Sequence record: NC_047998.1 | DNA from: Shigella phage Sfin-1 | DNA: 50,403 nucleotides | Strand: one strand, 5' to 3' | In this document: one piece after another, positions 1-50,403 of the stretch | Layout: each line of letters starts with the position of its first letter | Position numbering within the stretch: the stretch's first letter is position 1 | Translations under genes and position numbers: made by a program | The notes under the pieces: generated by a model | What the model was told of the DNA's origin: nothing | What the model saw: only the letters and a program-made list of their open reading frames with translations | Database searches by the model: none

Positions 1-703
1 TGGAATCGTTAGCCGTCCAATTTACGCTTACGCTACCTGCTGCATCTCCACCAATTGGAGTAAGAACGCCAGATTTTGGATCTATTGTCGCAATATTTTC
101 AGCATCAACAGACCACAGGCCAGTTTTATCGGTGGCGTTGTCAGGTTTTACAGCAACGTTAAATTGCACAGGTGCATTGTTTGGCTGAGGACTCTCCTTG
201 TTAGTTGTAATCGTCGCAGACTCAACAAGAACCACAGGAGGGGGTGGAGGTGGAACAATGAAGGCATTTCGCTTAACCTGTACCTCAATAATGTACCCGT
301 CCTCGTGCTTAACAAACCCACCAGCAAATGTCCAACCTACGGAACCAGAGCTACCAGTAACAACACCACCAGATCCAAATTGTAACTTTGAGAATAAGGC
401 CGGAGCTTCATCAAGAGAAGTGAGCGTCCACATTCGACCATGAGAAACGACGTTGCAAACTTCACCGTCGAGGATTTTACCGCTCAGGTGTTCATATTGG
501 GAACGGAAAGCGATTCCGTAAGGTGTTGCACCATCAGTAAGCGTGGAAACAACCTTAACTCCGTCAACAATACCGACAACTTTAACAGCAGCGCCGAACT
601 CAATATCACCTTTAGCAACACAAGATCCATCAATATTGTAGTTTGAAGTATCCGAAAGATTACCAGGGCACGCCGGGCGTAACATTAAATTTTCGTAAGG
701 CAT
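1..703 (-). CDS. Head decoration-like structural protein with C-terminal Ig-like (Big_2-type) domain; 5' portion only, continues beyond window start
   Basis: ATG at 703 preceded by GGAG; the ORF runs open to position 1. N-terminal ~110 aa are paralogous to the 764..1240 product (shared SxYNIDG(A/S)CV and GAAV motifs), followed by a PPPPPP linker and an Ig-like segment. In frame with the partial ORF at 50339..50403. Confidence 0.55.
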   Translation of the reverse strand, partial: MPYENLMLRPACPGNLSDTSNYNIDGSCVAKGDIEFGAAVKVVGIVDGVKVVSTLTDGATPYGIAFRSQYEHLSGKILDGEVCNVVSHGRMWTLTSLDEAPALFSKLQFGSGGVVTGSSGSVGWTFAGGFVKHEDGYIIEVQVKRNAFIVPPPPPPVVLVESATITTNKESPQPNNAPVQFNVAVKPDNATDKTGLWSVDAENIATIDPKSGVLTPIGGDAAGSVSVNWTANDS

Positions 704-717
704 AGTATTTTCTCCAT

Positions 718-747
718 AAAAAAAGGACTATCCAAAAAGGATAGTCC
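718..747 (-). terminator. Intrinsic terminator (hairpin GGACTATCC/GGATAGTCC plus U7) after the 158-aa head gene
   Basis: Perfect 9-bp stem with 5-nt loop, followed on the minus strand by a run of 7 T. Confidence 0.6.
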
Positions 748-763
748 CCATATTAAACACTAA

Positions 764-1240
764 TTACAGTTGATGCAACTGAACTTCAACAAGCTGAATG
801 TCTTTATATTTGGTCCAACCGCCAGCGTAGGTCCAAGTGGTTTCGATCGTACCGTCAGATTTCTCTTGACCGTCAACGTCAAGTTTTACAGCGCCCCCGA
901 AAGTTGGCGCCTCTTCTGATTTGGAAAGCATCCAAACTCTACCGGAGGTAATCACGTTGATAGCGCCGCCATCTTCGTAAATCATCTGATTATCTTTATT
1001 CACAGTCTGCCAGTGAGATCGAATAGCTACGCCATACGGCACTTTAGACGATTCCATAGCCTTAACCAATTTATGGCCATCAACGGCTTGGGCTTGAACA
1101 ACCTGTACGGCGGCGCCAACAAAAACATCACCTTCGTTAACGACGCAAGCGCCATCAATATTATACTTCGAAGTATCCGCAACCATACCCGGAAGCGCAA
1201 TAGCCATGTCTCGCTGATAAGATGCATTAATCTGTGCCAT
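764..1240 (-). CDS. Head decoration-like structural protein (158 aa), paralog of the 1..703 N-terminal domain
   Basis: AAGGGG RBS upstream of the ATG; sits between the scaffold-like gene and the capsid gene; followed by a terminator. Confidence 0.55.
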   Translation of the reverse strand: MAQINASYQRDMAIALPGMVADTSKYNIDGACVVNEGDVFVGAAVQVVQAQAVDGHKLVKAMESSKVPYGVAIRSHWQTVNKDNQMIYEDGGAINVITSGRVWMLSKSEEAPTFGGAVKLDVDGQEKSDGTIETTWTYAGGWTKYKDIQLVEVQLHQL

Positions 1241-1251
1241 GATATTTCCCC

Positions 1252-2364
1252 TTACATTACTTTGCTTAAACGTGAATTTGGCGTAACAGGCGCGGCGTCG
1301 TTTTTCTCTTCCGGCTTACCACCTTCGATAGAATCGCCTTTTACCGCCTTACGCTGAATAGCCATAATATCAGAATCCTTAGCAACATCAAACATAGCGT
1401 CGATATATGCGTCTGATTTTTCGCTAACATCTTTATCAAGCATAGCTTTGACAACAGCGACCTTAACGTCTTTGATATCAAGACCATCATGCTTAACGCC
1501 TGCGGTTTCCGCTACTGCGGTTACTTCAGCACGCGCTGCGGCGTCAGCTTTTTGCTTCTCTACTTCGGCCTTCACCAGTTCCGGCAGGGAGTCAACCTTA
1601 ACCTTCAGCGCATCGCGCTCAGCTTCGAAGCCATCAGCTTTTCCCTGAATGGTGGCAATCTGCGCGGTTAATTTTTCGATATGGTTCGCAACATCTTCGG
1701 TTACTTCCACATCAACTGAGTCGATCTTAATTTTCTTCATTTGCTTGTCCTCGTTAGTTAATTGAACGTTATTATCATACGGGAATTCCTGCTCAGCATC
1801 AAGATTTAATTTGGCAATTCCCGCGCGACCTTTAAAAACCAGAGCAATATGGTTGACCTTGATATTAGTCTGTACAGCATCGAATTTAACCCAACCTTCA
1901 GGCGGCTCTTCGTCCTGTTTCATATCCTCTTCGAAGATATATTCTCCAGTCTCATTTGAACCCCACCCCGGTTTATCAATATCTACTGACGTGTAGCCAA
2001 CAGATAATTCACCAGCTTCTTTTGCTTTAGCCTTGCTGATCGCGTAGTCGCTGTAAATGCTCAAAGGGACTTCAACTCCAACACCTGAAGCAATACCAGC
2101 GCCAGCGCACGATCCTACAACAACGTCCTTAGCATTTTGGGGGGTTACCGTTACGTGACCGACTGTGATCGGCTTGCCTGCAAAACTTTGCAAGGAATCT
2201 TGCTTGAAAACTTCGGACGCCGGACGGAACTCAACTCGATCGCCGTGGGGAGTCTTGTAAACCTGAGCACCGATTCGTGCCACAATGGGGCGGTCAACCA
2301 AAAAACCATTATCATCAAAGTGCGCCTTGATTTTTACTGAATCGAATCTTTGCTTTGCCTTCAT
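1252..2364 (-). CDS. Prohead scaffold/protease-like protein (globular N-terminal domain plus charged coiled-coil C-terminal half)
   Basis: Internal ATG at 2364 with GGAG RBS; C-terminal half is K/E/A/D-rich like a scaffold; position is immediately downstream of portal and minor head genes. Confidence 0.45.
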   Translation of the reverse strand: MKAKQRFDSVKIKAHFDDNGFLVDRPIVARIGAQVYKTPHGDRVEFRPASEVFKQDSLQSFAGKPITVGHVTVTPQNAKDVVVGSCAGAGIASGVGVEVPLSIYSDYAISKAKAKEAGELSVGYTSVDIDKPGWGSNETGEYIFEEDMKQDEEPPEGWVKFDAVQTNIKVNHIALVFKGRAGIAKLNLDAEQEFPYDNNVQLTNEDKQMKKIKIDSVDVEVTEDVANHIEKLTAQIATIQGKADGFEAERDALKVKVDSLPELVKAEVEKQKADAAARAEVTAVAETAGVKHDGLDIKDVKVAVVKAMLDKDVSEKSDAYIDAMFDVAKDSDIMAIQRKAVKGDSIEGGKPEEKNDAAPVTPNSRLSKVM

Positions 2365-2366
2365 TT

Positions 2367-3026
2367 TTAATCTCCTGTGGAAAAGTCTGGAACAGCCCAA
2401 CAGCGGCAATTGTATTCTTCACCCGGAAATACGTGATCGGAATCTACCGCTATACGCTTACCTTCCCATCTTACATGTTTTTCACGTTCGCGTAAATCCA
2501 TCACCCCTCGCCAGAAATAATAAGAGACACCAGCGTCTTTTATGCGCTGCCGCATTAGTCTACTGTTCCAGGTTCCGACAATTCCCGATGCTCTATTTTT
2601 GGCCCAATTCCGGTAAATACCAAATCGCTCCTTAGCAAGTTCAACAACAAAATCCTTGCTTTTACCCTGACCGGATGCCGCACGAAGTTTATCAGTGAAA
2701 TCAGTAACCATGTTGGCGGCAAATTTCCTGATAGAAGTAGTCACCTGCGATCGCCACAGATTATATTGTCCTGAGTACCAACTTTCGGCAGCGGTAGGAC
2801 CAATCAGGGCAAGTAGCATCACGGCTTGATTCTTCTTACCTCCAGCATTGCGAGCGATGCGCAGCCACTGCTTAGAGTTGAATTTATAGATCGTGAGCGC
2901 AACGGATGATAGAGAACCGATAATCGGCGCGATGAGTGATTCAACGTAATTAAGCAATGACCTTTCTGCCTGATCTATCTCTTCGTCGGTAGCATCAAAT
3001 TTCATCAGCTTTAATTCGTCGCGCAT
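2367..3026 (-). CDS. Minor head / head morphogenesis protein (Mu F / SPP1 gp7-like)
   Basis: C-terminal motif ...YNCRCWAVP... typical of the Mu F-like family; located just after portal. Confidence 0.65.
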   Translation of the reverse strand: MRDELKLMKFDATDEEIDQAERSLLNYVESLIAPIIGSLSSVALTIYKFNSKQWLRIARNAGGKKNQAVMLLALIGPTAAESWYSGQYNLWRSQVTTSIRKFAANMVTDFTDKLRAASGQGKSKDFVVELAKERFGIYRNWAKNRASGIVGTWNSRLMRQRIKDAGVSYYFWRGVMDLREREKHVRWEGKRIAVDSDHVFPGEEYNCRCWAVPDFSTGD

Positions 3027-3116
3027 TTTTCAGTTAGTTTGGCTGCAATATCCTGTAGGGAGCGCGACATTGCGCGCTCGCTCATTTCAGGATAGCGCCA
3101 CTGAGTAGCAACGCCA

Positions 3117-4400
3117 TTAATTTTCATCTTCTAACTTCTCCCCTAATCCCGGTTCCGGTTCGGTTGTTTCTTCAGGTTCGCGAATGTTGATGTTATTACC
3201 ATCCTTGAGTTTGAACTCAGGGGCAATAGATCGCAACGTGTCGCGAGCTTCTTCCAGATCGATGATTTGCTCAGTGATAGCTTTCGTAACCGACTCAACG
3301 TTATTCTTCGTGATCTCTGATTCCTCTTTCTTGCTAGGAACGGATAAAGGCTCGAACTCGATCGACCACTCTTGCTCGTCAACAATGAACGGCAGCAAGA
3401 ACTCAAGAAGAGGCCTGTAATCTTCCTCACGCTTACGATCTACAAGCTTATAGAAAGTCTCAAGTGCTGTATTTTGGCTCGCTGATACGCCGCCTACGTT
3501 CTTATTTTTGATGATAATCTCATGAATCCCGGAAAGGGAAACAATACGATCCATCTTGCTAGATAAGAACTCAGGCACTCCGCTGATATCAGAGTTTAGA
3601 ACATCGTATTCTTCCGTCTCGGCATCGATACCGATCGCACGGCCAACACCTGAATTATCGTCAACCTGAGCCAGTCTCAAGCGCGCTGCATACTGAGCAT
3701 CATCATCATCACACATTTCAGCAAGACCCTTGACTTTCCATACCGCCTGCTGCTTACGCCTCAGGATCTGAGTCGCAAGTGATTCGCAATAGTCGTAGTC
3801 GCAGATTGCATCAATCAGTGACTTATTCAAAACTGAAGCACCCCACCCTTGATTCTGCTTTCGAATCTGAGGTGTTACTCGCTCACCATCAGCAATAAAA
3901 ATTCTTGTGTGGTGGATTAAGTAAGGTTGAAGATTATCACCAGGAGATACCTTGTATATCTCAGGCTCACCATAGCGAGGCGATCGAGCGTTGGTTACTC
4001 TTTTTTCGATTGTAATTGCGAATCTATCATAAACACGCACACCTTCAAGTTTAGCTCCAGGTTTAACAGGGCTGGTTAACATTCTGTTGTCATTAATGAT
4101 CGCTACAATAGCCGCTCCACCGTATAGGCGCGCCCAGCAAAGAACATCAACCAAGCTAGGATCAATTTTGTAACTATCCCACAGAGACTTGAACTCTTTT
4201 TCATCCTTGACTCCTGATATTTTAAAACCAGCCGTAACCATCTCTTCAGGGATCACGTCGACAATTCTTTTCGCTGTCGCGTTATCGTTATAGAATGAGC
4301 CGACGTTATATGACGCATCAACCATAAAAAATGGTTTAGGTGAGCCGTCCGCGCCGCCGTTAAAGATATCGTTATAACCATCATGCTTAACAATTTTCAT
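3117..4400 (-). CDS. Portal protein
   Basis: 427 aa with acidic C-terminus; GGAGGG RBS; directly downstream of the large terminase. Confidence 0.85.
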   Translation of the reverse strand: MKIVKHDGYNDIFNGGADGSPKPFFMVDASYNVGSFYNDNATAKRIVDVIPEEMVTAGFKISGVKDEKEFKSLWDSYKIDPSLVDVLCWARLYGGAAIVAIINDNRMLTSPVKPGAKLEGVRVYDRFAITIEKRVTNARSPRYGEPEIYKVSPGDNLQPYLIHHTRIFIADGERVTPQIRKQNQGWGASVLNKSLIDAICDYDYCESLATQILRRKQQAVWKVKGLAEMCDDDDAQYAARLRLAQVDDNSGVGRAIGIDAETEEYDVLNSDISGVPEFLSSKMDRIVSLSGIHEIIIKNKNVGGVSASQNTALETFYKLVDRKREEDYRPLLEFLLPFIVDEQEWSIEFEPLSVPSKKEESEITKNNVESVTKAITEQIIDLEEARDTLRSIAPEFKLKDGNNINIREPEETTEPEPGLGEKLEDEN

Positions 4401-4412
4401 ACTTTCCCTCCA

Positions 4413-4440
4413 ATAAAAAAGGCCGTCAATTGACAGCCTT
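4413..4440 (-). terminator. Putative intrinsic terminator or attenuator between terminase and portal
   Basis: GGCTGTCA-loop-TGACGGCC hairpin followed by U6 on the minus strand. Confidence 0.4.
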
Positions 4441-4456
4441 GATTATATCTCATTTA

Positions 4457-6025
4457 TTACCGCTTAACCATCCCGGCGAGTCGCTTCATTCTCTCGATAG
4501 GATCATCAATGGTCAGCAATTCGATGTTCGCCGCATCCATGAAGTTATCGACGATATCATCATGCGGATGGGTGTCATCGTAAGTGAAGGCGCTATGTTC
4601 TGCGATGATTTCCGCAAGCATAGGGTGCTCTTCTGGAAGAACCACGCGCCCGGCCTTAATTACTGGCTGAGCATCCATAGCTCGGGTAACTTTATCTTTG
4701 TTACGCTGCAATGGTGTGATTGAGATCGGAGTCTTTTTCCTTAAGTTCTGAATCAAGCCCGTCCCGCTCGCCTTATCTTCCACGTAGATTTTGCGAAGCA
4801 CACCCATTGATTTATTGTGCCTCCATGCCTGATTCACGAAGGCGGTAAATTGTTTCTCCATATCAGGCGCTTCCCACTTGCCGCGAATGCCGTCGATAAA
4901 GTAAACCTTATCGTTTTTCTTACCCCATAAGCAAAACACCGTGTAGTCGTTTAGTTCACCTGTCTTCTGAGCGGTATCGGCAGTGATGAAACGGTAATCA
5001 TATTTGCCCGGATCTGGCTCGTTAGCGTCAAGACTGCTGCCGTAATAAGTCCACCATTCCGAGTTAAACACGGAGCCGCCAAGCGCGATCGGCTTCTGCT
5101 GGTACTGAGAATCAAAGGTGTACTGGTCCGCTTCGCGCAAAGCCAATAGGTCGTGAACACTCTCCTTGCTGGGCCAGAATGAATAATGCTTAACACCATC
5201 CAATTCTACATACTCAGACGACAAAACGTCGCGCTCGAAATAAGGCTGCAACCAGTCAGGAAGTGTCTTTCCGTATTCTTCAGTCACCAGTGCCGGGATC
5301 GAGATCTGGTCAAACTCAATACCCATACCTCCATTCATCATAAACCAAGTTGAATCCTGCGCGTGCAGTCGCTGCTGGATTGCGATAATCGGCGTCTCGT
5401 TGTGCATACGACGGGATCGTATGGTGTTCTTCAATAGCATGTGAGTACGCTCACGCTTAACCTTTGAGAACATATCGTCAGGCTTGTCTATATCGTCGAG
5501 CATTACCATCCCGGAGAATCCCGGCATCATATAGCCACCACGCGAACCTGTGATTCGACCTCCGGCTGCTGCGGATATTAGCTCGAACCAGACCTTGCCA
5601 TCTTCGTTAAGAACTTGCATCTCTTCATCTTTCGATGTGCCGAACTTACAGGGCCACAACTCTTGGAACTCTTTGCTGCTGATAATCTCACGAACTCGCT
5701 TACTGTTACGCTTTACAAGGCTATCTGCAAATGAAACGTTAAGGTTTCGTACCTTCTTGCACTTGAGCATTGCGTAAACAGGAAGGTGAATTGAGAACAC
5801 CTCGGTTTTACCCGAACCTGGCGTGACGTTAAAGATAGTGTTCCCGCGTCGACCTGCAATTATTTCCTCAACTTCGTGACATAAATAAAGGTGATGCCAG
5901 TTAGGCTGGAACTGCTGAGCCTGCATAAGCTGGAACCAGATCCTAATCATCTTTTCGAAATTCGCCTCACTCATTTTCTTGATCGCTAACTTCTGAGTTG
6001 CGTCGAGGTCTTCCCATTGAATCAT
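4457..6025 (-). CDS. Terminase large subunit
   Basis: Walker A-like VTPGSGKT, Walker B-like MVMLDD, C-terminal nuclease-like region; AAGGAG RBS. Confidence 0.9.
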   Translation of the reverse strand: MIQWEDLDATQKLAIKKMSEANFEKMIRIWFQLMQAQQFQPNWHHLYLCHEVEEIIAGRRGNTIFNVTPGSGKTEVFSIHLPVYAMLKCKKVRNLNVSFADSLVKRNSKRVREIISSKEFQELWPCKFGTSKDEEMQVLNEDGKVWFELISAAAGGRITGSRGGYMMPGFSGMVMLDDIDKPDDMFSKVKRERTHMLLKNTIRSRRMHNETPIIAIQQRLHAQDSTWFMMNGGMGIEFDQISIPALVTEEYGKTLPDWLQPYFERDVLSSEYVELDGVKHYSFWPSKESVHDLLALREADQYTFDSQYQQKPIALGGSVFNSEWWTYYGSSLDANEPDPGKYDYRFITADTAQKTGELNDYTVFCLWGKKNDKVYFIDGIRGKWEAPDMEKQFTAFVNQAWRHNKSMGVLRKIYVEDKASGTGLIQNLRKKTPISITPLQRNKDKVTRAMDAQPVIKAGRVVLPEEHPMLAEIIAEHSAFTYDDTHPHDDIVDNFMDAANIELLTIDDPIERMKRLAGMVKR

Positions 6026-6064
6026 AATTAAATCTCCTTCATGGGCGCTTTCGCGCCCGTAACG

Positions 6065-6589
6065 TTAAAGCATGTCAAGAATGCTGTTCACTGCCTCTTT
6101 CATTGCATCCTCAGTGGTGGCAACAGAGGTATATGCTGAAGCTGCTGAGTTTTCGATATTGATTGAGGCTGGCTTATCGATCCCGAGATCCTTGCCGATA
6201 AAGGAGGCGTTAATAACACCGTTGGCGGCAAGTTGGAATTTTTGCTCGTTGATTACAGATTCCACGAACTCCATAACCTCGCTATATTCCTCTTCTCGCT
6301 TCCACTTAATGATAGCGGCCTCACTTGCACCGATGAATAGTCGATACCCTGTCCAGGTGAACACCCGAGGCTTATGAACAAGAGATTCGTACACGCCACC
6401 CTGAAAGCTGGCTGATTCAGACGCCTTGATCGCATTGTCCTCAGCCCATTCGAAATACTTAACTGATAGATCGAATAATTGCTCAGGCGTCATGGCCCGA
6501 TTCTTCGCAAGAACAGTGCCGAACTTTTTCTTGTATAGCTCTTTGAAATTACCACCCTGAACTACGGGAGCGTTCTTAGGTTCACTCAT
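6065..6589 (-). CDS. Terminase small subunit (putative)
   Basis: Immediately upstream of the large terminase; start moved to the internal ATG at 6589, which has an AGAGGG RBS (the 6613 ATG has none). Confidence 0.55.
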   Translation of the reverse strand: MSEPKNAPVVQGGNFKELYKKKFGTVLAKNRAMTPEQLFDLSVKYFEWAEDNAIKASESASFQGGVYESLVHKPRVFTWTGYRLFIGASEAAIIKWKREEEYSEVMEFVESVINEQKFQLAANGVINASFIGKDLGIDKPASINIENSAASAYTSVATTEDAMKEAVNSILDML

Positions 6590-6642
6590 AAATATACCCT
6601 CTTTGTTTAACATTTAGTGCTATTTTACCATATTGCAGGCAT

Positions 6643-6665
6643 AAAAAAACCCGCCGTAGCGGGTT
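6643..6665 (-). terminator. Intrinsic terminator (CCCGCCGTAGCGGG hairpin plus U7)
   Basis: GC-rich stem followed by 7 T on the minus strand, upstream of the packaging genes. Confidence 0.55.
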
Positions 6666-6673
6666 AGTATTTA

Positions 6674-6886
6674 TCACGATAATCGTCGTTTAATGCCTTT
6701 AGGGTGGGTCTGAGCTTTAGAGTAGCAGTGAGCAAGATCGCCAGTCATTTCCCATTGATCCTTCTTTGGTGAGTAGGTAAGCCATACACCAGTTTTATCC
6801 TTCGCGTCCATCGCAATTGCTGCCGCCACAAGTGCGAAGCCAGAAAATAAACCAGTACCAAAAAAACGATACCAGCGATAATCCAT
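6674..6886 (-). CDS. Hypothetical small membrane protein
   Basis: 70-aa ORF with one hydrophobic helix (LFSGFALVAAAIAM). Confidence 0.4.
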   Translation of the reverse strand: MDYRWYRFFGTGLFSGFALVAAAIAMDAKDKTGVWLTYSPKKDQWEMTGDLAHCYSKAQTHPKGIKRRLS

Positions 6887-6901
6887 AAAAAAATTTCCAT
6901 G

Positions 6902-7087
6902 TTAGATCTCCTTAATTAATTCAATGTTTATTTTGTGAGTGTCAAGGTTTGCGCCGGAAAGTTTTTTTGCTTTCGCGATGGCTTCTGCCTGACTGGTTGC
7001 CGATACTTCAGTTTCGAAAGATTGTTTGCATGATTGGCAAAACATCCCCATCTTTCGAATGATCAATTTAACTTTGAATCGCTTCAT
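6902..7087 (-). CDS. Hypothetical protein
   Basis: 61-aa ORF in the dense same-strand array. Confidence 0.35.
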   Translation of the reverse strand: MKRFKVKLIIRKMGMFCQSCKQSFETEVSATSQAEAIAKAKKLSGANLDTHKINIELIKEI

Positions 7088-7230
7088 CTTCTTGCGCCTT
7101 AATCATAACGCCATCGATGCGACCAATAACAGCCTCTCCAGGATTTAACCGCTTTTTATAACGAGTTGTTTTGCCGTTGCGAGTTACTTTAATTTCGATT
7201 TTGACTGATTCGTCTTTGATATTTTGCATT
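7078..7230 (-). CDS. Hypothetical small protein (50 aa), below the ORF-track length cutoff
   Basis: ATG with AGAGGA RBS; stop overlaps the start of the next gene. Confidence 0.3.
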
Positions 7231-7393
7231 ATGCAATCCTCTTGAGTTTTTGCCGCTTACGGGTCTGCGGCGTTGCTTAACCACTATGCAACCGAGCTTT
7301 TTAGCTGGAAGTGTGAGAATCATCTCACGCGTTGCGCTTCTTTGCGCCTCGTCTGTCTACGGGATTAATACTATCACCGCTCAGCGATTCAGG

Positions 7394-7597
7394 TCAATCA
7401 TTAATTTCAAATTGGCCCTTAGCAATATCCTGCGGGTAGTCAATCTCATGAATATTTCCATCGTCTCCGTATACAAATACGAGTCTCTTTGCTTTACTTA
7501 CTTTTTCAACGTCATACAAGCATCCCGCTGAGAAAGCATCACCATTGCGTGATGTAACACATCGAACCTGATCGCCTTTCTTCGGTAAGTTAGCCAT
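7394..7597 (-). CDS. Hypothetical protein, member of a small paralogous domain family
   Basis: QVRCVTSRNGDAFSAGCLYDV...LVFVYGDDGNIHEI resembles the repeats in the 10627..11283 product. Confidence 0.5.
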   Translation of the reverse strand: MANLPKKGDQVRCVTSRNGDAFSAGCLYDVEKVSKAKRLVFVYGDDGNIHEIDYPQDIAKGQFEIND

Positions 7598-7827
7598 TAT
7601 TCGTAATCACCCTCTTTGTTACCTACGCGCCCTGCAATATATCCGGCGGTCCATACAAACTTGTAGCGGTCGATGAGTAGCTCAACCTTTTTGTGATGAG
7701 TTGAGATCACATCAATCATAATCTTTTCGTTTTTGCGATCTTCTTTCTTCATTCCGCTAACGAATTTATTCAATTCCTTCGCCGCGCGCTTTACCACGTT
7801 CCATTCCGCTTCACTTAAACCAAACAT
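7597..7827 (-). CDS. Hypothetical protein
   Basis: 76-aa ORF, start overlaps upstream stop. Confidence 0.45.
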   Translation of the reverse strand: MFGLSEAEWNVVKRAAKELNKFVSGMKKEDRKNEKIMIDVISTHHKKVELLIDRYKFVWTAGYIAGRVGNKEGDYE

Positions 7828-8171
7828 TATTTACCACTCCCGAATGAAAAGTTGACATTTAAAACCTGATTGCAAACTGATTCCATGTATCGCAACTGAT
7901 ATTGAGCAACCTTTGAAGGACTTAATTCATCAGAAAATAAGTCATCAACATTGATTTCTTTTTTATGCTTGCGCTTCCATGCCTTGATGATATTTGGCAG
8001 GATGCGCTCGCTCTTCCAGGCTGCAAACTCAGCTTGATTCGTTGAAACAGGAGTAAGTTGCTTTTCGATCTGGTTGAGCAACTCGGCAGTTGCTCCTTTT
8101 ACGTGCAATTGGTCGCCAATCGCATCAAGGATTTCACGAGCTTGCTTCTCTGATAGGTTAATCGTAATCAT
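7827..8171 (-). CDS. Hypothetical protein
   Basis: 114-aa ORF, start overlaps upstream stop. Confidence 0.45.
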   Translation of the reverse strand: MITINLSEKQAREILDAIGDQLHVKGATAELLNQIEKQLTPVSTNQAEFAAWKSERILPNIIKAWKRKHKKEINVDDLFSDELSPSKVAQYQLRYMESVCNQVLNVNFSFGSGK

Positions 8172-8377
8172 GCCTCTTCTCCTTCATCTTCGATCGGTGT
8201 AAAAAACTGAGTGTTCACTGCCGGGTTGTAATAAACTCCGTCATCATAGTCGCTTTCTTTCACTTCAATGAAAACGTCGCAACCGTCATGCATGAAATCA
8301 CCGTTATCAGTATGAACGAGTTCGAATACTTCAGAAGTTTTAGTGCAAGTGAAAAACTTATCAGTTGATACCATCAT
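8168..8377 (-). CDS. Hypothetical acidic protein
   Basis: 69-aa ORF, first gene downstream of the promoter cassette at 8410..8453. Confidence 0.45.
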   Translation of the reverse strand: MMVSTDKFFTCTKTSEVFELVHTDNGDFMHDGCDVFIEVKESDYDDGVYYNPAVNTQFFTPIEDEGEEA

Positions 8378-8409
8378 TTCGATTTTCTCTCTTCGTTGTC
8401 GATGAGGTA

Positions 8410-8453
8410 ACTATATCAAATCACCCCACCGACGTTTTAGCAATTCGTGCTAT
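8410..8453 (-). promoter_or_regulatory. Early promoter cassette (TAGCACGAATTGCTAAAAC dyad, 22-bp spacer, TGnTATAGT)
   Basis: Dyad TAGCA-N5-TGCTA; 22 bp to extended -10 TATAGT; the TAG of the dyad is the stop codon of the upstream kinase gene. Confidence 0.55.
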
Positions 8454-9022
8454 TTGTTGATGAACGTAGCGGCTATGTGCTGAGCGGTAATTTCTGGATG
8501 ACCTTCGACAGAGAAGAAATCACACTCCTGATAACCATTAACCCCGATCATATCTTCCAGGTAAATATAATCACGGCTGTCGTTGTCAAAGTTGCAGCCT
8601 TTGCGGTGTATTCGACATAGCTTGACCTGGATATCACCCTCAATCATCTGCAATACCTCATCTTTGAATCCACCATCAGTAAATACTGACAGAGAATATG
8701 ACTCTTTGACCTTGCTTTCCGCTCGCATACCGAAGAATCGATTTCCGAACTGTGGCTTGATGACTTCCTCGCTAATCCAGATCATAAACTGGCGCGGGCT
8801 TTTACCGTTCAGGATTGACGCTGGCTCTTCTTTGTAACGACGGTCCTCATACAAGAACATGAAATACTCGTAGTTAGTTTCACCCAGGATTGCCCGAGCA
8901 ATCTCAAACATTGGTGCTTTAAAGCTGCGCAAAGCTACATGATCGTAAGTGTCAGCCAGGATGCATCCGATAGTGTCCTTGCCTGCTCCAGGAGCGCCGT
9001 TTAAAATGATAGCTGTTTTCAT
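8450..9022 (-). CDS. P-loop nucleotide/nucleoside-monophosphate kinase (T4 Dnk-like)
   Basis: Walker A GAPGAGKDT and an LNGKSP motif that I recall from T4 gp1 dNMP kinase; AGGGAG RBS. Confidence 0.55.
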   Translation of the reverse strand: MKTAIILNGAPGAGKDTIGCILADTYDHVALRSFKAPMFEIARAILGETNYEYFMFLYEDRRYKEEPASILNGKSPRQFMIWISEEVIKPQFGNRFFGMRAESKVKESYSLSVFTDGGFKDEVLQMIEGDIQVKLCRIHRKGCNFDNDSRDYIYLEDMIGVNGYQECDFFSVEGHPEITAQHIAATFINK

Positions 9023-9023
9023 A

Positions 9024-9134
9024 TCAGTATCTCCCTAAAAATAATTTTGCCATATCGATAATAGTGTGATTGATGATTAGCAGGATGATAACCGTCAATA
9101 CCGGATGTGCTGCAATAAATTCGTATAGGTTCAT
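9024..9134 (-). CDS. Small single-pass membrane peptide (36 aa), translationally coupled to both neighbours
   Basis: ATGA overlap with the phosphatase stop; stop 1 nt before the kinase ATG; hydrophobic core VLTVIILLII. Confidence 0.35.
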   Translation of the reverse strand: MNLYEFIAAHPVLTVIILLIINHTIIDMAKLFLGRY

Positions 9135-9607
9135 TTCTCTACCCCGTGCGATTTTAAATGATCGTGAACGTTATCGCCATAGTCAACTACAGCATATGTT
9201 GTTATTCCAAGCGACCGGAATAATGGAATAATTTGCGGTGAGTCATCCCAAGCTGCCAGGATGTTTTCAATACCGATCGCTCGCACCGCTTCTTCTTTCA
9301 TCACCGTGTCTTTCCTGTTGTCTGTGTGCGGTCGCATGACTAAGTAATCATATCTCGCACCGTGATGCTTAAGCCATAACTCAGATGCGTAACGAACCTC
9401 ATCACTTCGCCCGGTTAAAACTATTACGTGATACCCGGCAGCAAACATAGAGTTCATAACCTCAATCGTGCTCTGGATTGGGTTATCAAATATTGCCGCT
9501 CGGTTAAACTCAGACCAGCTTTCAGTTAAGTGCAAATCCTTTGTCGGCAACAGGTGAAGGCGCTTTGATCCATCACTAAGCGTTCCGTCAAAGTCAAAGA
9601 TTGCCAC
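9131..9607 (-). CDS. HAD-superfamily phosphatase (putative nucleotidase or polynucleotide 3'-phosphatase)
   Basis: N-terminal DFDGTL (HAD motif I, DxDGT); GTG start. Confidence 0.6.
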   Translation of the reverse strand: MAIFDFDGTLSDGSKRLHLLPTKDLHLTESWSEFNRAAIFDNPIQSTIEVMNSMFAAGYHVIVLTGRSDEVRYASELWLKHHGARYDYLVMRPHTDNRKDTVMKEEAVRAIGIENILAAWDDSPQIIPLFRSLGITTYAVVDYGDNVHDHLKSHGVEK

Positions 9608-9703
9608 GCGTCGCGTGCCGAGAAACAGGTTGATAGTTTGACCCCAATGGTAATTTTATCCATGATTTATTCCTATGATTGGTTGCTTAACTCAACGAAG
9701 GGC

Positions 9704-9747
9704 ATTCTATCAAATGCCCTTGAGCAAGTTTTAGCAATTAGTGCTAT
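9704..9747 (-). promoter_or_regulatory. Early promoter cassette (dyad plus 22 bp plus TAGAAT)
   Basis: TAGCACTAATTGCTAAAAC followed after 22 bp by TGaTAGAAT; a GGGCATT/AATGCCC hairpin overlaps the -10. Confidence 0.5.
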
Positions 9748-10193
9748 TACCAGCAACTGATCTCGTATTCAGCCCAGCTATCAAACTCTTCCTGACTGAA
9801 TGAGCCGCCGTAATTGTCATGAATATCATCGATCAAAAAGTAGCACGACTCACCGTTACGATAGAAGTATGAATCAGCAACGTTACGCGCCCATGTTCCG
9901 GCGTCCTTCTTGCTCATCTTCCAGTATTTAATTGCAATCTTCTTGAATGCGCGAACTACGCGCTTGCGGATCTTGATATGCTTGTACCCCGCGTTGCAGC
10001 CGTAAGCCATATACTCATTGTTCCCGAGATTCTGCATGATGTACGGATTAACTTCTTTTGAAGCAATCATTAGATCGCCATCGCCTCGATGCGCATCATA
10101 AATGCTTGCTGTCATGTAGTGGCCTTTGAACATTCCAATGCCGTGCAGGGTGTGTTCATTGTTAGGTGTATCAATGCAAATCAAATGTTTCAT
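9747..10193 (-). CDS. Hypothetical protein (148 aa)
   Basis: Start moved to the internal ATG at 10193, which has a GAGGG RBS. Confidence 0.45.
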   Translation of the reverse strand: MKHLICIDTPNNEHTLHGIGMFKGHYMTASIYDAHRGDGDLMIASKEVNPYIMQNLGNNEYMAYGCNAGYKHIKIRKRVVRAFKKIAIKYWKMSKKDAGTWARNVADSYFYRNGESCYFLIDDIHDNYGGSFSQEEFDSWAEYEISCW

Positions 10194-10223
10194 GAGTGTT
10201 CCCTCGTTCGTTGGTGTAGGGGA

Positions 10224-10267
10224 ATCATATCGCATTCCCATTGATAGGTTTTAGCAATTCGTGCTAT
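10224..10267 (-). promoter_or_regulatory. Early promoter cassette (dyad plus 22 bp plus TATGAT)
   Basis: TAGCACGAATTGCTAAAAC, 22-bp spacer, TATGAT; GGGAAT/ATTCCC hairpin. Confidence 0.5.
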
Positions 10268-10469
10268 TCGTTTTAATAGTGATGCAAAAATAATTTTTTA
10301 AGCACGTCACCACGCGCGCTGAATCTACTTGTGGAAGCCTTAAAATTTCATGGACCAGTTGCACTGCCGACACGTCAAAATTGTAGTAGTGTGCGATTCT
10401 GGAGGTATTTGGGAGCATCCCTTCCACTGCGTCACGCGCTGCATCTTCCGCTGTCATGATAGTAGCCAT
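10251..10469 (-). CDS. Hypothetical protein (72 aa)
   Basis: AAGGG RBS; stop lies within the downstream promoter dyad. Confidence 0.35.
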   Translation of the reverse strand: MATIMTAEDAARDAVEGMLPNTSRIAHYYNFDVSAVQLVHEILRLPQVDSARVVTCLKNYFCITIKTNSTNC

Positions 10470-10576
10470 AAAACACCCTTAAGAGATAGAGTCAGAAACA
10501 GGAGGCAGAATAACAACTCATGAAATGATGGAGGTTCGTTTTTCCAGTTCTTAAAGTCAGGCATAAAGCTATTCAT
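10454..10576 (-). CDS. Possible small hydrophobic peptide (40 aa)
   Basis: GAGGTG RBS and ATG just downstream of a terminator-like hairpin; overlaps the next gene start out of frame. Confidence 0.2.
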   Translation of the reverse strand: MNSFMPDFKNWKNEPPSFHELLFCLLFLTLSLKGVLWLLS

Positions 10577-10584
10577 ATTCACCT

Positions 10585-10618
10585 CATAAAAATAGGGAAC
10601 CGCTCAGGAACGATTCCC
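10585..10618 (-). terminator. Putative terminator hairpin after the membrane-anchored tandem-domain gene
   Basis: GGGAA...TTCCC stem followed by a U-rich tract on the minus strand. Confidence 0.3.
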
Positions 10619-10626
10619 ACTTTAAG

Positions 10627-11283
10627 TTAAACTACGAAAAACAGCACGATAAGAGAAATAAGAAGCACGGTAGCCATAGCCAGGTTCGCCAGATTATCAA
10701 TGTCCTTGTTGGTCAGCTTAGGCTTGACTTTACCATCAACTTCGATTGGCTTAACGCTGTGAATCTTACCCTGTTCGATGCGGAAACCGCCCTTGATTCG
10801 ACTGGTATTAAATTTCTGCTTCTTCTTGCCGAACGTTGCAAACTTAGTGCCGCCACTATTCCAGCGAAGACCTTCGCCATTATGCGTTACGGTAGCAATG
10901 CGGTGACGGCCCGTGTCGTCAGTAAGCGCTACAGTGTGCTTTGCGTGCTCAGTAGGAACGTCGTAGATTTTGCCAACAGTAAATTTCTTGGTGTTATCAC
11001 TGATACATTCGAATTTCATAAATTTTACCTCTTTATTATGCAGTTGGTTGATTGCTTCGATTACGTCGTTAAATTTAACACCATCCACGATTCGATGGAA
11101 GATATATTTTGAACTACCGCCATACGGCAGGAAAATTTCTTGGTATTCGTGACGACGGATGATGTTCACATTGCTACCGTGCTCATCCACGACAACGAAG
11201 CTGTCGTTATTGACGCGAGCGCCTTCGTAGATTTTTCCCCACTTAAATCCCGTTCCGTCACTTGATACGCATTCAAATTTCAT
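10627..11283 (-). CDS. Membrane-anchored protein with two tandem copies of a small conserved domain and a C-terminal transmembrane helix
   Basis: Internal repeat MKFECVSSDGTGFKWGKIYEG / MKFECISDNTKKFTVGKIYDV; C-terminal hydrophobic tail LANLAMATVLLISLIVLFFVV. Confidence 0.55.
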   Translation of the reverse strand: MKFECVSSDGTGFKWGKIYEGARVNNDSFVVVDEHGSNVNIIRRHEYQEIFLPYGGSSKYIFHRIVDGVKFNDVIEAINQLHNKEVKFMKFECISDNTKKFTVGKIYDVPTEHAKHTVALTDDTGRHRIATVTHNGEGLRWNSGGTKFATFGKKKQKFNTSRIKGGFRIEQGKIHSVKPIEVDGKVKPKLTNKDIDNLANLAMATVLLISLIVLFFVV

Positions 11284-11567
11284 GGTCTAACCTTCCTGTA
11301 AGGTTTGATTGATAACATCACGTATTGCGTGAAGTCGCATTCCTGATCGTCATACCCGCGATTGATGTATGGCGTCACGTCTGTAACATCGGACACCCTG
11401 GCGTGAACTTCCCACCCGGTAAACTCGTCACGATCGAACTCGCATAGCTCCAGGATATCGCCAGGCTGGAAGTTGCGGTCATTGATGCGGAACTCTGCCG
11501 TTTTTGTTCCGTTCATTACTCCAATGAAATGTACCGGGGCGATTTTTAATTTATGAGTTTTGCTCAT
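11280..11567 (-). CDS. ASCH/PUA-like (DUF3850-type) small protein
   Basis: The ~95-aa sequence KLKIAPVHF...G.KTAEFRINDRNFQPGDILEL fits my recollection of the DUF3850/ASCH fold signature. Confidence 0.4.
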   Translation of the reverse strand: MSKTHKLKIAPVHFIGVMNGTKTAEFRINDRNFQPGDILELCEFDRDEFTGWEVHARVSDVTDVTPYINRGYDDQECDFTQYVMLSIKPYRKVRP

Positions 11568-11757
11568 CTTCCTTTACCTCGAATGTTACGTTCCAAAATT
11601 TATTGCCGCAAGAATGATAGGTTACGTCATGCGGCGTTAGTTCGTGCAATGCATGACCGATGATTTCCATGCGATCGTTCGGTGTCAGACCTCGAAGTGA
11701 TTCACGAAGGCGTGAAGCCTTGTCGTAAATCTGCCACTGCGTGAGTCGTGTAGCCAT
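11551..11757 (-). CDS. Hypothetical protein (68 aa)
   Basis: Start moved to the internal ATG at 11757, which has an AAGGA RBS. Confidence 0.35.
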   Translation of the reverse strand: MATRLTQWQIYDKASRLRESLRGLTPNDRMEIIGHALHELTPHDVTYHSCGNKFWNVTFEVKEDEQNS

Positions 11758-11885
11758 AGCTGATTCCTTATTTGCAAAACGGGCAGGTTGATTTATTTCC
11801 GCTGCCACCATGATTAGGGCAGCACACTTTCTCAATTGGTGTCATAGCTGATTCCTCTGATTGGTTGCCGTGCTTCAATAAGGCC

Positions 11886-11929
11886 ACTATATCAAATGGC
11901 CTTGCGGAAGGTTTAGCAATTCGTGCTAT
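11886..11929 (-). promoter_or_regulatory. Early promoter cassette (dyad plus 22 bp plus TGaTATAGT)
   Basis: TAGCACGAATTGCTAAACC, 22-bp spacer, extended -10; GGCCA/TGGCC hairpin. Confidence 0.55.
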
Positions 11930-12075
11930 CGTTTAACACACATTGTTTTTACTTCGTATCCGAACGGCTTGTTTTCTGCAATTACTTCCCGAGCCTTGTT
12001 ACATGCTTGCTGACTTTCCATGTATACGTGATCCGGCCCGGTACTCATCAAGATAATCAAGACCCATGCAGCCAT
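11926..12075 (-). CDS. Small membrane peptide (49 aa), below the ORF-track cutoff
   Basis: TAATG overlap with the upstream stop; GAGGTG RBS; hydrophobic N-terminus; its stop is the TAG of the promoter dyad. Confidence 0.3.
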   Translation of the reverse strand: MAAWVLIILMSTGPDHVYMESQQACNKAREVIAENKPFGYEVKTMCVKR

Positions 12076-12566
12076 TATTTCACCTCATAGCGTACAAGCG
12101 TTCCGCGCTTAATGCTGATTTCACCTGATACCGTCTTGTTCTTGAAGCCGCCGTGATGCAATAGAAGCGTGATGATATCGTCGTGCACCTCAATAGTTTT
12201 TGGTGTCGCGGTAATCTCAACCCAAGAATCGCTGCTAATCTGGACACCTTTTAGCGTTGCGCTAAGTGGCATATTCTCGATCTGAGTGCACTGTAGCGAT
12301 GGCTTGATTTCTGGCTTTGATTCATGAAAGATGGCCCGACCAACTTTCCAACCAGGCCCGGCACTCTCAACATAATACGGAAGAGACGGGATGTTATCAG
12401 GATTGTGATTGTTATGAAGCTCAATGAGATTACCAACAATCGACGGGTGACACTCATTGAATGACGAATCAGTTGCACGATCTTTGCTGTGGCAGGTTAT
12501 TTTACCGCAGCTAATAGTGTTAAAAACTACAGGGAATTTAATCTCGTTTAATTTCAACATAATCAT
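12075..12566 (-). CDS. Hypothetical protein (163 aa)
   Basis: Long ORF with no recognisable motif. Confidence 0.45.
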   Translation of the reverse strand: MIMLKLNEIKFPVVFNTISCGKITCHSKDRATDSSFNECHPSIVGNLIELHNNHNPDNIPSLPYYVESAGPGWKVGRAIFHESKPEIKPSLQCTQIENMPLSATLKGVQISSDSWVEITATPKTIEVHDDIITLLLHHGGFKNKTVSGEISIKRGTLVRYEVK

Positions 12567-12590
12567 TTCCTCTTGGTGGTCGATGTGGGG

Positions 12591-12634
12591 ATTGTACCAG
12601 TCAGGACGAATCCCCTTTTAACAATTCGTGCTTA
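12591..12634 (-). promoter_or_regulatory. Early promoter cassette (variant dyad TAAGCACGAATTGTTAAAAG plus 22 bp plus TACAAT)
   Basis: Same architecture; GGGGATT/AATCCCC hairpin; dyad contains the TAA stop of the upstream gene. Confidence 0.5.
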
Positions 12635-13120
12635 GTAGACTAGCTCACACTCAATATCGAACGGCTCGGAGTCTCGATGGAAGAAGCAAAGCGGCTCTTT
12701 GTTCATCCCGCCTACAAAACCAACGGCGCGAAGCTGCTCATCATTAATGTAAGCAAGGCTTGCGGTAATTTCCTCAAAGTCCACAATAACTGGGAACGTG
12801 CGATTCTCATAACCAGGGCGCATCGGGTAGCCGCCATTGTTGAGAAGTCGAACCTTGCGAGGCTTGACGATCGCTTGAACTTCCCATTCAAAGAAGAACA
12901 TCGTTCCGTCCTTCTCGTTGAAGTCAGCCGGGCCAAATACCGGACTAACCGATAGGCCGTAATCGAGATCGTACACACCAGCTTTAACCAGGTCATCTAC
13001 TTTGACGCGGTAGCCGCCAATGCTATCATTGCACTTCACGGCGTCAACGATAATAGGGTCAGATTCCAGGTCGCGAGTAAAGCCCTTGTAACCGCCAGTG
13101 CAAAGTAATTTAATTTTCAT
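12632..13120 (-). CDS. Hypothetical protein (~162 aa)
   Basis: Start moved to the ATG at 13120, which has a GAGGA RBS. Confidence 0.45.
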   Translation of the reverse strand: MKIKLLCTGGYKGFTRDLESDPIIVDAVKCNDSIGGYRVKVDDLVKAGVYDLDYGLSVSPVFGPADFNEKDGTMFFFEWEVQAIVKPRKVRLLNNGGYPMRPGYENRTFPVIVDFEEITASLAYINDEQLRAVGFVGGMNKEPLCFFHRDSEPFDIECELVY

Positions 13121-13131
13121 GATTTCAATCC

Positions 13132-13338
13132 TCATTGTTCACGTTTAAATTTAGCCACCACATCGCCATTGCGCTTAGTTGCTGTTAGCGCTTTCTTGTC
13201 AAAGTAGAACCACGTATACACTCCATGAACCACATCAATAACCTCTCCGCTTTTGTTTGTAAAGCTATCGATTTGAGCGACATATTCGAAGCCTTCTGAG
13301 TAGTTAATTTGATTTGATTCAATGCACCGCAGTTTCAT
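13132..13338 (-). CDS. Hypothetical small protein (68 aa), possible member of the paralogous domain family
   Basis: Starts MKLRCIES; ATG at 13338 with GAGGA RBS. Confidence 0.45.
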   Translation of the reverse strand: MKLRCIESNQINYSEGFEYVAQIDSFTNKSGEVIDVVHGVYTWFYFDKKALTATKRNGDVVAKFKREQ

Positions 13339-13368
13339 GATAAATCCTCGTTCGTTATCGATGGGGTT

Positions 13369-13412
13369 ACTATATCGCAACCCCGGAATTGAGTTTTAAC
13401 AAAAAGTGCTAT
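13369..13412 (-). promoter_or_regulatory. Early promoter cassette (dyad variant TAGCACTTTTTGTTAAAAC plus 22 bp plus cgaTATAGT)
   Basis: Same spacing; GGGGTT/AACCCC hairpin. Confidence 0.5.
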
Positions 13413-13600
13413 TCTTTAATTTCGAAGCAATCAGTATCTTCGTCGAATACCCAGGGGTCGCCATTATCATCAAGCAATGAGACGTTACCGAAGCTGGTTA
13501 GCGACGCACTATAAGGCTTGTCAACGGTAAAGCACTCTTTCACTTCCTGGTCCTCACTACCTTTGAATACTGCAATCATTTGGTGCATAAAATCAGCCAT
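13409..13600 (-). CDS. Hypothetical small acidic protein (63 aa)
   Basis: Acidic ORF immediately after a promoter cassette. Confidence 0.4.
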   Translation of the reverse strand: MADFMHQMIAVFKGSEDQEVKECFTVDKPYSASLTSFGNVSLLDDNGDPWVFDEDTDCFEIKE

Positions 13601-13609
13601 TGTTAAATC

Positions 13610-13786
13610 CTATTCGCAAGTGATCTCATTTGATGTGATTGGTAGCAAAACATTGCCAACCATCACGAAAGTAGTAACCTGGTTCCCGGTTTCATGGCAT
13701 CGCTCTTTGACCTCGCCACAGCCGGACACTACCAGGATAGCCAGGGCGACCGCCGCCATCATGCAAATCAGAATGCGCATCATTCG
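13610..13786 (-). CDS. Putative small lipoprotein (58 aa)
   Basis: MMRILICMMAAVALAILVVSGC: signal peptide with a lipobox-like VSGC; ATGA-coupled to the upstream small membrane ORF. Confidence 0.35.
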   Translation of the reverse strand, partial: RMMRILICMMAAVALAILVVSGCGEVKERCHETGNQVTTFVMVGNVLLPITSNEITCE

Positions 13787-13890
13787 AACGCCCCCGCACA
13801 CAGGAGAAGCATTACCACGATGCCGACCATAACGTGACCCATGCAGAAGAACCAGACGGCAGACCATAGCGCTACTGTATTAAAGTTCAT
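13780..13890 (-). CDS. Small hydrophobic membrane peptide (36 aa)
   Basis: ATGA overlap with the upstream gene stop; almost entirely hydrophobic (VALWSAVWFFCMGHVMVGIVVMLLLCAGAF). Confidence 0.3.
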   Translation of the reverse strand: MNFNTVALWSAVWFFCMGHVMVGIVVMLLLCAGAFE

Positions 13891-14114
13891 TTTAGTACCT
13901 CGATCTTGTTGTCGCCGATTGAGTTTTCTACTACTGATTGCGGATCGTCTCCAGGTACGCGCATGTAAAAATTACTCACCGCCGTGAAGTTCCATTGACC
14001 GCGCCACTTGAAATATAATCCGTGCTTTGCGCCTTTCGCGCAGTGAGTAGATTTAGCCGGGATCATGTGCCCGTTGACGCGGATTAGTTTGGTTAGGTTG
14101 CTGTAACGTGGCAT
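13887..14114 (-). CDS. Hypothetical protein (75 aa)
   Basis: ORF in the coupled array. Confidence 0.45.
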   Translation of the reverse strand: MPRYSNLTKLIRVNGHMIPAKSTHCAKGAKHGLYFKWRGQWNFTAVSNFYMRVPGDDPQSVVENSIGDNKIEVLK

Positions 14115-14120
14115 AATTAT

Positions 14121-14351
14121 TTATTCCTCAATTAAAGTACTGATATCATCACGACCTTGAAACTCGCCATTCCATACCAAGAAGTTTGCAAGGTTTTCGC
14201 AGCGCACCCACTTTCCGTTATTTTCCATGTATGTTTTGTACCCACCCGGTACGGCCCTGACAGCAAATCGCTTGTTGTCGCGAGTGATGAAAATAGCAAA
14301 GCGGTTGTGGCTGGTTGAGTCGATGGCTTGTTGGTTCTTGATGATTGACAT
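14121..14351 (-). CDS. Hypothetical protein (76 aa)
   Basis: ORF directly downstream of a promoter cassette. Confidence 0.45.
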   Translation of the reverse strand: MSIIKNQQAIDSTSHNRFAIFITRDNKRFAVRAVPGGYKTYMENNGKWVRCENLANFLVWNGEFQGRDDISTLIEE

Positions 14352-14389
14352 GGCGAATCCTCTGATTGGTATCTCGTTTTGATGGGGTA

Positions 14390-14433
14390 ACTATAGCAAG
14401 ATACCCCGATCCGGTTTTAACAATTCGTGCTAT
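14390..14433 (-). promoter_or_regulatory. Early promoter cassette (TAGCACGAATTGTTAAAAC plus 22 bp plus TGcTATAGT)
   Basis: Same architecture; GGGGTA/TACCCC hairpin. Confidence 0.55.
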
Positions 14434-14900
14434 TTGGTGAGATACTTTACCTCACTGCCGGAAATCATATTCCAACCATCATCAAAGAATACGCTATAGC
14501 ATGTTGCCGAGCGATGGCGAATCTTGGATACAGTGCGCCACACCTTACGGCCCGAGTAACCAGTCAGCACACGCATCCCTGGCGATAGCTCACCCGACTT
14601 TCTCACCTTAATGCTCACGTCAGAGTCAAGATCGAACGACCCCAGGCGAACCGGATTGACCATCTCAAACATTCTCATAACTTCGTGATCTTCTTTCCCC
14701 TCGCAGCCACCGCTAGCCTTAACCGCTTCAACAAAATCACTCAGCTTGTCAGTGAGTAAATCGCCATCGTAAGCCTCAATTGAGATGACCGTGTAATGAG
14801 TGTACGTGTGCCAGTGCGATCCGGTTTTGTGCTCGAACGCGAAGAATGACATTTCGCCATCAATCTCATCTTTAGCCAGGAATACGGTAATGGTTGTCAT
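14430..14900 (-). CDS. Hypothetical protein (156 aa)
   Basis: Long ORF with no recognisable motif. Confidence 0.45.
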   Translation of the reverse strand: MTTITVFLAKDEIDGEMSFFAFEHKTGSHWHTYTHYTVISIEAYDGDLLTDKLSDFVEAVKASGGCEGKEDHEVMRMFEMVNPVRLGSFDLDSDVSIKVRKSGELSPGMRVLTGYSGRKVWRTVSKIRHRSATCYSVFFDDGWNMISGSEVKYLTK

Positions 14901-14902
14901 GA

Positions 14903-15097
14903 TTATGCCTCAGCAAAGTAAGTGTTAAAGCCCTTGAGTTTGTAGTCGCTACCTACGCGCACCACGTTCCAGGTAAGGCCAGAGTGATATGCAACCATAT
15001 CTTCAAGGTCGATCGTGATTTCGGTTCCTTTCTTGAACAGACCCTTTTCATGAGTTGAGTCGCGCTGAACAACAACCACATCAATTTGCGTTTCCAT
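14903..15097 (-). CDS. Hypothetical small protein (64 aa)
   Basis: Start moved to the ATG at 15097, which has a GAGGA RBS. Confidence 0.4.
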   Translation of the reverse strand: METQIDVVVVQRDSTHEKGLFKKGTEITIDLEDMVAYHSGLTWNVVRVGSDYKLKGFNTYFAEA

Positions 15098-15129
15098 CTT
15101 CGTTTCCTCTGTATCGTGTCGATGAAAAG

Positions 15130-15173
15130 ATAATACCCGATCCGCTCGACCGGGCTTTAACAAAAAGTGCTAT
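15130..15173 (-). promoter_or_regulatory. Early promoter cassette (TAGCACTTTTTGTTAAAGC plus 22 bp plus TATTAT)
   Basis: Same architecture; CCCGGTCGAGCGGATCGGG hairpin. Confidence 0.5.
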
Positions 15174-15187
15174 TTCACCTATCAGAG

Positions 15188-15703
15188 TTACAGTCCACAC
15201 TTTTCAATATGTGCTTTCATCTGGCGCACGATCTCATTCACATCGCGAACCATTAACTCGCTATCGGATAGCTTGCTAACATCAACATCAAACGAATCCA
15301 GGCAGTCGGCCAGGCTAACTTTTTTCCGGCTACGGCGTTTCTTCACCGGAACCTCTTCGTCTGTAACGATAACGGTTATCATCGTGATTGCCGCGTCATT
15401 CCGGCCTACCTTCACCTTTGCCACCTTGCCGTACTTGCAAAAGTGGCGGGTAATGATCGGAGTAATGAAAGCAGACTTGAATCGCCTCTCTACCTCAGCT
15501 TGGTTCTGGTTCACCCATCCGGTAGCGCCTCGCTCCACCTCATCATCTGAAATATCCTGATCTCGGAAGTAAAATTTTACCGCCTCTCTCGCCATATCAT
15601 CAGCCACGAAAGAGAACTCGGTCATGCCTTTGTCGCGGTACATTGCATCGCAGGTTAGTCGAATCATGTCGGTGATTTTTAATTCCTGATTGGTATTGCT
15701 CAT
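15188..15703 (-). CDS. Hypothetical protein (171 aa), first gene of the leftward early array
   Basis: GAGGATGG RBS; lies immediately next to the divergent control region. Confidence 0.45.
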   Translation of the reverse strand: MSNTNQELKITDMIRLTCDAMYRDKGMTEFSFVADDMAREAVKFYFRDQDISDDEVERGATGWVNQNQAEVERRFKSAFITPIITRHFCKYGKVAKVKVGRNDAAITMITVIVTDEEVPVKKRRSRKKVSLADCLDSFDVDVSKLSDSELMVRDVNEIVRQMKAHIEKCGL

Positions 15704-16145
15704 AATCCATCCTCATTTGTCTATTGATGTGTAAATGGTGTCATAACATGTCAACAATTGCCATTGTGACAGCGCAATGCAGGGCTGTCAATGCCTGCGA
15801 GCCAATTTTAAGCTGTGTAACATTTGTCTAGCTGTCTAGAGTCCCCATAGAAATATATGACTCTCAAAAAAGTACTGTATATATAAACATGCAGATAGAA
15901 ATATGCCAACAGTACGCTAGACAATGTAAGACGGCTATACACAACTATTACAATATAATTATCTATATATATAAATATAAAAAAAACACTATATATATTA
16001 TATATATACATATATCCATATGTCTATTGTGGGGCGTCACAGTGCGTAATTTTGTCACAAGTGCGATTCTAGACAAATATTACAGTCGTGACAAGTTAAG
16101 GTGTAATCGATAGCACGTTTTGCTAAAAATGGAGATGACCACCAG
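15704..16145. promoter_or_regulatory. Divergent early control region A: TA-rich tract and six TGTCTA half-sites (four direct, two inverted)
   Basis: Non-coding strand-switch region; TGTCTA at 15719, 15825, 15834, 16021 and TAGACA at 15918, 16067; about 60-bp (TA)n-like tract at 15955..16015; degenerate promoter dyad at 16111..16128. Confidence 0.55.
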
Positions 16146-16390
16146 GTGAACCGGGTAACACTAAATCCTCCCTCTCACAATCATTGCATTCCAAGCAACA
16201 ATCACATCAACAGTTGCACACCATGCAACAATCACATTTCATCATTCGAGATCAATTGGGATCGCAATTATTCCAGATATTCCATTGCTGGTGGAATAAT
16301 GAGCAACTATTGGAATAGCATTTTTTGCAACATATCAGCCCTGCCGATAGGGTATGATTCATCTCATCAACCAATCATAGGAATCACGCA

Positions 16391-16603
16391 ATGGAACCAA
16401 AATTTGAATGTGCCGTGCAATGCATTAGCGTTAGCACCGACAGCTTCACGAATCAATCAGTGTATGAGATCTACCTTATTGATGGTGGGTACTTCGCTAC
16501 TGACAATCAGCAAAATCAGATCGGCGTTTTCCGTTCAATGAATGGATGGGATCGCTTCCTTACCAATAACGGGCAGACGGTATTCAAAGAGGTAACGAAA
16601 TGA
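16391..16603 (+). CDS. Hypothetical protein (70 aa)
   Basis: AGGA RBS; ATGA-coupled to the downstream methyltransferase. Confidence 0.4.
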   Translation: MEPKFECAVQCISVSTDSFTNQSVYEIYLIDGGYFATDNQQNQIGVFRSMNGWDRFLTNNGQTVFKEVTK

Positions 16604-17304
16604 AATTAATCTGGTCGCTATTTGACGGTTCCGGTCTTGCTGGTCATGAACTGGCTAAGCAAGGTCACAAGGTGATGTGCTTCAACTTTGACGGAGCAGA
16701 TCACGGAGATTACGAAAAGTATAACGCCAGGGTTGAGCATCCGAACATTGAGTATGTGAACGTCTTTATTGATGAGAAGTTCGAACGTGACGCGATCTCG
16801 GGAGTGTATGGCAAGCCGGATTTTATTATGGCCTTCCCTCCTTGCACTGACCTGGCTGTTAGTGGCGCTAGTCACTTTGCAAGAAAGCGTGAGCGTGATC
16901 CGTTATTCCAGGAGAAGGCTGTCGCCACCGCCCGGATTGCCGCGAACATTGGAGATAGCCTTGGCGTGACTTACATCATTGAGAATCCGGTGAGCGTCCT
17001 GTCGTCTGCGTGGAGAAAACCAAATCACTCCTTCAATCCCTGGGAGTATGGCGGCTATCTTCCTGAGAATGACTCACACCCCTGGTTCCCGATGTATATT
17101 GCGCCGCGCGATGCTTACCCGAAGAAAACTTGTCTTTGGACCTCTGACGATTTTGTCATGCCCGAGAGAAAACCTGTAAGCCTACCTGACGGGTACTCTG
17201 CACAGCACAGTAAGCTAGGCGGCAAGTCCGCAAAGACTAAGCTGATACGCTCCCTGTCGCCCAGGGGATTTTTTAAAGCGATCGCGGATAGCACTTTTTG
17301 TTAA
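16600..17304 (+). CDS. Putative DNA (cytosine-5) methyltransferase
   Basis: Motif I-like LFDGSG, PC dipeptide (PPCTD) as candidate catalytic Cys, ENV-like IIENP; short for the family. Confidence 0.45.
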   Translation: MKLIWSLFDGSGLAGHELAKQGHKVMCFNFDGADHGDYEKYNARVEHPNIEYVNVFIDEKFERDAISGVYGKPDFIMAFPPCTDLAVSGASHFARKRERDPLFQEKAVATARIAANIGDSLGVTYIIENPVSVLSSAWRKPNHSFNPWEYGGYLPENDSHPWFPMYIAPRDAYPKKTCLWTSDDFVMPERKPVSLPDGYSAQHSKLGGKSAKTKLIRSLSPRGFFKAIADSTFC

Positions 17305-17331
17305 AACTCGATCGGTGTGATTTGGCATAAT
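17289..17331 (+). promoter_or_regulatory. Early promoter cassette (TAGCACTTTTTGTTAAAAC plus 22 bp plus CATAAT)
   Basis: Dyad overlaps the stop of the methyltransferase gene. Confidence 0.45.
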
Positions 17332-17369
17332 TACCTCATCGAAACGAGATACACATCAGGAGCAAGAAA

Positions 17370-17705
17370 ATGAAATACGAAAATCGCGGTAACGAAATCA
17401 TCAAAATCGAAAACGGCGTTGAGTACATCATGGTTGCTTGCAAGGTTAACGGAATGGACTCCTTCGTTTGGGAAGAAATCAAAACTGAAGACAAGGCAGT
17501 TAAATTCCTGACCTGTGTTAACCAGCCCGACATGGATCGCGACACATTCACTCGTTACGGTAAATATGAAATCGTTCGCGAGACTGCTTGCTTCTGGTGG
17601 GTGATGCCTAACAGCCAGTACAAATTCCCGCGCAAAATCAGTAAGCGCACCATGCGTGAAGCTGGCATCAAAGAAGCATACGCCGCTGAGTTCGATATTG
17701 CTTAA
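17370..17705 (+). CDS. Hypothetical protein (111 aa)
   Basis: AGGAG RBS. Confidence 0.45.
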   Translation: MKYENRGNEIIKIENGVEYIMVACKVNGMDSFVWEEIKTEDKAVKFLTCVNQPDMDRDTFTRYGKYEIVRETACFWWVMPNSQYKFPRKISKRTMREAGIKEAYAAEFDIA

Positions 17706-17748
17706 TAGCACGAATTGCTAAACGCCCAGAGCGAGATCGGGGTGTAGT
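17705..17748 (+). promoter_or_regulatory. Early promoter cassette (TAGCACGAATTGCTAAACG, weaker -10 TGTAGT)
   Basis: Starts directly after the TAA stop; 22-bp spacer. Confidence 0.4.
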
Positions 17749-17778
17749 GAATAAATCAACAAATCAGAGGATTAAATT

Positions 17779-17940
17779 ATGATCGTATATTGCGTAGTGG
17801 GAACTATCTACTATGAAGGTGATGAACTGATCGAGATATGCTCAACTGAAAGAAAGGCTAACGAGATCAAGAATCTTACTGAGAATGACAGAACCAACTT
17901 CTTTGATGAGATCAAGATTGTTCAAAAAGAGGTTATCTAA
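17779..17940 (+). CDS. Hypothetical small protein (53 aa), below the ORF-track cutoff
   Basis: AGAGGA RBS; exactly fills the gap between two promoter cassettes. Confidence 0.4.
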   Translation: MIVYCVVGTIYYEGDELIEICSTERKANEIKNLTENDRTNFFDEIKIVQKEVI

Positions 17941-17983
17941 TAGCACTTTTTGTTAAACGCGCATCAGGGATGGCTGGTATAGT
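17941..17983 (+). promoter_or_regulatory. Early promoter cassette (TAGCACTTTTTGTTAAACG plus 22 bp plus TATAGT)
   Basis: Spacing verified; GGATGGCT...TCATCC hairpin. Confidence 0.55.
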
Positions 17984-18014
17984 CATCCCATCAACAGCAA
18001 ATGAGGAAAGAATC

Positions 18015-18386
18015 ATGTTTAAGCAATTCATAAACCTGGACTTCTCAGCAAGCACAGCAATCCAGACTGACGAGAAAGAGAGCGTAGCGATCGAGAACAT
18101 TGCGCGCAAGATTTACAACAAGCAAGAGAAGGCGGTGAGAGCCGCTCTAAGCGCTTATTACGGTGTAAGTGATGCAATGGAGTGCGTGAACCGAGTAACC
18201 CGCGCCGTTGACCATTTAGGCGTGTCTCGTTTCATTGATAATGATACTGGAGAGACAATAATCCAGCTTAACAATCCATCAATGCGGACCGAGCTTGGCA
18301 ATATTGCATTATGGGGTGTGGCTAACTATTCAATCACCGTGAACTCCTGCATTGCGGGCCGTGTTAAGGAAGCATTGTATGAGTGA
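18015..18386 (+). CDS. Hypothetical protein (123 aa)
   Basis: Start at the ATG with GAGGA RBS. Confidence 0.45.
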   Translation: MFKQFINLDFSASTAIQTDEKESVAIENIARKIYNKQEKAVRAALSAYYGVSDAMECVNRVTRAVDHLGVSRFIDNDTGETIIQLNNPSMRTELGNIALWGVANYSITVNSCIAGRVKEALYE

Positions 18387-18579
18387 TAATATTTACCGCG
18401 TAGTGGCGATCTCACGCAAGACACAGAAGAGCGTGATCGCTTACATGGGCAGTAGCGCCATTGAAGCTACGGACGCATTCGAATTATTGAAGAACAACGA
18501 GGGGTTTATGAACACGTTCCGCGTTCGACTTGAGCGCCTCGAACCTGTTATCATTGATGAAGCGAGAAAGCTATCCTGA
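18379..18579 (+). CDS. Hypothetical protein (66 aa)
   Basis: AAGGA RBS; start overlaps the upstream stop. Confidence 0.4.
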   Translation: MSDNIYRVVAISRKTQKSVIAYMGSSAIEATDAFELLKNNEGFMNTFRVRLERLEPVIIDEARKLS

Positions 18580-18595
18580 CTGGTTAGGGGGAATA

Positions 18596-18949
18596 ATGAA
18601 CCACACTTACAAGATCACAACGAAGTCACCGAAGATTAACGGAAGCACGGTTGCGGCACTGAATAACGCGGCGGCAATTCACGAAAAAAATATCATGGAG
18701 CGCGTGAAGGCAGCGGTAGGTAGATTCTACGGGATCAACGCTGACATTGCCGACAGCAAGCGACTTTTCAAATACGTGCCAGGTCATCCATATAGCAGGA
18801 TGATTGATATCAAGCATGAAAAAGAATTGGTTCGAATCGGATCTCTCAGCATTGATGAGTTCGACCATAGCATCAACCTGGTGACGGCGTATCAAACTTG
18901 GGACGGTAAAAATGATTTACATTCACACTTTCTATACTGGCAAATTTAA
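18596..18949 (+). CDS. Hypothetical protein (117 aa)
   Basis: AGGGGG RBS. Confidence 0.45.
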   Translation: MNHTYKITTKSPKINGSTVAALNNAAAIHEKNIMERVKAAVGRFYGINADIADSKRLFKYVPGHPYSRMIDIKHEKELVRIGSLSIDEFDHSINLVTAYQTWDGKNDLHSHFLYWQI

Positions 18950-19055
18950 CAGCGTAAAAAATGTTCGCGTTTACGATAGCCATCAAAAAGCAATGATGCA
19001 GAAAGTAGTTCTAGGTGGCACAATCAAAGAGTGCAAAGTAATTTCTGAGTACTGA
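18912..19055 (+). CDS. Possible small protein (47 aa)
   Basis: ORF ends 1 nt before the next promoter dyad; weak RBS; overlaps the upstream gene 3' end. Confidence 0.25.
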   Translation: MIYIHTFYTGKFNSVKNVRVYDSHQKAMMQKVVLGGTIKECKVISEY

Positions 19056-19099
19056 TAGCACGAATAGCTAAAGACGACAAACCGGGAGTAAGGTATATT
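19056..19099 (+). promoter_or_regulatory. Early promoter cassette (TAGCACGAATAGCTAAAGA, about 23 bp, TATATT)
   Basis: GGGAGTAA/TTACTCCC hairpin around the -10. Confidence 0.45.
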
Positions 19100-19132
19100 A
19101 CTCCCACACCAAACGAAACGAAGGAATTAAAA

Positions 19133-19357
19133 ATGAGCATTAAAGTTGAGAATATCATCAAGCATTTGAACGCAAAAGGCCGTGTAGTTATCAAGATGGA
19201 TAAGTCTTCAGGTTTTATTTCAATGACAGTGACTAAGACGCGTAACGGAAATAGCGTAATCGGAAGAACCCCAGGTTCTCGCTTGATAAATGCAACAGAT
19301 GCTGATGTGCGCGCTACGCTTGAGGCCAACTCAATTTACATTAATTCATGGAGTTAA
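19133..19357 (+). CDS. Hypothetical protein (74 aa)
   Basis: GAAGGA RBS. Confidence 0.45.
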   Translation: MSIKVENIIKHLNAKGRVVIKMDKSSGFISMTVTKTRNGNSVIGRTPGSRLINATDADVRATLEANSIYINSWS

Positions 19358-19570
19358 TTGATGGAACGGGATAATTTCTGGACTCGTTATTTTGCCGCTC
19401 TTGATGCCGGGCTTAGTGCGGAATGGTGTATCAAGGTTGCATATAAAGAAATCACACTTGAGGACGCGCTAGGGAATATGGATATGGACGCAGAAAGCGA
19501 ATATAATCCAGACTTCGAGTTACCTGGCGATGATATTGATGAGGACGACGACGATTATATTCCCTGGTAA
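19358..19570 (+). CDS. Hypothetical acidic protein with SSB-like C-terminal tail (DDDDYIPW)
   Basis: C-terminus resembles the acidic tip (DDDIPF) of the SSB encoded at 32910..33323. Confidence 0.45.
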   Translation: MMERDNFWTRYFAALDAGLSAEWCIKVAYKEITLEDALGNMDMDAESEYNPDFELPGDDIDEDDDDYIPW

Positions 19571-19572
19571 AT

Positions 19573-19624
19573 AGCACGATTTGTTAATATTGCCGTAAGG
19601 TCATTTGATAAAGTGACCTTATTC
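19573..19624 (+). promoter_or_regulatory. Early promoter cassette (TAGCACGATTTGTTAATAT plus TGaTAAAGT)
   Basis: GGTCA...TGACC hairpin. Confidence 0.45.
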
Positions 19625-19650
19625 AAGATAACCAATCAGGAGTTAATGCG

Positions 19651-20067
19651 ATGAAATCAATCAAACTGAAATGTACTTACGCCGATAAAATCACAGGATT
19701 TGAAGTTAACAACCTATACAAAGGTCGAGAGCGTTTCGATGGCACTCGCGAAGTAAAATTAAAATGCGGGAAGTATTTAAAACTTGAAAAGCATGATGAA
19801 TTACAGATTCACGGATCTGATGAAATCTTCTTCGCGAAGTTCACTGAGTTGAAAACAAAGACGCTCAAGTGCACCGGGCTTGACCATCGCAACCCAATGA
19901 AAAAATCATTCAAAGTTGGCAAGCGTTACCAGGTTGAAAGCGGTCGCGCTCTCGGTGGCGTAGCTGGTTACATCTTTGATGAAGATGGTTGTCGCTGGAC
20001 CTTATTTCGCGAAGAGGTTGGTTTTAGTATCGCAGACGGCACAACCTTTGAGGCCAAATACTTATAA
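19651..20067 (+). CDS. Hypothetical protein (138 aa) with two internal repeats related to the paralogous small-domain family
   Basis: IKLKCTYADKITGFEVNNLYKG and TLKCTGLDHRNPMKKSFKVGKRYQV. Confidence 0.45.
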   Translation: MKSIKLKCTYADKITGFEVNNLYKGRERFDGTREVKLKCGKYLKLEKHDELQIHGSDEIFFAKFTELKTKTLKCTGLDHRNPMKKSFKVGKRYQVESGRALGGVAGYIFDEDGCRWTLFREEVGFSIADGTTFEAKYL

Positions 20068-20072
20068 CCAAT

Positions 20073-20113
20073 AGCACTTTTTGCAAAACGCGTGTACCAT
20101 TGGCGGTGTATCA
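20073..20113 (+). promoter_or_regulatory. Early promoter cassette (TAGCACTTTTTGCAAAACG plus 22 bp plus TATCAT)
   Basis: GGTGTA...TACACC hairpin. Confidence 0.5.
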
Positions 20114-20143
20114 TTTACACCGTCAACTAAGGAGTTTATTGTG

Positions 20144-21712
20144 ATGTTTAATATTAAGCCAAAACTGAATTACCAACAGATTATTGAGATCGCCAATAGT
20201 ACTGGAGTTAATCCGGTGGCGATCGCAATTCGTGAAAACAGCTATGGTGACTCAGTTTCATTTTGGCAAGATCCGATCGATATCAATAGCGGCAACGATA
20301 AGTTCCCTCTGATTTCGTTAGGTGGCGATAACCTGGTATTCGAATATGCAAAAGCAAAGGCCGAGTCTGTACAGTTCCCTGTTTCGTCTGCGTACGCTCA
20401 TTTCATTGGGTGCATCTCAGCCGCGATGCTCGGGAAGTTTTGGGTGCAATATCACGGAGAAGAACAACCAACCGCTCTTTACATGGTAATCAGCCAGCCA
20501 CCGTCAACAGGTAAATCTGCGATTAACTCCGCAGCGATTACGCCTATGCGCGCAGAGATTCAGCGACTGAATGAAGAGCGAAAAAAGGAACGTATCCGTT
20601 TAACCAGTCAGCTACGCCAGGTCGAGAAGGAAATTAAAAACGACCCGAAGGGTAACACGACGGCAGCGCTATACGAGGACAAAGAAAAACTGGAAGAGAA
20701 AATCAAGAAGATGGCTGATATTGTTTTCGCGGTATCAGATCCTACACCAGAAGGTCTAGCGAAAGTAGCTGCTGTTCAAGGTCATTTCTCCGTAATCTCT
20801 GATGAGGCGACAGCAATCAATACATTGCTCGGCCTGACTTATGGTGGTTCAGACAAGAAATCAAATAGTGAGCTTATCCTTAAGGCGTGGGATAAAAACC
20901 ATATGGAGGTAGCGCGTTCCAACCAGGATAACAACTTGTCCCTTTGCCCGGTCGGTTCCATCTGCGTTATTGCGCAGGATGAAACAATCAAGGGTATCAT
21001 GGACGCAGGCCAACGAGGCATCGGCGTATCTGAGCGCTTCCTTCTTGTTCGTGAGGAACCTCTTTTAGGTACTCGTATCCTTTGCGATGAAAATGGTGAT
21101 GCACTGTATAAGGAAGTCGATCGAGGATTGGTGAGTAAATATTATCGACTCGTGCACAACATTATGAAGGAGGAAAACGTTGTTCTTTCTGTAAGTCGTA
21201 ATGCTATGCGTGAATTAAACCTTGCGCGTCAGGCGATGGAGCCGGATTTCGCCGCAGGTGGGAAATACTCTCACTCAATGCTACGCGGTCATCTCGGAAA
21301 GTTCGATAAGCACGCCTTGCGTATTGCTTCAGTTCTCCACACGATCAAGAATTGGGAGGGTGAATCACCGAACCGTTCCAACCGTGAGATTGACCTTGAA
21401 ACGATGCAGGAAGCAATCATGATCTTCAATGAGCTTTCCAGGACTTATCTGTCGTCTGCCAGCGCTGCCGGGTATGCTGGTGATGAGGCTGAATCTCGTA
21501 AGCTGATTGATGTTATCACTGAGATCGCAAAGAAGAATAAAGGGCGCGCTCCTATTCATAGCATCGTTGCAAAGTGCCGGAACGTTACTCCGTTCAACGG
21601 TCAACAGAAAGTATCTGAGAGAATAGATAGCCTGCTGATCACGCTCGAAGAGATGAACTACACTTGCCGCATTGATGATATTGTTTTCATCAATCCTCGA
21701 CTGATGGGTTAA
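20144..21712 (+). CDS. Large P-loop protein (putative replication-associated ATPase, DUF3987-like)
   Basis: Walker A-like QPPSTGKSA; start at the ATG with AAGGAG RBS; largest early gene. Confidence 0.4.
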   Translation: MFNIKPKLNYQQIIEIANSTGVNPVAIAIRENSYGDSVSFWQDPIDINSGNDKFPLISLGGDNLVFEYAKAKAESVQFPVSSAYAHFIGCISAAMLGKFWVQYHGEEQPTALYMVISQPPSTGKSAINSAAITPMRAEIQRLNEERKKERIRLTSQLRQVEKEIKNDPKGNTTAALYEDKEKLEEKIKKMADIVFAVSDPTPEGLAKVAAVQGHFSVISDEATAINTLLGLTYGGSDKKSNSELILKAWDKNHMEVARSNQDNNLSLCPVGSICVIAQDETIKGIMDAGQRGIGVSERFLLVREEPLLGTRILCDENGDALYKEVDRGLVSKYYRLVHNIMKEENVVLSVSRNAMRELNLARQAMEPDFAAGGKYSHSMLRGHLGKFDKHALRIASVLHTIKNWEGESPNRSNREIDLETMQEAIMIFNELSRTYLSSASAAGYAGDEAESRKLIDVITEIAKKNKGRAPIHSIVAKCRNVTPFNGQQKVSERIDSLLITLEEMNYTCRIDDIVFINPRLMG

Positions 21713-21716
21713 TAAT

Positions 21717-22124
21717 ATGCTTCTTCTTTTAGATCTGTTCAGGTTCTGCGAAGGTTACGACAAATACACTCGACAGCACATAGCGAAATTTATATACGCC
21801 CACAAGGAAAGTGAGCGTTTTGCTAAGGCTGCTGGAATGACTCGCCGTGAGTTTACAAGCGCGCTATCTAAGGAGTTTTGCGCTCGTTGCGTGACTGAGG
21901 GTTACTTAGATCGCAAGGATGGAGTTTACTGGTGCAAGGGAAAGATTAAGCGCCCGGTAATGATGAAGCTGATGTGTATTGATGGCCACAACAATCGGTA
22001 TACGTGGGAAATGATGCACATTGGAGAGATGAGTGATGAAGATTTGTTTGGCGAACGTAGAAACATTGATAGATCGGAACGTCGAATTGTGCGCAAGGCT
22101 CCAGCTTACGAAAGAAGAATTTGA
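21717..22124 (+). CDS. Hypothetical protein (135 aa)
   Basis: Follows the P-loop gene with a 4-nt gap. Confidence 0.4.
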   Translation: MLLLLDLFRFCEGYDKYTRQHIAKFIYAHKESERFAKAAGMTRREFTSALSKEFCARCVTEGYLDRKDGVYWCKGKIKRPVMMKLMCIDGHNNRYTWEMMHIGEMSDEDLFGERRNIDRSERRIVRKAPAYERRI

Positions 22125-22236
22125 GCAAGGGTTGTTGAGTCTGTTACTCACTTCAATGAGGGCCAGTAACGAAAGCGAGCATAATCTTTGCGATAAGGAG
22201 GGGGAGTTACTCCTTCACGTAAAAAGGTACAAATAG
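22036..22236 (+). CDS. Possible hypothetical protein (66 aa) overlapping the 3' end of the previous gene
   Basis: GGAGAG RBS; stop adjoins the next promoter dyad; the overlap makes one of the two calls uncertain. Confidence 0.25.
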   Translation: MKICLANVETLIDRNVELCARLQLTKEEFEQGLLSLLLTSMRASNESEHNLCDKEGELLLHVKRYK

Positions 22237-22277
22237 CACTTTTTGTTAAAACACCCGATCTCGTATCGGGTATATTT
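22235..22277 (+). promoter_or_regulatory. Early promoter cassette (TAGCACTTTTTGTTAAAAC plus 22 bp plus TATATT)
   Basis: CCCGATCTCGTATCGGG hairpin. Confidence 0.5.
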
Positions 22278-22313
22278 GTTTCATCGAAATGAAACGACCT
22301 GAAGGAAAACATC

Positions 22314-22529
22314 ATGGCTGACAAATTTTTAGTAGTTCGCGTTTACAACCACTCTAACGGCACTAGCAGTGAGATTCCTACCCTTTACAGCAAGGCTGAT
22401 GGATGGACTGAAGAAACGGCGGTAGCGAACGAGAAGAAGGTCGCTGAGATGTACGGCGACACCTGCGAGATTGAGGTTCGCGAATACGCAAAACTCACGA
22501 ACGAAAGTTATATGTGGGAAGACGCATAA
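22314..22529 (+). CDS. Hypothetical protein (71 aa)
   Basis: GAAGGA RBS; followed by a strong terminator. Confidence 0.45.
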   Translation: MADKFLVVRVYNHSNGTSSEIPTLYSKADGWTEETAVANEKKVAEMYGDTCEIEVREYAKLTNESYMWEDA

Positions 22530-22532
22530 AAG

Positions 22533-22558
22533 AAAAGGAGGCTAAGCCTCCTTTTTTC
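22533..22558. terminator. Bidirectional intrinsic terminator between convergent genes
   Basis: AAGGAGGCT-AA-GCCTCCTT hairpin flanked by A- and T-runs. Confidence 0.7.
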
Positions 22559-22946
22559 CGTTCTTACGAAGTGAAAAATAAATCATCAACAGGCCAATAA
22601 AAACGAGAGTCCACCCTACAATTGCATCGTACCAGTTCCCCGGTTTTGTTACCGTGATGCTTTCAGCGTTAACCGTGTTAGCCTGAATGGTTGACACTTC
22701 CACAGACTTCTTGACGGATGAGTCAATCTTGCCAATATTTGAATCACTCACCTTCACTTCTCGCTTATCGTCGGCCTTTGCAGTAACTCCCGCCAGTTGC
22801 TTAGTGTTCTCAGCGCCAACCTGCGCAGTAACATCCGGGGAGTCAGAAAGTAAACCGCTCAGAGCAGATGCCGTCGAGCAACCGGATAGAGAAATAACAC
22901 CAACAGCCACTGCAATCGCAATGCACGTTTTCTTCAGTTTCATCAT
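22542..22946 (-). CDS. Unimolecular spanin (T1 gp11-type)
   Basis: N-terminal lipoprotein signal with lipobox LSGC plus C-terminal transmembrane helix; last gene of the lysis cassette. Confidence 0.6.
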
Positions 22947-23431
22947 AATTCCTTAACGCAATACGCGTATTCTTCAGCGCGTCGGTTCTTGAGTCCTCTA
23001 GACACTTCGCGCTTTTTGGTTTTTGGATTGTAGTAGTATACCCATCGCCATAACTGATTGCACGCCTCCTTGTGCTTACTCTGATTGATTAGCTTAAGCA
23101 TTGTAGAAGATCCGAATGCGCCAGTACCAACGTTGAAAGTAAAGCTGTAGAGTGAGGCGCGCATCGTTACCGGAATTTCAACCTTAACCTTCTTGTCAAC
23201 GTATCGCTGAGCGACGCCGATATGTTTTATCAGCAATGCATCGCATTCTCGCTTAGTGTATTTCTTGCCAGGTATGACGTCCGGCCCGGTTATTCCGCTG
23301 CATACTGTAGGTACTCCGGCGATATCGTAATACACCTCGTACTCTATCCCTTCGATTCGTTCCAGTAGGGTAGGCGTCAACGTCAAAGCGGCCCCGATCG
23401 ATGCGCCTATAACGTTATTTTTTAAACTCAT
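22943..23431 (-). CDS. SAR endolysin (lysozyme, T4-lysozyme-like catalytic triad)
   Basis: E-x8-D-x5-T in [16 protein letters not shown]; Gly/Ala-rich weakly hydrophobic N-terminus typical of a signal-arrest-release domain. Confidence 0.7.
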
Positions 23432-23646
23432 TATCTCCCCCTAATCTTAAGCGCCTTATTTAGATCGCCATCGTTTAACGCTTCCTGAATTGCCTTACTG
23501 TCACGATACTTCCAGTATGCGCCCCATGCACCAAAAAGCAGAAAGCAAATGAATGTAGCGCCAGCAATATAAAGTTGCCCTGTCGCCGCACCTACCAATG
23601 AAGCGCCGCCCGTGCTTGACGTAGCTGCTGTTAAAAATTCTTTCAT
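23431..23646 (-). CDS. Holin (pinholin-like, two transmembrane segments)
   Basis: 71 aa from the internal ATG with GGTGA RBS; two hydrophobic segments and a charged C-terminus; TAATG coupling to the endolysin. Confidence 0.55.
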
Positions 23647-23764
23647 AATATCACCATATATTTTTTGAACAAGTGAGTTGATTTTAACCTTCAAATTTAC
23701 TTGATACAACGCAAAAGGGCCAGCATGTAAACCATGCCAGCCCGTAAGGTTATGAATGATATTG

Positions 23765-23941
23765 TTAATCTAGCTCAATAAATTCCAGGTAATGACCGTT
23801 CAGAGGAGATTGGATTGTTGAACCTCTGCCATCGTAAATCTCAAACAATCCACCACCGAAATCATAACCAACACTATAGATCTGATTTACGCGGAATGGA
23901 AGCGTTTTGGAATCATTTCGGATGCACTTAACTCGTTTCAT
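23765..23941 (-). CDS. Hypothetical small protein (58 aa)
   Basis: AGAGGG RBS. Confidence 0.3.
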   Translation of the reverse strand: MKRVKCIRNDSKTLPFRVNQIYSVGYDFGGGLFEIYDGRGSTIQSPLNGHYLEFIELD

Positions 23942-24004
23942 GAAATACCCTCTTTGTTTTATATGTGGTCAATATACCCGAATCCCTTCGGGAGTTTTTG
24001 GCGA

Positions 24005-25156
24005 TTAGTGCGATCCTGTCATTTCTGGACGATAGATGAATCGCCCGATTTCACCAAACTGTTTATCGTAAACGATTACCGCCGCCTGGCGATATGAGCG
24101 CCACCCTCCTCGCGCTGCGTATGCATCTTTCGCGCCTAACTGCCCGTGAACCTCATCAATACCTAACGAGTGTTCAGTAATTGTCTGATGATGCCAGTGT
24201 CCGCTATGCGTGTACACGTATTTGCTTTCACCAAAATCTGCGCGGAAATCTGCTGCCATCGCTGCAAGTCGCGTGTCTGCCTTTTTCATCGTGTGACCGT
24301 GAGTGTATCCCAACAAGGTATTTCCCCAGCGGGTCTTATGCAGAATCATAGGACTAACGTCAACGAATACTCGCGGCTCGTCCTCATAGTATGCAGCCAT
24401 TGCAGCGCGTAGCCAAATCATTCCGGCCTGGTCGTGGTTCCCTTCGATAACCTGAACTTCGACCTCTTTGTGTTTAGTCAGCATTTTGTCGATAGCTCGT
24501 CGCACCGATCGAATAGCCACATGCACCAATTTCGCATATCGTGAATCCTGATCCAGAACGTGACCACTTGCCGGGGTAACAGCATCAAGACCGTCTGAGT
24601 GAAGGAAGTCGCCGCCGATTAACAGAACAGCCTTCTCTGCGTTCGGGGCAATATCGATCGCGTAGTTAAAGAAGTCATTCAGCACTTTTTCCGCTACGTC
24701 TGTAGAGTAGTTCTCTCCGCATTCATGCTTGTGAGCAAGTGCGCCAATGTGAAGATCGAACACCGGGTAGAGTGCCAGCTTGCCAATAGCGGTTGTAAGC
24801 CCTTGCGAGGTGAGTAGCTCAGTTGGTTTTGCTCGCGGCAAGTCTTCACAGAATGCAATACGCGCAGCTTCCATCATTGCCGCAATCTTCTCACGGTCCT
24901 GATCGGTCTTAACCCATCGCACTACCTCGGTCCCATCGCCGCGAATCATAGTTGATGTGCCTTTTACCATGAATCCTTCCGGTACGTTCTTAGCAACATG
25001 CTCGTTACCGTGGAAGTGACCTTCTTTTGCAAGTTTGGCGTGACGCGCTTCAACTGTGCGGATGTGCATACCGTACTTTTCAGCGATCTCGCGAAGTGTA
25101 AGTCCGCTCATGCGCTCTTCGATAAGTTGCTCGGTAGTGATTTTAGCTTGTGACAT
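24005..25156 (-). CDS. Calcineurin-like metallophosphoesterase with N-terminal helix-turn-helix domain
   Basis: Phosphoesterase motifs D-x-H (FDLHIG), GDxxD (GGDFLHSDG), GNHD, GHTH, GHWH; N-terminal LTLREIAEKYGMHIRTVE resembles an HTH. Confidence 0.6.
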   Translation of the reverse strand: MSQAKITTEQLIEERMSGLTLREIAEKYGMHIRTVEARHAKLAKEGHFHGNEHVAKNVPEGFMVKGTSTMIRGDGTEVVRWVKTDQDREKIAAMMEAARIAFCEDLPRAKPTELLTSQGLTTAIGKLALYPVFDLHIGALAHKHECGENYSTDVAEKVLNDFFNYAIDIAPNAEKAVLLIGGDFLHSDGLDAVTPASGHVLDQDSRYAKLVHVAIRSVRRAIDKMLTKHKEVEVQVIEGNHDQAGMIWLRAAMAAYYEDEPRVFVDVSPMILHKTRWGNTLLGYTHGHTMKKADTRLAAMAADFRADFGESKYVYTHSGHWHHQTITEHSLGIDEVHGQLGAKDAYAARGGWRSYRQAAVIVYDKQFGEIGRFIYRPEMTGSH

Positions 25157-25234
25157 ATTTTAATCCTTACATGATAATGAAATACATTACTGAAAATGAA
25201 ATTAGCGGTGTTAATACTACAGCAAAATAAAGAT

Positions 25235-25636
25235 TCATGCCACAGCCTTTAACCAGAATCCTAGATCTGACGATTTAAACTCAACCAGCTTTCCGTCAAC
25301 CTCAAGCATCATACTGTTTCTGCCAGGTGAGTAGTAACCTATATGCAACTCATGCTCCATACCGATAGTGCAAAGCACATTAACGAAGTCAGGAGGCAAC
25401 CAATCAGAGAAAGGGATTTTCTTAACCTGCTTTTTTCCGATCCAGATAGTATGATAATCTTCTGCGTTAATATTTAAGCCTGGAAGGCTTGTTGTTTTTT
25501 GCTGCTTTTCGTTCTCGCTCAATTCTCTTTCCTTCTTCACGATAAAACTCAAGTGACGGAGTTGCTGGCACTCTATGCATTTTTCTCGGCATATCTTCCA
25601 TAAATGAAATCTTGCCATTTGATATAATGCTAACAT
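25235..25636 (-). CDS. Hypothetical protein (overlaps 25467..25739 in another frame)
   Basis: 133-aa ORF; weak RBS; C-terminal 80 aa look protein-like. Confidence 0.3.
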   Translation of the reverse strand: MLALYQMARFHLWKICREKCIECQQLRHLSFIVKKERELSENEKQQKTTSLPGLNINAEDYHTIWIGKKQVKKIPFSDWLPPDFVNVLCTIGMEHELHIGYYSPGRNSMMLEVDGKLVEFKSSDLGFWLKAVA

Positions 25637-25739
25637 CCTTTATATCGAAATATTTCGCTATTAGTGCTATATCGTCTGAGATTCCGCATTCCTTCGCGTG
25701 CTCCCAAACCTCGCGTTTACCTTGTTTTTTTATCAACAT
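25467..25739 (-). CDS. Hypothetical protein (overlaps 25235..25636 in another frame)
   Basis: GGAG RBS; N-terminal 55 aa look protein-like, C-terminal part is low-complexity basic. Confidence 0.3.
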   Translation of the reverse strand: MLIKKQGKREVWEHAKECGISDDIALIAKYFDIKDVSIISNGKISFMEDMPRKMHRVPATPSLEFYREEGKRIERERKAAKNNKPSRLKY

Positions 25740-25926
25740 TGGTTAATTTCTCCACGCTTTCAATAAAACACTCAACATCTTTGACTGAGCAGCGATAGTA
25801 AGCCATTTTAAGGAAGTTCATAGCAATATCCCAATCAAAATTGCCGCCTTGCTTTTCAGTGATATGAACAGCCATTTTTGCAGACTGCTGAGCGATATTG
25901 AAAAAGTTTGCGTTAATGCGTGCCAT
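25717..25926 (-). CDS. Hypothetical protein (69 aa)
   Basis: Start at the ATG with GAGGA RBS, downstream of a promoter cassette. Confidence 0.4.
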   Translation of the reverse strand: MARINANFFNIAQQSAKMAVHITEKQGGNFDWDIAMNFLKMAYYRCSVKDVECFIESVEKLTNVDKKTR

Positions 25927-25958
25927 CTTATTATTCCTCATTTCGTTTTGATGAAATA

Positions 25959-26002
25959 ACTATACCCGACTTTCGCCGGGTAGTTTTAGCAATTAGTGCT
26001 GT
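25959..26002 (-). promoter_or_regulatory. Promoter cassette (TAGCACTAATTGCTAAAAC plus 22 bp plus TATAGT)
   Basis: Same architecture as the early cassettes; CCCGGCGAAAGTCGGG hairpin. Confidence 0.5.
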
Positions 26003-26244
26003 AAGATCGTGTCGGATTTAAGTTCTTCTACGTCTTTCTGAATGATTGAAGGCCAATGCTCTATGTGTTTATTCTTTATCTCATCGAACGACATATCAAG
26101 AGAACTTGTAAACTCCCATAAATCGCAACCAATAACATCTTGAGTTAATCCGTTTCTCTCCATAATTTCGCAGCACGTAGCGCGATAAAGAAGCCATAAC
26201 CCTTGATCGGTTAATTTAACAGGAACCATTTTTTCGCTCATCAT
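25993..26244 (-). CDS. Hypothetical protein (83 aa), translationally coupled to the Dam gene
   Basis: ATGA overlap with the Dam stop. Confidence 0.45.
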   Translation of the reverse strand: MMSEKMVPVKLTDQGLWLLYRATCCEIMERNGLTQDVIGCDLWEFTSSLDMSFDEIKNKHIEHWPSIIQKDVEELKSDTILQH

Positions 26245-26954
26245 ACTTTTCTCACCTTTGCTCGTTTGTTTTTAACGGAAGGACAAATGCTTGTGATTGG
26301 GATGTAGTGAGTCTGTTGCGTCTCACCTTCTTTAAGTTCGCGCATAATAAAAATAACCGAACCTTTGTTGTTGCCGTCTACGGCTTTTCCAGTTTCACCT
26401 GATATGAAAGCCAGACGACCGGATCGTGCGTATTCATTGCCGTCAATATCCTCAGTCAAATCAGCTTCAATCCAGATGATTTCAGCCGCGTGCTGTCGAG
26501 CCTCAGTAAACCACGCCGTCGAGTTATCGGCAGGTAAAAGAATATCGATCTGGTTGTTGTGCTCCATTTGCTCAATCGCTTTCTTGACGAATATATCAGG
26601 TCGACTGTAAGGAGGATTTAACCATACGTGCTTATTTTTACCCCACCAACGTTTTAAGCAGTTTGTTTCCTGGGAATAAAACTTCTCGCAAACTTTATTT
26701 TCTTCGCTTGCCGCAGCGTCTAGATCATATTTTCCGTAGCGCCCCTCAAGATATGCGATAACCTCTCGTGGAGTTGACCATAAATCACGAACAGCATCCG
26801 GCGTATTGGTCCCCTTGTATCGACGTCCTGAAATCTCTTTGCAGGTTGGGGTTTTCAATGCCTGATAATAACCGCCTGATGCTATTGCTTCGCGAGTAAA
26901 TGAGCAACCAGTTTCAGCAAAATCAATGGTTTCGATATCATTAAAGTCTTTCAT
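26241..26954 (-). CDS. dam: DNA N6-adenine methyltransferase (phage Dam type)
   Basis: NPPY catalytic motif (WLNPPYSRPD); GAGAGGA RBS. Confidence 0.75.
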   Translation of the reverse strand: MKDFNDIETIDFAETGCSFTREAIASGGYYQALKTPTCKEISGRRYKGTNTPDAVRDLWSTPREVIAYLEGRYGKYDLDAAASEENKVCEKFYSQETNCLKRWWGKNKHVWLNPPYSRPDIFVKKAIEQMEHNNQIDILLPADNSTAWFTEARQHAAEIIWIEADLTEDIDGNEYARSGRLAFISGETGKAVDGNNKGSVIFIMRELKEGETQQTHYIPITSICPSVKNKRAKVRKV

Positions 26955-26980
26955 TTTTAATCCTCTCGTTTCGGTGAGAT

Positions 26981-27025
26981 AATAATGCCAGAATCCATTC
27001 CGGCATGTTTAGCAAAAAGTGCTAT
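26981..27025 (-). promoter_or_regulatory. Promoter cassette upstream of the Dam gene (TAGCACTTTTTGCTAAACA plus AT-rich -10)
   Basis: Dyad in minus orientation; -10-like ATTATT at about 22-23 bp. Confidence 0.4.
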
Positions 27026-27438
27026 TTCGTTAAATCGTATATTGCCAGCTTGAATTGCTCAAATCCGTATGCAACGGCAGAGAATCCACCGCGATCCCGA
27101 ACCTTTTTGAGAAACTCCCTTTGCTTATCGCTGACTGGTGATGCCTTTCCTTTGCCGGACTTATTAACCCGCTTGAGTTCGATAGCTGCGAACGGGTAAC
27201 GTGAGTTTATACCAATCAGAATAACAAAGTCTGATACGCCTTTAAGTAATCCAGCCTGCTCATCCCTAAGTGCCGAAGTGATTGTTTTTTCACCTTCGTT
27301 AACTGTGTGCCAAAATAGAAGCTGAGGAAAATTGTATTTCAACCAGGACACGCAGTCTACTTGATGAGCGTCCTCCTTTCGCGTGTCGCTAGGATCTCGC
27401 TCGTAAAACTCTAAGTAATCGCCTTTATCTGTAATCAT
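27022..27438 (-). CDS. VRR-NUC domain nuclease (PD-(D/E)xK fold)
   Basis: D...ELK core (DFVILIG...AIELKR); ATGA-coupled to the helicase. Confidence 0.55.
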   Translation of the reverse strand: MITDKGDYLEFYERDPSDTRKEDAHQVDCVSWLKYNFPQLLFWHTVNEGEKTITSALRDEQAGLLKGVSDFVILIGINSRYPFAAIELKRVNKSGKGKASPVSDKQREFLKKVRDRGGFSAVAYGFEQFKLAIYDLTK

Positions 27439-29453
27439 TCCGGGATATCCTCCATACCGAAATCTTTGCGTGAAATAATATCTTCTTTCTTCTGGTTGCG
27501 TCTATGAGTAACGCGTACCGGATGCGCTATATGATGAGCGTATTGCACGATCTTGATAGCGTTCTTCATTCCGATAAAGTAGCGACGCATTTTAGGATCT
27601 GATACGTGAGGTAATACTCCTTTCGTTTTCCATAGCGTACCGCAAATCTTAGAGTCTGACTCAGGGAAGAATTTTTCATACGCCTTGAACTCATCACCAT
27701 CGTCGTTAATAAGTGTGTATTTGTATATCACACCCTTTTGGTTTTTGGTTAACGTAACTTCAAAATTCTTGACCTCGTACCAGTCATTCTTAGTGTACGC
27801 CTTACCGGATAACTTAAGGTTAGGATCAACAAGAGAAACATCGCAACAGCGACATACTCGGGCAACAACGTCATTCTCGGCACCGCACCCTTTAACAAGA
27901 ATTTTCCCGGTACGTTCATCAACCTGGTCCTCGCAAATCTGAGAAGTCCAGAAATGATCGCAGCGTTCACCGTCGATAACGTTAACGCATCGGCGAGCGT
28001 AGAAGCTATTTACGCAACCACATTTCGGACACTTTTTCGGGTCTTTTCCGTTCTCAAATCGCTTCTGGAACTGAGCCTGCTCAAGTATAGGATCGAAATA
28101 AAGCTGCCCCAACTCATCCATCGTGCCTGCGAAATCCCATACAAGATGGTCTTGCTTAACCATCCCTTCAGCAACCTGCCATGATTTAAGAAGTCGCATA
28201 CCCCTACCCAAAAGCTGAATCAGCAAGGTGAGAGATCCTATCTTGCGAAGTATTACACTGAAATCCCAGTTTGGAACGTTAACGCCAGTAGTTAGCGCCA
28301 TGACCTGAAAGGTGTATTTAATTTTCCCTGCCCTCACATCATCAAGAATCTTCTTGCGCGTTTTAGTGTCTGTGTCGCCAGTAATAATTGCATATGTGCT
28401 TCCAGGCGGTAGTGCCGCTGCCGCCTCTTTGCAGTGACGCACCCCAGCGCATGTAATCAGGACTGCGTTACGCTCTTCAGCCTTTTTAGCAACCATTTGC
28501 ATGATTCGCTGAGTAAGAGATTTATCATGAAGGATCTCATCTTCCATTGCCTTCATATCTTTCTCTGTAAAGTCCTGTACCCCATCCTCGCTTGATGCCT
28601 TAAATTTATCAAGATCGTAGTGAACTCCGTCCGTCGAGCCGAATATAGTAGGAACAACTGAGCCAAACTCAATAAGGTAGTTGGTGTCTATATCAGTAAC
28701 GCGCTCACGCCAGAAGCCTAACGCCTTTGGATTCTCAACAAGAATAGGAACTACGCCACGAAATTCAGATCCAGTCATACCAAATATTCTGAGGTCGTGA
28801 CCGTGAGTTTCTTTGCAGCGGCGCATCATTTCCATGATTACGATCGTGTATTGGCTTCGCTTAGTTCCAAGTAGAGGCTTCCCATCATTACCAATCAGAG
28901 GAACCTCCCCATTCATAATGATTTTTCCCTTCTCTTCCCGCATCTGTTCCATCGTTTCCTTGCCATCTATGGCTTGTGCAAGGTCTTCCCAATCCACCTG
29001 GTGACATTCATCTATCCCGATTACGTGAGGGACAAAATCAGCTAGCTCATTATTTAAACCATTTGCAACAGTACCCTCAGAGCCTACCACGATCGGGAAG
29101 TAGCAAGACTTGATTCCAAGTGACGCTGAGAATATAGAGTTAGTCACCCCGAAATTGTCGATCTCTTCACTATCCTGATCGACAATCTCACCCTGGCGTG
29201 CCAGCACAAGCATTTTCAAGCCCATTTTTTGACACTGCTTTGCAACCATAGCAAAAATGATGGTCTTACCCGCCGATACTGACGCTTTAACAAAGAATGG
29301 GTGCTCATAATTTGATAGGCGTTTTGCGATCTCAGCATAAGCAACAACCTGGTACGGATACGGAACGACCTCACCAACAGTGAATCGTTCTTGAGTGCGT
29401 TTTATATAGTCCTCGCCAAGTAATGCGATTTGCTTTTTGATGTTAATTGTCAC
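27435..29453 (-). CDS. Superfamily-2 DNA helicase with C-terminal zinc-ribbon
   Basis: Walker A SAGKT, motif II DECH, C-terminal CPKCGC...C..C cluster; GTG start with AAAGGA RBS. Confidence 0.8.
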   Translation of the reverse strand: MTINIKKQIALLGEDYIKRTQERFTVGEVVPYPYQVVAYAEIAKRLSNYEHPFFVKASVSAGKTIIFAMVAKQCQKMGLKMLVLARQGEIVDQDSEEIDNFGVTNSIFSASLGIKSCYFPIVVGSEGTVANGLNNELADFVPHVIGIDECHQVDWEDLAQAIDGKETMEQMREEKGKIIMNGEVPLIGNDGKPLLGTKRSQYTIVIMEMMRRCKETHGHDLRIFGMTGSEFRGVVPILVENPKALGFWRERVTDIDTNYLIEFGSVVPTIFGSTDGVHYDLDKFKASSEDGVQDFTEKDMKAMEDEILHDKSLTQRIMQMVAKKAEERNAVLITCAGVRHCKEAAAALPPGSTYAIITGDTDTKTRKKILDDVRAGKIKYTFQVMALTTGVNVPNWDFSVILRKIGSLTLLIQLLGRGMRLLKSWQVAEGMVKQDHLVWDFAGTMDELGQLYFDPILEQAQFQKRFENGKDPKKCPKCGCVNSFYARRCVNVIDGERCDHFWTSQICEDQVDERTGKILVKGCGAENDVVARVCRCCDVSLVDPNLKLSGKAYTKNDWYEVKNFEVTLTKNQKGVIYKYTLINDDGDEFKAYEKFFPESDSKICGTLWKTKGVLPHVSDPKMRRYFIGMKNAIKIVQYAHHIAHPVRVTHRRNQKKEDIISRKDFGMEDIPE

Positions 29454-29467
29454 GGCTATTTAATCCT

Positions 29468-29496
29468 TTGAATCGTTGTATCGTTTACGATATAAT
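29468..29496 (+). promoter_or_regulatory. Sigma70-like promoter (TTGAAT, 17 bp, TATAAT) for the rightward HTH/primase genes
   Basis: Canonical hexamers and spacing directly upstream of the 29548 gene. Confidence 0.5.
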
Positions 29497-29534
29497 ACAC
29501 GGCATACAGTAAACGTTTTTAGCAAAAAGTGCTA
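29491..29534 (-). promoter_or_regulatory. Promoter cassette for the helicase operon (TAGCACTTTTTGCTAAAAA plus 22 bp plus TATTAT), divergent from the plus-strand promoter
   Basis: Dyad in minus orientation; its -10 overlaps the TATAAT of the plus-strand promoter. Confidence 0.45.
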
Positions 29535-29547
29535 CAGGAGAATTAAG

Positions 29548-30000
29548 ATGAATATGAAACGTATCGCAGAGTCTACTGGTGAAATCGATAAACGTCACAT
29601 CAATGGTAACAACGGAACACGACGCGGTAAAGATAAAAAGCCTCGCCAGCGCTGCGGATTTTATATCCATAAAGAAGAAACGCGCGCAGGACTGAGAGCG
29701 CGATTGGATGCTCTTATCGAATATTACGGTGGTCCTGCGGCCTGCGCAAAGGCTCTAAAAGTTAGCAATCAGACGGTGCAAGGCTGGAAAGATCGCAATA
29801 TGATTTCATGGCAAGGCGCTGAAGCAGCGCATCGTGCTTACCGCCGACAGGGTTGCAAAGGATTCCGGGCGGCATGGCTACGATTCGATCTGAAGTTTGA
29901 TGGGAACGGAAAGTGCCTTGAGAAGCGATGCAAAAACAAGAAGTTTATGCGAGTCGTGAAGAAGGAAGATATTGGAACGACGAATAGCATTTTTAGTTAA
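29548..30000 (+). CDS. Cro/YdaS-like helix-turn-helix DNA-binding protein
   Basis: GGPAACAKALKVSNQTVQGWK matches the YdaS/Cro-type HTH signature as I recall it; AGGAG RBS; basic C-terminal extension. Confidence 0.45.
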   Translation: MNMKRIAESTGEIDKRHINGNNGTRRGKDKKPRQRCGFYIHKEETRAGLRARLDALIEYYGGPAACAKALKVSNQTVQGWKDRNMISWQGAEAAHRAYRRQGCKGFRAAWLRFDLKFDGNGKCLEKRCKNKKFMRVVKKEDIGTTNSIFS

Positions 30001-30007
30001 AACAAAC

Positions 30008-30046
30008 GACGCGTAGCGGGTTAACATCCTTCTACGCGTTTTTTAT
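30008..30046 (+). terminator. Putative intrinsic terminator
   Basis: CGCGTAG...CTACGCG stem followed by a T-run (long loop). Confidence 0.4.
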
Positions 30047-30060
30047 TTGGAGATCTGGAA

Positions 30061-30996
30061 GTGAACGAAGAGTTTATGATGTTTCAGAAAGAGGACGTCT
30101 TGCCGTATATGAAGGGGTTATGGCGTGAGGCTTTTCAGTCAGTCTGCGGATTGCCTAACGAGGTATTCAACAAGAAGCATCAACCTTGCCCCAACTGTGG
30201 AGGTAAAGACCGTTTTCGCTGGACCGACAACCTGAATACCCCAGGGGACGGCGGTGCAATCTGCAACTCATGCGGTAACGACTCCGGGATCGGTTGGTTG
30301 ATGAAATTAACTGGTATGCCGTATAGCGAATGCATAAATATCTTGGGAAGATTTCTCGGAAAAGTTCCGCAGGAATACATCGTCAAGGCAAACAAGAAAG
30401 CGCGCCGAACTCCGGTATCTGGTGTCAATGTCATGATGGCAGATCATGAAGCGGTGATGAAAGTCATGGAGCGCACAGAGAAGCGCGTAAACACGCCTCT
30501 AAGCATGTTTGAATCGCTACCTACTGAATCATTCGACGTTGGCGTAAAACGTCGCGAGGATGGCGGCGAGAGCGTATTTCACACTATCCCGTGTCAACTT
30601 GTGCATGAGGACGGGCTTGATGACGAGTTTTGCAATATTTTGATTATTGACGAGGAAGGAAGGGAGTCATTTTACGCTAAGAAATACACAAGTTGCTCGG
30701 TTGCTGTGACTGGTAAAACTGAAAAAGCGATCTACTTATGCCTTAATTGGATTGATGCTCAGCATATTGCATTTCACACAAAGCAAGAGGTGTGGGCCTG
30801 CTTCACTCCTGAAAATCTCGAAATGGTTGCGTACAGATACAAAGGAGATCGCGAGGTAAGAGTGGCGTGCGAACCTTCAGATAAGGAGACTTTATACATG
30901 GCTGACGACCGGCAATTAAAAATAATCATCCCGAATCCTGGAGGATACCGTTCAGGAATGCAAGCTAAGTTATTCTCAGCAAGTGACCTACTCTAA
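30061..30996 (+). CDS. DNA primase (N-terminal zinc-ribbon)
   Basis: CPNCGGKDRFRWTD...CNSC zinc-binding motif typical of phage primases; GTG or nearby ATG start. Confidence 0.55.
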   Translation: MNEEFMMFQKEDVLPYMKGLWREAFQSVCGLPNEVFNKKHQPCPNCGGKDRFRWTDNLNTPGDGGAICNSCGNDSGIGWLMKLTGMPYSECINILGRFLGKVPQEYIVKANKKARRTPVSGVNVMMADHEAVMKVMERTEKRVNTPLSMFESLPTESFDVGVKRREDGGESVFHTIPCQLVHEDGLDDEFCNILIIDEEGRESFYAKKYTSCSVAVTGKTEKAIYLCLNWIDAQHIAFHTKQEVWACFTPENLEMVAYRYKGDREVRVACEPSDKETLYMADDRQLKIIIPNPGGYRSGMQAKLFSASDLL

Positions 30997-31019
30997 CCGC
31001 CTTCGGGCGGTTTTTTATT
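30996..31019 (+). terminator. Intrinsic terminator (CCGCC-TTCG-GGCGG plus T6)
   Basis: Tetraloop hairpin and T-run directly after the primase stop. Confidence 0.7.
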
Positions 31020-31033
31020 GCCCGTTGCAAGAC

Positions 31034-31076
31034 CAATAGCACAATGATAAAATCTGTGTTTAGCAATTCGTGCTAT
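31034..31076. promoter_or_regulatory. Paired partial and full dyad element upstream of the tail fiber gene
   Basis: ATAGCACAATGATAAAA (plus orientation) and TTAGCAATTCGTGCTAT (minus orientation) 8 bp apart. Confidence 0.35.
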
Positions 31077-31096
31077 TTACTTAAGGAGTTTACGCT

Positions 31097-32881
31097 ATGG
31101 CTTTATACAGACGCGGTACTGCATCAATGGATGCAGACGGAACGGTTCACGGAACCGATACAAAATGGAAAGATCAGCTTGCTCTTATTCGCGTAGGTGC
31201 AACTATCGTGTTCCTTGAGCAACCAATTAAGCTGGCTGTGATTAGCGATATCGTTAGTGATACAGAATTAAAGGCTATCTCTACTGATGGTCAGACTGCC
31301 GATGACGGTAAGTATGTGATCCTACTTAATGACTCTCTAACCGTTAACGGATTAGCTCAAAACGTCGCCGAGACTCTGCGATACTATCAAAGCAAAGAGA
31401 CTGAGATTGCGGAAGCTATAGACCTGATAAATCAGCTTGATATGAATAAACTTGAGCAAATAGTTGCTGATGTGAATCAGGCGAAATCTGATTCTCAAGC
31501 TGCGCAAAATCAGGCTGAATTAGCGCGTGACGCAGCCAACGCTGCACGCGATGAAACTAACTCAATCAAGAATCAGACGCAACAGATTGTTGACGGTGCT
31601 GTCGGTAGCATCAATGCGGCTAAGGATCAGGCTATAACCGATGTGCAGCAAAAAGAAAATTCATCCATCACTCACATTGACTCAGAAGAAGCGGCGGCGA
31701 TTCAGGCAATTAATGACGCGAAAGGCGATCTGTCAGGTTACGTTAATGACGCTCAAACGGCAGCACAAACGGCTACCTCTGCAAAAAACGACGCTCAGGC
31801 AGCACGTGACGAAGCGGTAAGCTCAAAAGATGCTGCTGCGGTAAGTGCTCAAGAAGCAAAAGACGCAGCTAACAGCATCAATGCTGAAAATCTTTTAACT
31901 AAGGATGGCAATCTAGCTGGTCTTGATGATAAAAAAGAGTCAAGAAAAAATATTGGGTTAGGTGAAAATGATGCTGTTAACTTTCTTACTATTAACACCA
32001 CGGGAGCTATAGGGGCAGGAAGGAACTCATGGAACGGTTCTAATTGGGGTAGTCAGTCCATATTGTCATCATTGATGATTATGTCACCTGATGGAATATC
32101 CACACCAGGGATTTACGTCAGAAAAGAACATAGCGATAATGGTTATGCTGGGGCTTTATTATTTTATGAAGGGGCAAACTACTTCGAGACTAACAATAGA
32201 TTTAGAGCTAATCAGTTTTTATGCCAGAAAACATCTATGGGTTACAACCAGATGTGGTCTGCTTCATGCTTCCAGGGTAATGCTTACACTGCCGATAGTG
32301 GCGCTGAAAACTATCAATCACTTATTGCTGGATCGTGTGGTACAAGGGGTCAAGGGTATGTTGGCGGCGTAGCTTTTGGCATGATGACTACGGGCAATCC
32401 TGAATGGCCCAGGGCGCAAATATCAGTAGGCGCTCAAGATAGGGATGGGGCAGGCAATATTGGTTTGCAAATGCATTTCAGGTTTATGGCTTCAGGGCAA
32501 ATATCTTACGCTGGACCGCAAGGGGCTGGAAGTTTCCAACAGATTCCGGCATCTGACAGAAATATAAAGCACAGCATAAAGGATGATGAATCAAGCATTG
32601 CATACAACAACATAAAATCAATGAGATTTAGGAACTTTATCTTTAACGATGATGAGCAAGAAAGGGTAAGGCGAGGTGTTATAGCTCAGGAGATAGAAGA
32701 GATCGACAATCTATATGTTAAGAGAAGGATGTATGAGAGCCACGAGCTAAACGGGCCAAAAGTTGAAAGGCTTGAGCTTGATACAACTCCTTTATTGCTT
32801 GACACTATGAGAGCTTTACAGGATACAATAAAGAAAGTTGAAGAGTTACAAGAAGAGATAAAAATGTTGAAGTCCAAATGA
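31097..32881 (+). CDS. Tail fiber protein with C-terminal intramolecular chaperone (peptidase S74-like) domain
   Basis: Long Ala/Gln/Asp-rich coiled-coil region; C-terminal segment ...DRNIKHSIKDDESSIAYNNIKSMRFRNFIF...GVIAQEIEEI... matches the self-cleaving chaperone domain as I recall it from T5 pb1 and endosialidases; AAGGAG RBS. Confidence 0.75.
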   Translation: MALYRRGTASMDADGTVHGTDTKWKDQLALIRVGATIVFLEQPIKLAVISDIVSDTELKAISTDGQTADDGKYVILLNDSLTVNGLAQNVAETLRYYQSKETEIAEAIDLINQLDMNKLEQIVADVNQAKSDSQAAQNQAELARDAANAARDETNSIKNQTQQIVDGAVGSINAAKDQAITDVQQKENSSITHIDSEEAAAIQAINDAKGDLSGYVNDAQTAAQTATSAKNDAQAARDEAVSSKDAAAVSAQEAKDAANSINAENLLTKDGNLAGLDDKKESRKNIGLGENDAVNFLTINTTGAIGAGRNSWNGSNWGSQSILSSLMIMSPDGISTPGIYVRKEHSDNGYAGALLFYEGANYFETNNRFRANQFLCQKTSMGYNQMWSASCFQGNAYTADSGAENYQSLIAGSCGTRGQGYVGGVAFGMMTTGNPEWPRAQISVGAQDRDGAGNIGLQMHFRFMASGQISYAGPQGAGSFQQIPASDRNIKHSIKDDESSIAYNNIKSMRFRNFIFNDDEQERVRRGVIAQEIEEIDNLYVKRRMYESHELNGPKVERLELDTTPLLLDTMRALQDTIKKVEELQEEIKMLKSK

Positions 32882-32883
32882 TA

Positions 32884-32909
32884 AAATCCCCGCATTGCGG
32901 GGATTTTTG
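32884..32909. terminator. Bidirectional intrinsic terminator between the tail fiber and SSB genes
   Basis: AATCCCCGC-ATTG-GCGGGGATT hairpin flanked by A- and T-runs. Confidence 0.65.
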
Positions 32910-33323
32910 TTAGAACGGGATATCATCATCGAAAGTTGATTGAGGATTTGGCTGTGGCTGTGATTGCGTTCGCTGTTGTTGCTGCGGTGATCGTTGTTGA
33001 TTGCTTTGTCCTCGTTGACTAAATACCAACTTCGGGAAGTCAGCGGCCTGCAATGAATTGTAAACCGTTCCATTGTGTTCACGTGATGAGATCTTCAACG
33101 TCTCGCATGATACTGATACGACGCGACCAACCTGGAACGCTTCACGATACCAGTCAGCAAGACCAGGCTTTCCACCGTCGCTAAAAAAGAATGTGTAGTT
33201 GGTGTATTCTCGATCTCCATCTCGAGGCTTGTAGCTCTCTGCCAGTTCGATTATATAAGTATTCCCGCCGTTACGTTCAAGAATCTTAGGTTCTTTTCGG
33301 ATCTCTCCAGTGATAATATGCAT
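32910..33323 (-). CDS. ssb: Single-stranded DNA-binding protein
   Basis: Gln/Pro-rich linker and canonical acidic C-terminal tip DDDIPF; AGGAGAG RBS. Confidence 0.7.
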   Translation of the reverse strand: MHIITGEIRKEPKILERNGGNTYIIELAESYKPRDGDREYTNYTFFFSDGGKPGLADWYREAFQVGRVVSVSCETLKISSREHNGTVYNSLQAADFPKLVFSQRGQSNQQRSPQQQQRTQSQPQPNPQSTFDDDIPF

Positions 33324-33369
33324 GATTTTCTCTCCTAAAATTTATGGGCGACCGAAGCCGCCCGTATTG

Positions 33370-34017
33370 TTATTCAAAGTTGGTGATTGATTGAGATTGT
33401 ACAGGTTTCGCGCTCGTTGCTTCAACCTGTTTTTTCTGTTCCGGTTGCGCCGGGCGAATGCCGCGAGCCTTGCCGATCTCAAACTTCGCCTTCAGTGCGT
33501 TGTAATGATCCTGAATTATTGATTTGCTCGCCGTGTCAGTCTGACGGTAGGCGCTGGCCCATACATCCTTCAGTGATTCGATATCTTCGCACGCATCAAG
33601 TTCTTTTTTCCAGTCCTTGACGGATTTCACTGCAAGCTGCGCATCGTCGTCACTCTGACTAATACCAAGCGCCGCAGCGAGAGAGTAGCGTCGAGCATAA
33701 GTCATTGCGGAACCTACACCTTGAGGATCGCGTTTTGCAATCGGCATCATCATGAAGAATTTGGCCCACTGCCCTGATTTGTGAATCAGCATAGTTTCAA
33801 GATGGAAAGTCGTTTCTGTACTGGTATCCAGCATTGATTGCAGGATCATGATATCGTTATCGGTTAACGCTGGGCTAACTGCCGCCATCATCGCATCAAG
33901 AGTTGCGTATGAGTTCTTCAGGTGATTGTTTTTAGCGTCCTTCTTTGCCTTCGCGAATTTATTTCGAGCATTAAACAGTGCTGGGAGGATTTCGTTTGTT
34001 TCCGGTGATAATTGCAT
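33370..34017 (-). CDS. erf: Erf-family single-strand annealing protein
   Basis: KNSYATLDA and MTYARRYSLAAALGI motifs typical of the Erf family; start at the ATG with AGGAG RBS. Confidence 0.65.
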   Translation of the reverse strand: MQLSPETNEILPALFNARNKFAKAKKDAKNNHLKNSYATLDAMMAAVSPALTDNDIMILQSMLDTSTETTFHLETMLIHKSGQWAKFFMMMPIAKRDPQGVGSAMTYARRYSLAAALGISQSDDDAQLAVKSVKDWKKELDACEDIESLKDVWASAYRQTDTASKSIIQDHYNALKAKFEIGKARGIRPAQPEQKKQVEATSAKPVQSQSITNFE

Positions 34018-34091
34018 CTTAACTTCTCCTGATTGGTGTATGAGGTGCATTATAACACCTCATTAATTATTTGTTTAGCTATTTGTGCCGT

Positions 34092-35156
34092 TTACTTGTT
34101 TTGATATCGTACCCATGACGGCGTTTCAAGTTCGATCTCGCTTGCATCGCCAGCATATCCTGGCCAAACGTCCATCTCAGAGCAAGCCTTATAAGTGTGG
34201 ACTACGCTAATATACTGATTGCGACCTATTCTGATTTGCTCCATAGTCATGCGGTAAGCAAGGGCAATGTAAGGTTCCTTTTTCTCCTGTGCCAGCAATC
34301 GAACTACGATCGGAATATCTTCCGGGAAGTTTCCTTCAAATGCTCCAGCCTGAATTGCACGCCGCAATAGGTCATGCTGTAAGGACATTTTAAGATAATA
34401 CCCGTGATTGTATGCCAGTCTCGGGAACTCTAACGGGTTGGCGCTCATCGTGGTTTTGAAGTCAGTGATAATCAGAGCTTCAGGAAAAATCACGTCTTCA
34501 AATACCGGATCGCCATTCTCATCATAACCAGTCAGCACACGACCTGGAACATTCTCTTTGTAGTCCAAATGGTCAAGTCGAACCTTAACCTTGACGCCGG
34601 ATATCTCACCGAAAATTGAGATCTCACGCTGCGCAGTTTCGCTATTGATGCACGCTTCATGATCTGGGTTTTGCTCAAGAATGGCCCTCATCTTCATGCA
34701 GGCATCATATTTATCAGCGTCAACCAGTTGCTTTCCTTCAGCGCGCGCCTCAGCTTCAGCAATCAGTTCAATGAGATATTGAACATTGAGATCTTCACCG
34801 CAATCAACCATCATTTTGATGAGGTCAGGGTACTGCTTACCGGATGTACCTTTCAGGCCAAAAGATTTTAATTTTGCTGCCAGTGCCGTTTGCGAAGTAA
34901 TAAGATCTTTAAACTCTGACGGAGCAGGACAACGCGCATACGTTGCAGTAAACAGATCTCGACTCTCAAAGTTAGTGTGCGACTGAGTGCCGAACTCCAG
35001 CGCTTTAGTAGTCTCGTTCTTCTTGAATCGCCAGTTAGCCGGGCAAGTCTGATAAATTTCTGCAAGGCTCGAACCGCTTACATACTCTGCCGCCCAACCT
35101 TCGTTGCTATGATACTCGTCATTAGAAAGCTGACTTGATGTGAATACCTGGAACAT
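34092..35156 (-). CDS. Recombination exonuclease (PD-(D/E)xK, YqaJ / lambda-Exo-like)
   Basis: Position upstream of erf and ssb; candidate D...E.K nuclease core (ITDFKTT); GAGGGAG RBS. Confidence 0.5.
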   Translation of the reverse strand: MFQVFTSSQLSNDEYHSNEGWAAEYVSGSSLAEIYQTCPANWRFKKNETTKALEFGTQSHTNFESRDLFTATYARCPAPSEFKDLITSQTALAAKLKSFGLKGTSGKQYPDLIKMMVDCGEDLNVQYLIELIAEAEARAEGKQLVDADKYDACMKMRAILEQNPDHEACINSETAQREISIFGEISGVKVKVRLDHLDYKENVPGRVLTGYDENGDPVFEDVIFPEALIITDFKTTMSANPLEFPRLAYNHGYYLKMSLQHDLLRRAIQAGAFEGNFPEDIPIVVRLLAQEKKEPYIALAYRMTMEQIRIGRNQYISVVHTYKACSEMDVWPGYAGDASEIELETPSWVRYQNK

Positions 35157-35682
35157 TTCGTTTATCTCCCTCGTTTACGATGAATCCATTATAGCCATTA
35201 ACAGCGTTTAGTCAATCGAATACATGTAATTGGTGTGTAATTGCGTGTCTATATCGCTCAAGTTACAACCAGCGCCAATGTAATCAATTACTTAATCCTG
35301 TTTTTATGTTGTGTATATTGCGTAATACTTGTAACCGCTTTTTCTTAGAAATACAAAGATATCCATGAATAGAATCAAGATTGATTATATTTTGAACAAA
35401 TATGATAGAAATTTGACGAATCAATCAAATCACCTGTTACACGATATACAACTGTTACACAACAATAATTATATATATAAAGCTAAAATTAAATATTATC
35501 TATCTATATATATTATATAGAGTTTTTATCATATCCCCCTGCTGTCGGATGGGGTTGATTTTGTAACACCCGTTCCGGTTACAAAAATAGACACCTGTTA
35601 CACGAAAAAATTGTAATCGCGCTATTGCAATAAAAGTAAATGCGACATACAATGAAATCACACTAACGACGAGGACATACAA
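35157..35682. promoter_or_regulatory. Divergent control region B: TA-rich tract, repeated CTGTTACAC / GTTACA half-sites, TTGCAA-17-TACAAT promoter
   Basis: Strand-switch region; CTGTTACAC at 35433, 35451, 35595; GTTACA/TGTAAC core at least 7 times; shares a 16-bp TA-rich element (CTATATATATTATATA) with region A. Confidence 0.55.
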
Positions 35683-35913
35683 ATGAAAAAGTTAATCACC
35701 ATTATCGCTGCGGCATTCATCCTGACTGGTTGTGCTCAGAATCTTAAAAATGGCGACTGCGTTACTTACGCATACGGTTCTTGCATGATGCGATTCGTTG
35801 ATGGTCAAAAGGTTCCTGCTGGCGAAATTGATATGCGATTCAAAGGTCTGTCATCCGACGACGATCAGGGCAACTTTAGCGGCAAGGTGTCAATCAAAAC
35901 TAAAGAGTGGTAA
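35683..35913 (+). CDS. Small lipoprotein, candidate superinfection-exclusion protein (Llp/Cor-like)
   Basis: Signal peptide with lipobox LTGC; 76 aa; adjacent to the tail-tip and receptor-binding region. Confidence 0.5.
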   Translation: MKKLITIIAAAFILTGCAQNLKNGDCVTYAYGSCMMRFVDGQKVPAGEIDMRFKGLSSDDDQGNFSGKVSIKTKEW

Positions 35914-35915
35914 TT

Positions 35916-36872
35916 ATGGGACAAGGAATATATATAAACCTAAACGACGGTCGCCCGGCAATGGAGATAACTTCAGGGCTTCGCGCCCCGTCATGGTGTG
36001 GACCTATACAGGCTGACGGAGTTGATTCATCTGGATCGGTTTTTGATTTTGGTCTGCAAATGAGTCCAGGATCTACCGCTTTTTGCCTTCCATCTCAGGC
36101 TATCTACATAGACGATATGGATTACATCCCGGAGGTGTATTATTTGACTAGTTTTCAGAAGGTCAATGATTCAACCGGACGAATAACGGTAGGTAATTTT
36201 AACGGGCACGGTGGAAGGAGGATGAGATTTTATGGAAACTGCTACGAAATCCTCCCCGCTCAGGCTGGAAATCAGGGGATACTTGTTAACGATTCAACGA
36301 ACTTCGCAGCTATACCGAATAACGCCAGATTGATGAGCGCTGCATTTGTTGGGGGGATTCAGGTTAACGGTCAGGCTCAGTTGCCAGTACAGGGCGTTCC
36401 TTTCGGTATGTGGGATAATCCAAACGTAACACTTGAATCTGACGGCAATACAATATGGTGCAGGGATGCAAACTATAACGGGATTGATGACGTTGGCGCT
36501 AGCGTATACGTGCAACTCGTAATATTTAATAACACTCCACCACCCCCAGGGCCAGGAATAACCATGAGTAATCCTGCTGGTCAGATCGTCTTCTCAAGCG
36601 TTAGACGCCCATTCGTTCTCGGCGGGACTATGGCGATAAATGACGGGTGGCAGTGGTGTGGTGGATTTTTCCCAATACTAAGAACAGGTACGATATGCAG
36701 AGTTACAGGTGGATATAATAACATTCGATACAAGGGCGTGTGTATGAGCGGCGGTAACGTGAGAAGCGCCCCAGGAACAAGAGTAGGTAATTATTCCACC
36801 CAAAGCGGAGCGCAATTCCCCTTCAATATAAACATTTCAATGCCAATTCCTTTCACTCCGAACATGTATTAA
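35916..36872 (+). CDS. Hypothetical protein, candidate receptor-binding / tail-associated protein
   Basis: About 318 aa, Gly/Asn-rich beta-like sequence with a PPPPGPG linker; location beside the J-like gene and lipoprotein; no motif-level support. Confidence 0.35.
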   Translation: MGQGIYINLNDGRPAMEITSGLRAPSWCGPIQADGVDSSGSVFDFGLQMSPGSTAFCLPSQAIYIDDMDYIPEVYYLTSFQKVNDSTGRITVGNFNGHGGRRMRFYGNCYEILPAQAGNQGILVNDSTNFAAIPNNARLMSAAFVGGIQVNGQAQLPVQGVPFGMWDNPNVTLESDGNTIWCRDANYNGIDDVGASVYVQLVIFNNTPPPPGPGITMSNPAGQIVFSSVRRPFVLGGTMAINDGWQWCGGFFPILRTGTICRVTGGYNNIRYKGVCMSGGNVRSAPGTRVGNYSTQSGAQFPFNINISMPIPFTPNMY

Positions 36873-36898
36873 AAAAAGGGGCCAATCGGCCCCTTTCT
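36871..36898. terminator. Bidirectional intrinsic terminator between the 35916 gene and the J-like gene
   Basis: GGGGCC-AATC-GGCCCC hairpin with A7 upstream and a T-rich tract downstream. Confidence 0.7.
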
Positions 36899-36899
36899 G

Positions 36900-39800
36900 T
36901 TACCAGACACCAACAACCACTCGACCCCCGTTAGGTAAGTTGACCGTGATACCGTTATTGTTTATCTGAACCGTGTTATTTGTTCCGTTAAATGCAAACT
37001 CTCCGTTATTTGCGTAAATTCTACCCCTCACGGTTGCATTCATGAATGAAGCGTCGCCATTCTTGTTTATGGCCCACCCATTACTCCCATCCCAATTGTT
37101 AGATTGAATCCAGTTTCCAATCATGGCATTAGTAATAAAGCCATCCTTGATGATCGCACTACTTAGAATAACCTGGCCATTCTCAACAACGAATGGGTAC
37201 TGAGTCTGACCATTCATCCCTGTCATGATTGCAAATCGTGATGCCTCAAACAAAATCTGCGCCTTAACCGCAGCTCCGGAACCAATCAGAGACATAGCCA
37301 TGCCTGCACTGTATTCTTGTCCGTTATACTTCAGACCGAGCTTGACGCCGTACATTGCACCAGTCGAATCCGCATTGCTCCACGAATCAAGTTTTTGAGA
37401 AAGCGCTGCCTCATTATTCCCAAGCCTCGCGCTTAACGACAAGTCAGCTTGCGTTCTCGCCTCAGTCTCGTTTGCTATAGCCTCTCTGATATCAGTCAAA
37501 CTTGCCTGGATATCATCACCAATCTCTGCCTTGAGTTGGTCAATTTCACGCGATAGCGCTCCAGTCTCAGTTGCGATAACTTCACGCAATTCGCTGTTGC
37601 TAGCGCTAATCTGATCGCCAAAACTTGCTTTCAATTGCTCGATCGCCGTCACTCGTGCCTGCGTCTCATCAGCAATAAGTTTCAGTGATTTCGTGTACTC
37701 AGCTTTTCGTTTTCCGTTCTCCTTCTTCATGTAGATCGCGTCTTTGTCATTGGCGAGCGCGTTTTCTATTGCTGCCTCTGCGTTAGCTGCGTTCTGCGCC
37801 GCGTTGTCGGTTGCGTTATCAACAAGCCACTCGTAACCAGGCGAGTTTTCGATATCGACAGAAATCTCCCCAATGATATCGTCAACGTTTGTTGATGCCA
37901 TACCTCTGACAAAATCAGTCCACTGAGACACGTTACCGATCCTATCAACCGTCCTTACCCGATACCACACAATATTCCCGCCCGGCATCGGTGAATGATA
38001 ATACTCATGCTGCGGATACGGGATCAGAGAGAGTAAACTCGCATTGTCAACCGTTCCATCCGGTGACTGTTGCAACTCTGTATAGGCCGTATCTCCAGAA
38101 CCATCAGAGAACCCCCATTTTGTACGGATACCAAAAACAACATCATCCGTAGCTGTAAGGTTAATCGGTCGACCCGGCTCACCTTGTTTGCCCGTCAGCG
38201 TCGCAGCTACGATATTTGACCATCCTGAAGTCGTACCGGAACCAGCTACGGAGCGAACGCGAACCTGATAGTTGCCAGCGTAAATACCTTCAACGTATAC
38301 CTCTTTGTTTGCTGTCTGTGGTACATTTTGCCAGTTGCCATTATCCTTTCTCCACTGAACATCATAGAAAACTGCGTACGGCACTTTATCCCAGCTTACA
38401 ATCATCGTCTCTACGCTCATCCCCTGGACGATTCGTGACTCAGATGACACTTGCACGTTTTCCGGTCTAGGGATCTGGTCTGGTTCAACGATACTCGTCG
38501 GTCTGTCGTCTATGTTCACACCGTAATCAATCTCATCGTACTTGTTAGGATCGTACTCCACCGCAGTAATCTTGTAGGTAAATTCCTCATCGTCATCACC
38601 CTTATCGATTTTTGTCACGACGTACTGCTGTAACGCAATGTCTGTGCGGTCGATAGCGAATACCGTGTTAGGCTTCACAGGAAAGCCAAAGCCAATGTTA
38701 ACCTCTATAGTCTTACCATCCGCACTAACACTTGAGATTGTGCGCTTCACGGGCTTGCCATCTGGCTTATTTACGATAATAAAGTCACCCGCGCGTGCAT
38801 CCACCCGGAACGGCAAGAAAATCTGACTTCCAGACACTTCGAGCAAGCGCCCTGATAGGTTCATCGTCAAGTTACTTGACCAGAAGTTATCAGCTATTGC
38901 CACAACATCTCCGATTGTCGGGATCATACCCTCAAGACCGGTAGCGAAGTTTACCGTAGTGCTGCGGAGGTTGGTTTTCAGAATCCATCTCCCGCGTCGG
39001 TTGGCCTCGCTTCGACGTGTGCAACCGATCGCTGTAATGCTGGTTACGTTATTACCGAACCGCAGAGTCGCCTCACGATCGAATACTGGCTCAACGTCCT
39101 GTTGATACATGTTTTGCTCGTCGTCAAACATCACGTTACACGTCGTGTACATACTCTTTTCGCTTGCGAACGTATAGGAGAAGTCACCATTAACAACGTT
39201 GTCGTTAGTGAAGATGTAAGCAGGCTCACGCGGTCTGTCGATGATTACCGAGATGCTTTCGCCATTCCAGAAGCTCATACCACGGAAGATTGAGCAAATA
39301 TCTCGAATCACCTTATACGCATCAGTCTGTGACTGAATTATCACGTCGCAAAGGTAGCGAGGCTCCGTACCGCCTTTCCCGTCAGGAACCATCTGGTCGC
39401 AATATTGCGCCGCCTCATATAGCGCCCATTTATCGACAGATATTCCAAGCTCTTTCTGATCCAGCCCGTAACGCTGATTAATCATCAAGTCATAAAGAAC
39501 CCAAGCCGGATTATTAGTCCACGCCTTCTTAAAAGTGCCATCCCAATTTCCGTTATAAGTTCGTGATTCCGGATCGTAGTTTGACGGAACGTTTACAATT
39601 TTCCAGCGCTTACGAATTGAGATCGTAGGTAACTGGTTTGGGAACATCTTCGAGTCGAACTCTACGAAAAGAAGACCTGTCAGAGGGTAACGGAATTTGG
39701 CATCAATCACCTCGGCATAGCTCTTTACCTGAATCGCATCAACAACGTTTGAATTATCAGAATCTGGAGTCTTTCGAACAATCCTGAATATAACCTGGTT

Positions 39801-40349
39801 ATTGAAGTTTGGCAGGTTTACACGACGGCTTCGATCGTAACCTGACATTGTTTTGCCTTCGATTACGTCAGTAAGAATAGTCTCAAACGAACCACTATCA
39901 ACCGCTTGCTGCACTTCGTACTCAACGCGAACGCCGTTTTTATCGCCGTTGCTTTCAATGCGTACGCCGCGAGGCATGAACATTTTAATACGGATTGCCG
40001 ACAGCGTCTTGTTGGTTACTGAGATCGTGTATGGATTATCGGTAGTAATCTCACGGTTTACAGTTACCTCGCTGGAGCTATCCTCCATGCCCTTAATGTA
40101 TTCCTGAGTCTGCGTACCCGGCCTGAACTCTGCTGTTACGCCCTCAAAGTTAAAAGAGCCATCCTCGTTTTGCACCGGGACTGAGTTAAACATCAGTTGC
40201 TTAAGGTTGAATGTTTCGTCAACCTCGCCATCAGATACTGCCAGAAGAATTTTGATTTTGTTGATTGAGATTAGATTATCTTCCATCTCAACTGGCTTAT
40301 GCGGCTTTTGTGATCCACCTTTAGATCCACTTATCACTTTTTGAATCAT
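36900..40349 (-). CDS. Tail tip / host-specificity protein (lambda J-like)
   Basis: 1149 aa; last gene of the tail module after the I/K/L/M homologs. Confidence 0.85.
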   Translation of the reverse strand: MIQKVISGSKGGSQKPHKPVEMEDNLISINKIKILLAVSDGEVDETFNLKQLMFNSVPVQNEDGSFNFEGVTAEFRPGTQTQEYIKGMEDSSSEVTVNREITTDNPYTISVTNKTLSAIRIKMFMPRGVRIESNGDKNGVRVEYEVQQAVDSGSFETILTDVIEGKTMSGYDRSRRVNLPNFNNQVIFRIVRKTPDSDNSNVVDAIQVKSYAEVIDAKFRYPLTGLLFVEFDSKMFPNQLPTISIRKRWKIVNVPSNYDPESRTYNGNWDGTFKKAWTNNPAWVLYDLMINQRYGLDQKELGISVDKWALYEAAQYCDQMVPDGKGGTEPRYLCDVIIQSQTDAYKVIRDICSIFRGMSFWNGESISVIIDRPREPAYIFTNDNVVNGDFSYTFASEKSMYTTCNVMFDDEQNMYQQDVEPVFDREATLRFGNNVTSITAIGCTRRSEANRRGRWILKTNLRSTTVNFATGLEGMIPTIGDVVAIADNFWSSNLTMNLSGRLLEVSGSQIFLPFRVDARAGDFIIVNKPDGKPVKRTISSVSADGKTIEVNIGFGFPVKPNTVFAIDRTDIALQQYVVTKIDKGDDDEEFTYKITAVEYDPNKYDEIDYGVNIDDRPTSIVEPDQIPRPENVQVSSESRIVQGMSVETMIVSWDKVPYAVFYDVQWRKDNGNWQNVPQTANKEVYVEGIYAGNYQVRVRSVAGSGTTSGWSNIVAATLTGKQGEPGRPINLTATDDVVFGIRTKWGFSDGSGDTAYTELQQSPDGTVDNASLLSLIPYPQHEYYHSPMPGGNIVWYRVRTVDRIGNVSQWTDFVRGMASTNVDDIIGEISVDIENSPGYEWLVDNATDNAAQNAANAEAAIENALANDKDAIYMKKENGKRKAEYTKSLKLIADETQARVTAIEQLKASFGDQISASNSELREVIATETGALSREIDQLKAEIGDDIQASLTDIREAIANETEARTQADLSLSARLGNNEAALSQKLDSWSNADSTGAMYGVKLGLKYNGQEYSAGMAMSLIGSGAAVKAQILFEASRFAIMTGMNGQTQYPFVVENGQVILSSAIIKDGFITNAMIGNWIQSNNWDGSNGWAINKNGDASFMNATVRGRIYANNGEFAFNGTNNTVQINNNGITVNLPNGGRVVVGVW

Positions 40350-40397
40350 GATGCTTACCTTTTTGTGCTATTTATCGGTGGACTCATTATACAGGCG

Positions 40398-40421
40398 AAA
40401 AAAAACCCGCGCAAGGCGGGT
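40398..40421 (-). terminator. Intrinsic terminator (CCCGC-GCAA-GGCGGG hairpin plus U8)
   Basis: Strong hairpin and 8 T on the minus strand after the gpI-like gene; core identical to the hairpin at 42583..42597. Confidence 0.65.
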
Positions 40422-40426
40422 TAATT

Positions 40427-41026
40427 TTAACTCATATCCTCGGCATAAGAACCTGCCGAGAAAGTTGCGCCACCTCCGGCGCGATATCCATATGGGATCG
40501 GGAGAGGGTATCCCGCCGCCGTAGTATTGACAGCACCACCGAACGCGTACGAAGGTTTATTCTTGCTTGACTGAACCTCAAAATTTGCGCCTCCAGGCTG
40601 CGGTGAAATCATCTGCATCACGCCGCCCAGCACCATAGCGCCGCCCATCATAAACAGAGACGAGGACATTGTTCCCATTAACGCCAGAGATGCGCCGCCA
40701 GTATAGAACGCAGCAACCATTATTGCCGCACCCAATACAACCTGGAATAGACCGCCTGACTTAGAACCAGTCGGGATCGGGACAATCCTTATCTCTTTGG
40801 CACACTTGAATTTTTCCTCTTCATGGTGTCCAACGTTAACGCCATCCACAAATATTGCAAACTTGCTACGTGATCCGACCTCACTTTGCATATATTCTTT
40901 GAATCCATCCACTTGACTTGATAGCGCCCGGATAGCTTCCGGGTAAGAGTCAACGGCGAATCTGTGAAATACGCCGAAGCGCCTTCCAAGTGAACCGGAT
41001 AATTTGATTACTTTTACATCATTCAT
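40427..41026 (-). CDS. Tail assembly protein (lambda gpI-like)
   Basis: Gly-rich hydrophobic central region; position after the gpK homolog. Confidence 0.7.
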   Translation of the reverse strand: MNDVKVIKLSGSLGRRFGVFHRFAVDSYPEAIRALSSQVDGFKEYMQSEVGSRSKFAIFVDGVNVGHHEEEKFKCAKEIRIVPIPTGSKSGGLFQVVLGAAIMVAAFYTGGASLALMGTMSSSLFMMGGAMVLGGVMQMISPQPGGANFEVQSSKNKPSYAFGGAVNTTAAGYPLPIPYGYRAGGGATFSAGSYAEDMS

Positions 41027-41757
41027 AATTTAAGATCCTTATGGCGAACAATTAAAACAGTATGATCCTGATACCAGCCGGAATAGATATCACGTCGCGA
41101 AAGTTTGCCAAAGGCGTGATGCAAGATCTGATTATCACCCAGGTAAATCCCTGCGTGGTTCCATACCGGAACATTTTGCCCTATCTGCATGATTACCATA
41201 TCCCCGAATGATGGGTTATTCTGATCTGGAATCTCAACGAATCCATCTTGCTTGTAATAATCCTGATAGAGATTAATTCCGTACTCAGGTTTCCACCATT
41301 CAAAATTCAATCGGCGATCGCGTAACTCTACGCCGTGCTCTTTGTGCCACGCCATTACTAGCCCGTAACAGTCAAATGAGCCTAACGACCACGGTCGACC
41401 AATCAGAGGTAATTTCTCAGGCTTAACAAATCGCATATCTCCTTCCGGTACGCTAACAATAATCCAGGTAAGTTCCATCTCGTTGCACATGCATGTGTCG
41501 TGCGCACTGGGAAGAGTTGTAGCCCCGTCTCCTGTGTGGCTGTGAACGATCGCAATCGTGGTTGAGTCTGCGTCATCCTCAATACATGCGTATTGCACTG
41601 CGTCCATCATGAAATGATTCTCAGGATCGCGATGCACGTTATCAATGCGATGGTATTTTTGCACGCGTCCTTTTTGGGTAACTACCCCGCAGCATTCGCG
41701 GGGGTATTCTTCTTGAGCGTGAGTCATGATTTCAAGTTTAATTTTTGCATTAATCAT
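41023..41757 (-). CDS. Tail assembly protein (lambda gpK-like, MPN/JAB plus NlpC/P60 domains)
   Basis: JAB-like HSHT...S.HD motif and NlpC/P60-like Cys/His (DCYGLV...H.GIYLG...HH). Confidence 0.8.
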   Translation of the reverse strand: MINAKIKLEIMTHAQEEYPRECCGVVTQKGRVQKYHRIDNVHRDPENHFMMDAVQYACIEDDADSTTIAIVHSHTGDGATTLPSAHDTCMCNEMELTWIIVSVPEGDMRFVKPEKLPLIGRPWSLGSFDCYGLVMAWHKEHGVELRDRRLNFEWWKPEYGINLYQDYYKQDGFVEIPDQNNPSFGDMVIMQIGQNVPVWNHAGIYLGDNQILHHAFGKLSRRDIYSGWYQDHTVLIVRHKDLKL

Positions 41758-42536
41758 TGATTTTTCCTCTGTAGTGAAGCAACCGCGCAGCCGCCAAAAT
41801 CCAGTTCATTGTTTGCGCCGAATCGCAGGCGGCAGGCCGTTACCGTGCCTGGGCAGAAATCCAAAGCAGGATCGTCTACCGGATTATTGTCTTTGTCAAA
41901 ATAACCGTTTTGCCCGTTGTATCCGCAGCCTTTCCCGGTTTTATACCATCCCCGCTGCGCCCAATAGCAAACGCTTTGCGTTAGTCGAGACGGGATCATG
42001 ATGCCATCCATATCATACGGAGACGTGAGATCGAATCGGGCGACGCTCTTATCGACATAGCTCGGGCGTTCGATATAGTATACCAGTTTGCGGTAAGCGC
42101 CGTCAGCTATTGAGCCGTCAGGTTGAATTAAGTCCTTTTGAGTGATCCAGATTGTCACCTTAGCTTGCATCAATCCGTTATATGATCGAATCATTGCAGA
42201 TACTCTGCTATCAATGTTCGCCACCGTCAACTGTGGTTTTGTTGCCTTGCCGGAACTATCAAACGAGATCCCGGATATGCCGAACGGGCGCGCTCCATAT
42301 TGCTCCCCACGGAATGTAATTTCTTTCGGCGGCAGCGTTCCAGTTTGCTGGGCCTGCATGATTTCCTCTGGAGTGTACTGGATATTCTCTCCGTGGAATC
42401 GATACACCTGAGCGCCGAACTTGCTACCATCCACTTCGATCAGAGTGATAATCTCTCCAGGATACAGTGATTGCAGGCAGTTATGAAACAGGCTCTTTCC
42501 GCTTTCTTCATCATACAGTTTTTTGTTTTCGCTCAT
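41754..42536 (-). CDS. Minor tail protein (lambda gpL-like)
   Basis: C-terminal Cys cluster (CYWAQ...C.Y...C...C...C); start at the ATG with AGAGGA RBS. Confidence 0.75.
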   Translation of the reverse strand: MSENKKLYDEESGKSLFHNCLQSLYPGEIITLIEVDGSKFGAQVYRFHGENIQYTPEEIMQAQQTGTLPPKEITFRGEQYGARPFGISGISFDSSGKATKPQLTVANIDSRVSAMIRSYNGLMQAKVTIWITQKDLIQPDGSIADGAYRKLVYYIERPSYVDKSVARFDLTSPYDMDGIMIPSRLTQSVCYWAQRGWYKTGKGCGYNGQNGYFDKDNNPVDDPALDFCPGTVTACRLRFGANNELDFGGCAVASLQRKNQ

Positions 42537-42576
42537 TGATTTTTCCTCTTGTTTGCCTGCAACCATTCTACAGCTA

Positions 42577-42598
42577 CAAAAAACCCGCGCAAGGCGGG
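42577..42598 (-). terminator. Intrinsic terminator, duplicate of the hairpin at 40406..40420
   Basis: Identical CCCGCGCAAGGCGGG stem-loop followed by U6. Confidence 0.55.
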
Positions 42599-42614
42599 CT
42601 TTTGTCATAAGGTG

Positions 42615-42968
42615 CTACTCCATAGATGTAAACTGCTCCATAAACGTGACGTTAATCTCCATCACGTCGCGTGATACTGGCTTCGCACCCAAGCTGTTAG
42701 GCTTGACTACCCATACCCCGATCTTACCGTCCGGTGGAGTCCATGCGAACGGCTTTATGCGGTGAGAGTTGCAGAAGTCGTAAACAGACATGAAATCTTC
42801 CCCAGCATAGACAACTGAATACTCGCGTCGCGTGGTGTTAAATCCAGAAGATGCAAGCTGCATGTAGCCGTTTCCAAACTGTATGGATCTGTCATTGTTG
42901 GTAGTGGTAAGTGAGCCGCCACCCCCTTGAACCTGCGTACACCAACTGAAAGTGTCAAGCGTCGCCAT
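42615..42968 (-). CDS. Minor tail protein (lambda gpM-like)
   Basis: About 117 aa from the ATG with AGGAGG RBS; sits between tape measure and gpL homolog. Confidence 0.65.
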   Translation of the reverse strand: MATLDTFSWCTQVQGGGGSLTTTNNDRSIQFGNGYMQLASSGFNTTRREYSVVYAGEDFMSVYDFCNSHRIKPFAWTPPDGKIGVWVVKPNSLGAKPVSRDVMEINVTFMEQFTSME

Positions 42969-43034
42969 TATTAGCCTCCTGTTTTTCCTGAATGTAATTG
43001 TAAACCTCACCGCCCTGCGAACAAGACTCTCGAA

Positions 43035-45842
43035 TCATTTTTTGAACATCATTTCTACGCCCTGAGAAATTCCTCTCGGATCTGAACCGTTGTCAACTTT
43101 AACCTCCATACCCCTAACATCAACGACCGTCCCGCCTGCTGACTGGTTCGCTGCCTTCGGTGCGGATTTAGATGCGTTAAATCCAGAGGTTGCAACACTA
43201 CCCGCAGCGGCAGCAAGCGAGGTAACGGCAACGCCTGAAGATAAAGACCTAAAACCAGAGACGGCAGGCGTAGGAGTTGCCTGTGATGCCGCAGAAGCGC
43301 TAGAGGTCAATCCACTTGCAAAACTCCATGTCTTACCTCCCGTCATGCCTGAGATCGTATTGAAGATTACCATCTGAGCAATCATCTTGATAATCATGCT
43401 AATGATATTTTTCGCAAAGTCCTCAAAATTTGCCTTACCTGTAGTAAGGAATTGGGTCATCATATCACTCATTCCGTTAAGTGAACTTGACGCGATATCA
43501 TACACGTTGCCGTACATATCCATTGCAGAATCGCCGTAATCTGCAAATGCGCTTTCAGCACCAGCTAACCAGTCAGCGCGCTTGGCATCTTCCGCAGCAT
43601 AGTAATCATTTTGTGCCTTGATCATGTTCTGGAGTTTTTCATCTCCTTCGCTGCCACCTGCATTAATATAGTCAGTGGTGATCTTAGCCAATTCCGCTTG
43701 TCGTTCCATTTCTCGAGTGCTCATCCCGCGAGACGCGTTTAGCTGCTCTGTAGCTGCCGTCAAATCATTGACAAATTTCAGTGATTTATCGGTAAGTGCG
43801 TTCAACTGCTGCTGCTTAACAATCTGATCGCCAATCTCAGCCTTTTGTTTCGCAAGCTCTAAAACCTTCTCTTGGTTTGCAAGTAGTGCTTTTTCTTCCG
43901 CAGATAGCTGACGCTTAGAACTAGCTTCTCGAAGAACAGCAATTGTAGCCTCAGTCGTAAAAAGCGCCTTTCTCTGTGCTGATATTTTTTGCCCGATCTC
44001 CTTGTGCTCCTGCAAAACCTTAAGCTGCGCTTTGAGTGAAATTAACTCCTTATCGAATTGCTCTGTAGGTGAGCGTAAAATTTTCGACTGCTTATTTCGT
44101 TCACGGTTTCGCTTTTCGATCTCTTTAGCTTCTTCCTTGATGGCGTCCTTAGTTTCCTGGCTATACTGCTTTTCAAGAGTACGGCGCTGCTTCATTGCTT
44201 CAATGTATCCCATCTCACCTTTTTCAACACGGGCGTTGATGGCATCAAGCTCTGAAGCTAACTGATCGTAGTTGTCACGAGAACTTTTTACAATATTCTC
44301 CTGTTCCTTTAGTACATCAGCGCCGAAATCACTCATTCCAGGCAGAGACTGCGTAGCCTTAATTGCAGAGGCTATAAAGTTTGAGATGTACTCATCACCC
44401 TTCGCCAGAATCATTTTTACCTGAATTACCGTACCCTGAACTACGTCAATAATCAGGTTTAATGCTCCGAGAGTATGATCCCCAACCCACCCCCACGCAT
44501 CAGAGGCCCACTGCTTAATATCGTTCCACATTTTTTCCAGAGGGGTAGCATTATCAGCGATCGACTTCATTCGTTTTTCCATTACATCGGCGAATAATTT
44601 CGTGGCTTCAGACACTGCCTCTGTTTCACCCTTAGTACGGCTTAGCGTATCGATATATGTCAGTTGCCCTTTTTCTAAAAAGTTGTATTGCTCGTTAAGT
44701 TTAGCCAGACCCTTTACAGGATCGCTTGCGATTTTATCGAACTCAGCGATGATTTTACTTGCTGATTTACCGGTTGCTGTCGACCACTCAGCGGTAGCCT
44801 TTGTGATGTTCTGAATCTGCTCTCGCGTATACTTCCCCGTACTGGCAAGTTCAGTAACAATCTCACGAATGCTTGAAATTGTTGAATTGCTCGTCTGAGA
44901 CACCTTTTTAGCAACAGAATCAAGTTCTTCAGCCGTGACTCCTGCATAACCTCCAGTCTCAACAAGAGCCTTCTGCATATCAGTTATTGACTTGTAAGAG
45001 TCATAACCAGCTTTCGCAAGAAGACCTAAAGAGCCGACAAGAACACCAACACCAACTGTGACCGGATTAATATAGCTGAGCAATACCTTAAACGTATTCC
45101 CGATCCCGCCGAACGAGTCCTTGATTTGACCACCTTGCTGGATGGCAACCATCCAAACTGGCATACCGGACGCAAGAGATGTAACGACGTCGGTAATCTG
45201 TGCAGGAAGCATTCGCATTGCCTGCCTATATTGCCCCGCGCTAATACCTGCGGCATTCATGGCTCGACCCTGCTCTTTCAGTTTTGCGATCAGTGGCGCT
45301 GCTTCATTTGATAGTCCAAGCTGAGCCGCTTTCAGTTCCATTAACTCTGCGTGAGTTTTGCCAATAGCGTTAACCTGACTGTTCAGGGAATCCATGAACG
45401 CTTTGTTTTTCGCTGCTGCCTGCTCTTTTGCTTTCGCTTCCTGCAATGCTGCCTGCCCCTCTTCAGTAAGCATGGCTCGGCTGCGAGCAAGTTTTGCATT
45501 TTGCATGTCCAGCATTTCACCCAAACGGAAAAATGTTTCATCTGGAACAACGCCCTTTTGCCAGAGTTTATCAAGCTGCTGAGATGCAATCTTCAGCCTT
45601 TCCATTTTTGATACTGTAGGATCGATTGCCTTTTCTACAGCCTCGTACTCTTTGCGCTGGCGCTTAAGTTGCTCAGCGTGCTCTTTAGCCTTCTGTTTTG
45701 CAACCTCGGCCTCATTGATTAAAGACCCCATAGAGTCAGCGGCTTGGTCGTTAGCTTTTGAAAACTCTTTCAATGACTTGACGGCTCGCTGCACTGTCGA
45801 CACATCAACGTCAAGCGATAGACCTGCTACCTTATCAACCAT
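43035..45842 (-). CDS. Tail tape measure protein
   Basis: 935 aa, extended coiled-coil region and Gly/hydrophobic C-terminal part; start at the ATG with AAGGGGGG RBS. Confidence 0.9.
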
Positions 45843-45861
45843 ATAACCCCCCTTATATACA

Positions 45862-45882
45862 AAAAAACCGCCAGACGGCGGC
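45862..45882 (-). terminator. Attenuator or terminator hairpin between the chaperone and tape measure genes
   Basis: CCGCC-AGAC-GGCGG hairpin plus U7 on the minus strand. Confidence 0.5.
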
Positions 45883-46203
45883 TTAGTTATTCTGCTTAGC
45901 AATCATTTCAAGCGCTTTCGCTTCCATGATCCTAACGTCCTGCAATGCCAGTTCTTCATCTTCTATTTTATAGATTTTAAACAACATAGGCAAAACATTA
46001 TAGTCAAGACCATAAGCGCCAGCGCCTGAACTTCTCCACTGAGTGAGCATTGATGTAAAAACATTCCAAGCCTTCACCATTTCAGCGTCGCCAATTATCG
46101 TTTCAGGTTCCTCGTCTTCATAGTCTGAAAGACTTAAACCAACCGATCGCAATTGTTCCTCTGTTGGCGGCTTCTGATATAACAGATAGACCGCCCTTTT
46201 TAG
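45883..46203 (-). CDS. Tail assembly chaperone T-part, expressed as a G-T fusion by -1 frameshift
   Basis: ORF open in the -1 frame from the A_AAA_AAC heptamer (mRNA sense of 46203..46209) to 45883; no ATG of its own. Confidence 0.6.
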
Positions 46204-46517
46204 TTTTTTGCGCGGTGTCCGGCGAGAGCCTTGATGTAAGTTGCTGTCAGGTTGTACGCTGCTGAAGGATAATACTGAACCAGTTTTCGCGCATTTTCTT
46301 CGTTAAATTCTTCTTCAAGGTTCCATCCTGACGCGATCTTGGTAATGAACTCGCTGTCGTTCATTTCTCCTTGGTTGGCATACATATCCTGAACTTCTTT
46401 ACTGGAAAGGTGGCGTACAGTGAAAATGATCGTTGCATCTTCACCGTTAGGCATGGTGAAGGTGACTGGAAGTTTGAAGTCTGGAAGTTGACCAAGAACG
46501 AAATTAAATTTAGCCAT
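46200..46517 (-). CDS. Tail assembly chaperone (lambda gpG-like)
   Basis: 105 aa between major tail and tape measure genes; ends with a slippery heptamer and stop. Confidence 0.65.
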   Translation of the reverse strand: MAKFNFVLGQLPDFKLPVTFTMPNGEDATIIFTVRHLSSKEVQDMYANQGEMNDSEFITKIASGWNLEEEFNEENARKLVQYYPSAAYNLTATYIKALAGHRAKN

Positions 46518-46540
46518 GATATTTCTCCTGATTGGTTAAT

Positions 46541-46558
46541 GGCACTTTTTGTTAAAAG
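46541..46558 (+). promoter_or_regulatory. Isolated dyad element copy (TGGCACTTTTTGTTAAAA) without a -10 partner, antisense to flanking tail genes
   Basis: Sequence match to the early-cassette dyad; no -10 hexamer at 22 bp. Confidence 0.35.
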
Positions 46559-46630
46559 AGAATAGTGCAAACTTGATACGATGATTTTACAGAAATGAAT
46601 AAGGGGGCGCAAGCCCCCTGTGGATATGAT

Positions 46631-47299
46631 TTAGGCACCAGGTGATGCCAGAGCGGATGAAACGAAAGTGAAATCACCCTTCAGGGATACGGCGAGTTGT
46701 ACCGTTTCCATTTCGTTTACTTGCGTAGATGGAATGTCGTTAAAAGACAAGATACCAGCCCACATGCGCATCTCGTTCGCTTTTGGAACATACATCCGAA
46801 CCGCAGTTACCTGACCAGAAGAATCCAGCTTACGCAGAATAGGATAGATAGGGTTATCAAATTCGTGCGCGAAGGTGTACGTTAGCGAGATTGCAGACTT
46901 AAACGTCGGGATCTGCTGCTCTTTATCGTCAGACAAACACTGATAAGTGTAATACTGCTGCTCGCCGCCGTCCTGACCAATCTCCTGTACGCAAGGGATC
47001 TCAGTCCAGCCAGTAATTTTTGCAAAGCTCATTGTACCGCCAGCCGGGAAAACAAGAGCATCAGTAGTGTCAATCCCAGCAAGAGTAATGCTTGTTTCTT
47101 GGGCGTCAGTAACAATTAGTACTCGACTAACCATCTTAGCCCAAGTTGACTGAGTTACAATAACGTAATCACCTTTCGCCAAGTCGCCCTTAGATGCAAC
47201 CGTAGCAACAGGATTTTTTGCGTTAGTGACAGCGGTCGCCTCGATCTCTTCTCCGCGAGAGGTTTCCACGAAAATTTGCGCGCCATTTGGTAAGTGCAT
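46631..47299 (-). CDS. Major tail (tube) protein
   Basis: 222 aa directly upstream of the chaperone pair and tape measure. Confidence 0.7.
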   Translation of the reverse strand: MHLPNGAQIFVETSRGEEIEATAVTNAKNPVATVASKGDLAKGDYVIVTQSTWAKMVSRVLIVTDAQETSITLAGIDTTDALVFPAGGTMSFAKITGWTEIPCVQEIGQDGGEQQYYTYQCLSDDKEQQIPTFKSAISLTYTFAHEFDNPIYPILRKLDSSGQVTAVRMYVPKANEMRMWAGILSFNDIPSTQVNEMETVQLAVSLKGDFTFVSSALASPGA

Positions 47300-47300
47300 A

Positions 47301-47699
47301 TTAAGTCTCCTTTGTGTCTACTCGTACTGTAAAGCGAACCGGAATCATCCACCCGCTTTCGTGTTTAACAATTTGATGCACGATTGCACCCTCGAAAATA
47401 TAACCAACGTTAAGCATTTTACCATCTTTGAAAAAATCAGCAATCTCTTTTGCTTTCAATCTTGCCTCGTCAACCCCTGATCCTGGAGGGAAAACCACTC
47501 CAATTTGCACGATAGCAATGTAAGACTTGCATTTTCTGTCAATGGATAGATAAAGTGTATCGCCTTCTATGTAATTAAATCTAAGCCACATACCGCCATC
47601 CTTCGGTGGTGTGAAGTTGCGGTTTTCCATGTAGTGAGGAAAATCTCTGTACTTTGACAGAAATGCGGCTCTAGCCGCCGCTGATAACTCATAGTGCAT
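47301..47699 (-). CDS. Tail terminator / tail completion protein (putative)
   Basis: Position immediately upstream of the major tail gene; 132 aa. Confidence 0.45.
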   Translation of the reverse strand: MHYELSAAARAAFLSKYRDFPHYMENRNFTPPKDGGMWLRFNYIEGDTLYLSIDRKCKSYIAIVQIGVVFPPGSGVDEARLKAKEIADFFKDGKMLNVGYIFEGAIVHQIVKHESGWMIPVRFTVRVDTKET

Positions 47700-48132
47700 T
47701 TTGTTGTCTCCTTGCTTGCTTTATTGCACCAGACATATACGATCGCAGCCTCAACGCCACCAATCCTACTACGCCGCTTGGCGCTTGCTGTGAGTGACCG
47801 TATTCAAGTGCGTTTGCATAAATCAACATGTTTGAAAAGTGAACCGAGGTTATCGCACCTCCACGGCTGAACATGCCATAAGTCTTTGCCTGTTCCTCAC
47901 CGCGTACTACACCGCCAGTTTTATCATATCGGTTTAATGCGTAGCTGGGTATTTCGTTAAAAGTTATCTGCCAGTTACCCTTAAAACGCCCAGTATCGAC
48001 AGGAGATCGGCTAACAAGAGCGCTATGCACATCTCTTACAAATATCTCAATAGCGTGCTCAAGAGTGCTCTCTGCTGCCTTAATCCACGCATCAATCTCA
48101 CCTTGAAATCTACGAATCTGATAATTAGCCAC
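47689..48132 (-). CDS. Head-tail joining / tail component (HK97 gp10-like)
   Basis: SPVDTGRFKGNW motif reminiscent of the HK97 gp10 family. Confidence 0.5.
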   Translation of the reverse strand: MANYQIRRFQGEIDAWIKAAESTLEHAIEIFVRDVHSALVSRSPVDTGRFKGNWQITFNEIPSYALNRYDKTGGVVRGEEQAKTYGMFSRGGAITSVHFSNMLIYANALEYGHSQQAPSGVVGLVALRLRSYMSGAIKQARRQQNAL

Positions 48133-48505
48133 CGACTGATACCCTCCTTAATACTGGACGATAGGCGATAGGTTCTAATGACGCCTGAACCGGACGAGCG
48201 TCAACTACAACATGACGAACACCGTCAATCTCTATATAGTCGCCTTCGTTTATTTCATGATCATTATTGAAGATCCCCAAAAGGTCGGAGGCGCGTATTG
48301 TTTCTCCGTCAACCTCCCGAGCATTTGGTCTGCGAGTGGCTCCAGATATTGGAATAACCTGTTCCATCGGTGGAATTTCGAATCCATTTTCATCGTATCC
48401 ATATTCACCTTCCTTTATCAGGTTCATAGGTCTTGATGGATCTGTGAAGAAAGCCACGCCTTTGCGAGCCATTCTTTCAATTTGTGAGTAGTTCATTAGT
48501 GGCAT
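48125..48505 (-). CDS. Head closure / head-tail adaptor protein (putative)
   Basis: Position between connector and gp10-like genes; 126 aa. Confidence 0.4.
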   Translation of the reverse strand: MPLMNYSQIERMARKGVAFFTDPSRPMNLIKEGEYGYDENGFEIPPMEQVIPISGATRRPNAREVDGETIRASDLLGIFNNDHEINEGDYIEIDGVRHVVVDARPVQASLEPIAYRPVLRRVSVGG

Positions 48506-48906
48506 CCCCCACGGAGTCCGGTCATTAATGCGAACCTACCACGGCGTCGCGCTTTAAGTTGTTCAAACATCTTACCCCACGGCGTCGAAAGCATTGTGTT
48601 TCCTGACTGGTTTTTCGTAACCTCACCAAAAGTCTGACTAAACTCACCGCTCAGTGAGAAAGACGTAACGCGTCGTGAGTAAGATTCCAGATCTTCATCT
48701 TCACCTTTTAGTGCTCCGTCAAGGAAGGCAAGATGTAAAGCATAAAGAGCAAGCGCTTTGACGTATGCGTCTTTGAAGGTCTTATGGCATACGAATAGCT
48801 CAGCCATTTCAACCCATGCATAAAGAGTTTCATCTGGAACTTTGCGAAGTGCAGGGACCAGCTTTCGCATTTGCTCAACAACTGAAATTAAAGTTTCTTG
48901 ATTCAT
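48496..48906 (-). CDS. Head-tail connector protein (gp6-like, putative)
   Basis: Helical ALALYALHLAFLDGA segment; start at the ATG with GGAG RBS. Confidence 0.45.
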   Translation of the reverse strand: MNQETLISVVEQMRKLVPALRKVPDETLYAWVEMAELFVCHKTFKDAYVKALALYALHLAFLDGALKGEDEDLESYSRRVTSFSLSGEFSQTFGEVTKNQSGNTMLSTPWGKMFEQLKARRRGRFALMTGLRGGCH

Positions 48907-48919
48907 AACCAAACTCCAC

Positions 48920-48943
48920 AAAAAAAGGCGCTACATGAGCGCC
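48920..48943 (-). terminator. Intrinsic terminator (GGCGCT-CATG-AGCGCC plus U7)
   Basis: Hairpin and T-run on the minus strand. Confidence 0.55.
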
Positions 48944-48950
48944 TTGATGA

Positions 48951-49238
48951 TTAATATTCGCCGCCGTCCTCAAGTTCTTTAACACTTTTACTATCCCACG
49001 GATCAGGCTTTTTAAGTTTAGCCATCTCTGCGCGGATTTTCCGGTTGGTGGCACTGTCGTCTTTTACTTCGATTTCTTCGCGAGCAATCAAGCAACGCAG
49101 CCCAGGCAATTCAAGTGCGGATGCTGGGAGTGTCACCTCTTCATCCGGGAGAACCTTTGCGAATGAGCCATCTTCAAGACGGAACATCTGAAGCGCCACA
49201 CCAACGTTTACGATAACAACAGTTTTTTCTTTAGCCAT
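48951..49238 (-). CDS. Hypothetical head-associated protein (95 aa)
   Basis: ORF between two terminators just downstream of the capsid gene. Confidence 0.4.
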   Translation of the reverse strand: MAKEKTVVIVNVGVALQMFRLEDGSFAKVLPDEEVTLPASALELPGLRCLIAREEIEVKDDSATNRKIRAEMAKLKKPDPWDSKSVKELEDGGEY

Positions 49239-49253
49239 TTTGATTTCTCCAAT

Positions 49254-49280
49254 AAAAAAGGGACCAACTAAGTTAGTCCC
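49254..49280 (-). terminator. Intrinsic terminator after the major capsid gene
   Basis: GGGAC...GTCCC hairpin followed by U6 on the minus strand. Confidence 0.6.
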
Positions 49281-49287
49281 TATAATA

Positions 49288-50247
49288 TTACACGCCAGTG
49301 ATTAAGACAATAGTCATCGGACGATAAATTGTAAGGCCAGTACACTTGGAGGTGCAAGGCACTTTGAAGTGCAGATCTTTCGGCTGTGCTGGCAGCATGT
49401 TAAATGCTTCCGGGATCTCGATGGACATATTCATCGGATTCTTTTCGTACACCAGCACGCCTTTAGTTCCAGCGCCATCGATATCTTCAAGTTCTGCGAT
49501 AGAGTCAATTTCGATACCAGCATTCTGAGACTTGAAATAGTCCAGATAAGACATAGTGGTTTCAGGCATACGAATAGCCAAAACCTTACGCATGGACGGC
49601 GGGATCAGAATATTGGTTGCTCGGTGCTGTCCGCGAGTAATCGTCTCGATGGTTTCGATGGCCTGAGTTAGTTCAGCTTCAGCCGTTTCTGGTTTTTGGC
49701 TAACTCCATCAATCCACTTACCTGAGGTAATTTTGGTGATGTTCGGATGGTTGAACACAGACACGATCTTGTGCGGTGCGGAGCCTTTGAACACCAGACG
49801 GTTAACCAGTTGGTCATGCGCTAGCTGACACGCACTTGCCTTGCGGGTTGACAGCGGTCGACCAGTTGCCTGACCTGCTTTGATTTCGTCGATTGAAATC
49901 AGGTACGCGTTACCCAAGCGGAACACCTTTCCGAACTCAGAAGTGCCAAGCGCATCAACCAGAGGCAGGTCATCGGTATAGTCAGCGATAATCTGCGCAG
50001 TACCAACCTTATCAAAGGTCATGTACTCAAACGTCTTGTCGGTCGGAGAGAGATCGGTTGTAACCGGGAACACACGGAGAGCAGAACCTGCCGGGTAGTC
50101 CTCTTCGTAAGACTGGCTCTTGATGCGGTGTAGCTCCTGAGCGGTCCAGATACCCATAGTTGCTGCTGCATCCTGTTTTACGCCAGCTTGGATCAGGTAC
50201 ATTTCAATATTGCTTTTATCTGCTTCATCAAATTTTTTAGTAGTCAT
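49288..50247 (-). CDS. Major capsid protein (lambda gpE-like fold, putative)
   Basis: 319 aa, AAGGAG RBS, terminator immediately downstream, position upstream of the head-tail connector genes. Confidence 0.75.
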   Translation of the reverse strand: MTTKKFDEADKSNIEMYLIQAGVKQDAAATMGIWTAQELHRIKSQSYEEDYPAGSALRVFPVTTDLSPTDKTFEYMTFDKVGTAQIIADYTDDLPLVDALGTSEFGKVFRLGNAYLISIDEIKAGQATGRPLSTRKASACQLAHDQLVNRLVFKGSAPHKIVSVFNHPNITKITSGKWIDGVSQKPETAEAELTQAIETIETITRGQHRATNILIPPSMRKVLAIRMPETTMSYLDYFKSQNAGIEIDSIAELEDIDGAGTKGVLVYEKNPMNMSIEIPEAFNMLPAQPKDLHFKVPCTSKCTGLTIYRPMTIVLITGV

Positions 50248-50302
50248 GATTACTTCTCCTTAGTTAATAAAAAAAGCGTGATTATGTTCACGGCTTCAAT
50301 AA

Positions 50303-50320
50303 TAGCACTTTTTGTTAAAG
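50303..50320 (+). promoter_or_regulatory. Isolated dyad element copy (TAGCACTTTTTGTTAAAG) upstream of the capsid gene, antisense orientation
   Basis: Sequence match to the early-cassette dyad between the capsid start and the upstream gene stop. Confidence 0.35.
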
Positions 50321-50338
50321 CGTCAAAGTGTTTTTGTG

Positions 50339-50403
50339 TTATGACTCTTCTTCTTCGGCTGGCACAGCATCAAAGACATAAGTGATCGATTCTTTAGTTT
50401 TGC
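50339..50403 (-). CDS. 3' end of a structural gene (acidic C-terminus ...AEEEES); probably the C-terminus of the Ig-domain protein whose 5' part is at 1..703
   Basis: ORF open from the window end to the TAA at 50339..50341; reading frame is continuous with the 1..703 ORF if the two window ends are joined. Confidence 0.45.
   Translation of the reverse strand, partial: KTKESITYVFDAVPAEEEES

What the first reader, a model, noticed from the sequence alone, without database searches (positions are those of the whole stretch)
24005..25156. Helix-turn-helix domain fused to a calcineurin-like metallophosphoesterase
All the conserved phosphoesterase motifs (DxH, GDxxD, GNHD, GHxH) are present behind an N-terminal HTH-like segment. 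A DNA-binding phosphoesterase could be a targeted nuclease or repair enzyme, or a phosphatase recruited to specific DNA sites such as the dyad elements. I do not recall this fusion being typical for phage Ser/Thr phosphatases, but I cannot verify that here.
Basis: partly seen in the sequence, partly recalled or inferred. Interest (0 to 1): 0.5.

Follow-up and report, generated by a model that had tools for sequence, protein, structure and literature searches.

The report
Phage T1-type DNA-binding nuclease-like phosphoesterase
This gene is the well-conserved but never characterised "gp16" protein of T1-like phages, a DNA-binding helix-turn-helix domain joined to an Mre11-like metal-dependent nuclease domain; the fusion is ordinary for its large phage family, and its interest is that it is a candidate for the still unidentified enzyme that destroys host DNA.

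Summary
ORF 24005-25156 (-), 383 aa, has an N-terminal three-helix HTH, a beta-hairpin/helix linker and a complete metallophosphoesterase (MPE) core. One motif was misread: motif II is GDFLH (GDxxH, the Mre11 type), not GDxxD.

The window is a T1-like phage, 100% identical to Shigella phage Sfin-4 over the 2.2-kb stretch compared. The protein is the homologue of T1 gp16 and TLS gp66 (PHROG 704). Public records call it "DNA repair exonuclease", "proof-reading exonuclease", "phosphoesterase" or "sigma70_r4_2 domain protein".

The fusion is the standard architecture of a large phage and prophage family: 2,033 of 50,697 phage records, 5,348 clusters at 50% identity, and 508 of 522 Drexlerviridae by a published count.

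A high-confidence model (pLDDT 93.5) is closest to PolD DP1, Mre11 and SbcD. It is far from Ser/Thr phosphatases. There is no Rad50/SbcC partner.

Best reading: a DNA-tethered, Mn-dependent nuclease of phage DNA metabolism. Host-DNA breakdown and nucleotide salvage is the leading sub-hypothesis, by analogy with T5 A1 and from recurrent nucleotide-pool neighbours.

Recruitment to the phage's repeated dyad is untested. Weak evidence points both ways. Low novelty, moderate interest.

The parts
24005..25156 (-). Coding sequence of the HTH-metallophosphoesterase protein (383 aa), homologue of T1 gp16 (ST16) and TLS gp66, PHROG 704
   Evidence: ORF listing. PHROG 704 E = 5e-157 over aa 4-380. 100% DNA identity to Shigella phage Sfin-4, with RefSeq relatives annotated 'DNA repair exonuclease'. 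T1 ST16 sits at the syntenic position. TLS gp66 is 63% identical.
25019..25144 (-). N-terminal tri-helical HTH domain (aa 5-46) of LuxR/GerE/sigma-70 region 4 type; predicted recognition helix aa 32-44 (IRTVEARHAKLAK)
   Evidence: AF2 helices 8-16, 21-27 and 32-44; the 10-residue blocks covering residues 11-40 average pLDDT 95-97. Pfam HTH hits in the protein and its relatives. GerE profile hit E = 0.013. Identical in amino acids to T1 with 9 synonymous changes, and 74% identical to CRES9 where the MPE domain is 44%.
24839..24976 (-). Family-specific linker module (aa 61-106): beta-hairpin (62-71, 77-86) carrying near-invariant G75 and W81, then helix 88-104
   Evidence: AF2 model. G75 and W81 are at least 90% conserved in 146 sequences. 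The module is retained in homologues that lack the HTH, such as Campylobacter phage PC14.
24032..24790 (-). Metallophosphoesterase catalytic core (aa 123-375) with motifs I-V and a family-specific conserved loop after motif II (H186, D188, T194, D202, D204, R206)
25164..25168 (-). Shine-Dalgarno-like AAGGA, 8 nt upstream of the ATG
   Evidence: Read directly from the sequence.
23977..23992 (.). Short GC hairpin (CCCGAA-GGGA-TTCGGG on the coding strand) 13 nt after the stop codon; possible weak terminator at the end of the transcription unit
   Evidence: Terminator-like scan and sequence. T1 has an annotated rho-independent terminator at the equivalent position after ST16.
25950..26009 (-). Nearest upstream copy of the T1-type repeat and promoter module: dyad 25987-26001, hairpin, and -10-like TATAGT at 25959-25964. 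It probably drives the small ORFs at 25717-25941 and 25467-25739, the T1 ST17 homologue at 25235-25522, and then the HTH-MPE gene
   Evidence: Repeat family D1. Oriented listing of the sites. Spacing of exactly 22 nt to the -10-like hexamer. No other promoter-like site lies between it and the gene on the minus strand except a weak 9/12 match at 25805-25834.

Best explanation
The gene encodes a DNA-tethered nuclease of the binuclear metallophosphoesterase superfamily.

The C-terminal 250 residues form a complete Mn/Fe-type active site whose closest structural relatives are the 3'-5' DNA exonucleases and endonucleases Mre11, SbcD and PolD-DP1. The protein has no Mre11 capping domain and no Rad50/SbcC partner. 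I infer that the N-terminal LuxR/sigma-r4-type HTH, with the conserved hairpin-helix linker, supplies the DNA grip that Rad50 or DP2 supplies in those systems.

The gene is transcribed with the helicase, VRR-NUC and Dam block. I infer that the protein acts on DNA ends or nicks during phage DNA metabolism.

The most likely specific job is breakdown of the host chromosome into nucleotides for salvage. A second possibility is end-processing for recombination-dependent replication.

What is shown: fold, intact active site, HTH, family distribution and gene neighbourhoods. What is inferred: nuclease activity, DNA binding and the biological role.
For: (1) The active site is complete and under selection. 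D134, D183, N240, H241, H286 and H322 are invariant in 146 sequences; H136, H186, D242 and H320 are at least 90% conserved.

(3) Motif II is GDxxH, as in the T. maritima Mre11/SbcD chain 2q8u (GDLLH), and motifs I, II, III and V align collinearly with it.

(4) The HTH is a family-wide feature.

(5) Context points to DNA and nucleotide metabolism:
- In this window the gene follows the helicase, VRR-NUC and Dam genes.
- Next to DNA ligase and RusA in Campylobacter phage PC14.
- Next to SSB and an RNase H-like gene in a Vibrio phage.
- Next to polynucleotide kinase or dNMP kinase in many Drexlerviridae (PMC13164509) and in fTaEco03.
- In 18 of 49 prophage loci a dNMP kinase, dATP/dGTP diphosphohydrolase, DUF7768 or HD-like gene lies within 4.5 kb downstream.

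(6) There is a precedent. T5 A1 is a putative metallophosphatase described as resembling DSB-repair nucleases and polymerase proofreading nucleases. It is necessary and sufficient for host DNA degradation (bioRxiv 10.64898/2026.04.02.716235).

(7) T1 and TLS degrade host DNA and the responsible gene is unidentified (PMC11447400).
Against: No activity data exist for any family member; my literature searches found none.

Sequence profiles do not reach significance against any solved MPE (best E = 0.13).

The specific link to T5 A1 is inconclusive (hhalign probability 25%, C-terminal 44 columns only).

The phage has other nuclease candidates for host DNA breakdown: a RecE-like exonuclease, VRR-NUC and, in relatives, HNH enzymes.

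Many of the 18 neighbourhood-positive prophage loci are related rhizobial prophages and so are not independent.

Neighbouring nucleotide-pool enzymes would fit a nucleotide substrate equally well.
Confidence: 0.55

Rival explanations
1. Site-specific regulator or nuclease. The HTH-MPE dimer binds the T1-type repeat (ATAGCAC-N3-TTGnTAAAA, dyad TAGCA-N5-TGCTA) that sits at about -41.5 of some 20 early and middle promoters. There it would switch promoters on or off, as T5 A1 shuts off pre-early transcription, or cut at the adjacent hairpins.
For: The dyad is real: 23 matches against 1.5 expected.

Its geometry is fixed. A -10-like hexamer lies exactly 22 nt downstream in 15 of 22 sites here, 13 of 21 in T1 and 8 of 8 in the TLS segment. 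That puts the dyad centre near -41.5.

The TLS authors state that the function of the repeat is unknown (PMC11447400).

The HTH is of LuxR/GerE type. From general knowledge, that type typically binds such dyads as a dimer.

In CRES9, which keeps the repeat, the HTH is 74% identical with 16 synonymous-only codons, while the MPE domain is 44%.

Across the whole family the HTH diverges faster than the MPE (18% against 39%), as expected for lineage-specific targets.

T5 A1 couples DNA degradation with promoter shut-off.
Against: There is no direct evidence of binding.

A Cro-like HTH protein (ORF 29476-30000, P22_Cro E = 6.8e-5) is conserved in the same phages and is an equally good candidate.

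TLS keeps the same repeat although five positions of its recognition helix differ.

Jersey-like AG11 has a related HTH-MPE (52% in the HTH) but no T1-type repeat. Its only enriched dyad, TAATAG-N4-CTATTA, overlaps sigma-70 promoters like a repressor operator.

Campylobacter phage PC14 keeps the enzyme without any HTH.

The T1 versus window difference (93% against 66% nucleotide identity) looks like mosaic recombination rather than selection.
Confidence: 0.12
2. Nucleotide or small-molecule phosphodiesterase. The MPE domain acts on nucleotides, dinucleotides or signalling nucleotides as part of a nucleotide-pool or anti-defence module. The HTH would serve autoregulation or localisation.
For: Downstream neighbours are repeatedly nucleotide-pool enzymes: dNMP kinase PF21448, dGTP_diPhyd_N PF18909, an HD-like protein and DUF7768 (PMC13164509).

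Against: Motif II is the Mre11-type GDxxH.

A family-wide DNA-binding domain is hard to explain for a soluble nucleotide enzyme.

There is no match to any PADLOC defence model.
Confidence: 0.15
3. Proofreading exonuclease accessory to a polymerase, as the TLS gp66 annotation 'proof-reading exonuclease' implies.
Against: No DNA polymerase is annotated in T1, so there is no phage-encoded polymerase in T1-like phages to partner with, and no DP2-like partner. The name most likely reflects a top remote-homology hit. No DP1-type OB fold is evident: the model has only a two-strand hairpin N-terminal to the core.
Confidence: 0.05
4. Ser/Thr or Tyr protein phosphatase of the lambda-PPase kind, carried to DNA or to a DNA-bound target.
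For: It belongs to the same superfamily, and phages are known to encode such phosphatases (general knowledge).
Confidence: 0.03

Closest known systems
T1 gp16 (ST16), TLS gp66, PHROG 704 ('DNA repair exonuclease', 'proof-reading exonuclease', 'phosphoesterase')
   Same: Same family and same architecture. It sits at the same syntenic position, between the Dam block and the lysis cassette. Identity to the TLS protein is 63% by BLASTP, and to the protein cluster named for Escherichia phage JMPW2 (Tunavirus) 72%. PHROG 704 matches at E = 5e-157. The gene is persistent in 508 of 522 Drexlerviridae (PMC13164509).
   Different: Nothing substantive. The first 56 residues are identical to T1 while the rest is about 70% identical, so the gene is mosaic. 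No member has been characterised experimentally.
Mre11/SbcD nucleases
   Different: There is no capping domain, no Rad50/SbcC-binding helices and no Rad50/SbcC gene in the phage. An N-terminal HTH plus hairpin-helix module is present instead. Identity is only 12-17% and profile E-values are not significant.
PolD small subunit DP1 (3'-5' proofreading exonuclease)
   Different: No OB-fold domain is evident, there is no DP2 partner, and no phage polymerase is annotated in T1.
Phage T5 A1 protein
   Same: A phage MPE-type protein described as resembling DSB-repair and proofreading nucleases, with extra N-terminal domains. It is necessary and sufficient for host DNA degradation and also affects transcription. 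Its homologues likewise sit next to PNK, dNMP phosphatase or MazG-like genes. There is a shared local pattern around motifs III and V (NHD-x3-S-x-WL; GHxH...ITY).
   Different: It is 556 aa with a different N-terminal half. Profile-profile probability is only 25%, so specific homology beyond the superfamily is not established.
Lambda-type Ser/Thr protein phosphatases (PPP family)
   Same: Same superfamily fold and the same dinuclear metal site (general knowledge).
LuxR/GerE and sigma-70 region 4 HTH domains
   Same: The N-terminal domain matches these profiles: GerE 1fse E = 0.013, Sigma70_r4_2 down to 1.5e-9 in relatives, GerE Pfam 2.4e-8.
   Different: The domain is at the N-terminus of an enzyme, not the C-terminus of a regulator. 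The window protein itself scores below the Pfam thresholds.

Membership tests
Calcineurin-like metallophosphoesterase superfamily | Five collinear motifs: DxH, GDxx(D/H), GNH(D/E), H, GHxH | tested here: met
   D134-L-H136, G182-D-F-L-H186, G239-N-H-D242, H286, G319-H-W-H322. All are invariant or at least 90% conserved in 146 sequences.
Calcineurin-like metallophosphoesterase superfamily | Beta-alpha-beta-alpha-beta sandwich fold matching solved MPEs | tested here: met
Calcineurin-like metallophosphoesterase superfamily | Score above the Pfam gathering threshold (PF00149 or PF12850) | tested here: not met
   15.7 bits against a cutoff of 21.5, and 16.2 against 27. 29 and 20 of 120 relatives match at E <= 0.01. 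The family is a divergent branch that Pfam models capture poorly.
Mre11/SbcD nucleases | Mre11-type catalytic core with GDxxH motif II | tested here: met
   GDFLH, and a collinear alignment with T. maritima Mre11. Top-ranked structural matches.
Mre11/SbcD nucleases | C-terminal capping domain and Rad50-binding helices | tested here: not met
   The protein ends about 8 residues after the last core strand (E368-375 of 383). Only about 250 residues run from motif I to the end.
Mre11/SbcD nucleases | Partner Rad50/SbcC ATPase encoded alongside | tested here: not met
   No such gene appears among the window ORFs or in the T1 annotation, or among conserved neighbours in 57 prophage loci.
Mre11/SbcD nucleases | Mn-dependent 3'-5' exonuclease and ssDNA endonuclease activity | not testable with these tools
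   Needs biochemistry.
PolD DP1 proofreading subunit | PDE domain preceded by an OB fold, bound to the DP2 catalytic subunit | tested here: not met
PPP-family Ser/Thr phosphatases (lambda PPase) | GDxHG, GDxVDRG and GNHE signature motifs | tested here: not met
HTH DNA-binding domains (LuxR/GerE/sigma-70 r4 type) | Tri- or tetra-helical bundle with a helix-turn-helix, recognisable by profiles | tested here: met
   Helices 8-16, 21-27 and 32-44; the 10-residue blocks covering residues 11-40 average pLDDT 95-97. Pfam HTH families hit in relatives down to 1.5e-9. GerE 1fse E = 0.013. The window protein alone is sub-threshold.
HTH DNA-binding domains (LuxR/GerE/sigma-70 r4 type) | Actual, and possibly sequence-specific, DNA binding | not testable with these tools
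   Only indirect evidence: conservation of the HTH in repeat-bearing phages.
PHROG 704 / T1 gp16 family | Full-length profile match and conserved synteny | tested here: met
   E = 5e-157 over 4-380 of 383. Same position as T1 ST16 and TLS gp66.
T5 A1 family | Profile-profile homology beyond the generic MPE motifs | tested here: inconclusive
   hhalign of A2 against a 9-sequence A1 alignment gives probability 25%, E = 7.7e-4, 44 columns at the C-terminus. Against the single A1 sequence the probability is 15% around motif III.
PdeM (ligase-associated DNA damage response endonuclease, TIGR04123) | Score above the NCBIfam cutoff | tested here: not met
   13.3 bits against a cutoff of 150.

The most novel reading that the evidence does not exclude
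The HTH-MPE may be a bifunctional protein that reads the phage's own 21-nt promoter repeat. The dyad is centred near -41.5 of about 20 early and middle promoters, and each copy is followed by a covarying hairpin. The protein would use these sites either to shut early transcription off or turn it on, or to nick the adjacent hairpins, while its nuclease domain destroys the host chromosome. That would make it a T1 counterpart of the pleiotropic T5 A1 protein. It would explain two open T1 and TLS questions at once: what the repeats are for, and which gene degrades host DNA.
Probability: 0.1. Interest if true: 0.7.

Novelty: already known. Interest (0 to 1): 0.33.

Why it matters
The gene and its family are already in the databases, and the fusion is their normal form. 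The finding as written is therefore not a discovery.

It still marks a gap. About 4% of sequenced phage genomes (2,033 of 50,697 records) carry this HTH-nuclease-like protein, it is near-universal in T1-like phages, and no member has been studied.

T1 and TLS are known to degrade the host chromosome and reuse the nucleotides, yet the enzyme has never been identified. In T5 the equivalent job has just been assigned to an MPE-type protein. That makes gp16 a concrete, cheaply testable candidate.

If the HTH also reads the unexplained promoter repeats of T1-like phages, the protein would link transcription control with host-DNA destruction.

Tried and rejected
- A sequence search of the PDB with the single protein found nothing. 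NCBIfam gave only noise: sigma70-ECF 13.7 bits and PdeM 13.3 bits. PADLOC gave nothing.
A 5-sequence alignment worked. The afdb50 fold library was unavailable.
- I looked for a conserved small partner gene next to the HTH-MPE across T1-like, Jersey-like, Vibrio, Rhodobacter and Campylobacter phages. None is shared by all; DUF7768 and dGTP_diPhyd_N recur in some.
- I looked for the T1-type dyad in a Jersey-like phage carrying the gene. It is absent, and that phage has a different operator-like dyad.
- Specific homology to T5 A1 was tested and is inconclusive.
- Literature searches for functional data on the family found none. The T1 genome paper (Virology 2004) is not held, so I could not check whether genetic gene 2.5, the host-DNA-degradation gene, maps to ORF16.
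- The Ser/Thr phosphatase reading and the proofreading reading were considered and rejected on motifs, fold ranking and the lack of a polymerase.
Full report
**What the window is.** A 2.2-kb stretch around the finding (window 23500-25700) is 100% identical to Shigella phage Sfin-4 and Sfin-5, about 97% identical to Escherichia phage ADB-2, and 92-97% identical to most other Tunavirus genomes listed. The window is therefore a T1-like siphovirus (Drexlerviridae). RefSeq relatives annotate the gene as "DNA repair exonuclease". In phage T1 it is ORF ST16 (gp16). In TLS it is gp66, "proof-reading exonuclease" (63% identity).

**Checking the observation.** An AAGGA ribosome-binding site lies 8 nt upstream.

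The phosphoesterase motifs are present and collinear:
- D134-L-H136
- G182-D-F-L-H186
- G239-N-H-D242
- H286-G-H288
- G319-H-W-H322

One detail is wrong. Motif II is GDxxH, not GDxxD.

In an alignment of 146 family members reaching about 30% identity, D134, D183, N240, H241, H286 and H322 are invariant. H136, H186, D242 and H320 are at least 90% conserved. The active site is therefore intact and under selection.

Pfam sees the window protein only below threshold: Metallophos_2 E = 0.011, Metallophos 0.021, and several HTH families at about 0.02 on residues 14-38. PHROG 704 matches full-length at E = 5e-157.

**Is the N-terminus really an HTH?** Yes, on four lines of evidence.
- A model built from the 146-sequence alignment is confident (mean pLDDT 93.5, pTM 0.81). 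It shows three helices at 8-16, 21-27 and 32-44; the 10-residue blocks covering residues 11-40 average pLDDT 95-97. After them come a short helix, a beta-hairpin (62-71, 77-86), a long helix (88-104) and the MPE core from residue 123.
- Scanning 120 relatives individually against Pfam gives HTH_1 in 25, HTH_8 in 20, HTH_50 in 15, Sigma70_r4_2 in 13 (best 1.5e-9) and GerE in 7 (best 2.4e-8).
- The family profile hits the GerE structure 1fse at E = 0.013 and RhlR at 0.09, aligned over the whole N-terminal domain.
- Nearly all 146 members carry 50-100 residues ahead of the conserved hairpin. A few lineages lack the HTH but keep the hairpin, for example Campylobacter Fletchervirus at 317 aa.

A Bacillus phage homologue with only 27% identity in the MPE domain also begins with an HTH-like segment. 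The fusion is therefore old and is the norm for this family.

**How large and how known is the family?** An exhaustive profile search finds 5,348 clusters at 50% identity with E <= 1e-3, and 1,346 with E <= 1e-30. Most are 370-420 aa and match nearly end to end.

tblastn finds the protein in 2,033 of 50,697 phage records. These include Drexlerviridae, Jerseyvirus and other 42-48-kb enterobacterial siphoviruses, many Vibrio siphoviruses, Rhodobacter and Ruegeria phages, and Campylobacter myoviruses. Depositors have called it DNA repair exonuclease, phosphoesterase, metallophosphoesterase, sigma70_r4_2 domain protein, winged-HTH protein, transcriptional regulator or DNA-binding protein. Both halves have therefore already been noticed.

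A 2026 pangenome study reports the module exonuclease-holin-endolysin-spanin in 508 of 522 Drexlerviridae (PMC13164509).

I found no experimental work on any member.

Foldseek ranks T. maritima and M. jannaschii Mre11 first (E about 1e-7, TM about 0.4).

The family profile aligns motif by motif with T. maritima Mre11: DWHLG with DlHlG, GDLLHS with GDflHy, GNHD, and GHIH with GHlH. The E-value is only 0.13.

The nearest known relatives are thus DNA 3'-5' exonucleases and endonucleases, but the family is a divergent branch. Defining features of Mre11/SbcD membership are not met. There is no capping domain, since the protein ends just after the core. There is no Rad50/SbcC gene in the phage or among conserved neighbours in prophages.

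A conserved loop after motif II (H186, D188, T194, D202, D204, R206) is specific to this family.

**Genomic context.** In the window the gene ends a minus-strand block: SF2 helicase, VRR-NUC, Dam methylase, small ORFs, then the HTH-MPE. After it come a small hairpin, an SH3-like gene, a strong terminator and the lysis cassette.

Elsewhere the neighbours vary, but the theme is DNA and nucleotide metabolism:
- DNA ligase and RusA in Campylobacter phage PC14.
- SSB and an RNase H-like gene upstream, and DUF7768 and dATP/dGTP diphosphohydrolase downstream, in a Vibrio phage.
- Polynucleotide kinase or dNMP kinase directly after it in many Drexlerviridae and in fTaEco03.

Fifty-seven loci from bacterial genomes have terminase and portal genes a few kilobases downstream in several loci, so they look like prophages. 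They show lysozyme and holin-like genes upstream. In 18 of the 49 loci with enough flank, a dNMP kinase (PF21448), dGTP_diPhyd_N (PF18909), DUF7768 or HD-like gene lies within 4.5 kb downstream. Many of these loci are related rhizobial prophages, so the count overstates independence.

In Jersey-like phages the gene sits in a three-gene antisense island inside the tail genes, behind an early-type operator.

**Most likely function.** I read the protein as a DNA-tethered, metal-dependent nuclease in which the HTH and linker replace the DNA-holding partner (Rad50/SbcC or DP2) of its structural relatives.

Two papers make host-chromosome breakdown the leading specific role. The TLS re-annotation states that T1 and TLS degrade host DNA and reuse the nucleotides, and that the responsible gene is unknown (PMC11447400). 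A 2026 preprint shows that T5 A1 is necessary and sufficient for host DNA degradation and also damps pre-early transcription. It describes A1 as a putative metallophosphatase resembling DSB-repair and proofreading nucleases.

I tested whether A1 is a specific relative. Profile-profile comparison with a 9-sequence A1 alignment gives only 25% probability over 44 C-terminal columns. There is also a suggestive local match around motif III. That is inconclusive, so A1 is an analogue and not a demonstrated homologue. A1 homologues also sit next to PNK, dNMP phosphatase or MazG-like genes.

End-processing for recombination-dependent replication remains possible. The phage has RecE-like, Erf-like and VRR-NUC genes of its own.

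**The dyad question.** The "dyad elements" are real. TAGCA-N5-TGCTA with at most one mismatch occurs 23 times against 1.5 expected. The sites are oriented with transcription.

The element was already described in TLS as a 21-nt repeat, aaATAGCACnnnTTGnTAAAA, of unknown function (PMC11447400).

I add two observations:
- A -10-like hexamer, often TGnTATAGT, lies exactly 22 nt after the repeat. This holds in 15 of 22 sites here, 13 of 21 in T1 and 8 of 8 in the TLS segment. It puts the dyad centre near -41.5.
- In 18 of 22 sites a stable hairpin with different stem sequences follows the repeat.

Whether the HTH-MPE reads this element cannot be decided here.

For it:
- The HTH is of the LuxR/GerE type.
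- In the divergent T1-like phage CRES9, which keeps the repeats, the HTH is 74% identical with many synonymous changes, while the MPE domain is 44%.

Against it:
- A Cro-like protein (ORF 29476-30000) is conserved in the same phages.
- TLS keeps the repeat despite five changes in the recognition helix.
- Jersey-like AG11 has the gene but no such repeat.
- The high T1-versus-window identity of the HTH segment at the DNA level (93% against 66%) looks like mosaic recombination.
- Early promoters must fire before any phage protein is made (inference). A shut-off role would therefore fit better than activation.

**Verdict.** The nuclease or repair reading is the best supported. The phosphatase reading and the claim of an unusual fusion are not supported. 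Dyad recruitment is open.

The gene is a known, annotated core gene of T1-like phages, so novelty is low. Interest is moderate, because the family is large and uncharacterised, and because it is a concrete candidate for an old open question in T1 biology.

Noticed in passing
window, 22-25 sites, e.g. 8438-8452, 11914-11928, 17941-17955, 25987-26001, 27010-27024, 29520-29534: T1-type repeat ATAGCAC-N3-TTGnTAAAA (dyad TAGCA-N5-TGCTA): 23 matches against 1.5 expected, oriented with transcription. A -10-like hexamer, often with an upstream TG, lies exactly 22 nt downstream in 15 of 22 sites here, 13 of 21 in T1 and 8 of 8 in a TLS segment, so the dyad centre is near -41.5. The repeat is known from TLS (PMC11447400) as a repeat of unknown function; I did not find the fixed spacing reported there.
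   Followed up: partly
window, the 48 nt downstream of each repeat copy (e.g. 8390-8437, 11866-11913, 17956-18003): In 18 of 22 copies a stable hairpin (z < -1.5, mean z -2.7) follows the repeat. The stems differ in sequence between copies, and the -10-like hexamer lies in the loop or the 3' arm. A CATCGAAACGA-like box often follows. Function unknown.
   Followed up: partly
window 29476-30000 (+): Homologue of the T1 ST23 'transcriptional regulator', with a P22_Cro/YdaS-like HTH (E = 6.8e-5). It is a rival candidate binder of the repeat. The mechanical ORF start overlaps a repeat copy (29520-29534) that faces the divergent helicase gene, so the true start is probably further downstream (T1 ST23 is 150 aa).
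   Followed up: partly
window 23765-23941 (-) and 23717-23743: A small 58-aa ORF (PHROG 4788) lies between the HTH-MPE gene and the holin. It corresponds to the standalone SH3/DUF7244 protein reported for Drexlerviridae lysis modules (PMC13164509). A strong terminator-like hairpin (11-bp stem plus a T run) separates it from the holin gene.
   Followed up: no
window 25235-25636 (-): The mechanical 133-aa ORF upstream of the target is probably only about 95 aa (start near 25522). T1 ST17 is 95 aa and 88% identical over that part.
   Followed up: partly
L008 (Salmonella phage AG11), sites 14511, 25612, 29822, 32204, 36011, 37218, 40032: Jersey-like phages carry a different repeated dyad, TAATAG-N4-CTATTA. 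It overlaps sigma-70-type promoters like a repressor operator. One copy lies directly upstream of the antisense three-gene island that holds their HTH-MPE gene, inside the tail gene cluster.
   Followed up: partly
L010-L066 (prophage loci) and L004 7149-7993: A recurrent gene string lies downstream of the HTH-MPE: DUF7768, an HD-like protein, a small SH3-like ORF, dNMP kinase (PF21448), dATP/dGTP diphosphohydrolase (PF18909), then terminase. Lysis genes lie upstream. The MPE therefore sits at a lysis / nucleotide-pool / packaging junction in many prophages.
   Followed up: partly
L067 1706-3376 (T5 A1) and L068-L075: T5 A1 homologues occur in 1,135 phage records, well beyond Demerecviridae: Vibrio, Caulobacter, Agrobacterium and Flavobacterium phages. 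They carry MPE motifs (GDIH, NHD, HGH, GHTH). Pfam sees nothing in T5 A1 itself. One homologue is annotated 'homeodomain-like', and several have PNK, dmp or MazG-like neighbours.
   Followed up: partly
window 24989-25156 compared with T1 (L007 40822-40990): The gene is mosaic. The first 56 residues are identical to T1 (93% nucleotide identity over codons 1-46), while the rest of the gene is about 70% identical in amino acids and 66% in nucleotides. This suggests a recombination junction just after the HTH.
   Followed up: partly

Follow-up and report, generated by a model that had tools for sequence, protein, structure and literature searches.

Reversed copies of the T1-family repeat lie within predicted sigma-70 late promoters of Shigella phage Sfin-1 and may act there as operators

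The copies of a short repeated element found in the late structural region of Shigella phage Sfin-1 are probably working binding sites of the same regulator that activates about 20 early and middle promoters, placed where the bound protein would hinder RNA polymerase. We infer binding, repression and timing at these copies from the sequence, geometry and conservation reported here for the window, that is, the whole stretch of 50,403 nt that was analysed (NC_047998.1), which represents the entire genome of a T1-like phage and has 100% identity to Shigella phage Sfin-4. Two points go beyond the first-pass annotation of this DNA: the copies appear to be embedded in late promoters, and the motif agrees perfectly with the marbox, where the stress regulators MarA, SoxS and Rob of the host bind.

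The element is the known 21-nt repeat of the T1 family, and the late copies, which read aaTGGCACTTTTTGTTAAAA, aaTAGCACTTTTTGTTAAAg and aATAGCACGAATTGCTAAAc, agree with its consensus. It had been annotated as a dyad, a label that has to be dropped: the element is asymmetric, with conserved flanks (ATA...AAA) that are no mirror images of each other. In the work on phage TLS the repeat was described as a direct repeat, aaATAGCACnnnTTGnTAAAA, with T, G and A subtypes (PMC11447400), i.e. the same sequence and the same three subtypes as in Sfin-1; the supplementary table of that work includes the capsid copy (DR7, negative strand) and the J copy (DR8), and the repeats were said to be oriented with transcription and to lie about 76 nt upstream of start codons, with stoperator, enhancer or UP element as candidate roles (PMC11447400). 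The late copies at 50305, 46542 and 31059 do not follow that rule, being reversed with respect to the flanking genes and lying 57, 24 and 23 nt, respectively, from the start codons. The reversed copies, their placement in late promoters, the fixed 20-nt spacing to the -10 and the marbox match are additions to the TLS paper (PMC11447400).

In the whole genome there are 22 perfect matches to GCANNWWNTGNNAAA against 0.8 expected, and for the motif at up to 3 mismatches 16 matches were found against 0.23 expected; the late-region copies are not due to chance. Across relatives, their position and orientation are kept despite diverged flanks. Conservation of the element is not automatic, as can be seen from a perfect match at 42601 that is not conserved among relatives.

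At about 20 early and middle promoters the motif stands in an activator position. Precisely, 15 of the 18 forward, perfect, intergenic copies lie exactly 20 nt from a TAnnnT or CAnnnT hexamer, and these 15, together with the copy at 46542, have class II geometry (forward box over the -35 region, centre near -41.5), which the capsid and fibre copies lack. In E. coli micF, a class II promoter with its marbox centred at -41.5 (PMC9638938), the same 20 nt separate the marbox from the -10. The element at early promoters, 20 nt before the -10, centred near -41 and in place of a -35, would thus act by class II activation. As reference case we considered the following site, next to the gene of a candidate binder:

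29518..29534, minus strand: perfect-dyad T-type element, which drives the helicase promoter with -10 TATTAT (29497-29492)
29548..29997, plus strand: homologue of Pir (T1 Orf23), candidate binder (PHROG 2856, transcriptional regulator)

With respect to the divergent sigma-70 promoter of Pir (TTGAAT 29468-73, TATAAT 29491-96), this element occupies +16 to +30, and the opposed -10s, at 29491-96 (plus) and 29497-92 (minus), overlap. The Pir homologue has a weak match to a Cro-type helix-turn-helix, its predicted model (mean pLDDT 82) has a core that resembles Xfaso1 and N15 Cro, and homologues occur in 823 phage records. The dual activity of Pir is taken from the literature: reporter assays in T1 showed activation of P_dam and repression of P_pir by Pir, which on its own alters the activity of both in uninfected cells (PMC6737242). 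When the published T1 primers were mapped, P_dam was found to contain a forward box and P_pir a reversed box downstream of a sigma-70 -10, the P_pir reporter being the equivalent of the Sfin-1 layout at 29518..29534. These data fit the element model only partly, since P_orf65, with a perfect forward G-type box, is Pir-independent, and P_hol and P_recE respond to Pir without having a box (published reporters, PMC6737242, fragments mapped). The Cro-like Pir is the most likely binder of the T-type copies; the host proteins MarA, SoxS and Rob are a serious alternative or additional binder.

Each of the three reversed late copies is placed, judging from promoter matches, in a sigma-70 late promoter. 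The features of the capsid and tail fibre loci are:

50299..50326, minus strand: capsid promoter, -35 TTGACG (50326-50321), 16-nt spacer, -10 TATTAT (50304-50299)
50305..50319, plus strand: reversed T-type element, GCACTTTTTGTTAAA read on plus, filling the spacer of the minus-strand capsid promoter
50277..50292, minus strand: terminator-like hairpin, then a T run, directly downstream of the capsid -10
31025..31053, plus strand: tail fibre promoter, TTGCAA-17-TGaTAAAAT, with ATAGCAC (31036-31042) within the spacer
31059..31073, minus strand: reversed G-type element, GCACGAATTGCTAAA read on minus, at about -1 to +14

The copy annotated at 50303-50320 is present, the plus strand reading TAGCACTTTTTGTTAAAG there among genes that lie on the minus strand. 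It had been described as having no -10, which holds for the antisense direction, where only TGtTATGAC is found at that distance, a sequence without the final T and variable, with no conserved -10 among relatives; on the minus strand, the box is flanked directly by the -35 and the -10 of a promoter towards the capsid gene. Among 59 distinct upstream sequences (capsid identity 57-98%) the copy is perfect in 53 and has one mismatch in 5, and in 58/59 distinct relatives the box is in the spacer, always 1 nt after TTGnnn and directly before TATnnT; the two hexamers and the box subtype (T or G) vary among relatives and the position of the box is constant. The GTGC of the element supplies the extended -10 TGn of the promoter, with an A-rich stretch upstream. 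The promoter is the second-best sigma-70 match in the late region (10/12 plus TG), and the annotation of phage Chapo has a promoter at this position too. Transcription is predicted to start at, or within, the 5' arm of the hairpin, and the layout is the same in all lineages.

For the fibre locus, a partial and a full copy in opposite orientations had been noted at 31034..31076. Both can be read upstream of the plus-strand fibre gene, as ATAGCAC at 31036-31042 and as a full copy at 31057-31075 (minus); the partial copy is not conserved and varies freely in close relatives (atagcac, gtatcac, gtggcac, atggcgc). The full element begins 5 nt past the -10 of the fibre promoter, covering the start site, and is present in 15/17 related loci, 7 times perfect and 8 times with one mismatch; in the antisense direction we found no conserved -10 at these loci, the hexamers at +20 being variable and without the final T. 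The fibre promoter (9/12 plus TG) has both hexamers conserved and its spacer, including the partial copy, not conserved; it is, together with the capsid promoter, among the best sigma-70 matches in the late region, and it is likewise annotated as a promoter in phage Chapo. A regulator bound in the capsid spacer, or across the fibre start site, would hinder RNA polymerase.

The third reversed copy has a different arrangement:

46542..46556, plus strand: reversed T-type element in the tail chaperone leader, at about +21 to +35 of the late promoter
46574..46582, plus strand: extended -10 TGaTACGAT, exactly 20 nt after the element, with a predicted antisense start near 46589
46584..46612, minus strand: late promoter of the chaperone and tape-measure genes, -35 TTGCGC (46612-46607), 17 nt, -10 TAAAAT (46589-46584)

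At 46541-46558 the plus strand reads GGCACTTTTTGTTAAAAG, between genes on the minus strand, as had been annotated. The absence of a -10, claimed for this copy too, turned out to be wrong: the box (46542-56) is followed, at 20 nt, by TGaTACGAT (46574-46582). The copy occurs in 31/51 distinct relatives and is absent as an indel of about 35 nt in the remaining 20, so it is dispensable, a point against the model; where it occurs, the hexamer at +20 is TAnnnT in 31/31 and is preceded by TGn in 27/31, with 9 different hexamers. The late promoter has the form TTGnnn-16..18-(T/C)AnnnT in 51/51 distinct relatives, in most of them as a terminator-loop promoter TTGCGC-17-TAnnAT, and in Sfin-1 its -35 sits in the loop of the major-tail terminator (46619-46602). 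The opposed -10 hexamers, at 46577-82 (plus) and 46589-84 (minus), lie within 12 bp (46577-46589). The 46542 copy thus has the makings of an activator-type promoter firing antisense and overlapping the late promoter: the reversed element would build an activator-dependent divergent promoter beside the late one and, since the two -10s abut, polymerase recruited to one promoter would be expected to exclude the other. The layout is the same as that of the helicase/Pir pair, overlapping divergent geometry being found at both sites.

Two forward copies lie in late leaders:

40354..40371, minus strand: degenerate forward element in the J leader, ATAGCACAAAAAGGTAAG, with 2 mismatches in Sfin-1, overlapping the ribosome-binding site
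6606..6622, minus strand: forward A-type element at terS, between a terminator-linked -10 (CAATAT, 6635-6630) and the terS ribosome-binding site

What had been taken for a half-element 5 nt before the J start codon is there, as ATAGCACAAAAAGG at 40371-40358 (minus), and is in fact part of a near-full forward copy that ends 8 nt before the ATG. It occupies about +9 to +26 (15-mer box from +12) of a promoter TTGCGC-17-TATAAT (40414-40386). In relatives the element is the near-complete GCACAAAAGGTTAAA, with 1 mismatch, and its GG serves as ribosome-binding site; a copy with at most 1 mismatch is found in 28/34 related loci, 4 of those perfect. The terS copy, outside the range covered by the first-pass annotation, is without a -10 partner, has the same layout as the J copy and is present in 15/16 distinct relatives. 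In these leaders the forward copies may serve as roadblocks, though weak ones if the bound protein is a monomer or a small dimer, which counts against the model.

Such a use of the box has a precedent in the host, where a marbox in the promoter spacer of pbpG brings about direct repression (PMC12052159). A check of the pbpG sequence confirmed this layout, and the capsid and fibre promoters are of this type, with the box over the spacer or the start site of an activator-independent promoter. The genes rob, purA and hdeA are also repressed from a marbox within the core promoter. The proposal that one site is an activator site early and an operator late is thus plausible, because the reversed copies sit in late promoters, and we counted the Pir reporter data and the pbpG marbox as support. 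What speaks for it is that strong sigma-70 promoters have the late copies in their spacer, across their start site or in their leader, and that position and orientation are conserved; the part that does not fit is the 46542 copy, itself an antisense promoter of activator type. In the proposed circuit, late genes would have strong, self-sufficient sigma-70 promoters that carry an inserted element, and a regulator abundant relative to its sites would switch early genes on and hold the capsid, tail and fibre promoters down. Late release might follow from negative autoregulation of the regulator, or from genome replication, which would titrate it with about 25 sites per genome. A regulator made by the phage would leave the late sigma-70 promoters briefly open at the very start of infection, an awkward design that counts against the model.

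This difficulty would disappear if the factor pre-existed in the cell, which would explain late promoters that are off from time zero. Precisely, the element could be a true marbox, with host MarA, SoxS and especially the abundant Rob binding it, activating the early class II promoters from the moment infection starts and occluding the late ones, and with Pir as a secondary modulator; we regard this as possible and as a minority view. In its favour, every forward and reversed copy fits, as a 15-mer, the published pattern gcannwwntgnnaaa (PMC12052159), the stricter consensus quoted in PMC2453137 is matched at each of its 20 positions by the G-type copies (ATAGCACGAATTGCTAAAAC), and the T-type copies miss only position 8 (R) of this 20-mer. 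The copy at 16111 shares 16/20 bases with the mar marbox of E. coli, the 20-nt spacing is identical to that of micF, and asymmetric flanks with strict orientation suit a monomer with two recognition helices. Moreover, no AraC-type protein was found encoded in the phage genome, P_orf65 with its perfect box is Pir-independent, and nearly all hosts are Enterobacterales. On the other side, rob, marA and soxS were not among the genes recovered when the T1-like phage LL5 was used in a Keio screen (PMC7229145), although their role could be masked by redundancy; Pir by itself shifts the activity of P_dam and P_pir in uninfected cells (PMC6737242), and the same boxes with the same spacing are found in a phage whose recorded host is Vibrio cholerae. 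The match could also be convergence on GCA-N5-TGC by a Cro-like dimer, and a centre at -41 is common to many class II activators, so that the geometry is not specific to MarA, SoxS or Rob. Compared with the marboxes of the host mar/sox/rob system, the phage copies have the same consensus, the same spacing as micF and the same spacer box as pbpG; they differ in being near-perfect where host marboxes are degenerate, and in that a phage regulator, Pir, acts on at least 2 box-bearing promoters. Carried to the whole family, the same idea becomes a speculative one: T1-like phages (the whole Drexlerviridae) might run early transcription on host stress activators through about 25 near-consensus marboxes, the same factors on reversed marboxes might hold the capsid, tail and fibre promoters off, and replication, by titrating the factors, might be a built-in timer without a dedicated late regulator.

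It is unlikely that the reversed copies are mainly promoters of antisense RNAs targeting late messages at the RNA level, and not operators. The 46542 copy, with its conserved extended -10 at canonical spacing, would be expected to direct transcription into the 3' end of the major tail gene, which speaks for this explanation; the capsid and fibre copies, however, are without a conserved antisense -10, the antisense strand beyond 46589 shows neither an evident terminator nor an evident conserved structure, and there is no Rfam family match anywhere in the window. We give very little weight to the idea that no protein binds the late copies and that their sequence is kept as a good promoter core, with GTGCTAT as extended -10 and the A-tract shaping the spacer. 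The ATAGCAC end of the capsid element does read TGcTAT, i.e. an extended -10 and half a -10 hexamer; yet spacers normally vary, whereas this region is most conserved precisely in the 15 bases of the box, some lineages have a G-type centre (AATTC) for the A-tract with the box-defining bases kept, and the fibre and chaperone copies, downstream of the -10, are unable to serve as promoter core. It is hardly credible that the late copies match by chance or are decaying leftovers of promoter cassettes that recombination has moved, as the unconserved 42601 match and the drifting partial copy at 31036 might suggest: only about 0.8 perfect matches are expected genome-wide, the three reversed copies keep position, orientation and sequence in relatives with 57-98% capsid identity, and comparative data already contradict such an origin.

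Returning to the proposed regulator that would activate early and hinder late, one parallel is lambda, where CI at OR2 activates PRM from about -42 and represses the divergent PR. In the same way one bound Cro/CI-like protein would activate one promoter and shut the divergent one in the P_helicase/P_pir and antisense/chaperone layouts, and the predicted core fold of Pir resembles Cro proteins. Unlike lambda, the phage has a single site with no cooperative operator array and no lysogenic repressor, and this site recurs about 25 times in the genome, in most cases simply for activation. Bacterial overlapping divergent promoters with adjacent or overlapping -10 elements were reportedly described by Warman et al. 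in 2021; the phage pairs likewise have opposed -10s, within 12 bp at 46577-46589 and overlapping at 29491-29497, and differ in that one partner is activator-dependent, which would make the pair a regulated switch. The stoperators of mycobacteriophage L5 were cited as an analogy for the TLS repeat (PMC11447400). As with these, the elements are asymmetric, repeated and found in transcribed leaders, the terS and J copies being sense-oriented; in contrast, the three reversed copies are opposite, most copies are promoter parts and there is no prophage repressor.

T1-like phages, which rank among the most common coliphages and contaminants of the laboratory, have no polymerase or sigma factor of their own. 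Rob is abundant and is activated by bile salts in the gut. If host stress activators were the binders, phage success would depend on the state of the cell's antibiotic and stress responses, and phage development would be linked to the multidrug-resistance regulon of the host. Even if the late copies were inert, a corrected promoter map for the T1-like phage family would result. The repeat was already noted in the T1 and TLS genome papers, and Pir is known as a dual regulator; class II placement at early promoters and core placement at late ones would join the two into one testable circuit.

The window (50,403 bases) spans the whole genome, circularly permuted, of a T1-like siphophage (Tunavirus, Drexlerviridae). 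Its genes are arranged as follows.

From terS (about 6589), across the window ends, to J (36900), - strand: structural genes
6600-30000, blocks of both orientations: early and replication genes

In the region 44000-50403, Shigella phage Sfin-4 is 100% identical and the other listed relatives are 92.6-95.8% identical. The relatives considered here were drawn from IMG/VR and GenBank and are phylogenetically non-independent, hence all counts refer to distinct sequences and not to events. Start sites are predictions from -10 positions only. A generic promoter scan gave 35 matches in total vs 32.5 in shuffled sequence, i.e. no excess, therefore only the top-scoring intergenic matches were used.

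The first-pass annotation had reported, in the late structural region, copies of a dyad element that lacked a -10 and were antisense to the flanking genes, as possible operators. When the coordinates were re-read, the sequences were present where it had placed them, and four details were amended. The element is a 21-nt direct repeat, aaATAGCACnnnTTGnTAAAA; allowing up to three mismatches, TAGCACTTTTTGTTAAA occurs 16 times in the window vs 0.23 expected. The copies at 46540-46556 and 50303-50319 (chaperone and capsid copies) read on the + strand amid - strand genes, and the copy at 31057-31075 (fibre copy), which precedes the fibre gene of the + strand, has the - strand orientation. The 15-nt boxes of these copies span 46542-46556, 50305-50319 and 31059-31073, respectively. 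The symmetry implied by the word dyad is not there: the element is asymmetric, with ATAGCAC and TAAAA flanks that are both conserved and are not mirror images. The repeat itself is already known, having been reported for phage TLS, with subtypes T, G and A and its function left open, and mentioned for T1, Rtp and Rogue1 (PMC11447400).

The sequence of the element agrees with that of the marbox, to which the activators MarA, SoxS and Rob bind as monomers. The marbox pattern in use for E. coli, gcannwwntgnnaaa (PMC12052159), has 22 perfect matches in the window vs 0.8 expected, the G-type copies match a stricter marbox consensus at all 20 positions, and one copy has 16 of 20 bases in common with the E. 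coli mar marbox, as taken from the K-12 genome. The perfect element at 16111-16127 (+), ATAGCACGTTTTGCTAAAA, is the closest of all copies to the mar marbox; it is located at the junction of divergent early blocks, and no -10 follows after 20 nt. At 42601, a further perfect match was rejected as a fourth late copy because it is not conserved, and we considered it as an internal negative control. An RNA-level reading of the element was also rejected, as an Rfam search for an RNA-level element gave no hits.

Among the forward (reading with transcription), perfect, intergenic copies, 15 of 18 are followed, after exactly 20 nt, by TAnnnT or CAnnnT. The spacing between box and -10 in the E. coli micF promoter is also 20 nt, and the micF box, at -41.5, has the class II position, overlapping the -35 region (PMC9638938). 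Boxes, subtypes and spacing are alike in T1, in a Klebsiella Webervirus and in phage Vc1 (recorded on Vibrio cholerae). Judging from these sequences, the family therefore has early and middle promoters of the activator type, which do without a -35.

Of 20 element-dependent promoters, 12 have a perfect inverted repeat of 6-9 bp around the -10, which lies in the loop or in the 3' arm; the 6-bp level is attained by only 8% of random windows. Examples are the following.

13355-13395, forward element promoter with bracketed -10
9690-9730, forward element promoter with bracketed -10
19589-19630, forward element promoter with bracketed -10
29470-29517, forward element promoter with bracketed -10

The inverted repeat could be involved in read-through processing, attenuation or promoter melting. 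A CATCGAAACGA-like conserved box, 5-6 nt downstream of the -10 and hence at the predicted transcript start, is present in the element promoters and in P_recE (35188-35160), and ACCAATCAGGAG recurs as a leader and ribosome-binding motif; both are also found in the Webervirus and in phage Vc1. Upstream of erf, at 34074-34088 (-), there is a forward A-type element with a single mismatch, followed 19 nt later by TATAAT. This TATAAT and the first ATG of the erf reading frame, as annotated, overlap; translation probably starts about 30 nt further downstream, after ACCAATCAGGAG.

The capsid copy is reversed, i.e. it reads against transcription. In the direction of the capsid gene the sequence is TTGACG-c-TTTAACAAAAAGTGC-TATTAT, the second-best sigma-70 match of the late region, with an extended -10 from GTGC, A-rich DNA ahead of it and, shortly after it, a hairpin resembling a terminator; the annotation of phage Chapo marks a promoter at the same place. 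We considered 59 distinct capsid-upstream sequences from IMG/VR relatives with a capsid identity of 57-98%. The reversed box was perfect in 53 of them, had one mismatch in five and a 1-nt deletion in one, and in every case one nucleotide separated it from the preceding TTGnnn and a TAT-type hexamer followed without a gap. Both hexamers vary (TTGCAC, TTGACG, TTGACC, TTGAAC at -35; TATCAT, TATTAT, TATATT, TATTCT at -10) and some lineages have a G-type centre in place of the T-type one, whereas the box-defining bases and their register are constant. Thus no part of the capsid promoter is more constrained than the spacer, as would be expected of a protein site. As the first-pass annotation had said, this copy has no antisense -10: the hexamer at +20 is TATGAC here, without a final T, and is not conserved. 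An antisense -10 was rejected for the fibre copy too, the +20 hexamers being variable and without the final T. A terminator at 50277-50292 follows the capsid promoter, whose predicted start is inside the 5' arm, so that upstream transcripts would terminate and promoter-started ones would be without the full stem.

At the chaperone gene, TTGnnn-16..18-(T/C)AnnnT is kept in all 51 distinct relatives, mostly as a late promoter with the -35 TTGCGC in the loop of the major-tail terminator and, after 17 nt, TAnnAT. The leader also has a reversed box, 15-26 nt before the start codon, in 31 of the 51 (the other 20 have an indel and no box). Wherever the box is present, an antisense TAnnnT follows exactly 20 nt after it (31/31, with nine different hexamers), preceded by TGn in 27. 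Hence the chaperone copy, for which no -10 had been seen, is a complete activator-type promoter pointing away from the chaperone gene. Its -10 (46577-46582) adjoins the late one (46589-46584), each predicted start being within the other's -10; with such a layout, polymerase recruited to one of this divergent pair should exclude the other. Several late promoters are fused to terminators.

46584-46619, promoter fused to terminator
40386-40422, promoter fused to terminator
42561-42598, promoter fused to terminator
29987-30040, promoter fused to terminator

The fused late promoters have their -35 TTGCGC within the loop of the terminator hairpin before them and TAnnAT 17 nt further on, an arrangement that is conserved family-wide; the primase promoter has its -10 inside the pir terminator loop.

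The fibre promoter is TTGCAA-17-TGaTAAAAT, and a reversed G-type box starts 5 nt after its -10 and covers the start site at 15 of 17 related loci. The partial copy reported nearby (ATAGCAC, 31036) was rejected as a functional site, as it is not conserved in close relatives and drifts freely in their fibre promoter spacer. Upstream of J, a terminator-loop promoter, TTGCGC-17-TATAAT (40414-40386), is followed by a forward box in which the TG has turned into the GG of the ribosome-binding site. This box, annotated as a half-element 5 nt from the start, is in fact near-full and ends 8 nt before the ATG; it has two mismatches here; 28 of 34 relatives have at most one, and four of these have none. 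A similar forward box precedes the terS ribosome-binding site, with a weak -10 ahead of the box, in 15 of 16 relatives. The possibility that the reversed copies act by class I activation, with the box upstream of the -35, was rejected because the boxes are downstream of the -35 or just 23-24 nt from the start codon.

As a binder of the element we considered in particular the homologue of T1 Orf23 (Pir), encoded at 29548-29997 (+), which gives a weak Cro-type helix-turn-helix match and is assigned to a "transcriptional regulator" PHROG; 823 phage records contain a homologue of it. In the model of this protein, a Cro-like all-helical core (Xfaso1, N15 Cro) is accompanied by a disordered N-terminal arm rich in invariant residues, with NGNNGTRRGKDKKPR in most homologues (the last K is Q here). 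The 35 N-terminal residues, for which disorder is predicted, include most of the family-invariant ones (G11, D14, R16, N19, G20, N21, N22, G23, R26, G27, D29 and R33). On this model, the arm may contact DNA and could explain an asymmetric site. In T1, Pir acts as an activator on P_hol and P_dam and as a repressor on P_recE and on its own promoter, and Orf65 represses pir and activates its own, Pir-independent promoter, as found by reporter work without a defined binding site (PMC6737242). We mapped the published reporter primers on the T1 genome. P_dam has a forward T-type box; P_pir is a sigma-70 promoter with a reversed box downstream of the -10, a layout that matches both 29468-29534 of the window and the chaperone site; P_orf65 has a perfect forward G-type box; the P_hol and P_recE fragments have no box. 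Action of Pir via the box thus accounts for two of the five reporters, and for a third if Pir reads only T-type centres; the other two are unexplained. Upstream of recE, at 35250-35650 (- strand reading), an AT-rich non-coding stretch of about 400 nt has at least seven GTAAC/GTTAC-type repeats, including GTGTAACAGGTG, GGTGTTACAA and GGTTACAAG; it may serve as an origin of replication or be bound by a second regulator. Next to it, TTGACT-16-TATAAT is the region's best sigma-70 match; this promoter has no element, and yet it is repressed by Pir in T1 (PMC6737242).

Alternatively, and less probably, the element would be bound by the host stress regulators MarA, SoxS and Rob, which would thereby control the phage programme and its timing. 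This agrees with the full marbox match, with the asymmetry of the element and with the Pir-independence of P_orf65; moreover, a factor that is present before infection can keep late sigma-70 promoters silent from the outset. However, Pir has effects on the T1 reporters, the boxes are also present in a phage recorded on Vibrio cholerae, and rob, marA and soxS are absent from Keio screen results (PMC7229145), although redundancy may explain this absence. The body of literature searched yielded no T1 transcriptome, defined Pir site or Rob-T1 link. On balance, Pir is somewhat more likely than the host factors, and both may bind. The spacer of the E. coli K-12 pbpG promoter (9960-9985 of locus L176) contains GCACTTTTTGC, an 11-mer of the phage T-type core, adjoining a -35, TTGACG, that is the same as in the phage capsid promoter. 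Orf65 is an unlikely binder of the G-type boxes: it has no recognisable fold or family, and it is not a family-wide candidate because its homologues are only in close relatives, unlike the G-type boxes, which extend to the Webervirus and phage Vc1. A phage-encoded MarA-like protein was rejected, since phmmer with MarA and SoxS gave no matches among all six-frame ORFs and a Pfam scan of 59 non-structural proteins gave no AraC-type domain.

Both the reversed capsid copy and the J copy already appear, uncommented, in the TLS supplement. What is new is that reversed copies are inside late promoters and strictly conserved there, that the chaperone copy forms a divergent promoter pair, and that the element matches the marbox consensus and has the geometry of micF. 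Repression by a marbox within the core promoter also occurs at rob, purA and hdeA, Rob is activated by bile salts, and divergent promoters with adjacent or overlapping -10 elements exist in bacteria. Activation from -41 together with repression from within the core promoter is textbook logic (lambda OR2, marboxes). The motif, its geometry, its embedding in late promoters and its conservation are seen here; repression by Pir accompanies a reversed box downstream of a sigma-70 -10 at P_pir (PMC6737242), and a marbox in the spacer leads to repression by MarA, SoxS and Rob at pbpG (PMC12052159). We consider it fairly probable that the late copies are regulator sites that hinder the late promoters. 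Precisely, the regulator would occupy the late copies, this occupation would lower late transcription early in infection, and relief would come via autoregulation or titration by replicating genomes.

What the first reader, a model, noticed from the sequence alone, without database searches (positions are those of the whole stretch)
35157..35682. Divergent control region B with repeated CTGTTACAC / GTTACA sites and a TA-rich element shared with region A
This second strand-switch region lies between the recombination module (leftward) and the lipoprotein / receptor-binding genes (rightward). CACCTGTTACACGA occurs twice (35430 and 35592) plus ACTGTTACACA at 35451, with at least seven GTTACA/TGTAAC cores in total. 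A sigma70-like TTGCAA-17-TACAAT promoter faces the lipoprotein gene. A TA-rich tract contains a 16-bp element (CTATATATATTATATA) that is also present in region A. Two separate control regions with different half-sites but a shared TA element suggest two regulators acting on similar promoter cores.
Basis: seen in the sequence. Interest (0 to 1): 0.6.

Follow-up and report, generated by a model that had tools for sequence, protein, structure and literature searches.

The report
Candidate replication origin in T1-like phage
The 526-bp gap between the recE and cor genes of this T1-like phage is a strongly conserved non-coding module, an easily melted TA-rich centre flanked by short oriented repeats, that occurs twice per genome and is most likely one of the two still-unidentified replication origins of T1-type phages.

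Summary
The window is a complete Tunavirus (T1-like) genome, 100% identical to Shigella phage Sfin-6 over the region searched. All three exact CTGTTACAC copies and 7 of the 27 GTTACA copies in the genome lie in this spacer, and the 16-mer is shared exactly with region A. The spacer is non-coding and under purifying selection.

New findings. Regions A and B are paralogous ~400-bp modules. Nine of 13 hexamer sites match in position and orientation around the TA core. The two TA cores are the two least stable duplexes in the genome. This two-module layout recurs in T1, TLS and a Webervirus, each clade using its own repeat motif. It persists where no divergent gene exists and where the flanking promoter is of a different type. 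The phage encodes an MCM-like (DUF3987) helicase with a C-terminal winged helix. That is the protein class that self-loads at iteron/AT-rich/iteron origins in staphylococcal islands.

Best reading (about 0.5): B is an origin-type module lying between two plain sigma-70 promoters, PrecE and Pcor. Main rival (about 0.3): an early-transcription control hub. No experiment exists for either. The published literature searched says the T1/TLS origin has not been found.

The parts
34092..35156 (-). recE / exonuclease VIII gene, the first gene of the leftward recE-erf-ssb operon. Module B sits 5' of this gene in every lineage examined.
   Evidence: ORF list; Pfam DUF3799 PDDEXK; annotated as exonuclease VIII in relatives; 46 homologous loci
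35165..35215 (-). recE ribosome-binding site (GGGAGA, 35165-35170) and the PrecE promoter: -10 TATAAT at 35188-35193 and -35 TTGACT at 35210-35215, spacer 16, 11 of 12 consensus matches.
   Evidence: Promoter scan. The promoter hexamers and RBS core are invariant in 15 Tunavirus genomes (5 variable columns in 35157-35206). The same TTGACT-16-TATAAT is present in TLS. Annotated as a promoter in T1 and SA30RD.
35225..35335 (.). Outer left arm with hexamer sites: TGTAAT 35225 and 35236, TGTCTA 35246, GTTACA 35262, TGTAAT 35279 (variable), TGTAAC 35330. Most point leftward.
   Evidence: Site map; site conservation; positional match with region A at about -263 and -163
35284..35424 (-). 46-codon open frame (annotated as CPTT1_049 in T1), judged not to be a gene.
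   Evidence: The frame is open in 15 genomes, but variable columns by codon position are 9/14/12, against 15/4/114 in recE.
35431..35462 (+). Inner left iterons CACCTGTTACACGA (35431-35444) and CAACTGTTACACAA (35449-35462). Both point rightward and abut the TA core.
   Evidence: GTTACAC is invariant in 15 genomes. Region A has sites at equivalent positions (-63 and -34, against -56 and -38 here).
35460..35530 (.). TA-rich core, the putative DNA-unwinding element. It includes the 16-mer CTATATATATTATATA (35504-35519) and a near-palindrome (arms 35470-35490 and 35492-35512).
   Evidence: The 60-bp window 35465-35524 has dG -54.7 kcal/mol against a genome mean of -81.9 (sd 4.8), second only to the region-A core at -52.0. 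Only 4 of 70 columns vary. An equivalent core sits about 290-350 bp upstream of recE in all 46 related loci. Palindrome.
35536..35557 (.). Variable linker containing a weak terminator-like hairpin that is not conserved.
   Evidence: Terminator scan; substitutions are not compensatory.
35559..35586 (.). Inverted repeat TTTTGTAAC-N10-GTTACAAAA. The arms are conserved and the 10-bp spacer varies.
   Evidence: the repeat finder pair I21; Tunavirus alignment.
35588..35619 (+). Outer right arm: TAGACA (35588), CACCTGTTACACGA (35592-35605), TGTAATCG (35612-35619).
   Evidence: Region A has the same order (TAGACA-ATTACA-GTGACA...TGTAATCG) at the same distances from its core.
35625..35675 (+). Pcor promoter (-35 TTGCAA 35625-35630, -10 TACAAT 35648-35653, spacer 17) and the cor ribosome-binding site GAGGA (35671-35675).
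   Evidence: Promoter scan; nearly invariant in 15 genomes; annotated as a promoter in SA30RD.
35683..35913 (+). cor, a superinfection-exclusion lipoprotein gene.
   Evidence: PHROG 4281 and the Cor family phrog_1119; T1 annotation as Cor; PMC13164509.
15704..16145 (.). Region A, the paralogous module. Its TA core is at 15954-16013, flanked by TAGACA, GTGACA and ATTACA sites, one TGTTACAC, and a 21-nt repeat at 16110-16128.
20144..21712 (+). DUF3987 / MCM-like helicase gene with a C-terminal winged helix. It is the candidate initiator-helicase acting on modules A and B; that link is inferred.
   Evidence: Pfam DUF3987 E = 3e-42. AlphaFold2 model with pLDDT 88.9. The top 50 Foldseek PDB hits are all MCM subunits, best E = 5e-6. 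Literature: PMC4889955, PMC11724360.
21717..22124 (+). 135-aa protein encoded directly after the helicase gene. It has a winged-helix-like fold and is a candidate DNA-binding partner, on weak evidence.
   Evidence: AlphaFold2 pLDDT 84.6. Foldseek hits are all weak (E > 0.18) but many are winged-helix domains. The T1 record notes an HHpred hit to RipR.

Best explanation
Region B is one of two paralogous origin-type modules (A and B) found in every T1-like phage genome examined.

Anatomy. A TA-rich core of about 70 bp is the second easiest DNA in the genome to melt. It is flanked on each side by short hexamer repeats (GTTACA, ATTACA, TAGACA) in the orientation pattern < > > [core] < > > <. The whole module lies between two ordinary sigma-70 promoters: PrecE, which drives recE-erf-ssb, and Pcor, which drives the Cor exclusion lipoprotein.

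Proposed mechanism (inferred, not shown). A phage-encoded sequence-specific protein binds the hexamers on both sides of the core. The best candidate is the MCM-like DUF3987 helicase acting through its C-terminal winged helix, possibly with the small winged-helix protein encoded next to it. Binding melts the TA core and loads the helicase in both directions. The phage primase and host DNA polymerase III then start synthesis. The position immediately 5' of recE-erf-ssb suggests that B could also act as a fork barrier or switch point to recombination-dependent concatemer synthesis, by analogy with SPP1 oriR.

What is shown: the anatomy, its conservation, the A/B paralogy, the family-wide distribution, and the presence of an MCM-like helicase. 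What is inferred: protein binding, DNA melting and initiation of replication.
For: 1. The A and B cores are the two least stable 60-bp duplexes in the genome (dG -52.0 and -54.7; mean -81.9, sd 4.8; next -66). The same holds in T1 and TLS and in a Webervirus. Where contigs extend far enough, loci show a region-A core 3.4-5.6 kb upstream of the helicase gene.
2. Hexamer sites lie on both sides of the core in opposite orientations, and 9 of 13 match region A in position and orientation (random null 2.7, P = 1.5e-4). Sliding B against A gives 7 or more matches only at offsets -6 to +10.
3. There is strong purifying selection on non-coding DNA. The core varies at 4 of 70 columns and the sites at 9%, against 35% for the remaining arm positions and 57% for recE third codon positions.
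4. The repeat motif is clade-specific while the layout is constant. Tunavirus uses GTTACA(C) and TAGACA. One clade uses GATTACA. TLS-like phages use AACAAAAAGAACA and TGTTCAC. Webervirus uses ATCTTACC, with 8 of its 9 genomic copies in A or B. Within a genome the A and B cores resemble each other more (scores 40-60) than orthologous cores in other genera do (14-36).
5. The module is retained where B is not divergent: in TLS it lies between J and recE, and in Webervirus between primase and recE. It is also retained where the recE promoter is of the 21-mer type rather than sigma-70 consensus.
6. The phage has no DNA polymerase gene (PMC11447400) but encodes a primase and an MCM-like helicase with a C-terminal winged helix (PMC4889955; PMC11724360).
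7. Two distant marine DUF3987 phages show the same iteron / TA-core / iteron logic with other motifs.
8. There are precedents. SaPI Rep self-loading helicases bind 6-12 penta- or hexanucleotide iterons placed on both sides of an AT-rich centre in opposite directions (PMC9371898). SPP1 has two similar origins, each with repeats plus an AT-rich unwinding element (PMC6316719).
9. The sites do not overlap the -35, -10 or +1 positions of PrecE or Pcor; the nearest lie at about -43 to -60.
10. No small gene or known RNA is present.
Against: There is no experimental evidence of any kind: no origin mapping, binding or melting data.

The module sits between promoters, and the hexamers resemble -35 elements (TAGACA and GTGACA are 5/6 matches to TTGACA). 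Region A has a TAGACA-18-TATAAT promoter-like match (11/12) inside its core. An RNA polymerase or regulator-binding function is therefore a live alternative.

The winged-helix region of the helicase does not obviously co-vary with motif class. Webervirus and TLS have similar putative recognition helices but different repeats. The small neighbouring proteins do not track motif class either.

Unlike SaPI origins, the modules are not adjacent to the helicase gene; they lie about 4 kb and 13 kb away. Outside the TA core, the arms of A and B are not significantly alignable as sequence (z = 0.8 and 3.2). There is no GATC cluster and no perfect DnaA box. GC skew is uninformative because it follows gene orientation.
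Confidence: 0.5

Rival explanations
1. Early-transcription control hub. The hexamers are binding sites for a phage transcription factor, for example the Cro/C2-like HTH protein encoded at 29476-30000. This factor would activate or shut off the early promoters in A and B (PrecE, Pcor and the region-A promoters). The TA core would act as bent or upstream DNA, or as additional weak promoters.
For: The module lies between two conserved sigma-70 promoters. Sites occur at about -45 and -57 of both promoters, which are activator-type positions. TGTAATCG precedes the -35 region of both right-hand promoters. The hexamers resemble -35 elements, and region A has an 11/12 promoter match in its core. A and B hold most of the few plain sigma-70 promoters, whereas most other genes use the 21-mer promoter class. 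HTH proteins are encoded in the genome. Clade-specific operator/regulator pairs are common in phages (general knowledge).
Against: No site overlaps a core promoter or transcription start. Both arms are kept in TLS and Webervirus, where one side has no gene to regulate and the recE promoter type differs. The most conserved and most extreme feature, the TA core, is 110-270 bp from the promoters. A module of about 400 bp with 13 sites is large for an operator region.
Confidence: 0.3
2. Host-factor or structural element. The TA core and repeats would bind host nucleoid proteins (IHF, Fis, H-NS, DnaA) or act as a curved-DNA insulator or supercoiling-sensitive element, with no phage-specific binding protein involved.
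For: The tract is extremely AT-rich. TGTTACACA is one mismatch from the DnaA box consensus TTWTNCACA, and near-matches are mildly enriched, with 3 in B and 4 in A against about 0.8-0.9 expected per region. One IHF consensus lies at 35282-35294.
Against: The repeat motif differs completely between clades that all infect Enterobacteriaceae, whose host proteins have the same specificities. There is no perfect DnaA box and no GATC cluster. The IHF match lies in a variable stretch.
Confidence: 0.08
3. Packaging-related element. The module would be a terminase small-subunit recognition (pac-like) site, since arrays of repeated boxes around a central region also characterise pac sites.
For: The TLS record starts at its mapped pac site, about 215 bp from the region-A TA core. 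TLS has HindIII sites only at 5876 and 33334, and the pac-HindIII fragment is 5,882 bp (PMC11447400). Position 1 of the T1 record also falls in the region-A flank, at about window 16229.
Against: This applies to region A only. B is about 19.5 kb from it, and only one pac is reported for T1 and TLS (PMC11447400). The pac-proximal repeats (GCAACAATCA in T1-like phages, GATTTGA in TLS) lie outside the part shared by A and B.
Confidence: 0.04
4. Small RNA or small protein gene hidden in the spacer.
For: A 46-codon frame is open in all 15 Tunavirus genomes and is annotated in T1.
Against: The frame shows no codon-position bias in its substitutions, 9/14/12. The other two ORFs are interrupted in relatives. 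There is no Rfam match. The only hairpin is not conserved.
Confidence: 0.03

Closest known systems
SaPI / SCCmec origins served by self-loading AAA+ initiator-helicases (Rep, Cch)
   Same: An AT-rich centre with penta- or hexanucleotide iterons on both sides pointing in opposite directions, 6-12 per origin (PMC9371898). The element encodes an AAA+ helicase (of MCM-like SF6 type in the case of Rep2/Cch) with a C-terminal winged helix. Here there are 13 hexamer sites around a TA core, and the phage has an MCM-like DUF3987 helicase with a C-terminal winged helix.
   Different: SaPI origins lie immediately downstream of rep. Here the modules are about 4 kb and 13 kb from the helicase gene, occur twice per genome, span about 400 bp, and use several hexamer variants rather than one iteron. 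Binding by the helicase is untested, and its winged helix does not clearly co-vary with the motif.
Bacillus phage SPP1 oriL / oriR
   Same: SPP1 is a virulent pac-type siphovirus that relies on the host polymerase. It has two origins of similar organisation (repeats plus an AT-rich unwinding element). The second is proposed to stall forks and trigger a switch to recombination-dependent concatemer synthesis using an exonuclease, an annealing protein and SSB (PMC6316719, PMC3485210). Here module B sits directly 5' of recE-erf-ssb.
   Different: SPP1 uses a dedicated origin-binding protein (gp38), a loader and a DnaB-type helicase, and oriL lies inside gene 38. T1-like phages have an MCM-like helicase instead. 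I did not search for a gp38 homologue. The SPP1 repeats are direct repeats.
Archaeal oriC (ORB elements in inverted orientation flanking an unwinding element, loading MCM); comparison from general knowledge, not checked against a paper here
   Same: Inverted recognition elements flank an AT-rich unwinding element, and the helicase loaded is MCM-type.
   Different: Archaeal origins need Orc1/Cdc6 initiators, which are not evident in this phage. ORB elements are longer.
Drexlerviridae 21-nt intergenic repeat aaATAGCACnnnTTGnTAAAA (PMC11447400)
   Same: It is also a conserved, unexplained, intergenic element of T1-like phages, and one copy sits in the right arm of region A (16110-16128).
   Different: It is a different element. 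There are 27 copies throughout the genome, always in the direction of transcription, with a -10-like hexamer at a fixed 22-nt distance. None occurs in region B at up to 3 mismatches. Its sequence is conserved across the family, whereas the A/B hexamers are clade-specific.
Lambdoid operator regions (OL/OR with CI/Cro)
   Same: Clade-specific repeated sites lie in a divergent promoter region, and a Cro/C2-like HTH protein is encoded in the genome.
   Different: Lambdoid operators overlap the promoters and lie next to the regulator gene. Here the sites avoid the core promoters, the HTH gene is about 5 kb away, and the module survives loss of the divergent gene.

Membership tests
Iteron / AT-rich / iteron origin of a self-loading AAA+ initiator-helicase (SaPI/SCCmec type) | Central AT-rich, easily melted segment | tested here: met
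   35465-35524 has dG -54.7 against a genome mean of -81.9 (sd 4.8), ranking second in the genome. The feature is conserved in T1, TLS and Webervirus.
Iteron / AT-rich / iteron origin of a self-loading AAA+ initiator-helicase (SaPI/SCCmec type) | [quoted passage not shown] | tested here: met
   On the left there are > sites at -56 and -38 and < sites at -162 and beyond. On the right there is a < site at +70 and > sites at +86, +96 and +105, then a < site at +120. The sites are conserved.
Iteron / AT-rich / iteron origin of a self-loading AAA+ initiator-helicase (SaPI/SCCmec type) | The element encodes an AAA+ helicase with a C-terminal winged-helix domain | tested here: met
   DUF3987 E = 3e-42. 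The model has pLDDT 88.9 with a helix-strand pattern typical of a winged helix at residues 447-516. The top 50 PDB fold hits are MCM subunits.
Iteron / AT-rich / iteron origin of a self-loading AAA+ initiator-helicase (SaPI/SCCmec type) | Iteron sequence matched to (co-varying with) the initiator's DNA-binding domain | tested here: inconclusive
   Motifs are clade-specific. However, the putative recognition helix is similar in Webervirus and TLS even though their motifs differ.
Iteron / AT-rich / iteron origin of a self-loading AAA+ initiator-helicase (SaPI/SCCmec type) | Origin located immediately next to the initiator gene | tested here: not met
   The region-A core is about 4.1 kb upstream of the helicase gene, and region B is about 13.4 kb downstream of it.
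Iteron / AT-rich / iteron origin of a self-loading AAA+ initiator-helicase (SaPI/SCCmec type) | Specific binding and melting by the initiator, and origin-dependent replication | not testable with these tools
   This needs EMSA or footprinting, KMnO4 probing, marker-frequency analysis or plasmid origin assays.
SPP1-type dual origins | Two origin copies per genome with the same organisation | tested here: met
   The A and B site maps superimpose. Two cores per genome are found in four genera.
SPP1-type dual origins | A gp38-like origin-binding protein with a DnaB-type helicase and loader | not tested
   No dedicated search for gp38, gp39 or gp40 homologues was run. The helicases found are MCM-like and SF2.
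Operator region of a phage repressor/activator | Binding sites overlap or directly abut the -35, -10 or +1 positions of the regulated promoters | tested here: not met
   The nearest sites are at about -43 to -60 of PrecE and Pcor.
Operator region of a phage repressor/activator | Sites stay associated with the regulated promoters across relatives | tested here: not met
   TLS and Webervirus keep both arms without a divergent gene, and the Webervirus recE promoter is of the 21-mer type.
DnaA/oriC-type or lambda-type origin | Clustered consensus DnaA boxes and GATC sites, or tandem iterons inside the initiator gene | tested here: not met
   There is no perfect TTWTNCACA in A or B, and none of the 256 genomic GATC sites lies in A or B.
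Drexlerviridae 21-nt promoter-associated repeat | ATAGCACnnnTTGyTAAAA followed by a -10 hexamer 22 nt downstream | tested here: not met
   No match at up to 3 mismatches in 35157-35682. Pcor has normal 17-bp sigma-70 spacing.
Known RNA families | Match to an Rfam covariance model | tested here: not met
   The only hit was a chance-level match (E = 0.9, 18 bits against a gathering score of 95).

The most novel reading that the evidence does not exclude
Modules A and B are the long-sought replication origins of T1-type phages. On this reading they are a co-evolving pair of iteron / unwinding-element / iteron origins at which a phage-encoded MCM-like helicase loads itself. B, placed directly 5' of recE-erf-ssb, would also serve as the fork-arrest or switch point to recombination-dependent concatemer synthesis. 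This would be the first defined origin for an MCM-like (DUF3987) helicase in a virulent tailed phage. The same logic may extend to distant marine DUF3987 phages.
Probability: 0.3. Interest if true: 0.75.

Novelty: new member of a known kind. Interest (0 to 1): 0.6.

Why it matters
T1 is one of the classic T phages and a notorious laboratory and fermentation contaminant, yet its replication origin has never been located. Recent genome papers state that none was found in TLS or SU57 (PMC11447400, PMC7718038).

This work gives two precise, family-wide candidate loci, each with a core of about 70 bp and defined hexamers. It also gives a candidate initiator, the MCM-like DUF3987 helicase. That turns an open question into a small set of direct experiments.

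If confirmed, it would define how an MCM-like helicase is recruited in a bacterial virus. It would explain why the two largest non-coding regions are conserved more tightly than synonymous sites. It would also offer targets for engineering or disabling T1-like phages.

If the transcriptional reading is right instead, the same sites define the early regulon of these phages.

Tried and rejected
- Small genes in the spacer. Two ORFs are broken in relatives, and the 46-codon ORF shows no codon periodicity.
- Known RNA families. Rfam gave nothing, and there are no tRNAs.
- Terminator at 35537-35554. It is not conserved and shows no compensatory changes.
- DnaA/GATC oriC-type signature. It is absent.
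- IHF. There is one non-conserved consensus match.
- GC skew as an origin indicator. It is confounded by gene orientation.
- Identifying the binding protein by co-variation. The helicase winged helix, p135 and p138 do not track motif class cleanly. The Cro/C2-like regulator was not captured in most loci, so its co-variation could not be assessed.
- Sequence searches of p135, p138 and the helicase against the PDB. These were uninformative.
- Paralogy of p135 and p138. There is no detectable similarity.
- Reading the hexamers as -35 elements of real promoters. Inspecting the sequence downstream of the GTTACA sites at 35436, 35578 and 35597, I found no -10 partner at 17 bp. Only GTTACA at 35454 with TATAAA 16 bp downstream, and the region-A core, give promoter-like pairs.
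- Copies of module B outside phages. There are none in 5,426 E. coli genomes or in PLSDB plasmids, so no satellite or plasmid mimic was found.
- Literature on T1 origin mapping or transcriptomes. Nothing was found in the searchable library.
- Sequence alignment of the arms of A and B outside the core. It is not significant; the paralogy rests on the core and on the site topology.
Full report
**Identity and context.** The window is a complete Tunavirus (T1-like, Drexlerviridae) genome. Over the 3-kb and 526-bp queries it is 100% identical to Shigella phage Sfin-6 and about 92% identical to T1. The finding's coordinates, 35157-35682, are exactly the 526-bp spacer between recE/exonuclease VIII (34092-35156, minus strand) and the cor lipoprotein gene (35683-35913, plus strand). 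recE is followed by erf and an ssb-like gene. Few records annotate any CDS in the spacer; the exceptions include T1 and CLB_P3, which list small hypothetical ORFs.

**Checking the observation.**
- CACCTGTTACACGA is exact at 35431 and 35592, with a 2-mismatch copy at 35449.
- The three exact CTGTTACAC copies are the only ones in the genome.
- 7 of the 27 GTTACA/TGTAAC copies lie within 341 bp.
- TTGCAA-17-TACAAT faces cor, and a stronger TTGACT-16-TATAAT (11/12) faces recE.
- The 16-mer CTATATATATTATATA is exact at 35504 and 15989.
- A k-mer enrichment test over regions A and B against the rest of the genome gives P = 8e-9 for GTTACA, P = 1.5e-12 for TAGACA, and 4 versus 0 copies for TGTTACAC.

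**The spacer is non-coding and constrained.**
- Two of its three ORFs are interrupted in relatives. The 46-codon frame annotated in T1 is open in 15 Tunavirus genomes, but its substitutions show no codon periodicity (9/14/12, against 15/4/114 for recE).
- Rfam gives nothing, and the only hairpin is not conserved.
- In 15 Tunavirus genomes 21.7% of spacer columns vary, against 57% of recE third codon positions.
- The TA core varies at 4 of 70 columns. Hexamer-site positions vary at 9.0%, against 35.4% for the other arm positions (Fisher P = 2e-6). Nine of 13 hexamers are invariant.
- The T of CTGTTACAC is free to vary, so the selected core is GTTACAC. The inverted repeat TTTTGTAAC-N10-GTTACAAAA keeps its arms while its spacer varies.

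**Regions A and B are copies of one module.**
- The shared element is much longer than 16 bp. MAFFT aligns about 80 bp around the cores. The A-versus-B local alignment score is 60, against 26.9 ± 4.6 for compartment-shuffled controls.
- When GTTACA, ATTACA, GTGACA and TAGACA sites are plotted relative to the centre of each TA core, the two maps superimpose. Sites sit at about -163 (<), -60 (>), -36 (>), then the core, then +71 (<), +88 (>), +100 (>) and +120 (<) in both regions.
- Nine of 13 sites match in position (±8 bp) and orientation. Random placement gives 2.7 (P = 1.5e-4). Sliding B against A gives 7 or more matches only at offsets -6 to +10.
- Outside the core the arms are not significantly alignable as sequence. 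The paralogy therefore rests on the core and on the site topology.
- A and B also share site types: TGTTACAC (3 in B, 1 in A, none elsewhere) and TAGACA.

**The TA core is the outstanding physical feature.** With nearest-neighbour energies in 60-bp windows, the A core (-52.0 kcal/mol) and the B core (-54.7) are the two least stable duplexes in the genome. The mean is -81.9 (sd 4.8) and the next window is -66. The B core lies about 110-160 bp from Pcor and about 270 bp from PrecE, so it is not a promoter core.

**Family-wide comparison.**
- In 46 IMG/VR loci with recE homologues (down to 42% identity), an A/T run of 10-24 bp lies about 290-350 bp upstream of recE in nearly all of them.
- The flanking repeat is clade-specific. 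Tunavirus uses GTTACA(C). A sister clade uses GATTACA(C). TLS-like phages use AACAAAAAGAACA and TGTTCAC. ESCO41 uses AGTTACAT and GCGTATATC.
- In T1, TLS and Klebsiella Webervirus 'Call', the two least stable windows of the whole genome are again region A and the spacer 5' of recE. In Webervirus, 8 of the 9 genomic copies of ATCTTACC/GGTAAGAT lie in those two regions.
- Where the contig extends far enough, a region-A core of -50 to -64 kcal/mol lies 3.4-5.6 kb upstream of the helicase gene.
- Within a genome, the A and B cores resemble each other more (scores 40-60) than orthologous cores in other genera do (14-36). This indicates concerted evolution.
- In TLS, module B lies between J and recE. 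In Webervirus it lies between primase and recE. In both cases the genes are co-oriented, and the Webervirus recE promoter is of the 21-mer class rather than sigma-70 consensus. The module is therefore independent of strand switching, of cor and of promoter type, but it always sits 5' of recE.

**Candidate trans-acting machinery.**
- The phage has no DNA polymerase gene (PMC11447400).
- It encodes a primase, an SF2 helicase and a DUF3987 protein (Pfam E = 3e-42). The AlphaFold2 model of the DUF3987 protein (pLDDT 88.9) matches MCM subunits in all of the top 50 PDB hits (best E = 5e-6) and ends in a winged helix.
- DUF3987 proteins are described as SF6, MCM-like replicative helicases with a C-terminal wHTH (PMC4889955), and one has been shown to be a helicase (PMC11724360).
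- The 135-aa protein encoded just downstream has a winged-helix-like fold, but only through weak fold hits.
- A Cro/C2-like HTH protein is encoded between the SF2 helicase and the primase.
- I could not assign the hexamers to a protein by co-variation.
- Two distant marine phages with DUF3987 helicases at 35-36% identity also have their least stable TA tract flanked by clade-specific repeats. In one, GGGGCTA on one side faces TAGCCCC on the other in opposite orientation.

**Interpretation.** The architecture combines a short, oriented hexamer array on both sides of an easily melted AT-rich centre, clade-specific motifs, and an element-encoded AAA+ helicase with a winged helix. That is the architecture of origins served by self-loading initiator-helicases in staphylococcal islands (PMC9371898). 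Two similar origins per genome, one associated with the recombination machinery, is the arrangement in phage SPP1 (PMC6316719, PMC3485210). The origin of T1-like phages is explicitly reported as not found (PMC11447400, PMC7718038). I therefore rate an origin-type function as the best explanation (about 0.5), with PrecE and Pcor as ordinary early promoters on its flanks.

**Rivals.** The main rival (about 0.3) is a transcription-factor hub for the early promoters.
- In its favour: the promoter context; sites at activator-type positions; hexamers that resemble -35 elements; and an 11/12 promoter match in the region-A core.
- Against it: no site overlaps a core promoter, and the module persists where there is nothing to regulate on one side.

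Host-factor, pac-like and hidden-gene readings are weak. None of the mechanistic steps (binding, melting, initiation) has been shown. They need the experiments listed under next steps.

**Novelty.** I found no description of these paired modules. The TLS reannotation reports only the 21-nt repeats and says there are no origin-like repeats elsewhere (PMC11447400). The kind of element, an iteron/unwinding-element origin or a control region, is known. This is a new member of that kind, and it has practical value because it makes the T1 origin question testable.

Noticed in passing
window, 27 sites, e.g. 8435-8453(-), 9729-9747(-), 14415-14433(-), 17940-17958(+), 19055-19073(+): The unexplained Drexlerviridae 21-nt repeat ATAGCACnnnTTGyTAAAA gives 27 hits against 2.1 expected. 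It behaves as a fixed-geometry promoter class. 21 of 27 copies are followed by a -10-like hexamer, and in 19 the hexamer is exactly 22 nt after TTGnTA. Ten have a TGn extension. In 11 the -10 sits in the loop of a perfect inverted repeat of at least 5 bp, against 1.9% at random positions. The 22-nt gap is too long for TTGnTA to act as a normal -35, which suggests a phage-specific activator or an unusual DNA structure.
   Followed up: partly
window about 16150-16245; L054 (TLS) 1-60; L053 (T1) 1-80: The TLS record begins at its mapped pac site. HindIII sites occur only at 5876 and 33334, and the pac-HindIII fragment is 5,882 bp. The record starts AGATTTTG..., about 215 bp from the region-A TA core. 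Position 1 of the T1 record maps to window about 16229, inside GCAACAATCACAT repeats that flank region A. Region A therefore appears to adjoin the packaging start and physical genome end.
   Followed up: partly
window 35683-35913 (cor): Among 15 Tunavirus genomes, cor varies in 58% of its columns, and the variation falls at all three codon positions (39/36/58). It starts at about 35735, while the signal-peptide region is conserved. This points to allelic replacement or diversifying selection of the exclusion lipoprotein, directly next to a highly conserved promoter.
   Followed up: no
window 20144-21712: The protein annotated in T1 as a 'putative ATPase' is structurally an MCM-like helicase (pLDDT 88.9; all of the top 50 PDB fold hits are MCM2-7 or archaeal MCM) with a C-terminal winged helix. 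Its first roughly 80 residues are the least conserved part across the family. The ORF caller's TTG start at 20081 is probably wrong, because homologues begin at the ATG at 20144.
   Followed up: yes
window 19651-20067 (138-aa protein): Only the C-terminal half (residues about 64-137) is conserved in TLS-like clades. The N-terminal roughly 60 residues are replaced there, while Tunavirus and Webervirus share the full length. This domain swap has unknown meaning and occurs in a gene directly upstream of the MCM-like helicase gene.
   Followed up: partly
L136 2959-3560; L137 1-504: Two marine metagenomic phages have DUF3987 helicases at 35-36% identity. In each, the least stable TA tract (which again contains a TAATAATAA run in L136) is flanked by private repeats. 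In L136 these are four copies of GGGCGCTTTT plus ACGCCCA. In L137 they are rightward GGGGCTA copies facing leftward TAGCCCC copies. This suggests the module type is linked to this helicase family beyond Drexlerviridae.
   Followed up: partly
window 15997-16026 (-): Inside the region-A TA core there is a TAGACA-18-TATAAT match (11 of 12) on the minus strand. Region B has the TATAAT but no -35 partner. This may be a core promoter that could prime or activate the module.
   Followed up: no
window 15704-16145 and 35157-35682: Neither large spacer contains a GATC site, although the genome has 256 (about 2.3 and 2.7 expected per spacer by length alone) and the phage encodes a Dam-type methylase. The deficit is only mildly significant and is partly explained by AT-richness.
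   Followed up: no

What the first reader, a model, noticed from the sequence alone, without database searches (positions are those of the whole stretch)
35683..36872. Lipoprotein gene fused head-to-tail with a candidate receptor-binding protein next to the tail-tip gene
A 76-aa lipoprotein (lipobox LTGC) is the first gene after control region B and is immediately followed by a 318-aa Gly/Asn-rich protein, both convergent on the J-like gene. In T5 the Llp lipoprotein is encoded beside the receptor-binding protein and blocks the outer-membrane receptor; Cor of phi80/N15 plays the same role. This pair is the best candidate for a receptor-blocking superinfection-exclusion lipoprotein and its cognate receptor-binding protein.
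Basis: partly seen in the sequence, partly recalled or inferred. Interest (0 to 1): 0.55.

Follow-up and report, generated by a model that had tools for sequence, protein, structure and literature searches.

The report
Known LptD receptor-binding and exclusion gene pair

Summary
The window is the published genome of Shigella phage Sfin-1. The finding's coordinates match its CDS65 and CDS66 exactly.

Both ORFs are real. They are separate genes (TAA, 2 nt, ATG), not fused, and they converge on the J-like tail-tip gene across a shared hairpin terminator.

**The 318-aa protein**
- It is a full-length DUF6453 protein (Pfam 1.2e-126).
- It matches the solved Oekolampad receptor-binding protein bound to LptDE (PDB 9RPT) by sequence (9.5e-67) and by predicted fold (TM 0.91).
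- It is 68% identical to the MSK/OzMSK protein; OzMSK is experimentally LptD-dependent.

**The lipoprotein**
- It belongs to PF24052 and matches Rtp45 (PDB 9RPS), the exclusion lipoprotein that binds the periplasmic side of LptD.
- The lipobox, the disulfide cysteines and the hairpin motif are conserved.

- The functional interpretation is supported.
- The receptor is predicted to be LptD, not FhuA.
- The proteins are analogues, not homologues, of T5 Llp/pb5 and T1 Cor.
- SH6, with 99% identical proteins, is already listed in the literature as a predicted LptD phage, so this is already known.

**Small additions from this work**
- Comparison with T1 places the swapped cassette at about 35734-37096.
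- The lipoprotein and the receptor-binding protein have incongruent ancestries.
- Kuravirus podophage SU10 carries the same three parts.

The parts
35625..35653 (+). Sigma-70-like promoter candidate (TTGCAA-17-TACAAT) about 30 nt upstream of the lipoprotein gene
   Evidence: Consensus scan. The number of such sites in the region is no more than shuffles give, so the scan alone is weak. The sequence is identical in the region upstream of T1 cor.
35671..35675 (+). Shine-Dalgarno GAGGA, 7 nt before the ATG of the lipoprotein gene
   Evidence: Read from the sequence. Identical in T1 upstream of cor.
35683..35913 (+). Superinfection-exclusion prolipoprotein, 76 aa. Signal peptide aa 1-16, lipobox LTGC with lipidated Cys17, mature 60 aa. 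Cys26 and Cys34, the VPAGEIDMRF motif and the C-terminal KEW are conserved.
   Evidence: PF24052 8.6e-25. phrog_4281 3e-37. PDB 9rps_D (Rtp45) 1.1e-9. Family alignment A2. Mature part 73% identical to the Oekolampad protein, 52% to mEp021 gp81 and 41% to Rtp45.
35916..36872 (+). Tail-tip receptor-binding protein, 318 aa, DUF6453, all-beta; predicted LptD binder
   Evidence: PF20051 1.2e-126. PDB 9rpt_C 9.5e-67 over the full length. AF2 model pLDDT 84.7, pTM 0.83. Foldseek gives 9rpt_C as the only significant hit: E 8.2e-21, TM 0.91, rmsd 2.2 A. 68% identical to the MSK RBP and 99% to SH6 gp49.
36873..36899 (.). Bidirectional intrinsic terminator hairpin between the RBP gene and the J gene (stem 36878-36883 / 36888-36893)
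   Evidence: RNA folds of -17.9 and -19.5 kcal/mol, z -4.5 and -3.9. On the minus strand a U7 run follows the stem. The consensus scanner did not flag it.
36900..37096 (-). Stop codon plus the last ~64 codons of J. This is the tip segment that travels with the RBP cassette and is the presumed RBP docking adaptor.
   Evidence: Identity of the last 75 aa of J is 41% to T1 but 76-80% to LptD-type phages (ECH1, Jk06, Rtp). The preceding 325 aa are 98% identical to T1. DNA breakpoint at about 37096.
36900..40349 (-). J-like central tail fibre / tail-tip protein, 1149 aa (context)
   Evidence: PF24801, PF13550, PF09327. phrog_31 central tail fiber J.
35734..37096 (.). Extent of the exchanged LptD specificity cassette relative to T1: mature lipoprotein, RBP, terminator and J tip
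   Evidence: blastn against T1 gives flanks of 91-92% identity ending at 35732 and resuming at 37096. Alignments show divergence starting right after the lipobox Cys codon and inside J.

Best explanation
This is the LptD-type host-recognition and exclusion module of small siphophages, carried here by the T1-like Shigella phage Sfin-1.

**Transcription.** Inferred: a promoter shared with T1 cor drives a bicistronic message, lipoprotein then RBP. It ends at a hairpin terminator shared with the convergent J gene.

**The RBP.** Shown by homology and fold: the 318-aa all-beta DUF6453 protein is the tail-tip receptor-binding protein. Inferred: it docks by its conserved N-terminal base on the last ~64 residues of J, which were co-transferred with it. 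It inserts its tip loops into the lumen of the LPS translocon LptDE (loops EL3-5 and EL11, open state). This gives irreversible adsorption after the lateral fibre (31097-32881) has bound O-antigen/LPS.

**The lipoprotein.** Shown by homology: the 76-aa product belongs to the Rtp45 family. Inferred:
- It is exported and lipidated at Cys17.
- It is sorted to the inner leaflet of the outer membrane (Ala at +2).
- It binds the periplasmic rim of LptD and pushes a hairpin up the lumen, displacing EL4.
- Further RBPs then cannot bind, which blocks superinfection and protects progeny from being lost on debris.
For: **Sequence and fold of the RBP**
- Pfam DUF6453 1.2e-126.
- 9rpt_C 9.5e-67 over the full length.
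- The AF2 model matches only 9rpt_C, TM 0.91.
- 68% identity to the MSK RBP. OzMSK, described as nearly identical to MSK, cannot infect two lptD mutants.

**The lipoprotein**
- PF24052 and 9rps_D 1.1e-9.
- The lipobox Cys, the disulfide Cys pair at the same spacing, VPAGE(I/V)D.R(F/Y) and KEW are all conserved.
- The relative mEp021 gp81 excludes its own phage.
- The Rtp45-LptDE structure and its mechanism are described.

**Architecture and context**
- The same lipoprotein-then-RBP arrangement, convergent on J, occurs in Oekolampad, ECH1, Rtp, CY1 and mEp021.
- Published work links this locus to receptor specificity.
- The T1 FhuA cassette (ST32, ST31, cor) occupies the same site in T1 and has no homologue in the window.
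- The J tip co-varies with the cassette.
- SH6 proteins are 99% identical, and SH6 is listed as a predicted LptD phage.
Against: - No experiment exists for Sfin-1 or any phage with this exact allele. The nearest validated RBP is 68% identical, and the solved one is 43% identical.
- The Sfin-1 paper concluded that the receptor is LPS O-antigen: adsorption was periodate-sensitive and insensitive to proteinase K. This fits a lateral-fibre primary receptor and a protease-protected barrel, but it does not show LptD use.
- Virion LC-MS/MS of Sfin-1 and of SH6 did not list the 318-aa protein. Both lists also miss other minor tail proteins, so the absence is weak evidence.
- Contact residues on LptD-facing loops are the least conserved part of the family.
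- The promoter call is only a consensus match.
Confidence: 0.88

Rival explanations
1. It is a T1/phi80-type FhuA module: the lipoprotein is a Cor orthologue that blocks FhuA, and the neighbouring protein binds FhuA. This follows the analogy the reader used. The SH6 paper also read ORF50 as a cor homologue.
For: - The PHROG Cor family hits aa 1-33 at 5.5e-6.
- BLASTP to T1 Cor gives 45% identity over 53 aa.
- The gene occupies the same position and orientation as cor in T1.
- The SH6 paper reported 45% identity to cor.
Against: - The similarity is confined to the signal peptide, which is nucleotide-identical to T1 up to the lipobox Cys and diverges immediately after it.
- NCBIfam Cor scores 13.4 bits against a cut-off of 31, covering aa 1-28 only. 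T1 Cor scores 55.8 as a control.
- No homologue of T1 ST31 or ST32 exists in the window.
- The mature part matches Rtp45 and the Oekolampad exclusion protein instead.
Confidence: 0.02
2. The module has the LptD-type fold, but this diverged allele recognises something else: another outer-membrane protein, or LPS itself as it emerges from the translocon.
For: - Identity to the solved RBP is only 43%, and 41% to Rtp44.
- Predicted receptor-facing loops are the variable part, and three loop groupings were proposed.
- Periodate abolishes Sfin-1 adsorption while proteinase K does not.
- mEp021, which carries a DUF6453 protein, was assigned partial OmpA dependence.
Against: - In the BASEL and later screens, every DUF6453 allele tested tracked with LptD across more than 30% sequence divergence.
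- The closest validated relative (OzMSK group, 68% identical) is LptD-dependent.
- The paired lipoprotein is 73% identical to that of Oekolampad, a confirmed LptD phage.
- S. flexneri LptDE is the very complex used for the solved structures.
Confidence: 0.07
3. The 318-aa protein is not a virion protein. It would be a membrane-associated 'moron', as in the PHROG and RefSeq labels, and the lipoprotein would serve another envelope function such as lysis.
For: - phrog_1265 is labelled 'membrane protein, moron', and RefSeq calls SH6 gp49 a 'membrane protein'.
- The protein was not detected in two virion proteomes.
- The gene is transcribed opposite to the tail operon.
Against: - The Oekolampad homologue was purified as a soluble protein and binds the extracellular face of LptDE.
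- The protein has no predicted helices or hydrophobic segments and is all-beta.
- The allele tracks receptor specificity.
- J-tip co-variation points to physical attachment.
- In S135 and Klebsiella Webervirus the gene is co-directional, immediately after J.
- mEp021_80 is annotated as a virion structural protein.
Confidence: 0.03

Closest known systems
Shigella phage SH6 gp49/gp50 (also pSf-2, Shfl1, phi2457T, Sfin-2/4/5/6)
   Same: RBP identity is 314/318 and lipoprotein identity is 75/76, at the same locus in the same genus. SH6 is already listed as a predicted LptD-dependent phage with an AF2 model.
   Different: Essentially nothing. These are the same allele. None has been tested experimentally for LptD use.
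Oekolampad (Bas18) RBP and exclusion lipoprotein bas18_0026; PDB 9RPT
   Same: Same gene order and convergence on J. The RBP has the same fold (TM 0.91). The mature lipoprotein is 73% identical.
   Different: The RBP is only 43% identical. The phage is a Dhillonvirus, not a Tunavirus. The last 75 aa of J are 53% identical.
Rtp44 / Rtp45 of phage Rtp; PDB 9RPS (Rtp45 on LptDE)
   Same: Same architecture. Same Pfam families. The Cys30-Cys38 disulfide positions and the hairpin motif are conserved.
   Different: Both proteins are about 41% identical. In Rtp the two genes overlap by 1 nt, whereas here there is a 2-nt gap.
MSK / OzMSK, ECH1, Jk06 (Rogunavirinae and Braunvirinae) RBPs
   Same: These are the closest RBP lineage, at 67-68% identity over the full length. 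The J tip is 78-80% identical. OzMSK is experimentally LptD-dependent.
   Different: Their lipoproteins are of the Rtp45 type, only 37% identical to the one here.
T1 ST32/ST31 plus Cor (FhuA module)
   Same: Same site between J and recE. The promoter, RBS and signal peptide of the exclusion lipoprotein are identical. The functional logic is the same.
   Different: The RBP genes are unrelated and co-directional with J. The mature lipoprotein is unrelated. The receptor is FhuA. The Cor family test failed.
T5 pb5 (Oad) and Llp
   Same: The logic is the same: a separate RBP at the tip of a straight fibre, plus a small periplasm-facing lipoprotein that alters the receptor from below.
   Different: No sequence or fold similarity was found. 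Llp acts by allostery on a TonB-dependent transporter, whereas Rtp45 acts by steric displacement of EL4.

Membership tests
DUF6453 / LptD-binding RBP of small siphophages (Oekolampad RBP, Rtp44) | Full-length sequence membership in PF20051 | tested here: met
   422 bits against a cut-off of 25, aa 4-295 on profile positions 1-291. phmmer to 9rpt_C 9.5e-67, aa 1-318.
DUF6453 / LptD-binding RBP of small siphophages (Oekolampad RBP, Rtp44) | All-beta double-sandwich fold of the solved RBP | tested here: met
   AF2 model pLDDT 84.7 with 24 strands and no helix. Foldseek to 9rpt_C: E 8.2e-21, TM(target) 0.91, rmsd 2.2 A; the next hit has E 0.7.
DUF6453 / LptD-binding RBP of small siphophages (Oekolampad RBP, Rtp44) | Encoded directly next to the 3' end of the J-like gene, with a matching J C-terminal tip | tested here: met
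   There is a 27-nt gap to J. The last 75 aa of J are 76-80% identical to LptD-type phages and 41% to T1.
DUF6453 / LptD-binding RBP of small siphophages (Oekolampad RBP, Rtp44) | Binds LptDE; infection is lost on lptD loop mutants | not testable with these tools
   This is known only for relatives: Oekolampad, Bas01/02/20 and OzMSK.
DUF6453 / LptD-binding RBP of small siphophages (Oekolampad RBP, Rtp44) | Present in the virion | tested here: inconclusive
   The protein is not listed in the Sfin-1 or SH6 virion LC-MS/MS tables. The mEp021 homologue is annotated as a virion structural protein, but I could not confirm this from the paper's text.
PF24052 phage lipoprotein / Rtp45-type exclusion protein | Pfam membership and small size (60-75 aa mature) | tested here: met
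   87 bits against a cut-off of 27. The mature protein is 60 aa.
PF24052 phage lipoprotein / Rtp45-type exclusion protein | Lipobox with lipidated Cys and an outer-membrane sorting residue | tested here: met
   LTGC with Cys17 and Ala at +2. The outer-membrane sorting inference rests on the established Lol +2 rule.
PF24052 phage lipoprotein / Rtp45-type exclusion protein | Disulfide Cys pair (Rtp45 Cys30-Cys38) and hairpin motif | tested here: met
   Cys26 and Cys34 have the same 7-residue spacing. G41, P45, G47, E75 and W76 are invariant in alignment A2.
PF24052 phage lipoprotein / Rtp45-type exclusion protein | Expression confers exclusion of the cognate phage | not testable with these tools
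   mEp021 gp81 excludes mEp021 and mEp515 in plasmid expression assays. For Rtp45 the evidence read here is its structure on LptDE and the steric exclusion mechanism proposed from it.
Cor (NF047972, phrog_1119) | Whole-protein match to the Cor model | tested here: not met
   13.4 bits against a cut-off of 31, aa 1-28 only. T1 Cor as control scores 55.8 bits over aa 1-73. The PHROG hit is limited to aa 1-33.
T5 Llp / pb5 | Sequence or fold similarity | tested here: not met
   There is no Pfam hit other than PF24052 and PF20051 at E<=0.1. No T5 RBP appears among the fold hits; the T5 tail-tip chain 7qg9_V has E 1.9.

The most novel reading that the evidence does not exclude
The triad of J-tip domain, DUF6453 RBP and PF24052 lipoprotein may be a portable LptD-docking kit that crosses phage morphotypes.

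**Within siphophages.** It moves as a 1.36-kb cassette. Its junctions sit at the lipobox Cys codon and about 64 codons before the end of J. The RBP and the lipoprotein reassort independently.

**In a podophage.** The same three parts occur in Kuravirus SU10:
- the gp18 tail needle has a J-tip domain at its C-terminus;
- the unassigned gp19 is a DUF6453 protein;
- SU10_0104 is a PF24052 lipoprotein.

This would predict LptD as the unrecognised terminal receptor of Kuraviruses.
Probability: 0.45. Interest if true: 0.55.

Novelty: already known. Interest (0 to 1): 0.18.

Why it matters
**For Sfin-1.** This gives a re-annotation. Two genes deposited as 'hypothetical' become the receptor-binding protein and the exclusion lipoprotein. 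The terminal receptor of this candidate therapeutic Shigella phage is predicted to be the essential LptDE translocon, not LPS alone as published.

That matters practically:
- Resistance should arise by lptD loop mutations.
- Cocktails should not combine Sfin-1 with other LptD phages if cross-resistance and cross-exclusion are to be avoided.

**For the field.** It adds nothing conceptually new, because the locus type, the receptor and both mechanisms are published.

**By-products with modest value**
- The nucleotide-level cassette boundaries against T1 are a natural blueprint for receptor swapping.
- The Kuravirus observation is a testable lead.

Tried and rejected
- **Cor membership.** The PHROG hit and the 45% BLASTP identity turned out to be the shared signal peptide only.
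- **T5 Llp/pb5 homology.** No sequence or fold signal was found.
- **A second, T1-type FhuA RBP or cor elsewhere in the window.** tblastn found none.
- **Terminator and promoter scanner.** It did not flag the J/RBP hairpin, and its promoter count equals chance. I folded the hairpin directly instead and treat the promoter as supported only by its identity with T1.
- **NCBIfam.** It has no model for the 318-aa protein.
- **Virion evidence.** Two published proteomes do not list the protein. The text of the mEp021 paper did not let me confirm that gp80 was among its 16 MS-identified proteins.
- **Lipoprotein structure.** I did not model it, because the authors of the Rtp45 structure report that predictions for this family are wrong.

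Full report
**Identity of the window.** A megablast of 35400-37000 finds 67 phage records, all T1-like Shigella or Escherichia phages. Identity is 99.4-100% to Sfin-6, Sfin-4, Sfin-5 and phi2457T. The gene table of the Sfin-1 paper lists CDS65 at 35683..35913, CDS66 at 35916..36872 and CDS67 at 40349..36900. These are exactly the window coordinates. The window is therefore the Sfin-1 genome, a Tunavirus of the Drexlerviridae.

**Observation.** Both ORFs exist as described.
- The 76-aa product starts MKKLITIIAAAFILTGC, with lipobox LTGC, Cys17 and Ala at +2.
- Its TAA is followed by two bases and then the ATG of a 318-aa ORF.
- The genes are therefore adjacent and probably translationally coupled, not fused.
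- The 318-aa protein is 13.2% Gly and 8.8% Asn.
- The J-like gene (1149 aa) is on the opposite strand and ends 27 nt away. The gap holds a GC-rich hairpin flanked by A and T runs, which folds well on both strands with z -4.5 and -3.9.
- A sigma-70-like site, TTGCAA-17-TACAAT, lies about 30 nt upstream of the lipoprotein gene. The scan found no more such sites than chance gives.

**What the proteins are: the 318-aa protein.**
- Pfam places it in DUF6453 (1.2e-126).
- Against PDB sequences it matches over its full length chain C of 9RPT/9RPW/9RQI, deposited as 'tail fiber protein' (9.5e-67).
- An AlphaFold2 model built on 51 homologues has pLDDT 84.7 and pTM 0.83, and is all-beta.
- That model has one significant match in the PDB, again 9rpt_C. 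This is the Oekolampad RBP bound to the open state of S. flexneri LptDE (E 8.2e-21, target-normalised TM 0.91, rmsd 2.2 A). The next hit has E 0.7.

**What the proteins are: the lipoprotein.**
- Pfam places it in PF24052, 'Phage lipoprotein family' (8.6e-25).
- It matches 9rps_D, Rtp45 (1.1e-9).
- A family alignment shows an invariant lipobox Cys and the two cysteines that form the Rtp45 Cys30-Cys38 disulfide, here Cys26 and Cys34 at the same spacing.
- It also shows the G..VP(A/S)GE(I/V)D.R(F/Y).G hairpin segment and the C-terminal KEW.

**Literature for this locus type.**
- Maffei et al. 2021 matched allelic variants of the locus downstream of gpJ to the terminal receptors of small siphophages and discovered LptD as one of them.
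- A 2026 preprint confirmed four unrelated RBP families at this locus, for FhuA, BtuB, LptD and YncD. It also noted that the J C-terminal tip tracks specificity.
- Dunbar et al. 2025 solved LptDE with the Oekolampad RBP and LptDE with Rtp45.
  - The RBP inserts into the lumen of an open LptD, contacting EL3-5 and EL11.
  - Rtp45 binds the periplasmic rim between LptE and LptM. It sends a hairpin up the lumen and displaces EL4 by up to 20 A, so the RBP cannot bind.
- Black et al. 2025 showed that OzMSK cannot infect two lptD mutants. They list SH6, a Tunavirus, among predicted LptD phages.
- Sfin-1's RBP is 68% identical over the full length to the RBP of MSK, a phage the OzMSK authors describe as nearly identical to their isolate. 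It is 99% identical to SH6 gp49, and its lipoprotein is 99% identical to SH6 gp50.
- mEp021 gp81 is 52% identical in the mature part. It excludes mEp021 and mEp515 when expressed from a plasmid.

**Comparison with T1.**
- In T1 the same site holds ST32 and ST31, co-directional with J, and cor, convergent on J. None of these has a homologue in the window apart from the cor signal peptide.
- blastn puts the edges of T1 similarity at window 35732 and 37096.
- On the left, the promoter-like site, the RBS and the first 17 codons are nucleotide-identical to T1 cor. Divergence starts at the codon after the lipobox Cys. This explains the PHROG Cor hit on aa 1-33 and the '45% identity to cor' reported for SH6.
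- The NCBIfam Cor model rejects the protein at 13.4 bits against a cut-off of 31, and accepts T1 Cor at 55.8.
- On the right, J is 98% identical to T1 J up to about 64 residues from its end. The last 75 residues are 41% identical to T1 but 76-80% identical to ECH1, Jk06 and Rtp.
- The exchanged unit is therefore about 35734-37096: mature lipoprotein, RBP, terminator and J tip. This fits the view that the J tip is the docking adaptor for the RBP.

**Mosaic ancestry within the module.**
- The mature lipoprotein is 73% identical to Oekolampad's but 37% identical to ECH1's.
- The RBP is 68% identical to ECH1's but 43% identical to Oekolampad's.
- ECH1's lipoprotein is 86% identical to Rtp45, while its RBP is 41% identical to Rtp44.
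- The two genes therefore reassort. That is expected if each binds LptD rather than the other.
- Some LptD-type phages lack the adjacent lipoprotein (FritzHoffmann). Others have the RBP co-directional after J (S135 and Klebsiella Webervirus).

**Mechanism, with status of each step.**
- Shown by homology and fold: family membership of both proteins, and the architecture.
- Inferred: co-transcription from the cor-type promoter.
- Inferred: Lol sorting of the lipoprotein to the outer membrane.
- Inferred: RBP attachment to the J tip through its conserved N-terminal base. M1, G4, D11, I18, G21 and R23 are invariant.
- Inferred: LptD binding by the RBP and EL4 displacement by the lipoprotein.
- The periodate sensitivity reported for Sfin-1 adsorption fits a primary O-antigen/LPS contact by the lateral fibre (31097-32881, Peptidase_S74 chaperone domain).

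**Evidence that cuts the other way.**
- There is no experiment on this allele.
- The 318-aa protein is absent from the Sfin-1 and SH6 virion proteome tables. Those tables also miss other minor tail proteins.

**Side observation.** tblastn of the lipoprotein also hit Gordonclarkvirinae podophages of about 70-78 kb. In SU10:
- SU10_0104 is a clear PF24052 member (2.6e-36).
- The tail-needle protein gp18 carries the J-tip domain PF09327 (3.7e-27). It aligns to the end of Sfin-1 J, finishing ...RIRIGSW against ...RVVVGVW.
- The next gene, gp19, is a DUF6453 protein (83.5 bits against a cut-off of 25; hhalign probability 97.8).
- The SU10 cryo-EM paper assigns gp18 as the needle, resolved to 15 A, and never mentions gp19.
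- I found no paper linking Kuraviruses to LptD.

**Verdict.** The receptor is corrected to LptD, and the homology claims to Cor and T5 are rejected. The feature is already known, including for the 99% identical SH6 proteins. Interest is low.

Noticed in passing
L014:19088-21089 and L011:2941-3222 (Escherichia phage SU10, KM044272: 19088..21089 and 66234..66515): Kuravirus podophage SU10 carries all three parts of the LptD module. The gp18 tail needle has a J-tip domain (PF09327). The adjacent, unassigned gp19 is a DUF6453 protein. SU10_0104 is a PF24052 lipoprotein with the lipobox, the Cys pair and the KEW end. Homologues of the lipoprotein also occur in Paul, Bas89, Bas90 and Bas93. No paper in the library links Kuraviruses to LptD. 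This suggests LptD as their terminal receptor, with gp19 at the needle tip.
   Followed up: partly
window 35683-35733 versus L012:14801-14851 (T1 cor): The exclusion lipoprotein is a chimera. Its promoter region, RBS and 17-codon signal peptide are nucleotide-identical to T1 cor, and the sequence diverges right after the lipobox Cys codon. The lipobox looks like a recombination joint for swapping the mature 'warhead'.
   Followed up: yes
window 35916-36872 and 35683-35913 compared with L001, L002, L004, L007, L010: The RBP and the lipoprotein have incongruent relationships. The lipoprotein is Oekolampad-like (73%) while the RBP is ECH1/MSK-like (68%). ECH1 pairs an Rtp45-like lipoprotein (86%) with an RBP only 41% identical to Rtp44. 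The two genes reassort independently within LptD modules.
   Followed up: yes
window 35434-35603: The motif CTGTTACAC occurs three times in the whole genome, all on the + strand within 170 bp upstream of the lipoprotein gene (0.31 expected). An inverted repeat, TTTGTAAC...GTTACAAA, lies at 35560-35585. The segment I aligned (35560-35800), which holds that inverted repeat and the third motif copy, is nearly identical in T1 upstream of cor; I did not compare the first two copies with T1. These may be a regulator binding site in the divergent recE/cor-type control region.
   Followed up: partly
window 35188-35215 (minus strand): A near-consensus sigma-70 promoter, TTGACT-16-TATAAT (11 of 12), points toward the recE/erf/ssb operon and is divergent from the lipoprotein gene.
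   Followed up: no
window 31097-32881: The lateral tail fibre (594 aa) has a C-terminal Peptidase_S74 intramolecular chaperone domain. It is the likely reader of O-antigen/LPS and explains the periodate-sensitive adsorption published for Sfin-1.
   Followed up: partly
L003:2385-2500; L008:2501-3460; L009:2501-3457: Not all DUF6453 loci carry the adjacent lipoprotein. FritzHoffmann (Bas20) has none. In Salmonella S135 and Klebsiella Webervirus the RBP gene is co-directional directly after J. In Klebsiella phage mtp2, another phage with hits to both proteins, the lipoprotein homologue lies about 10 kb from the RBP gene.
   Followed up: partly
L010:1762-2915 (mEp021 gp81/gp80): The temperate phage mEp021 carries the same lipoprotein-RBP pair. 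Its authors showed exclusion by gp81 but assigned OmpA as the (partial) receptor and did not consider LptD. The module predicts LptD as its terminal receptor.
   Followed up: no
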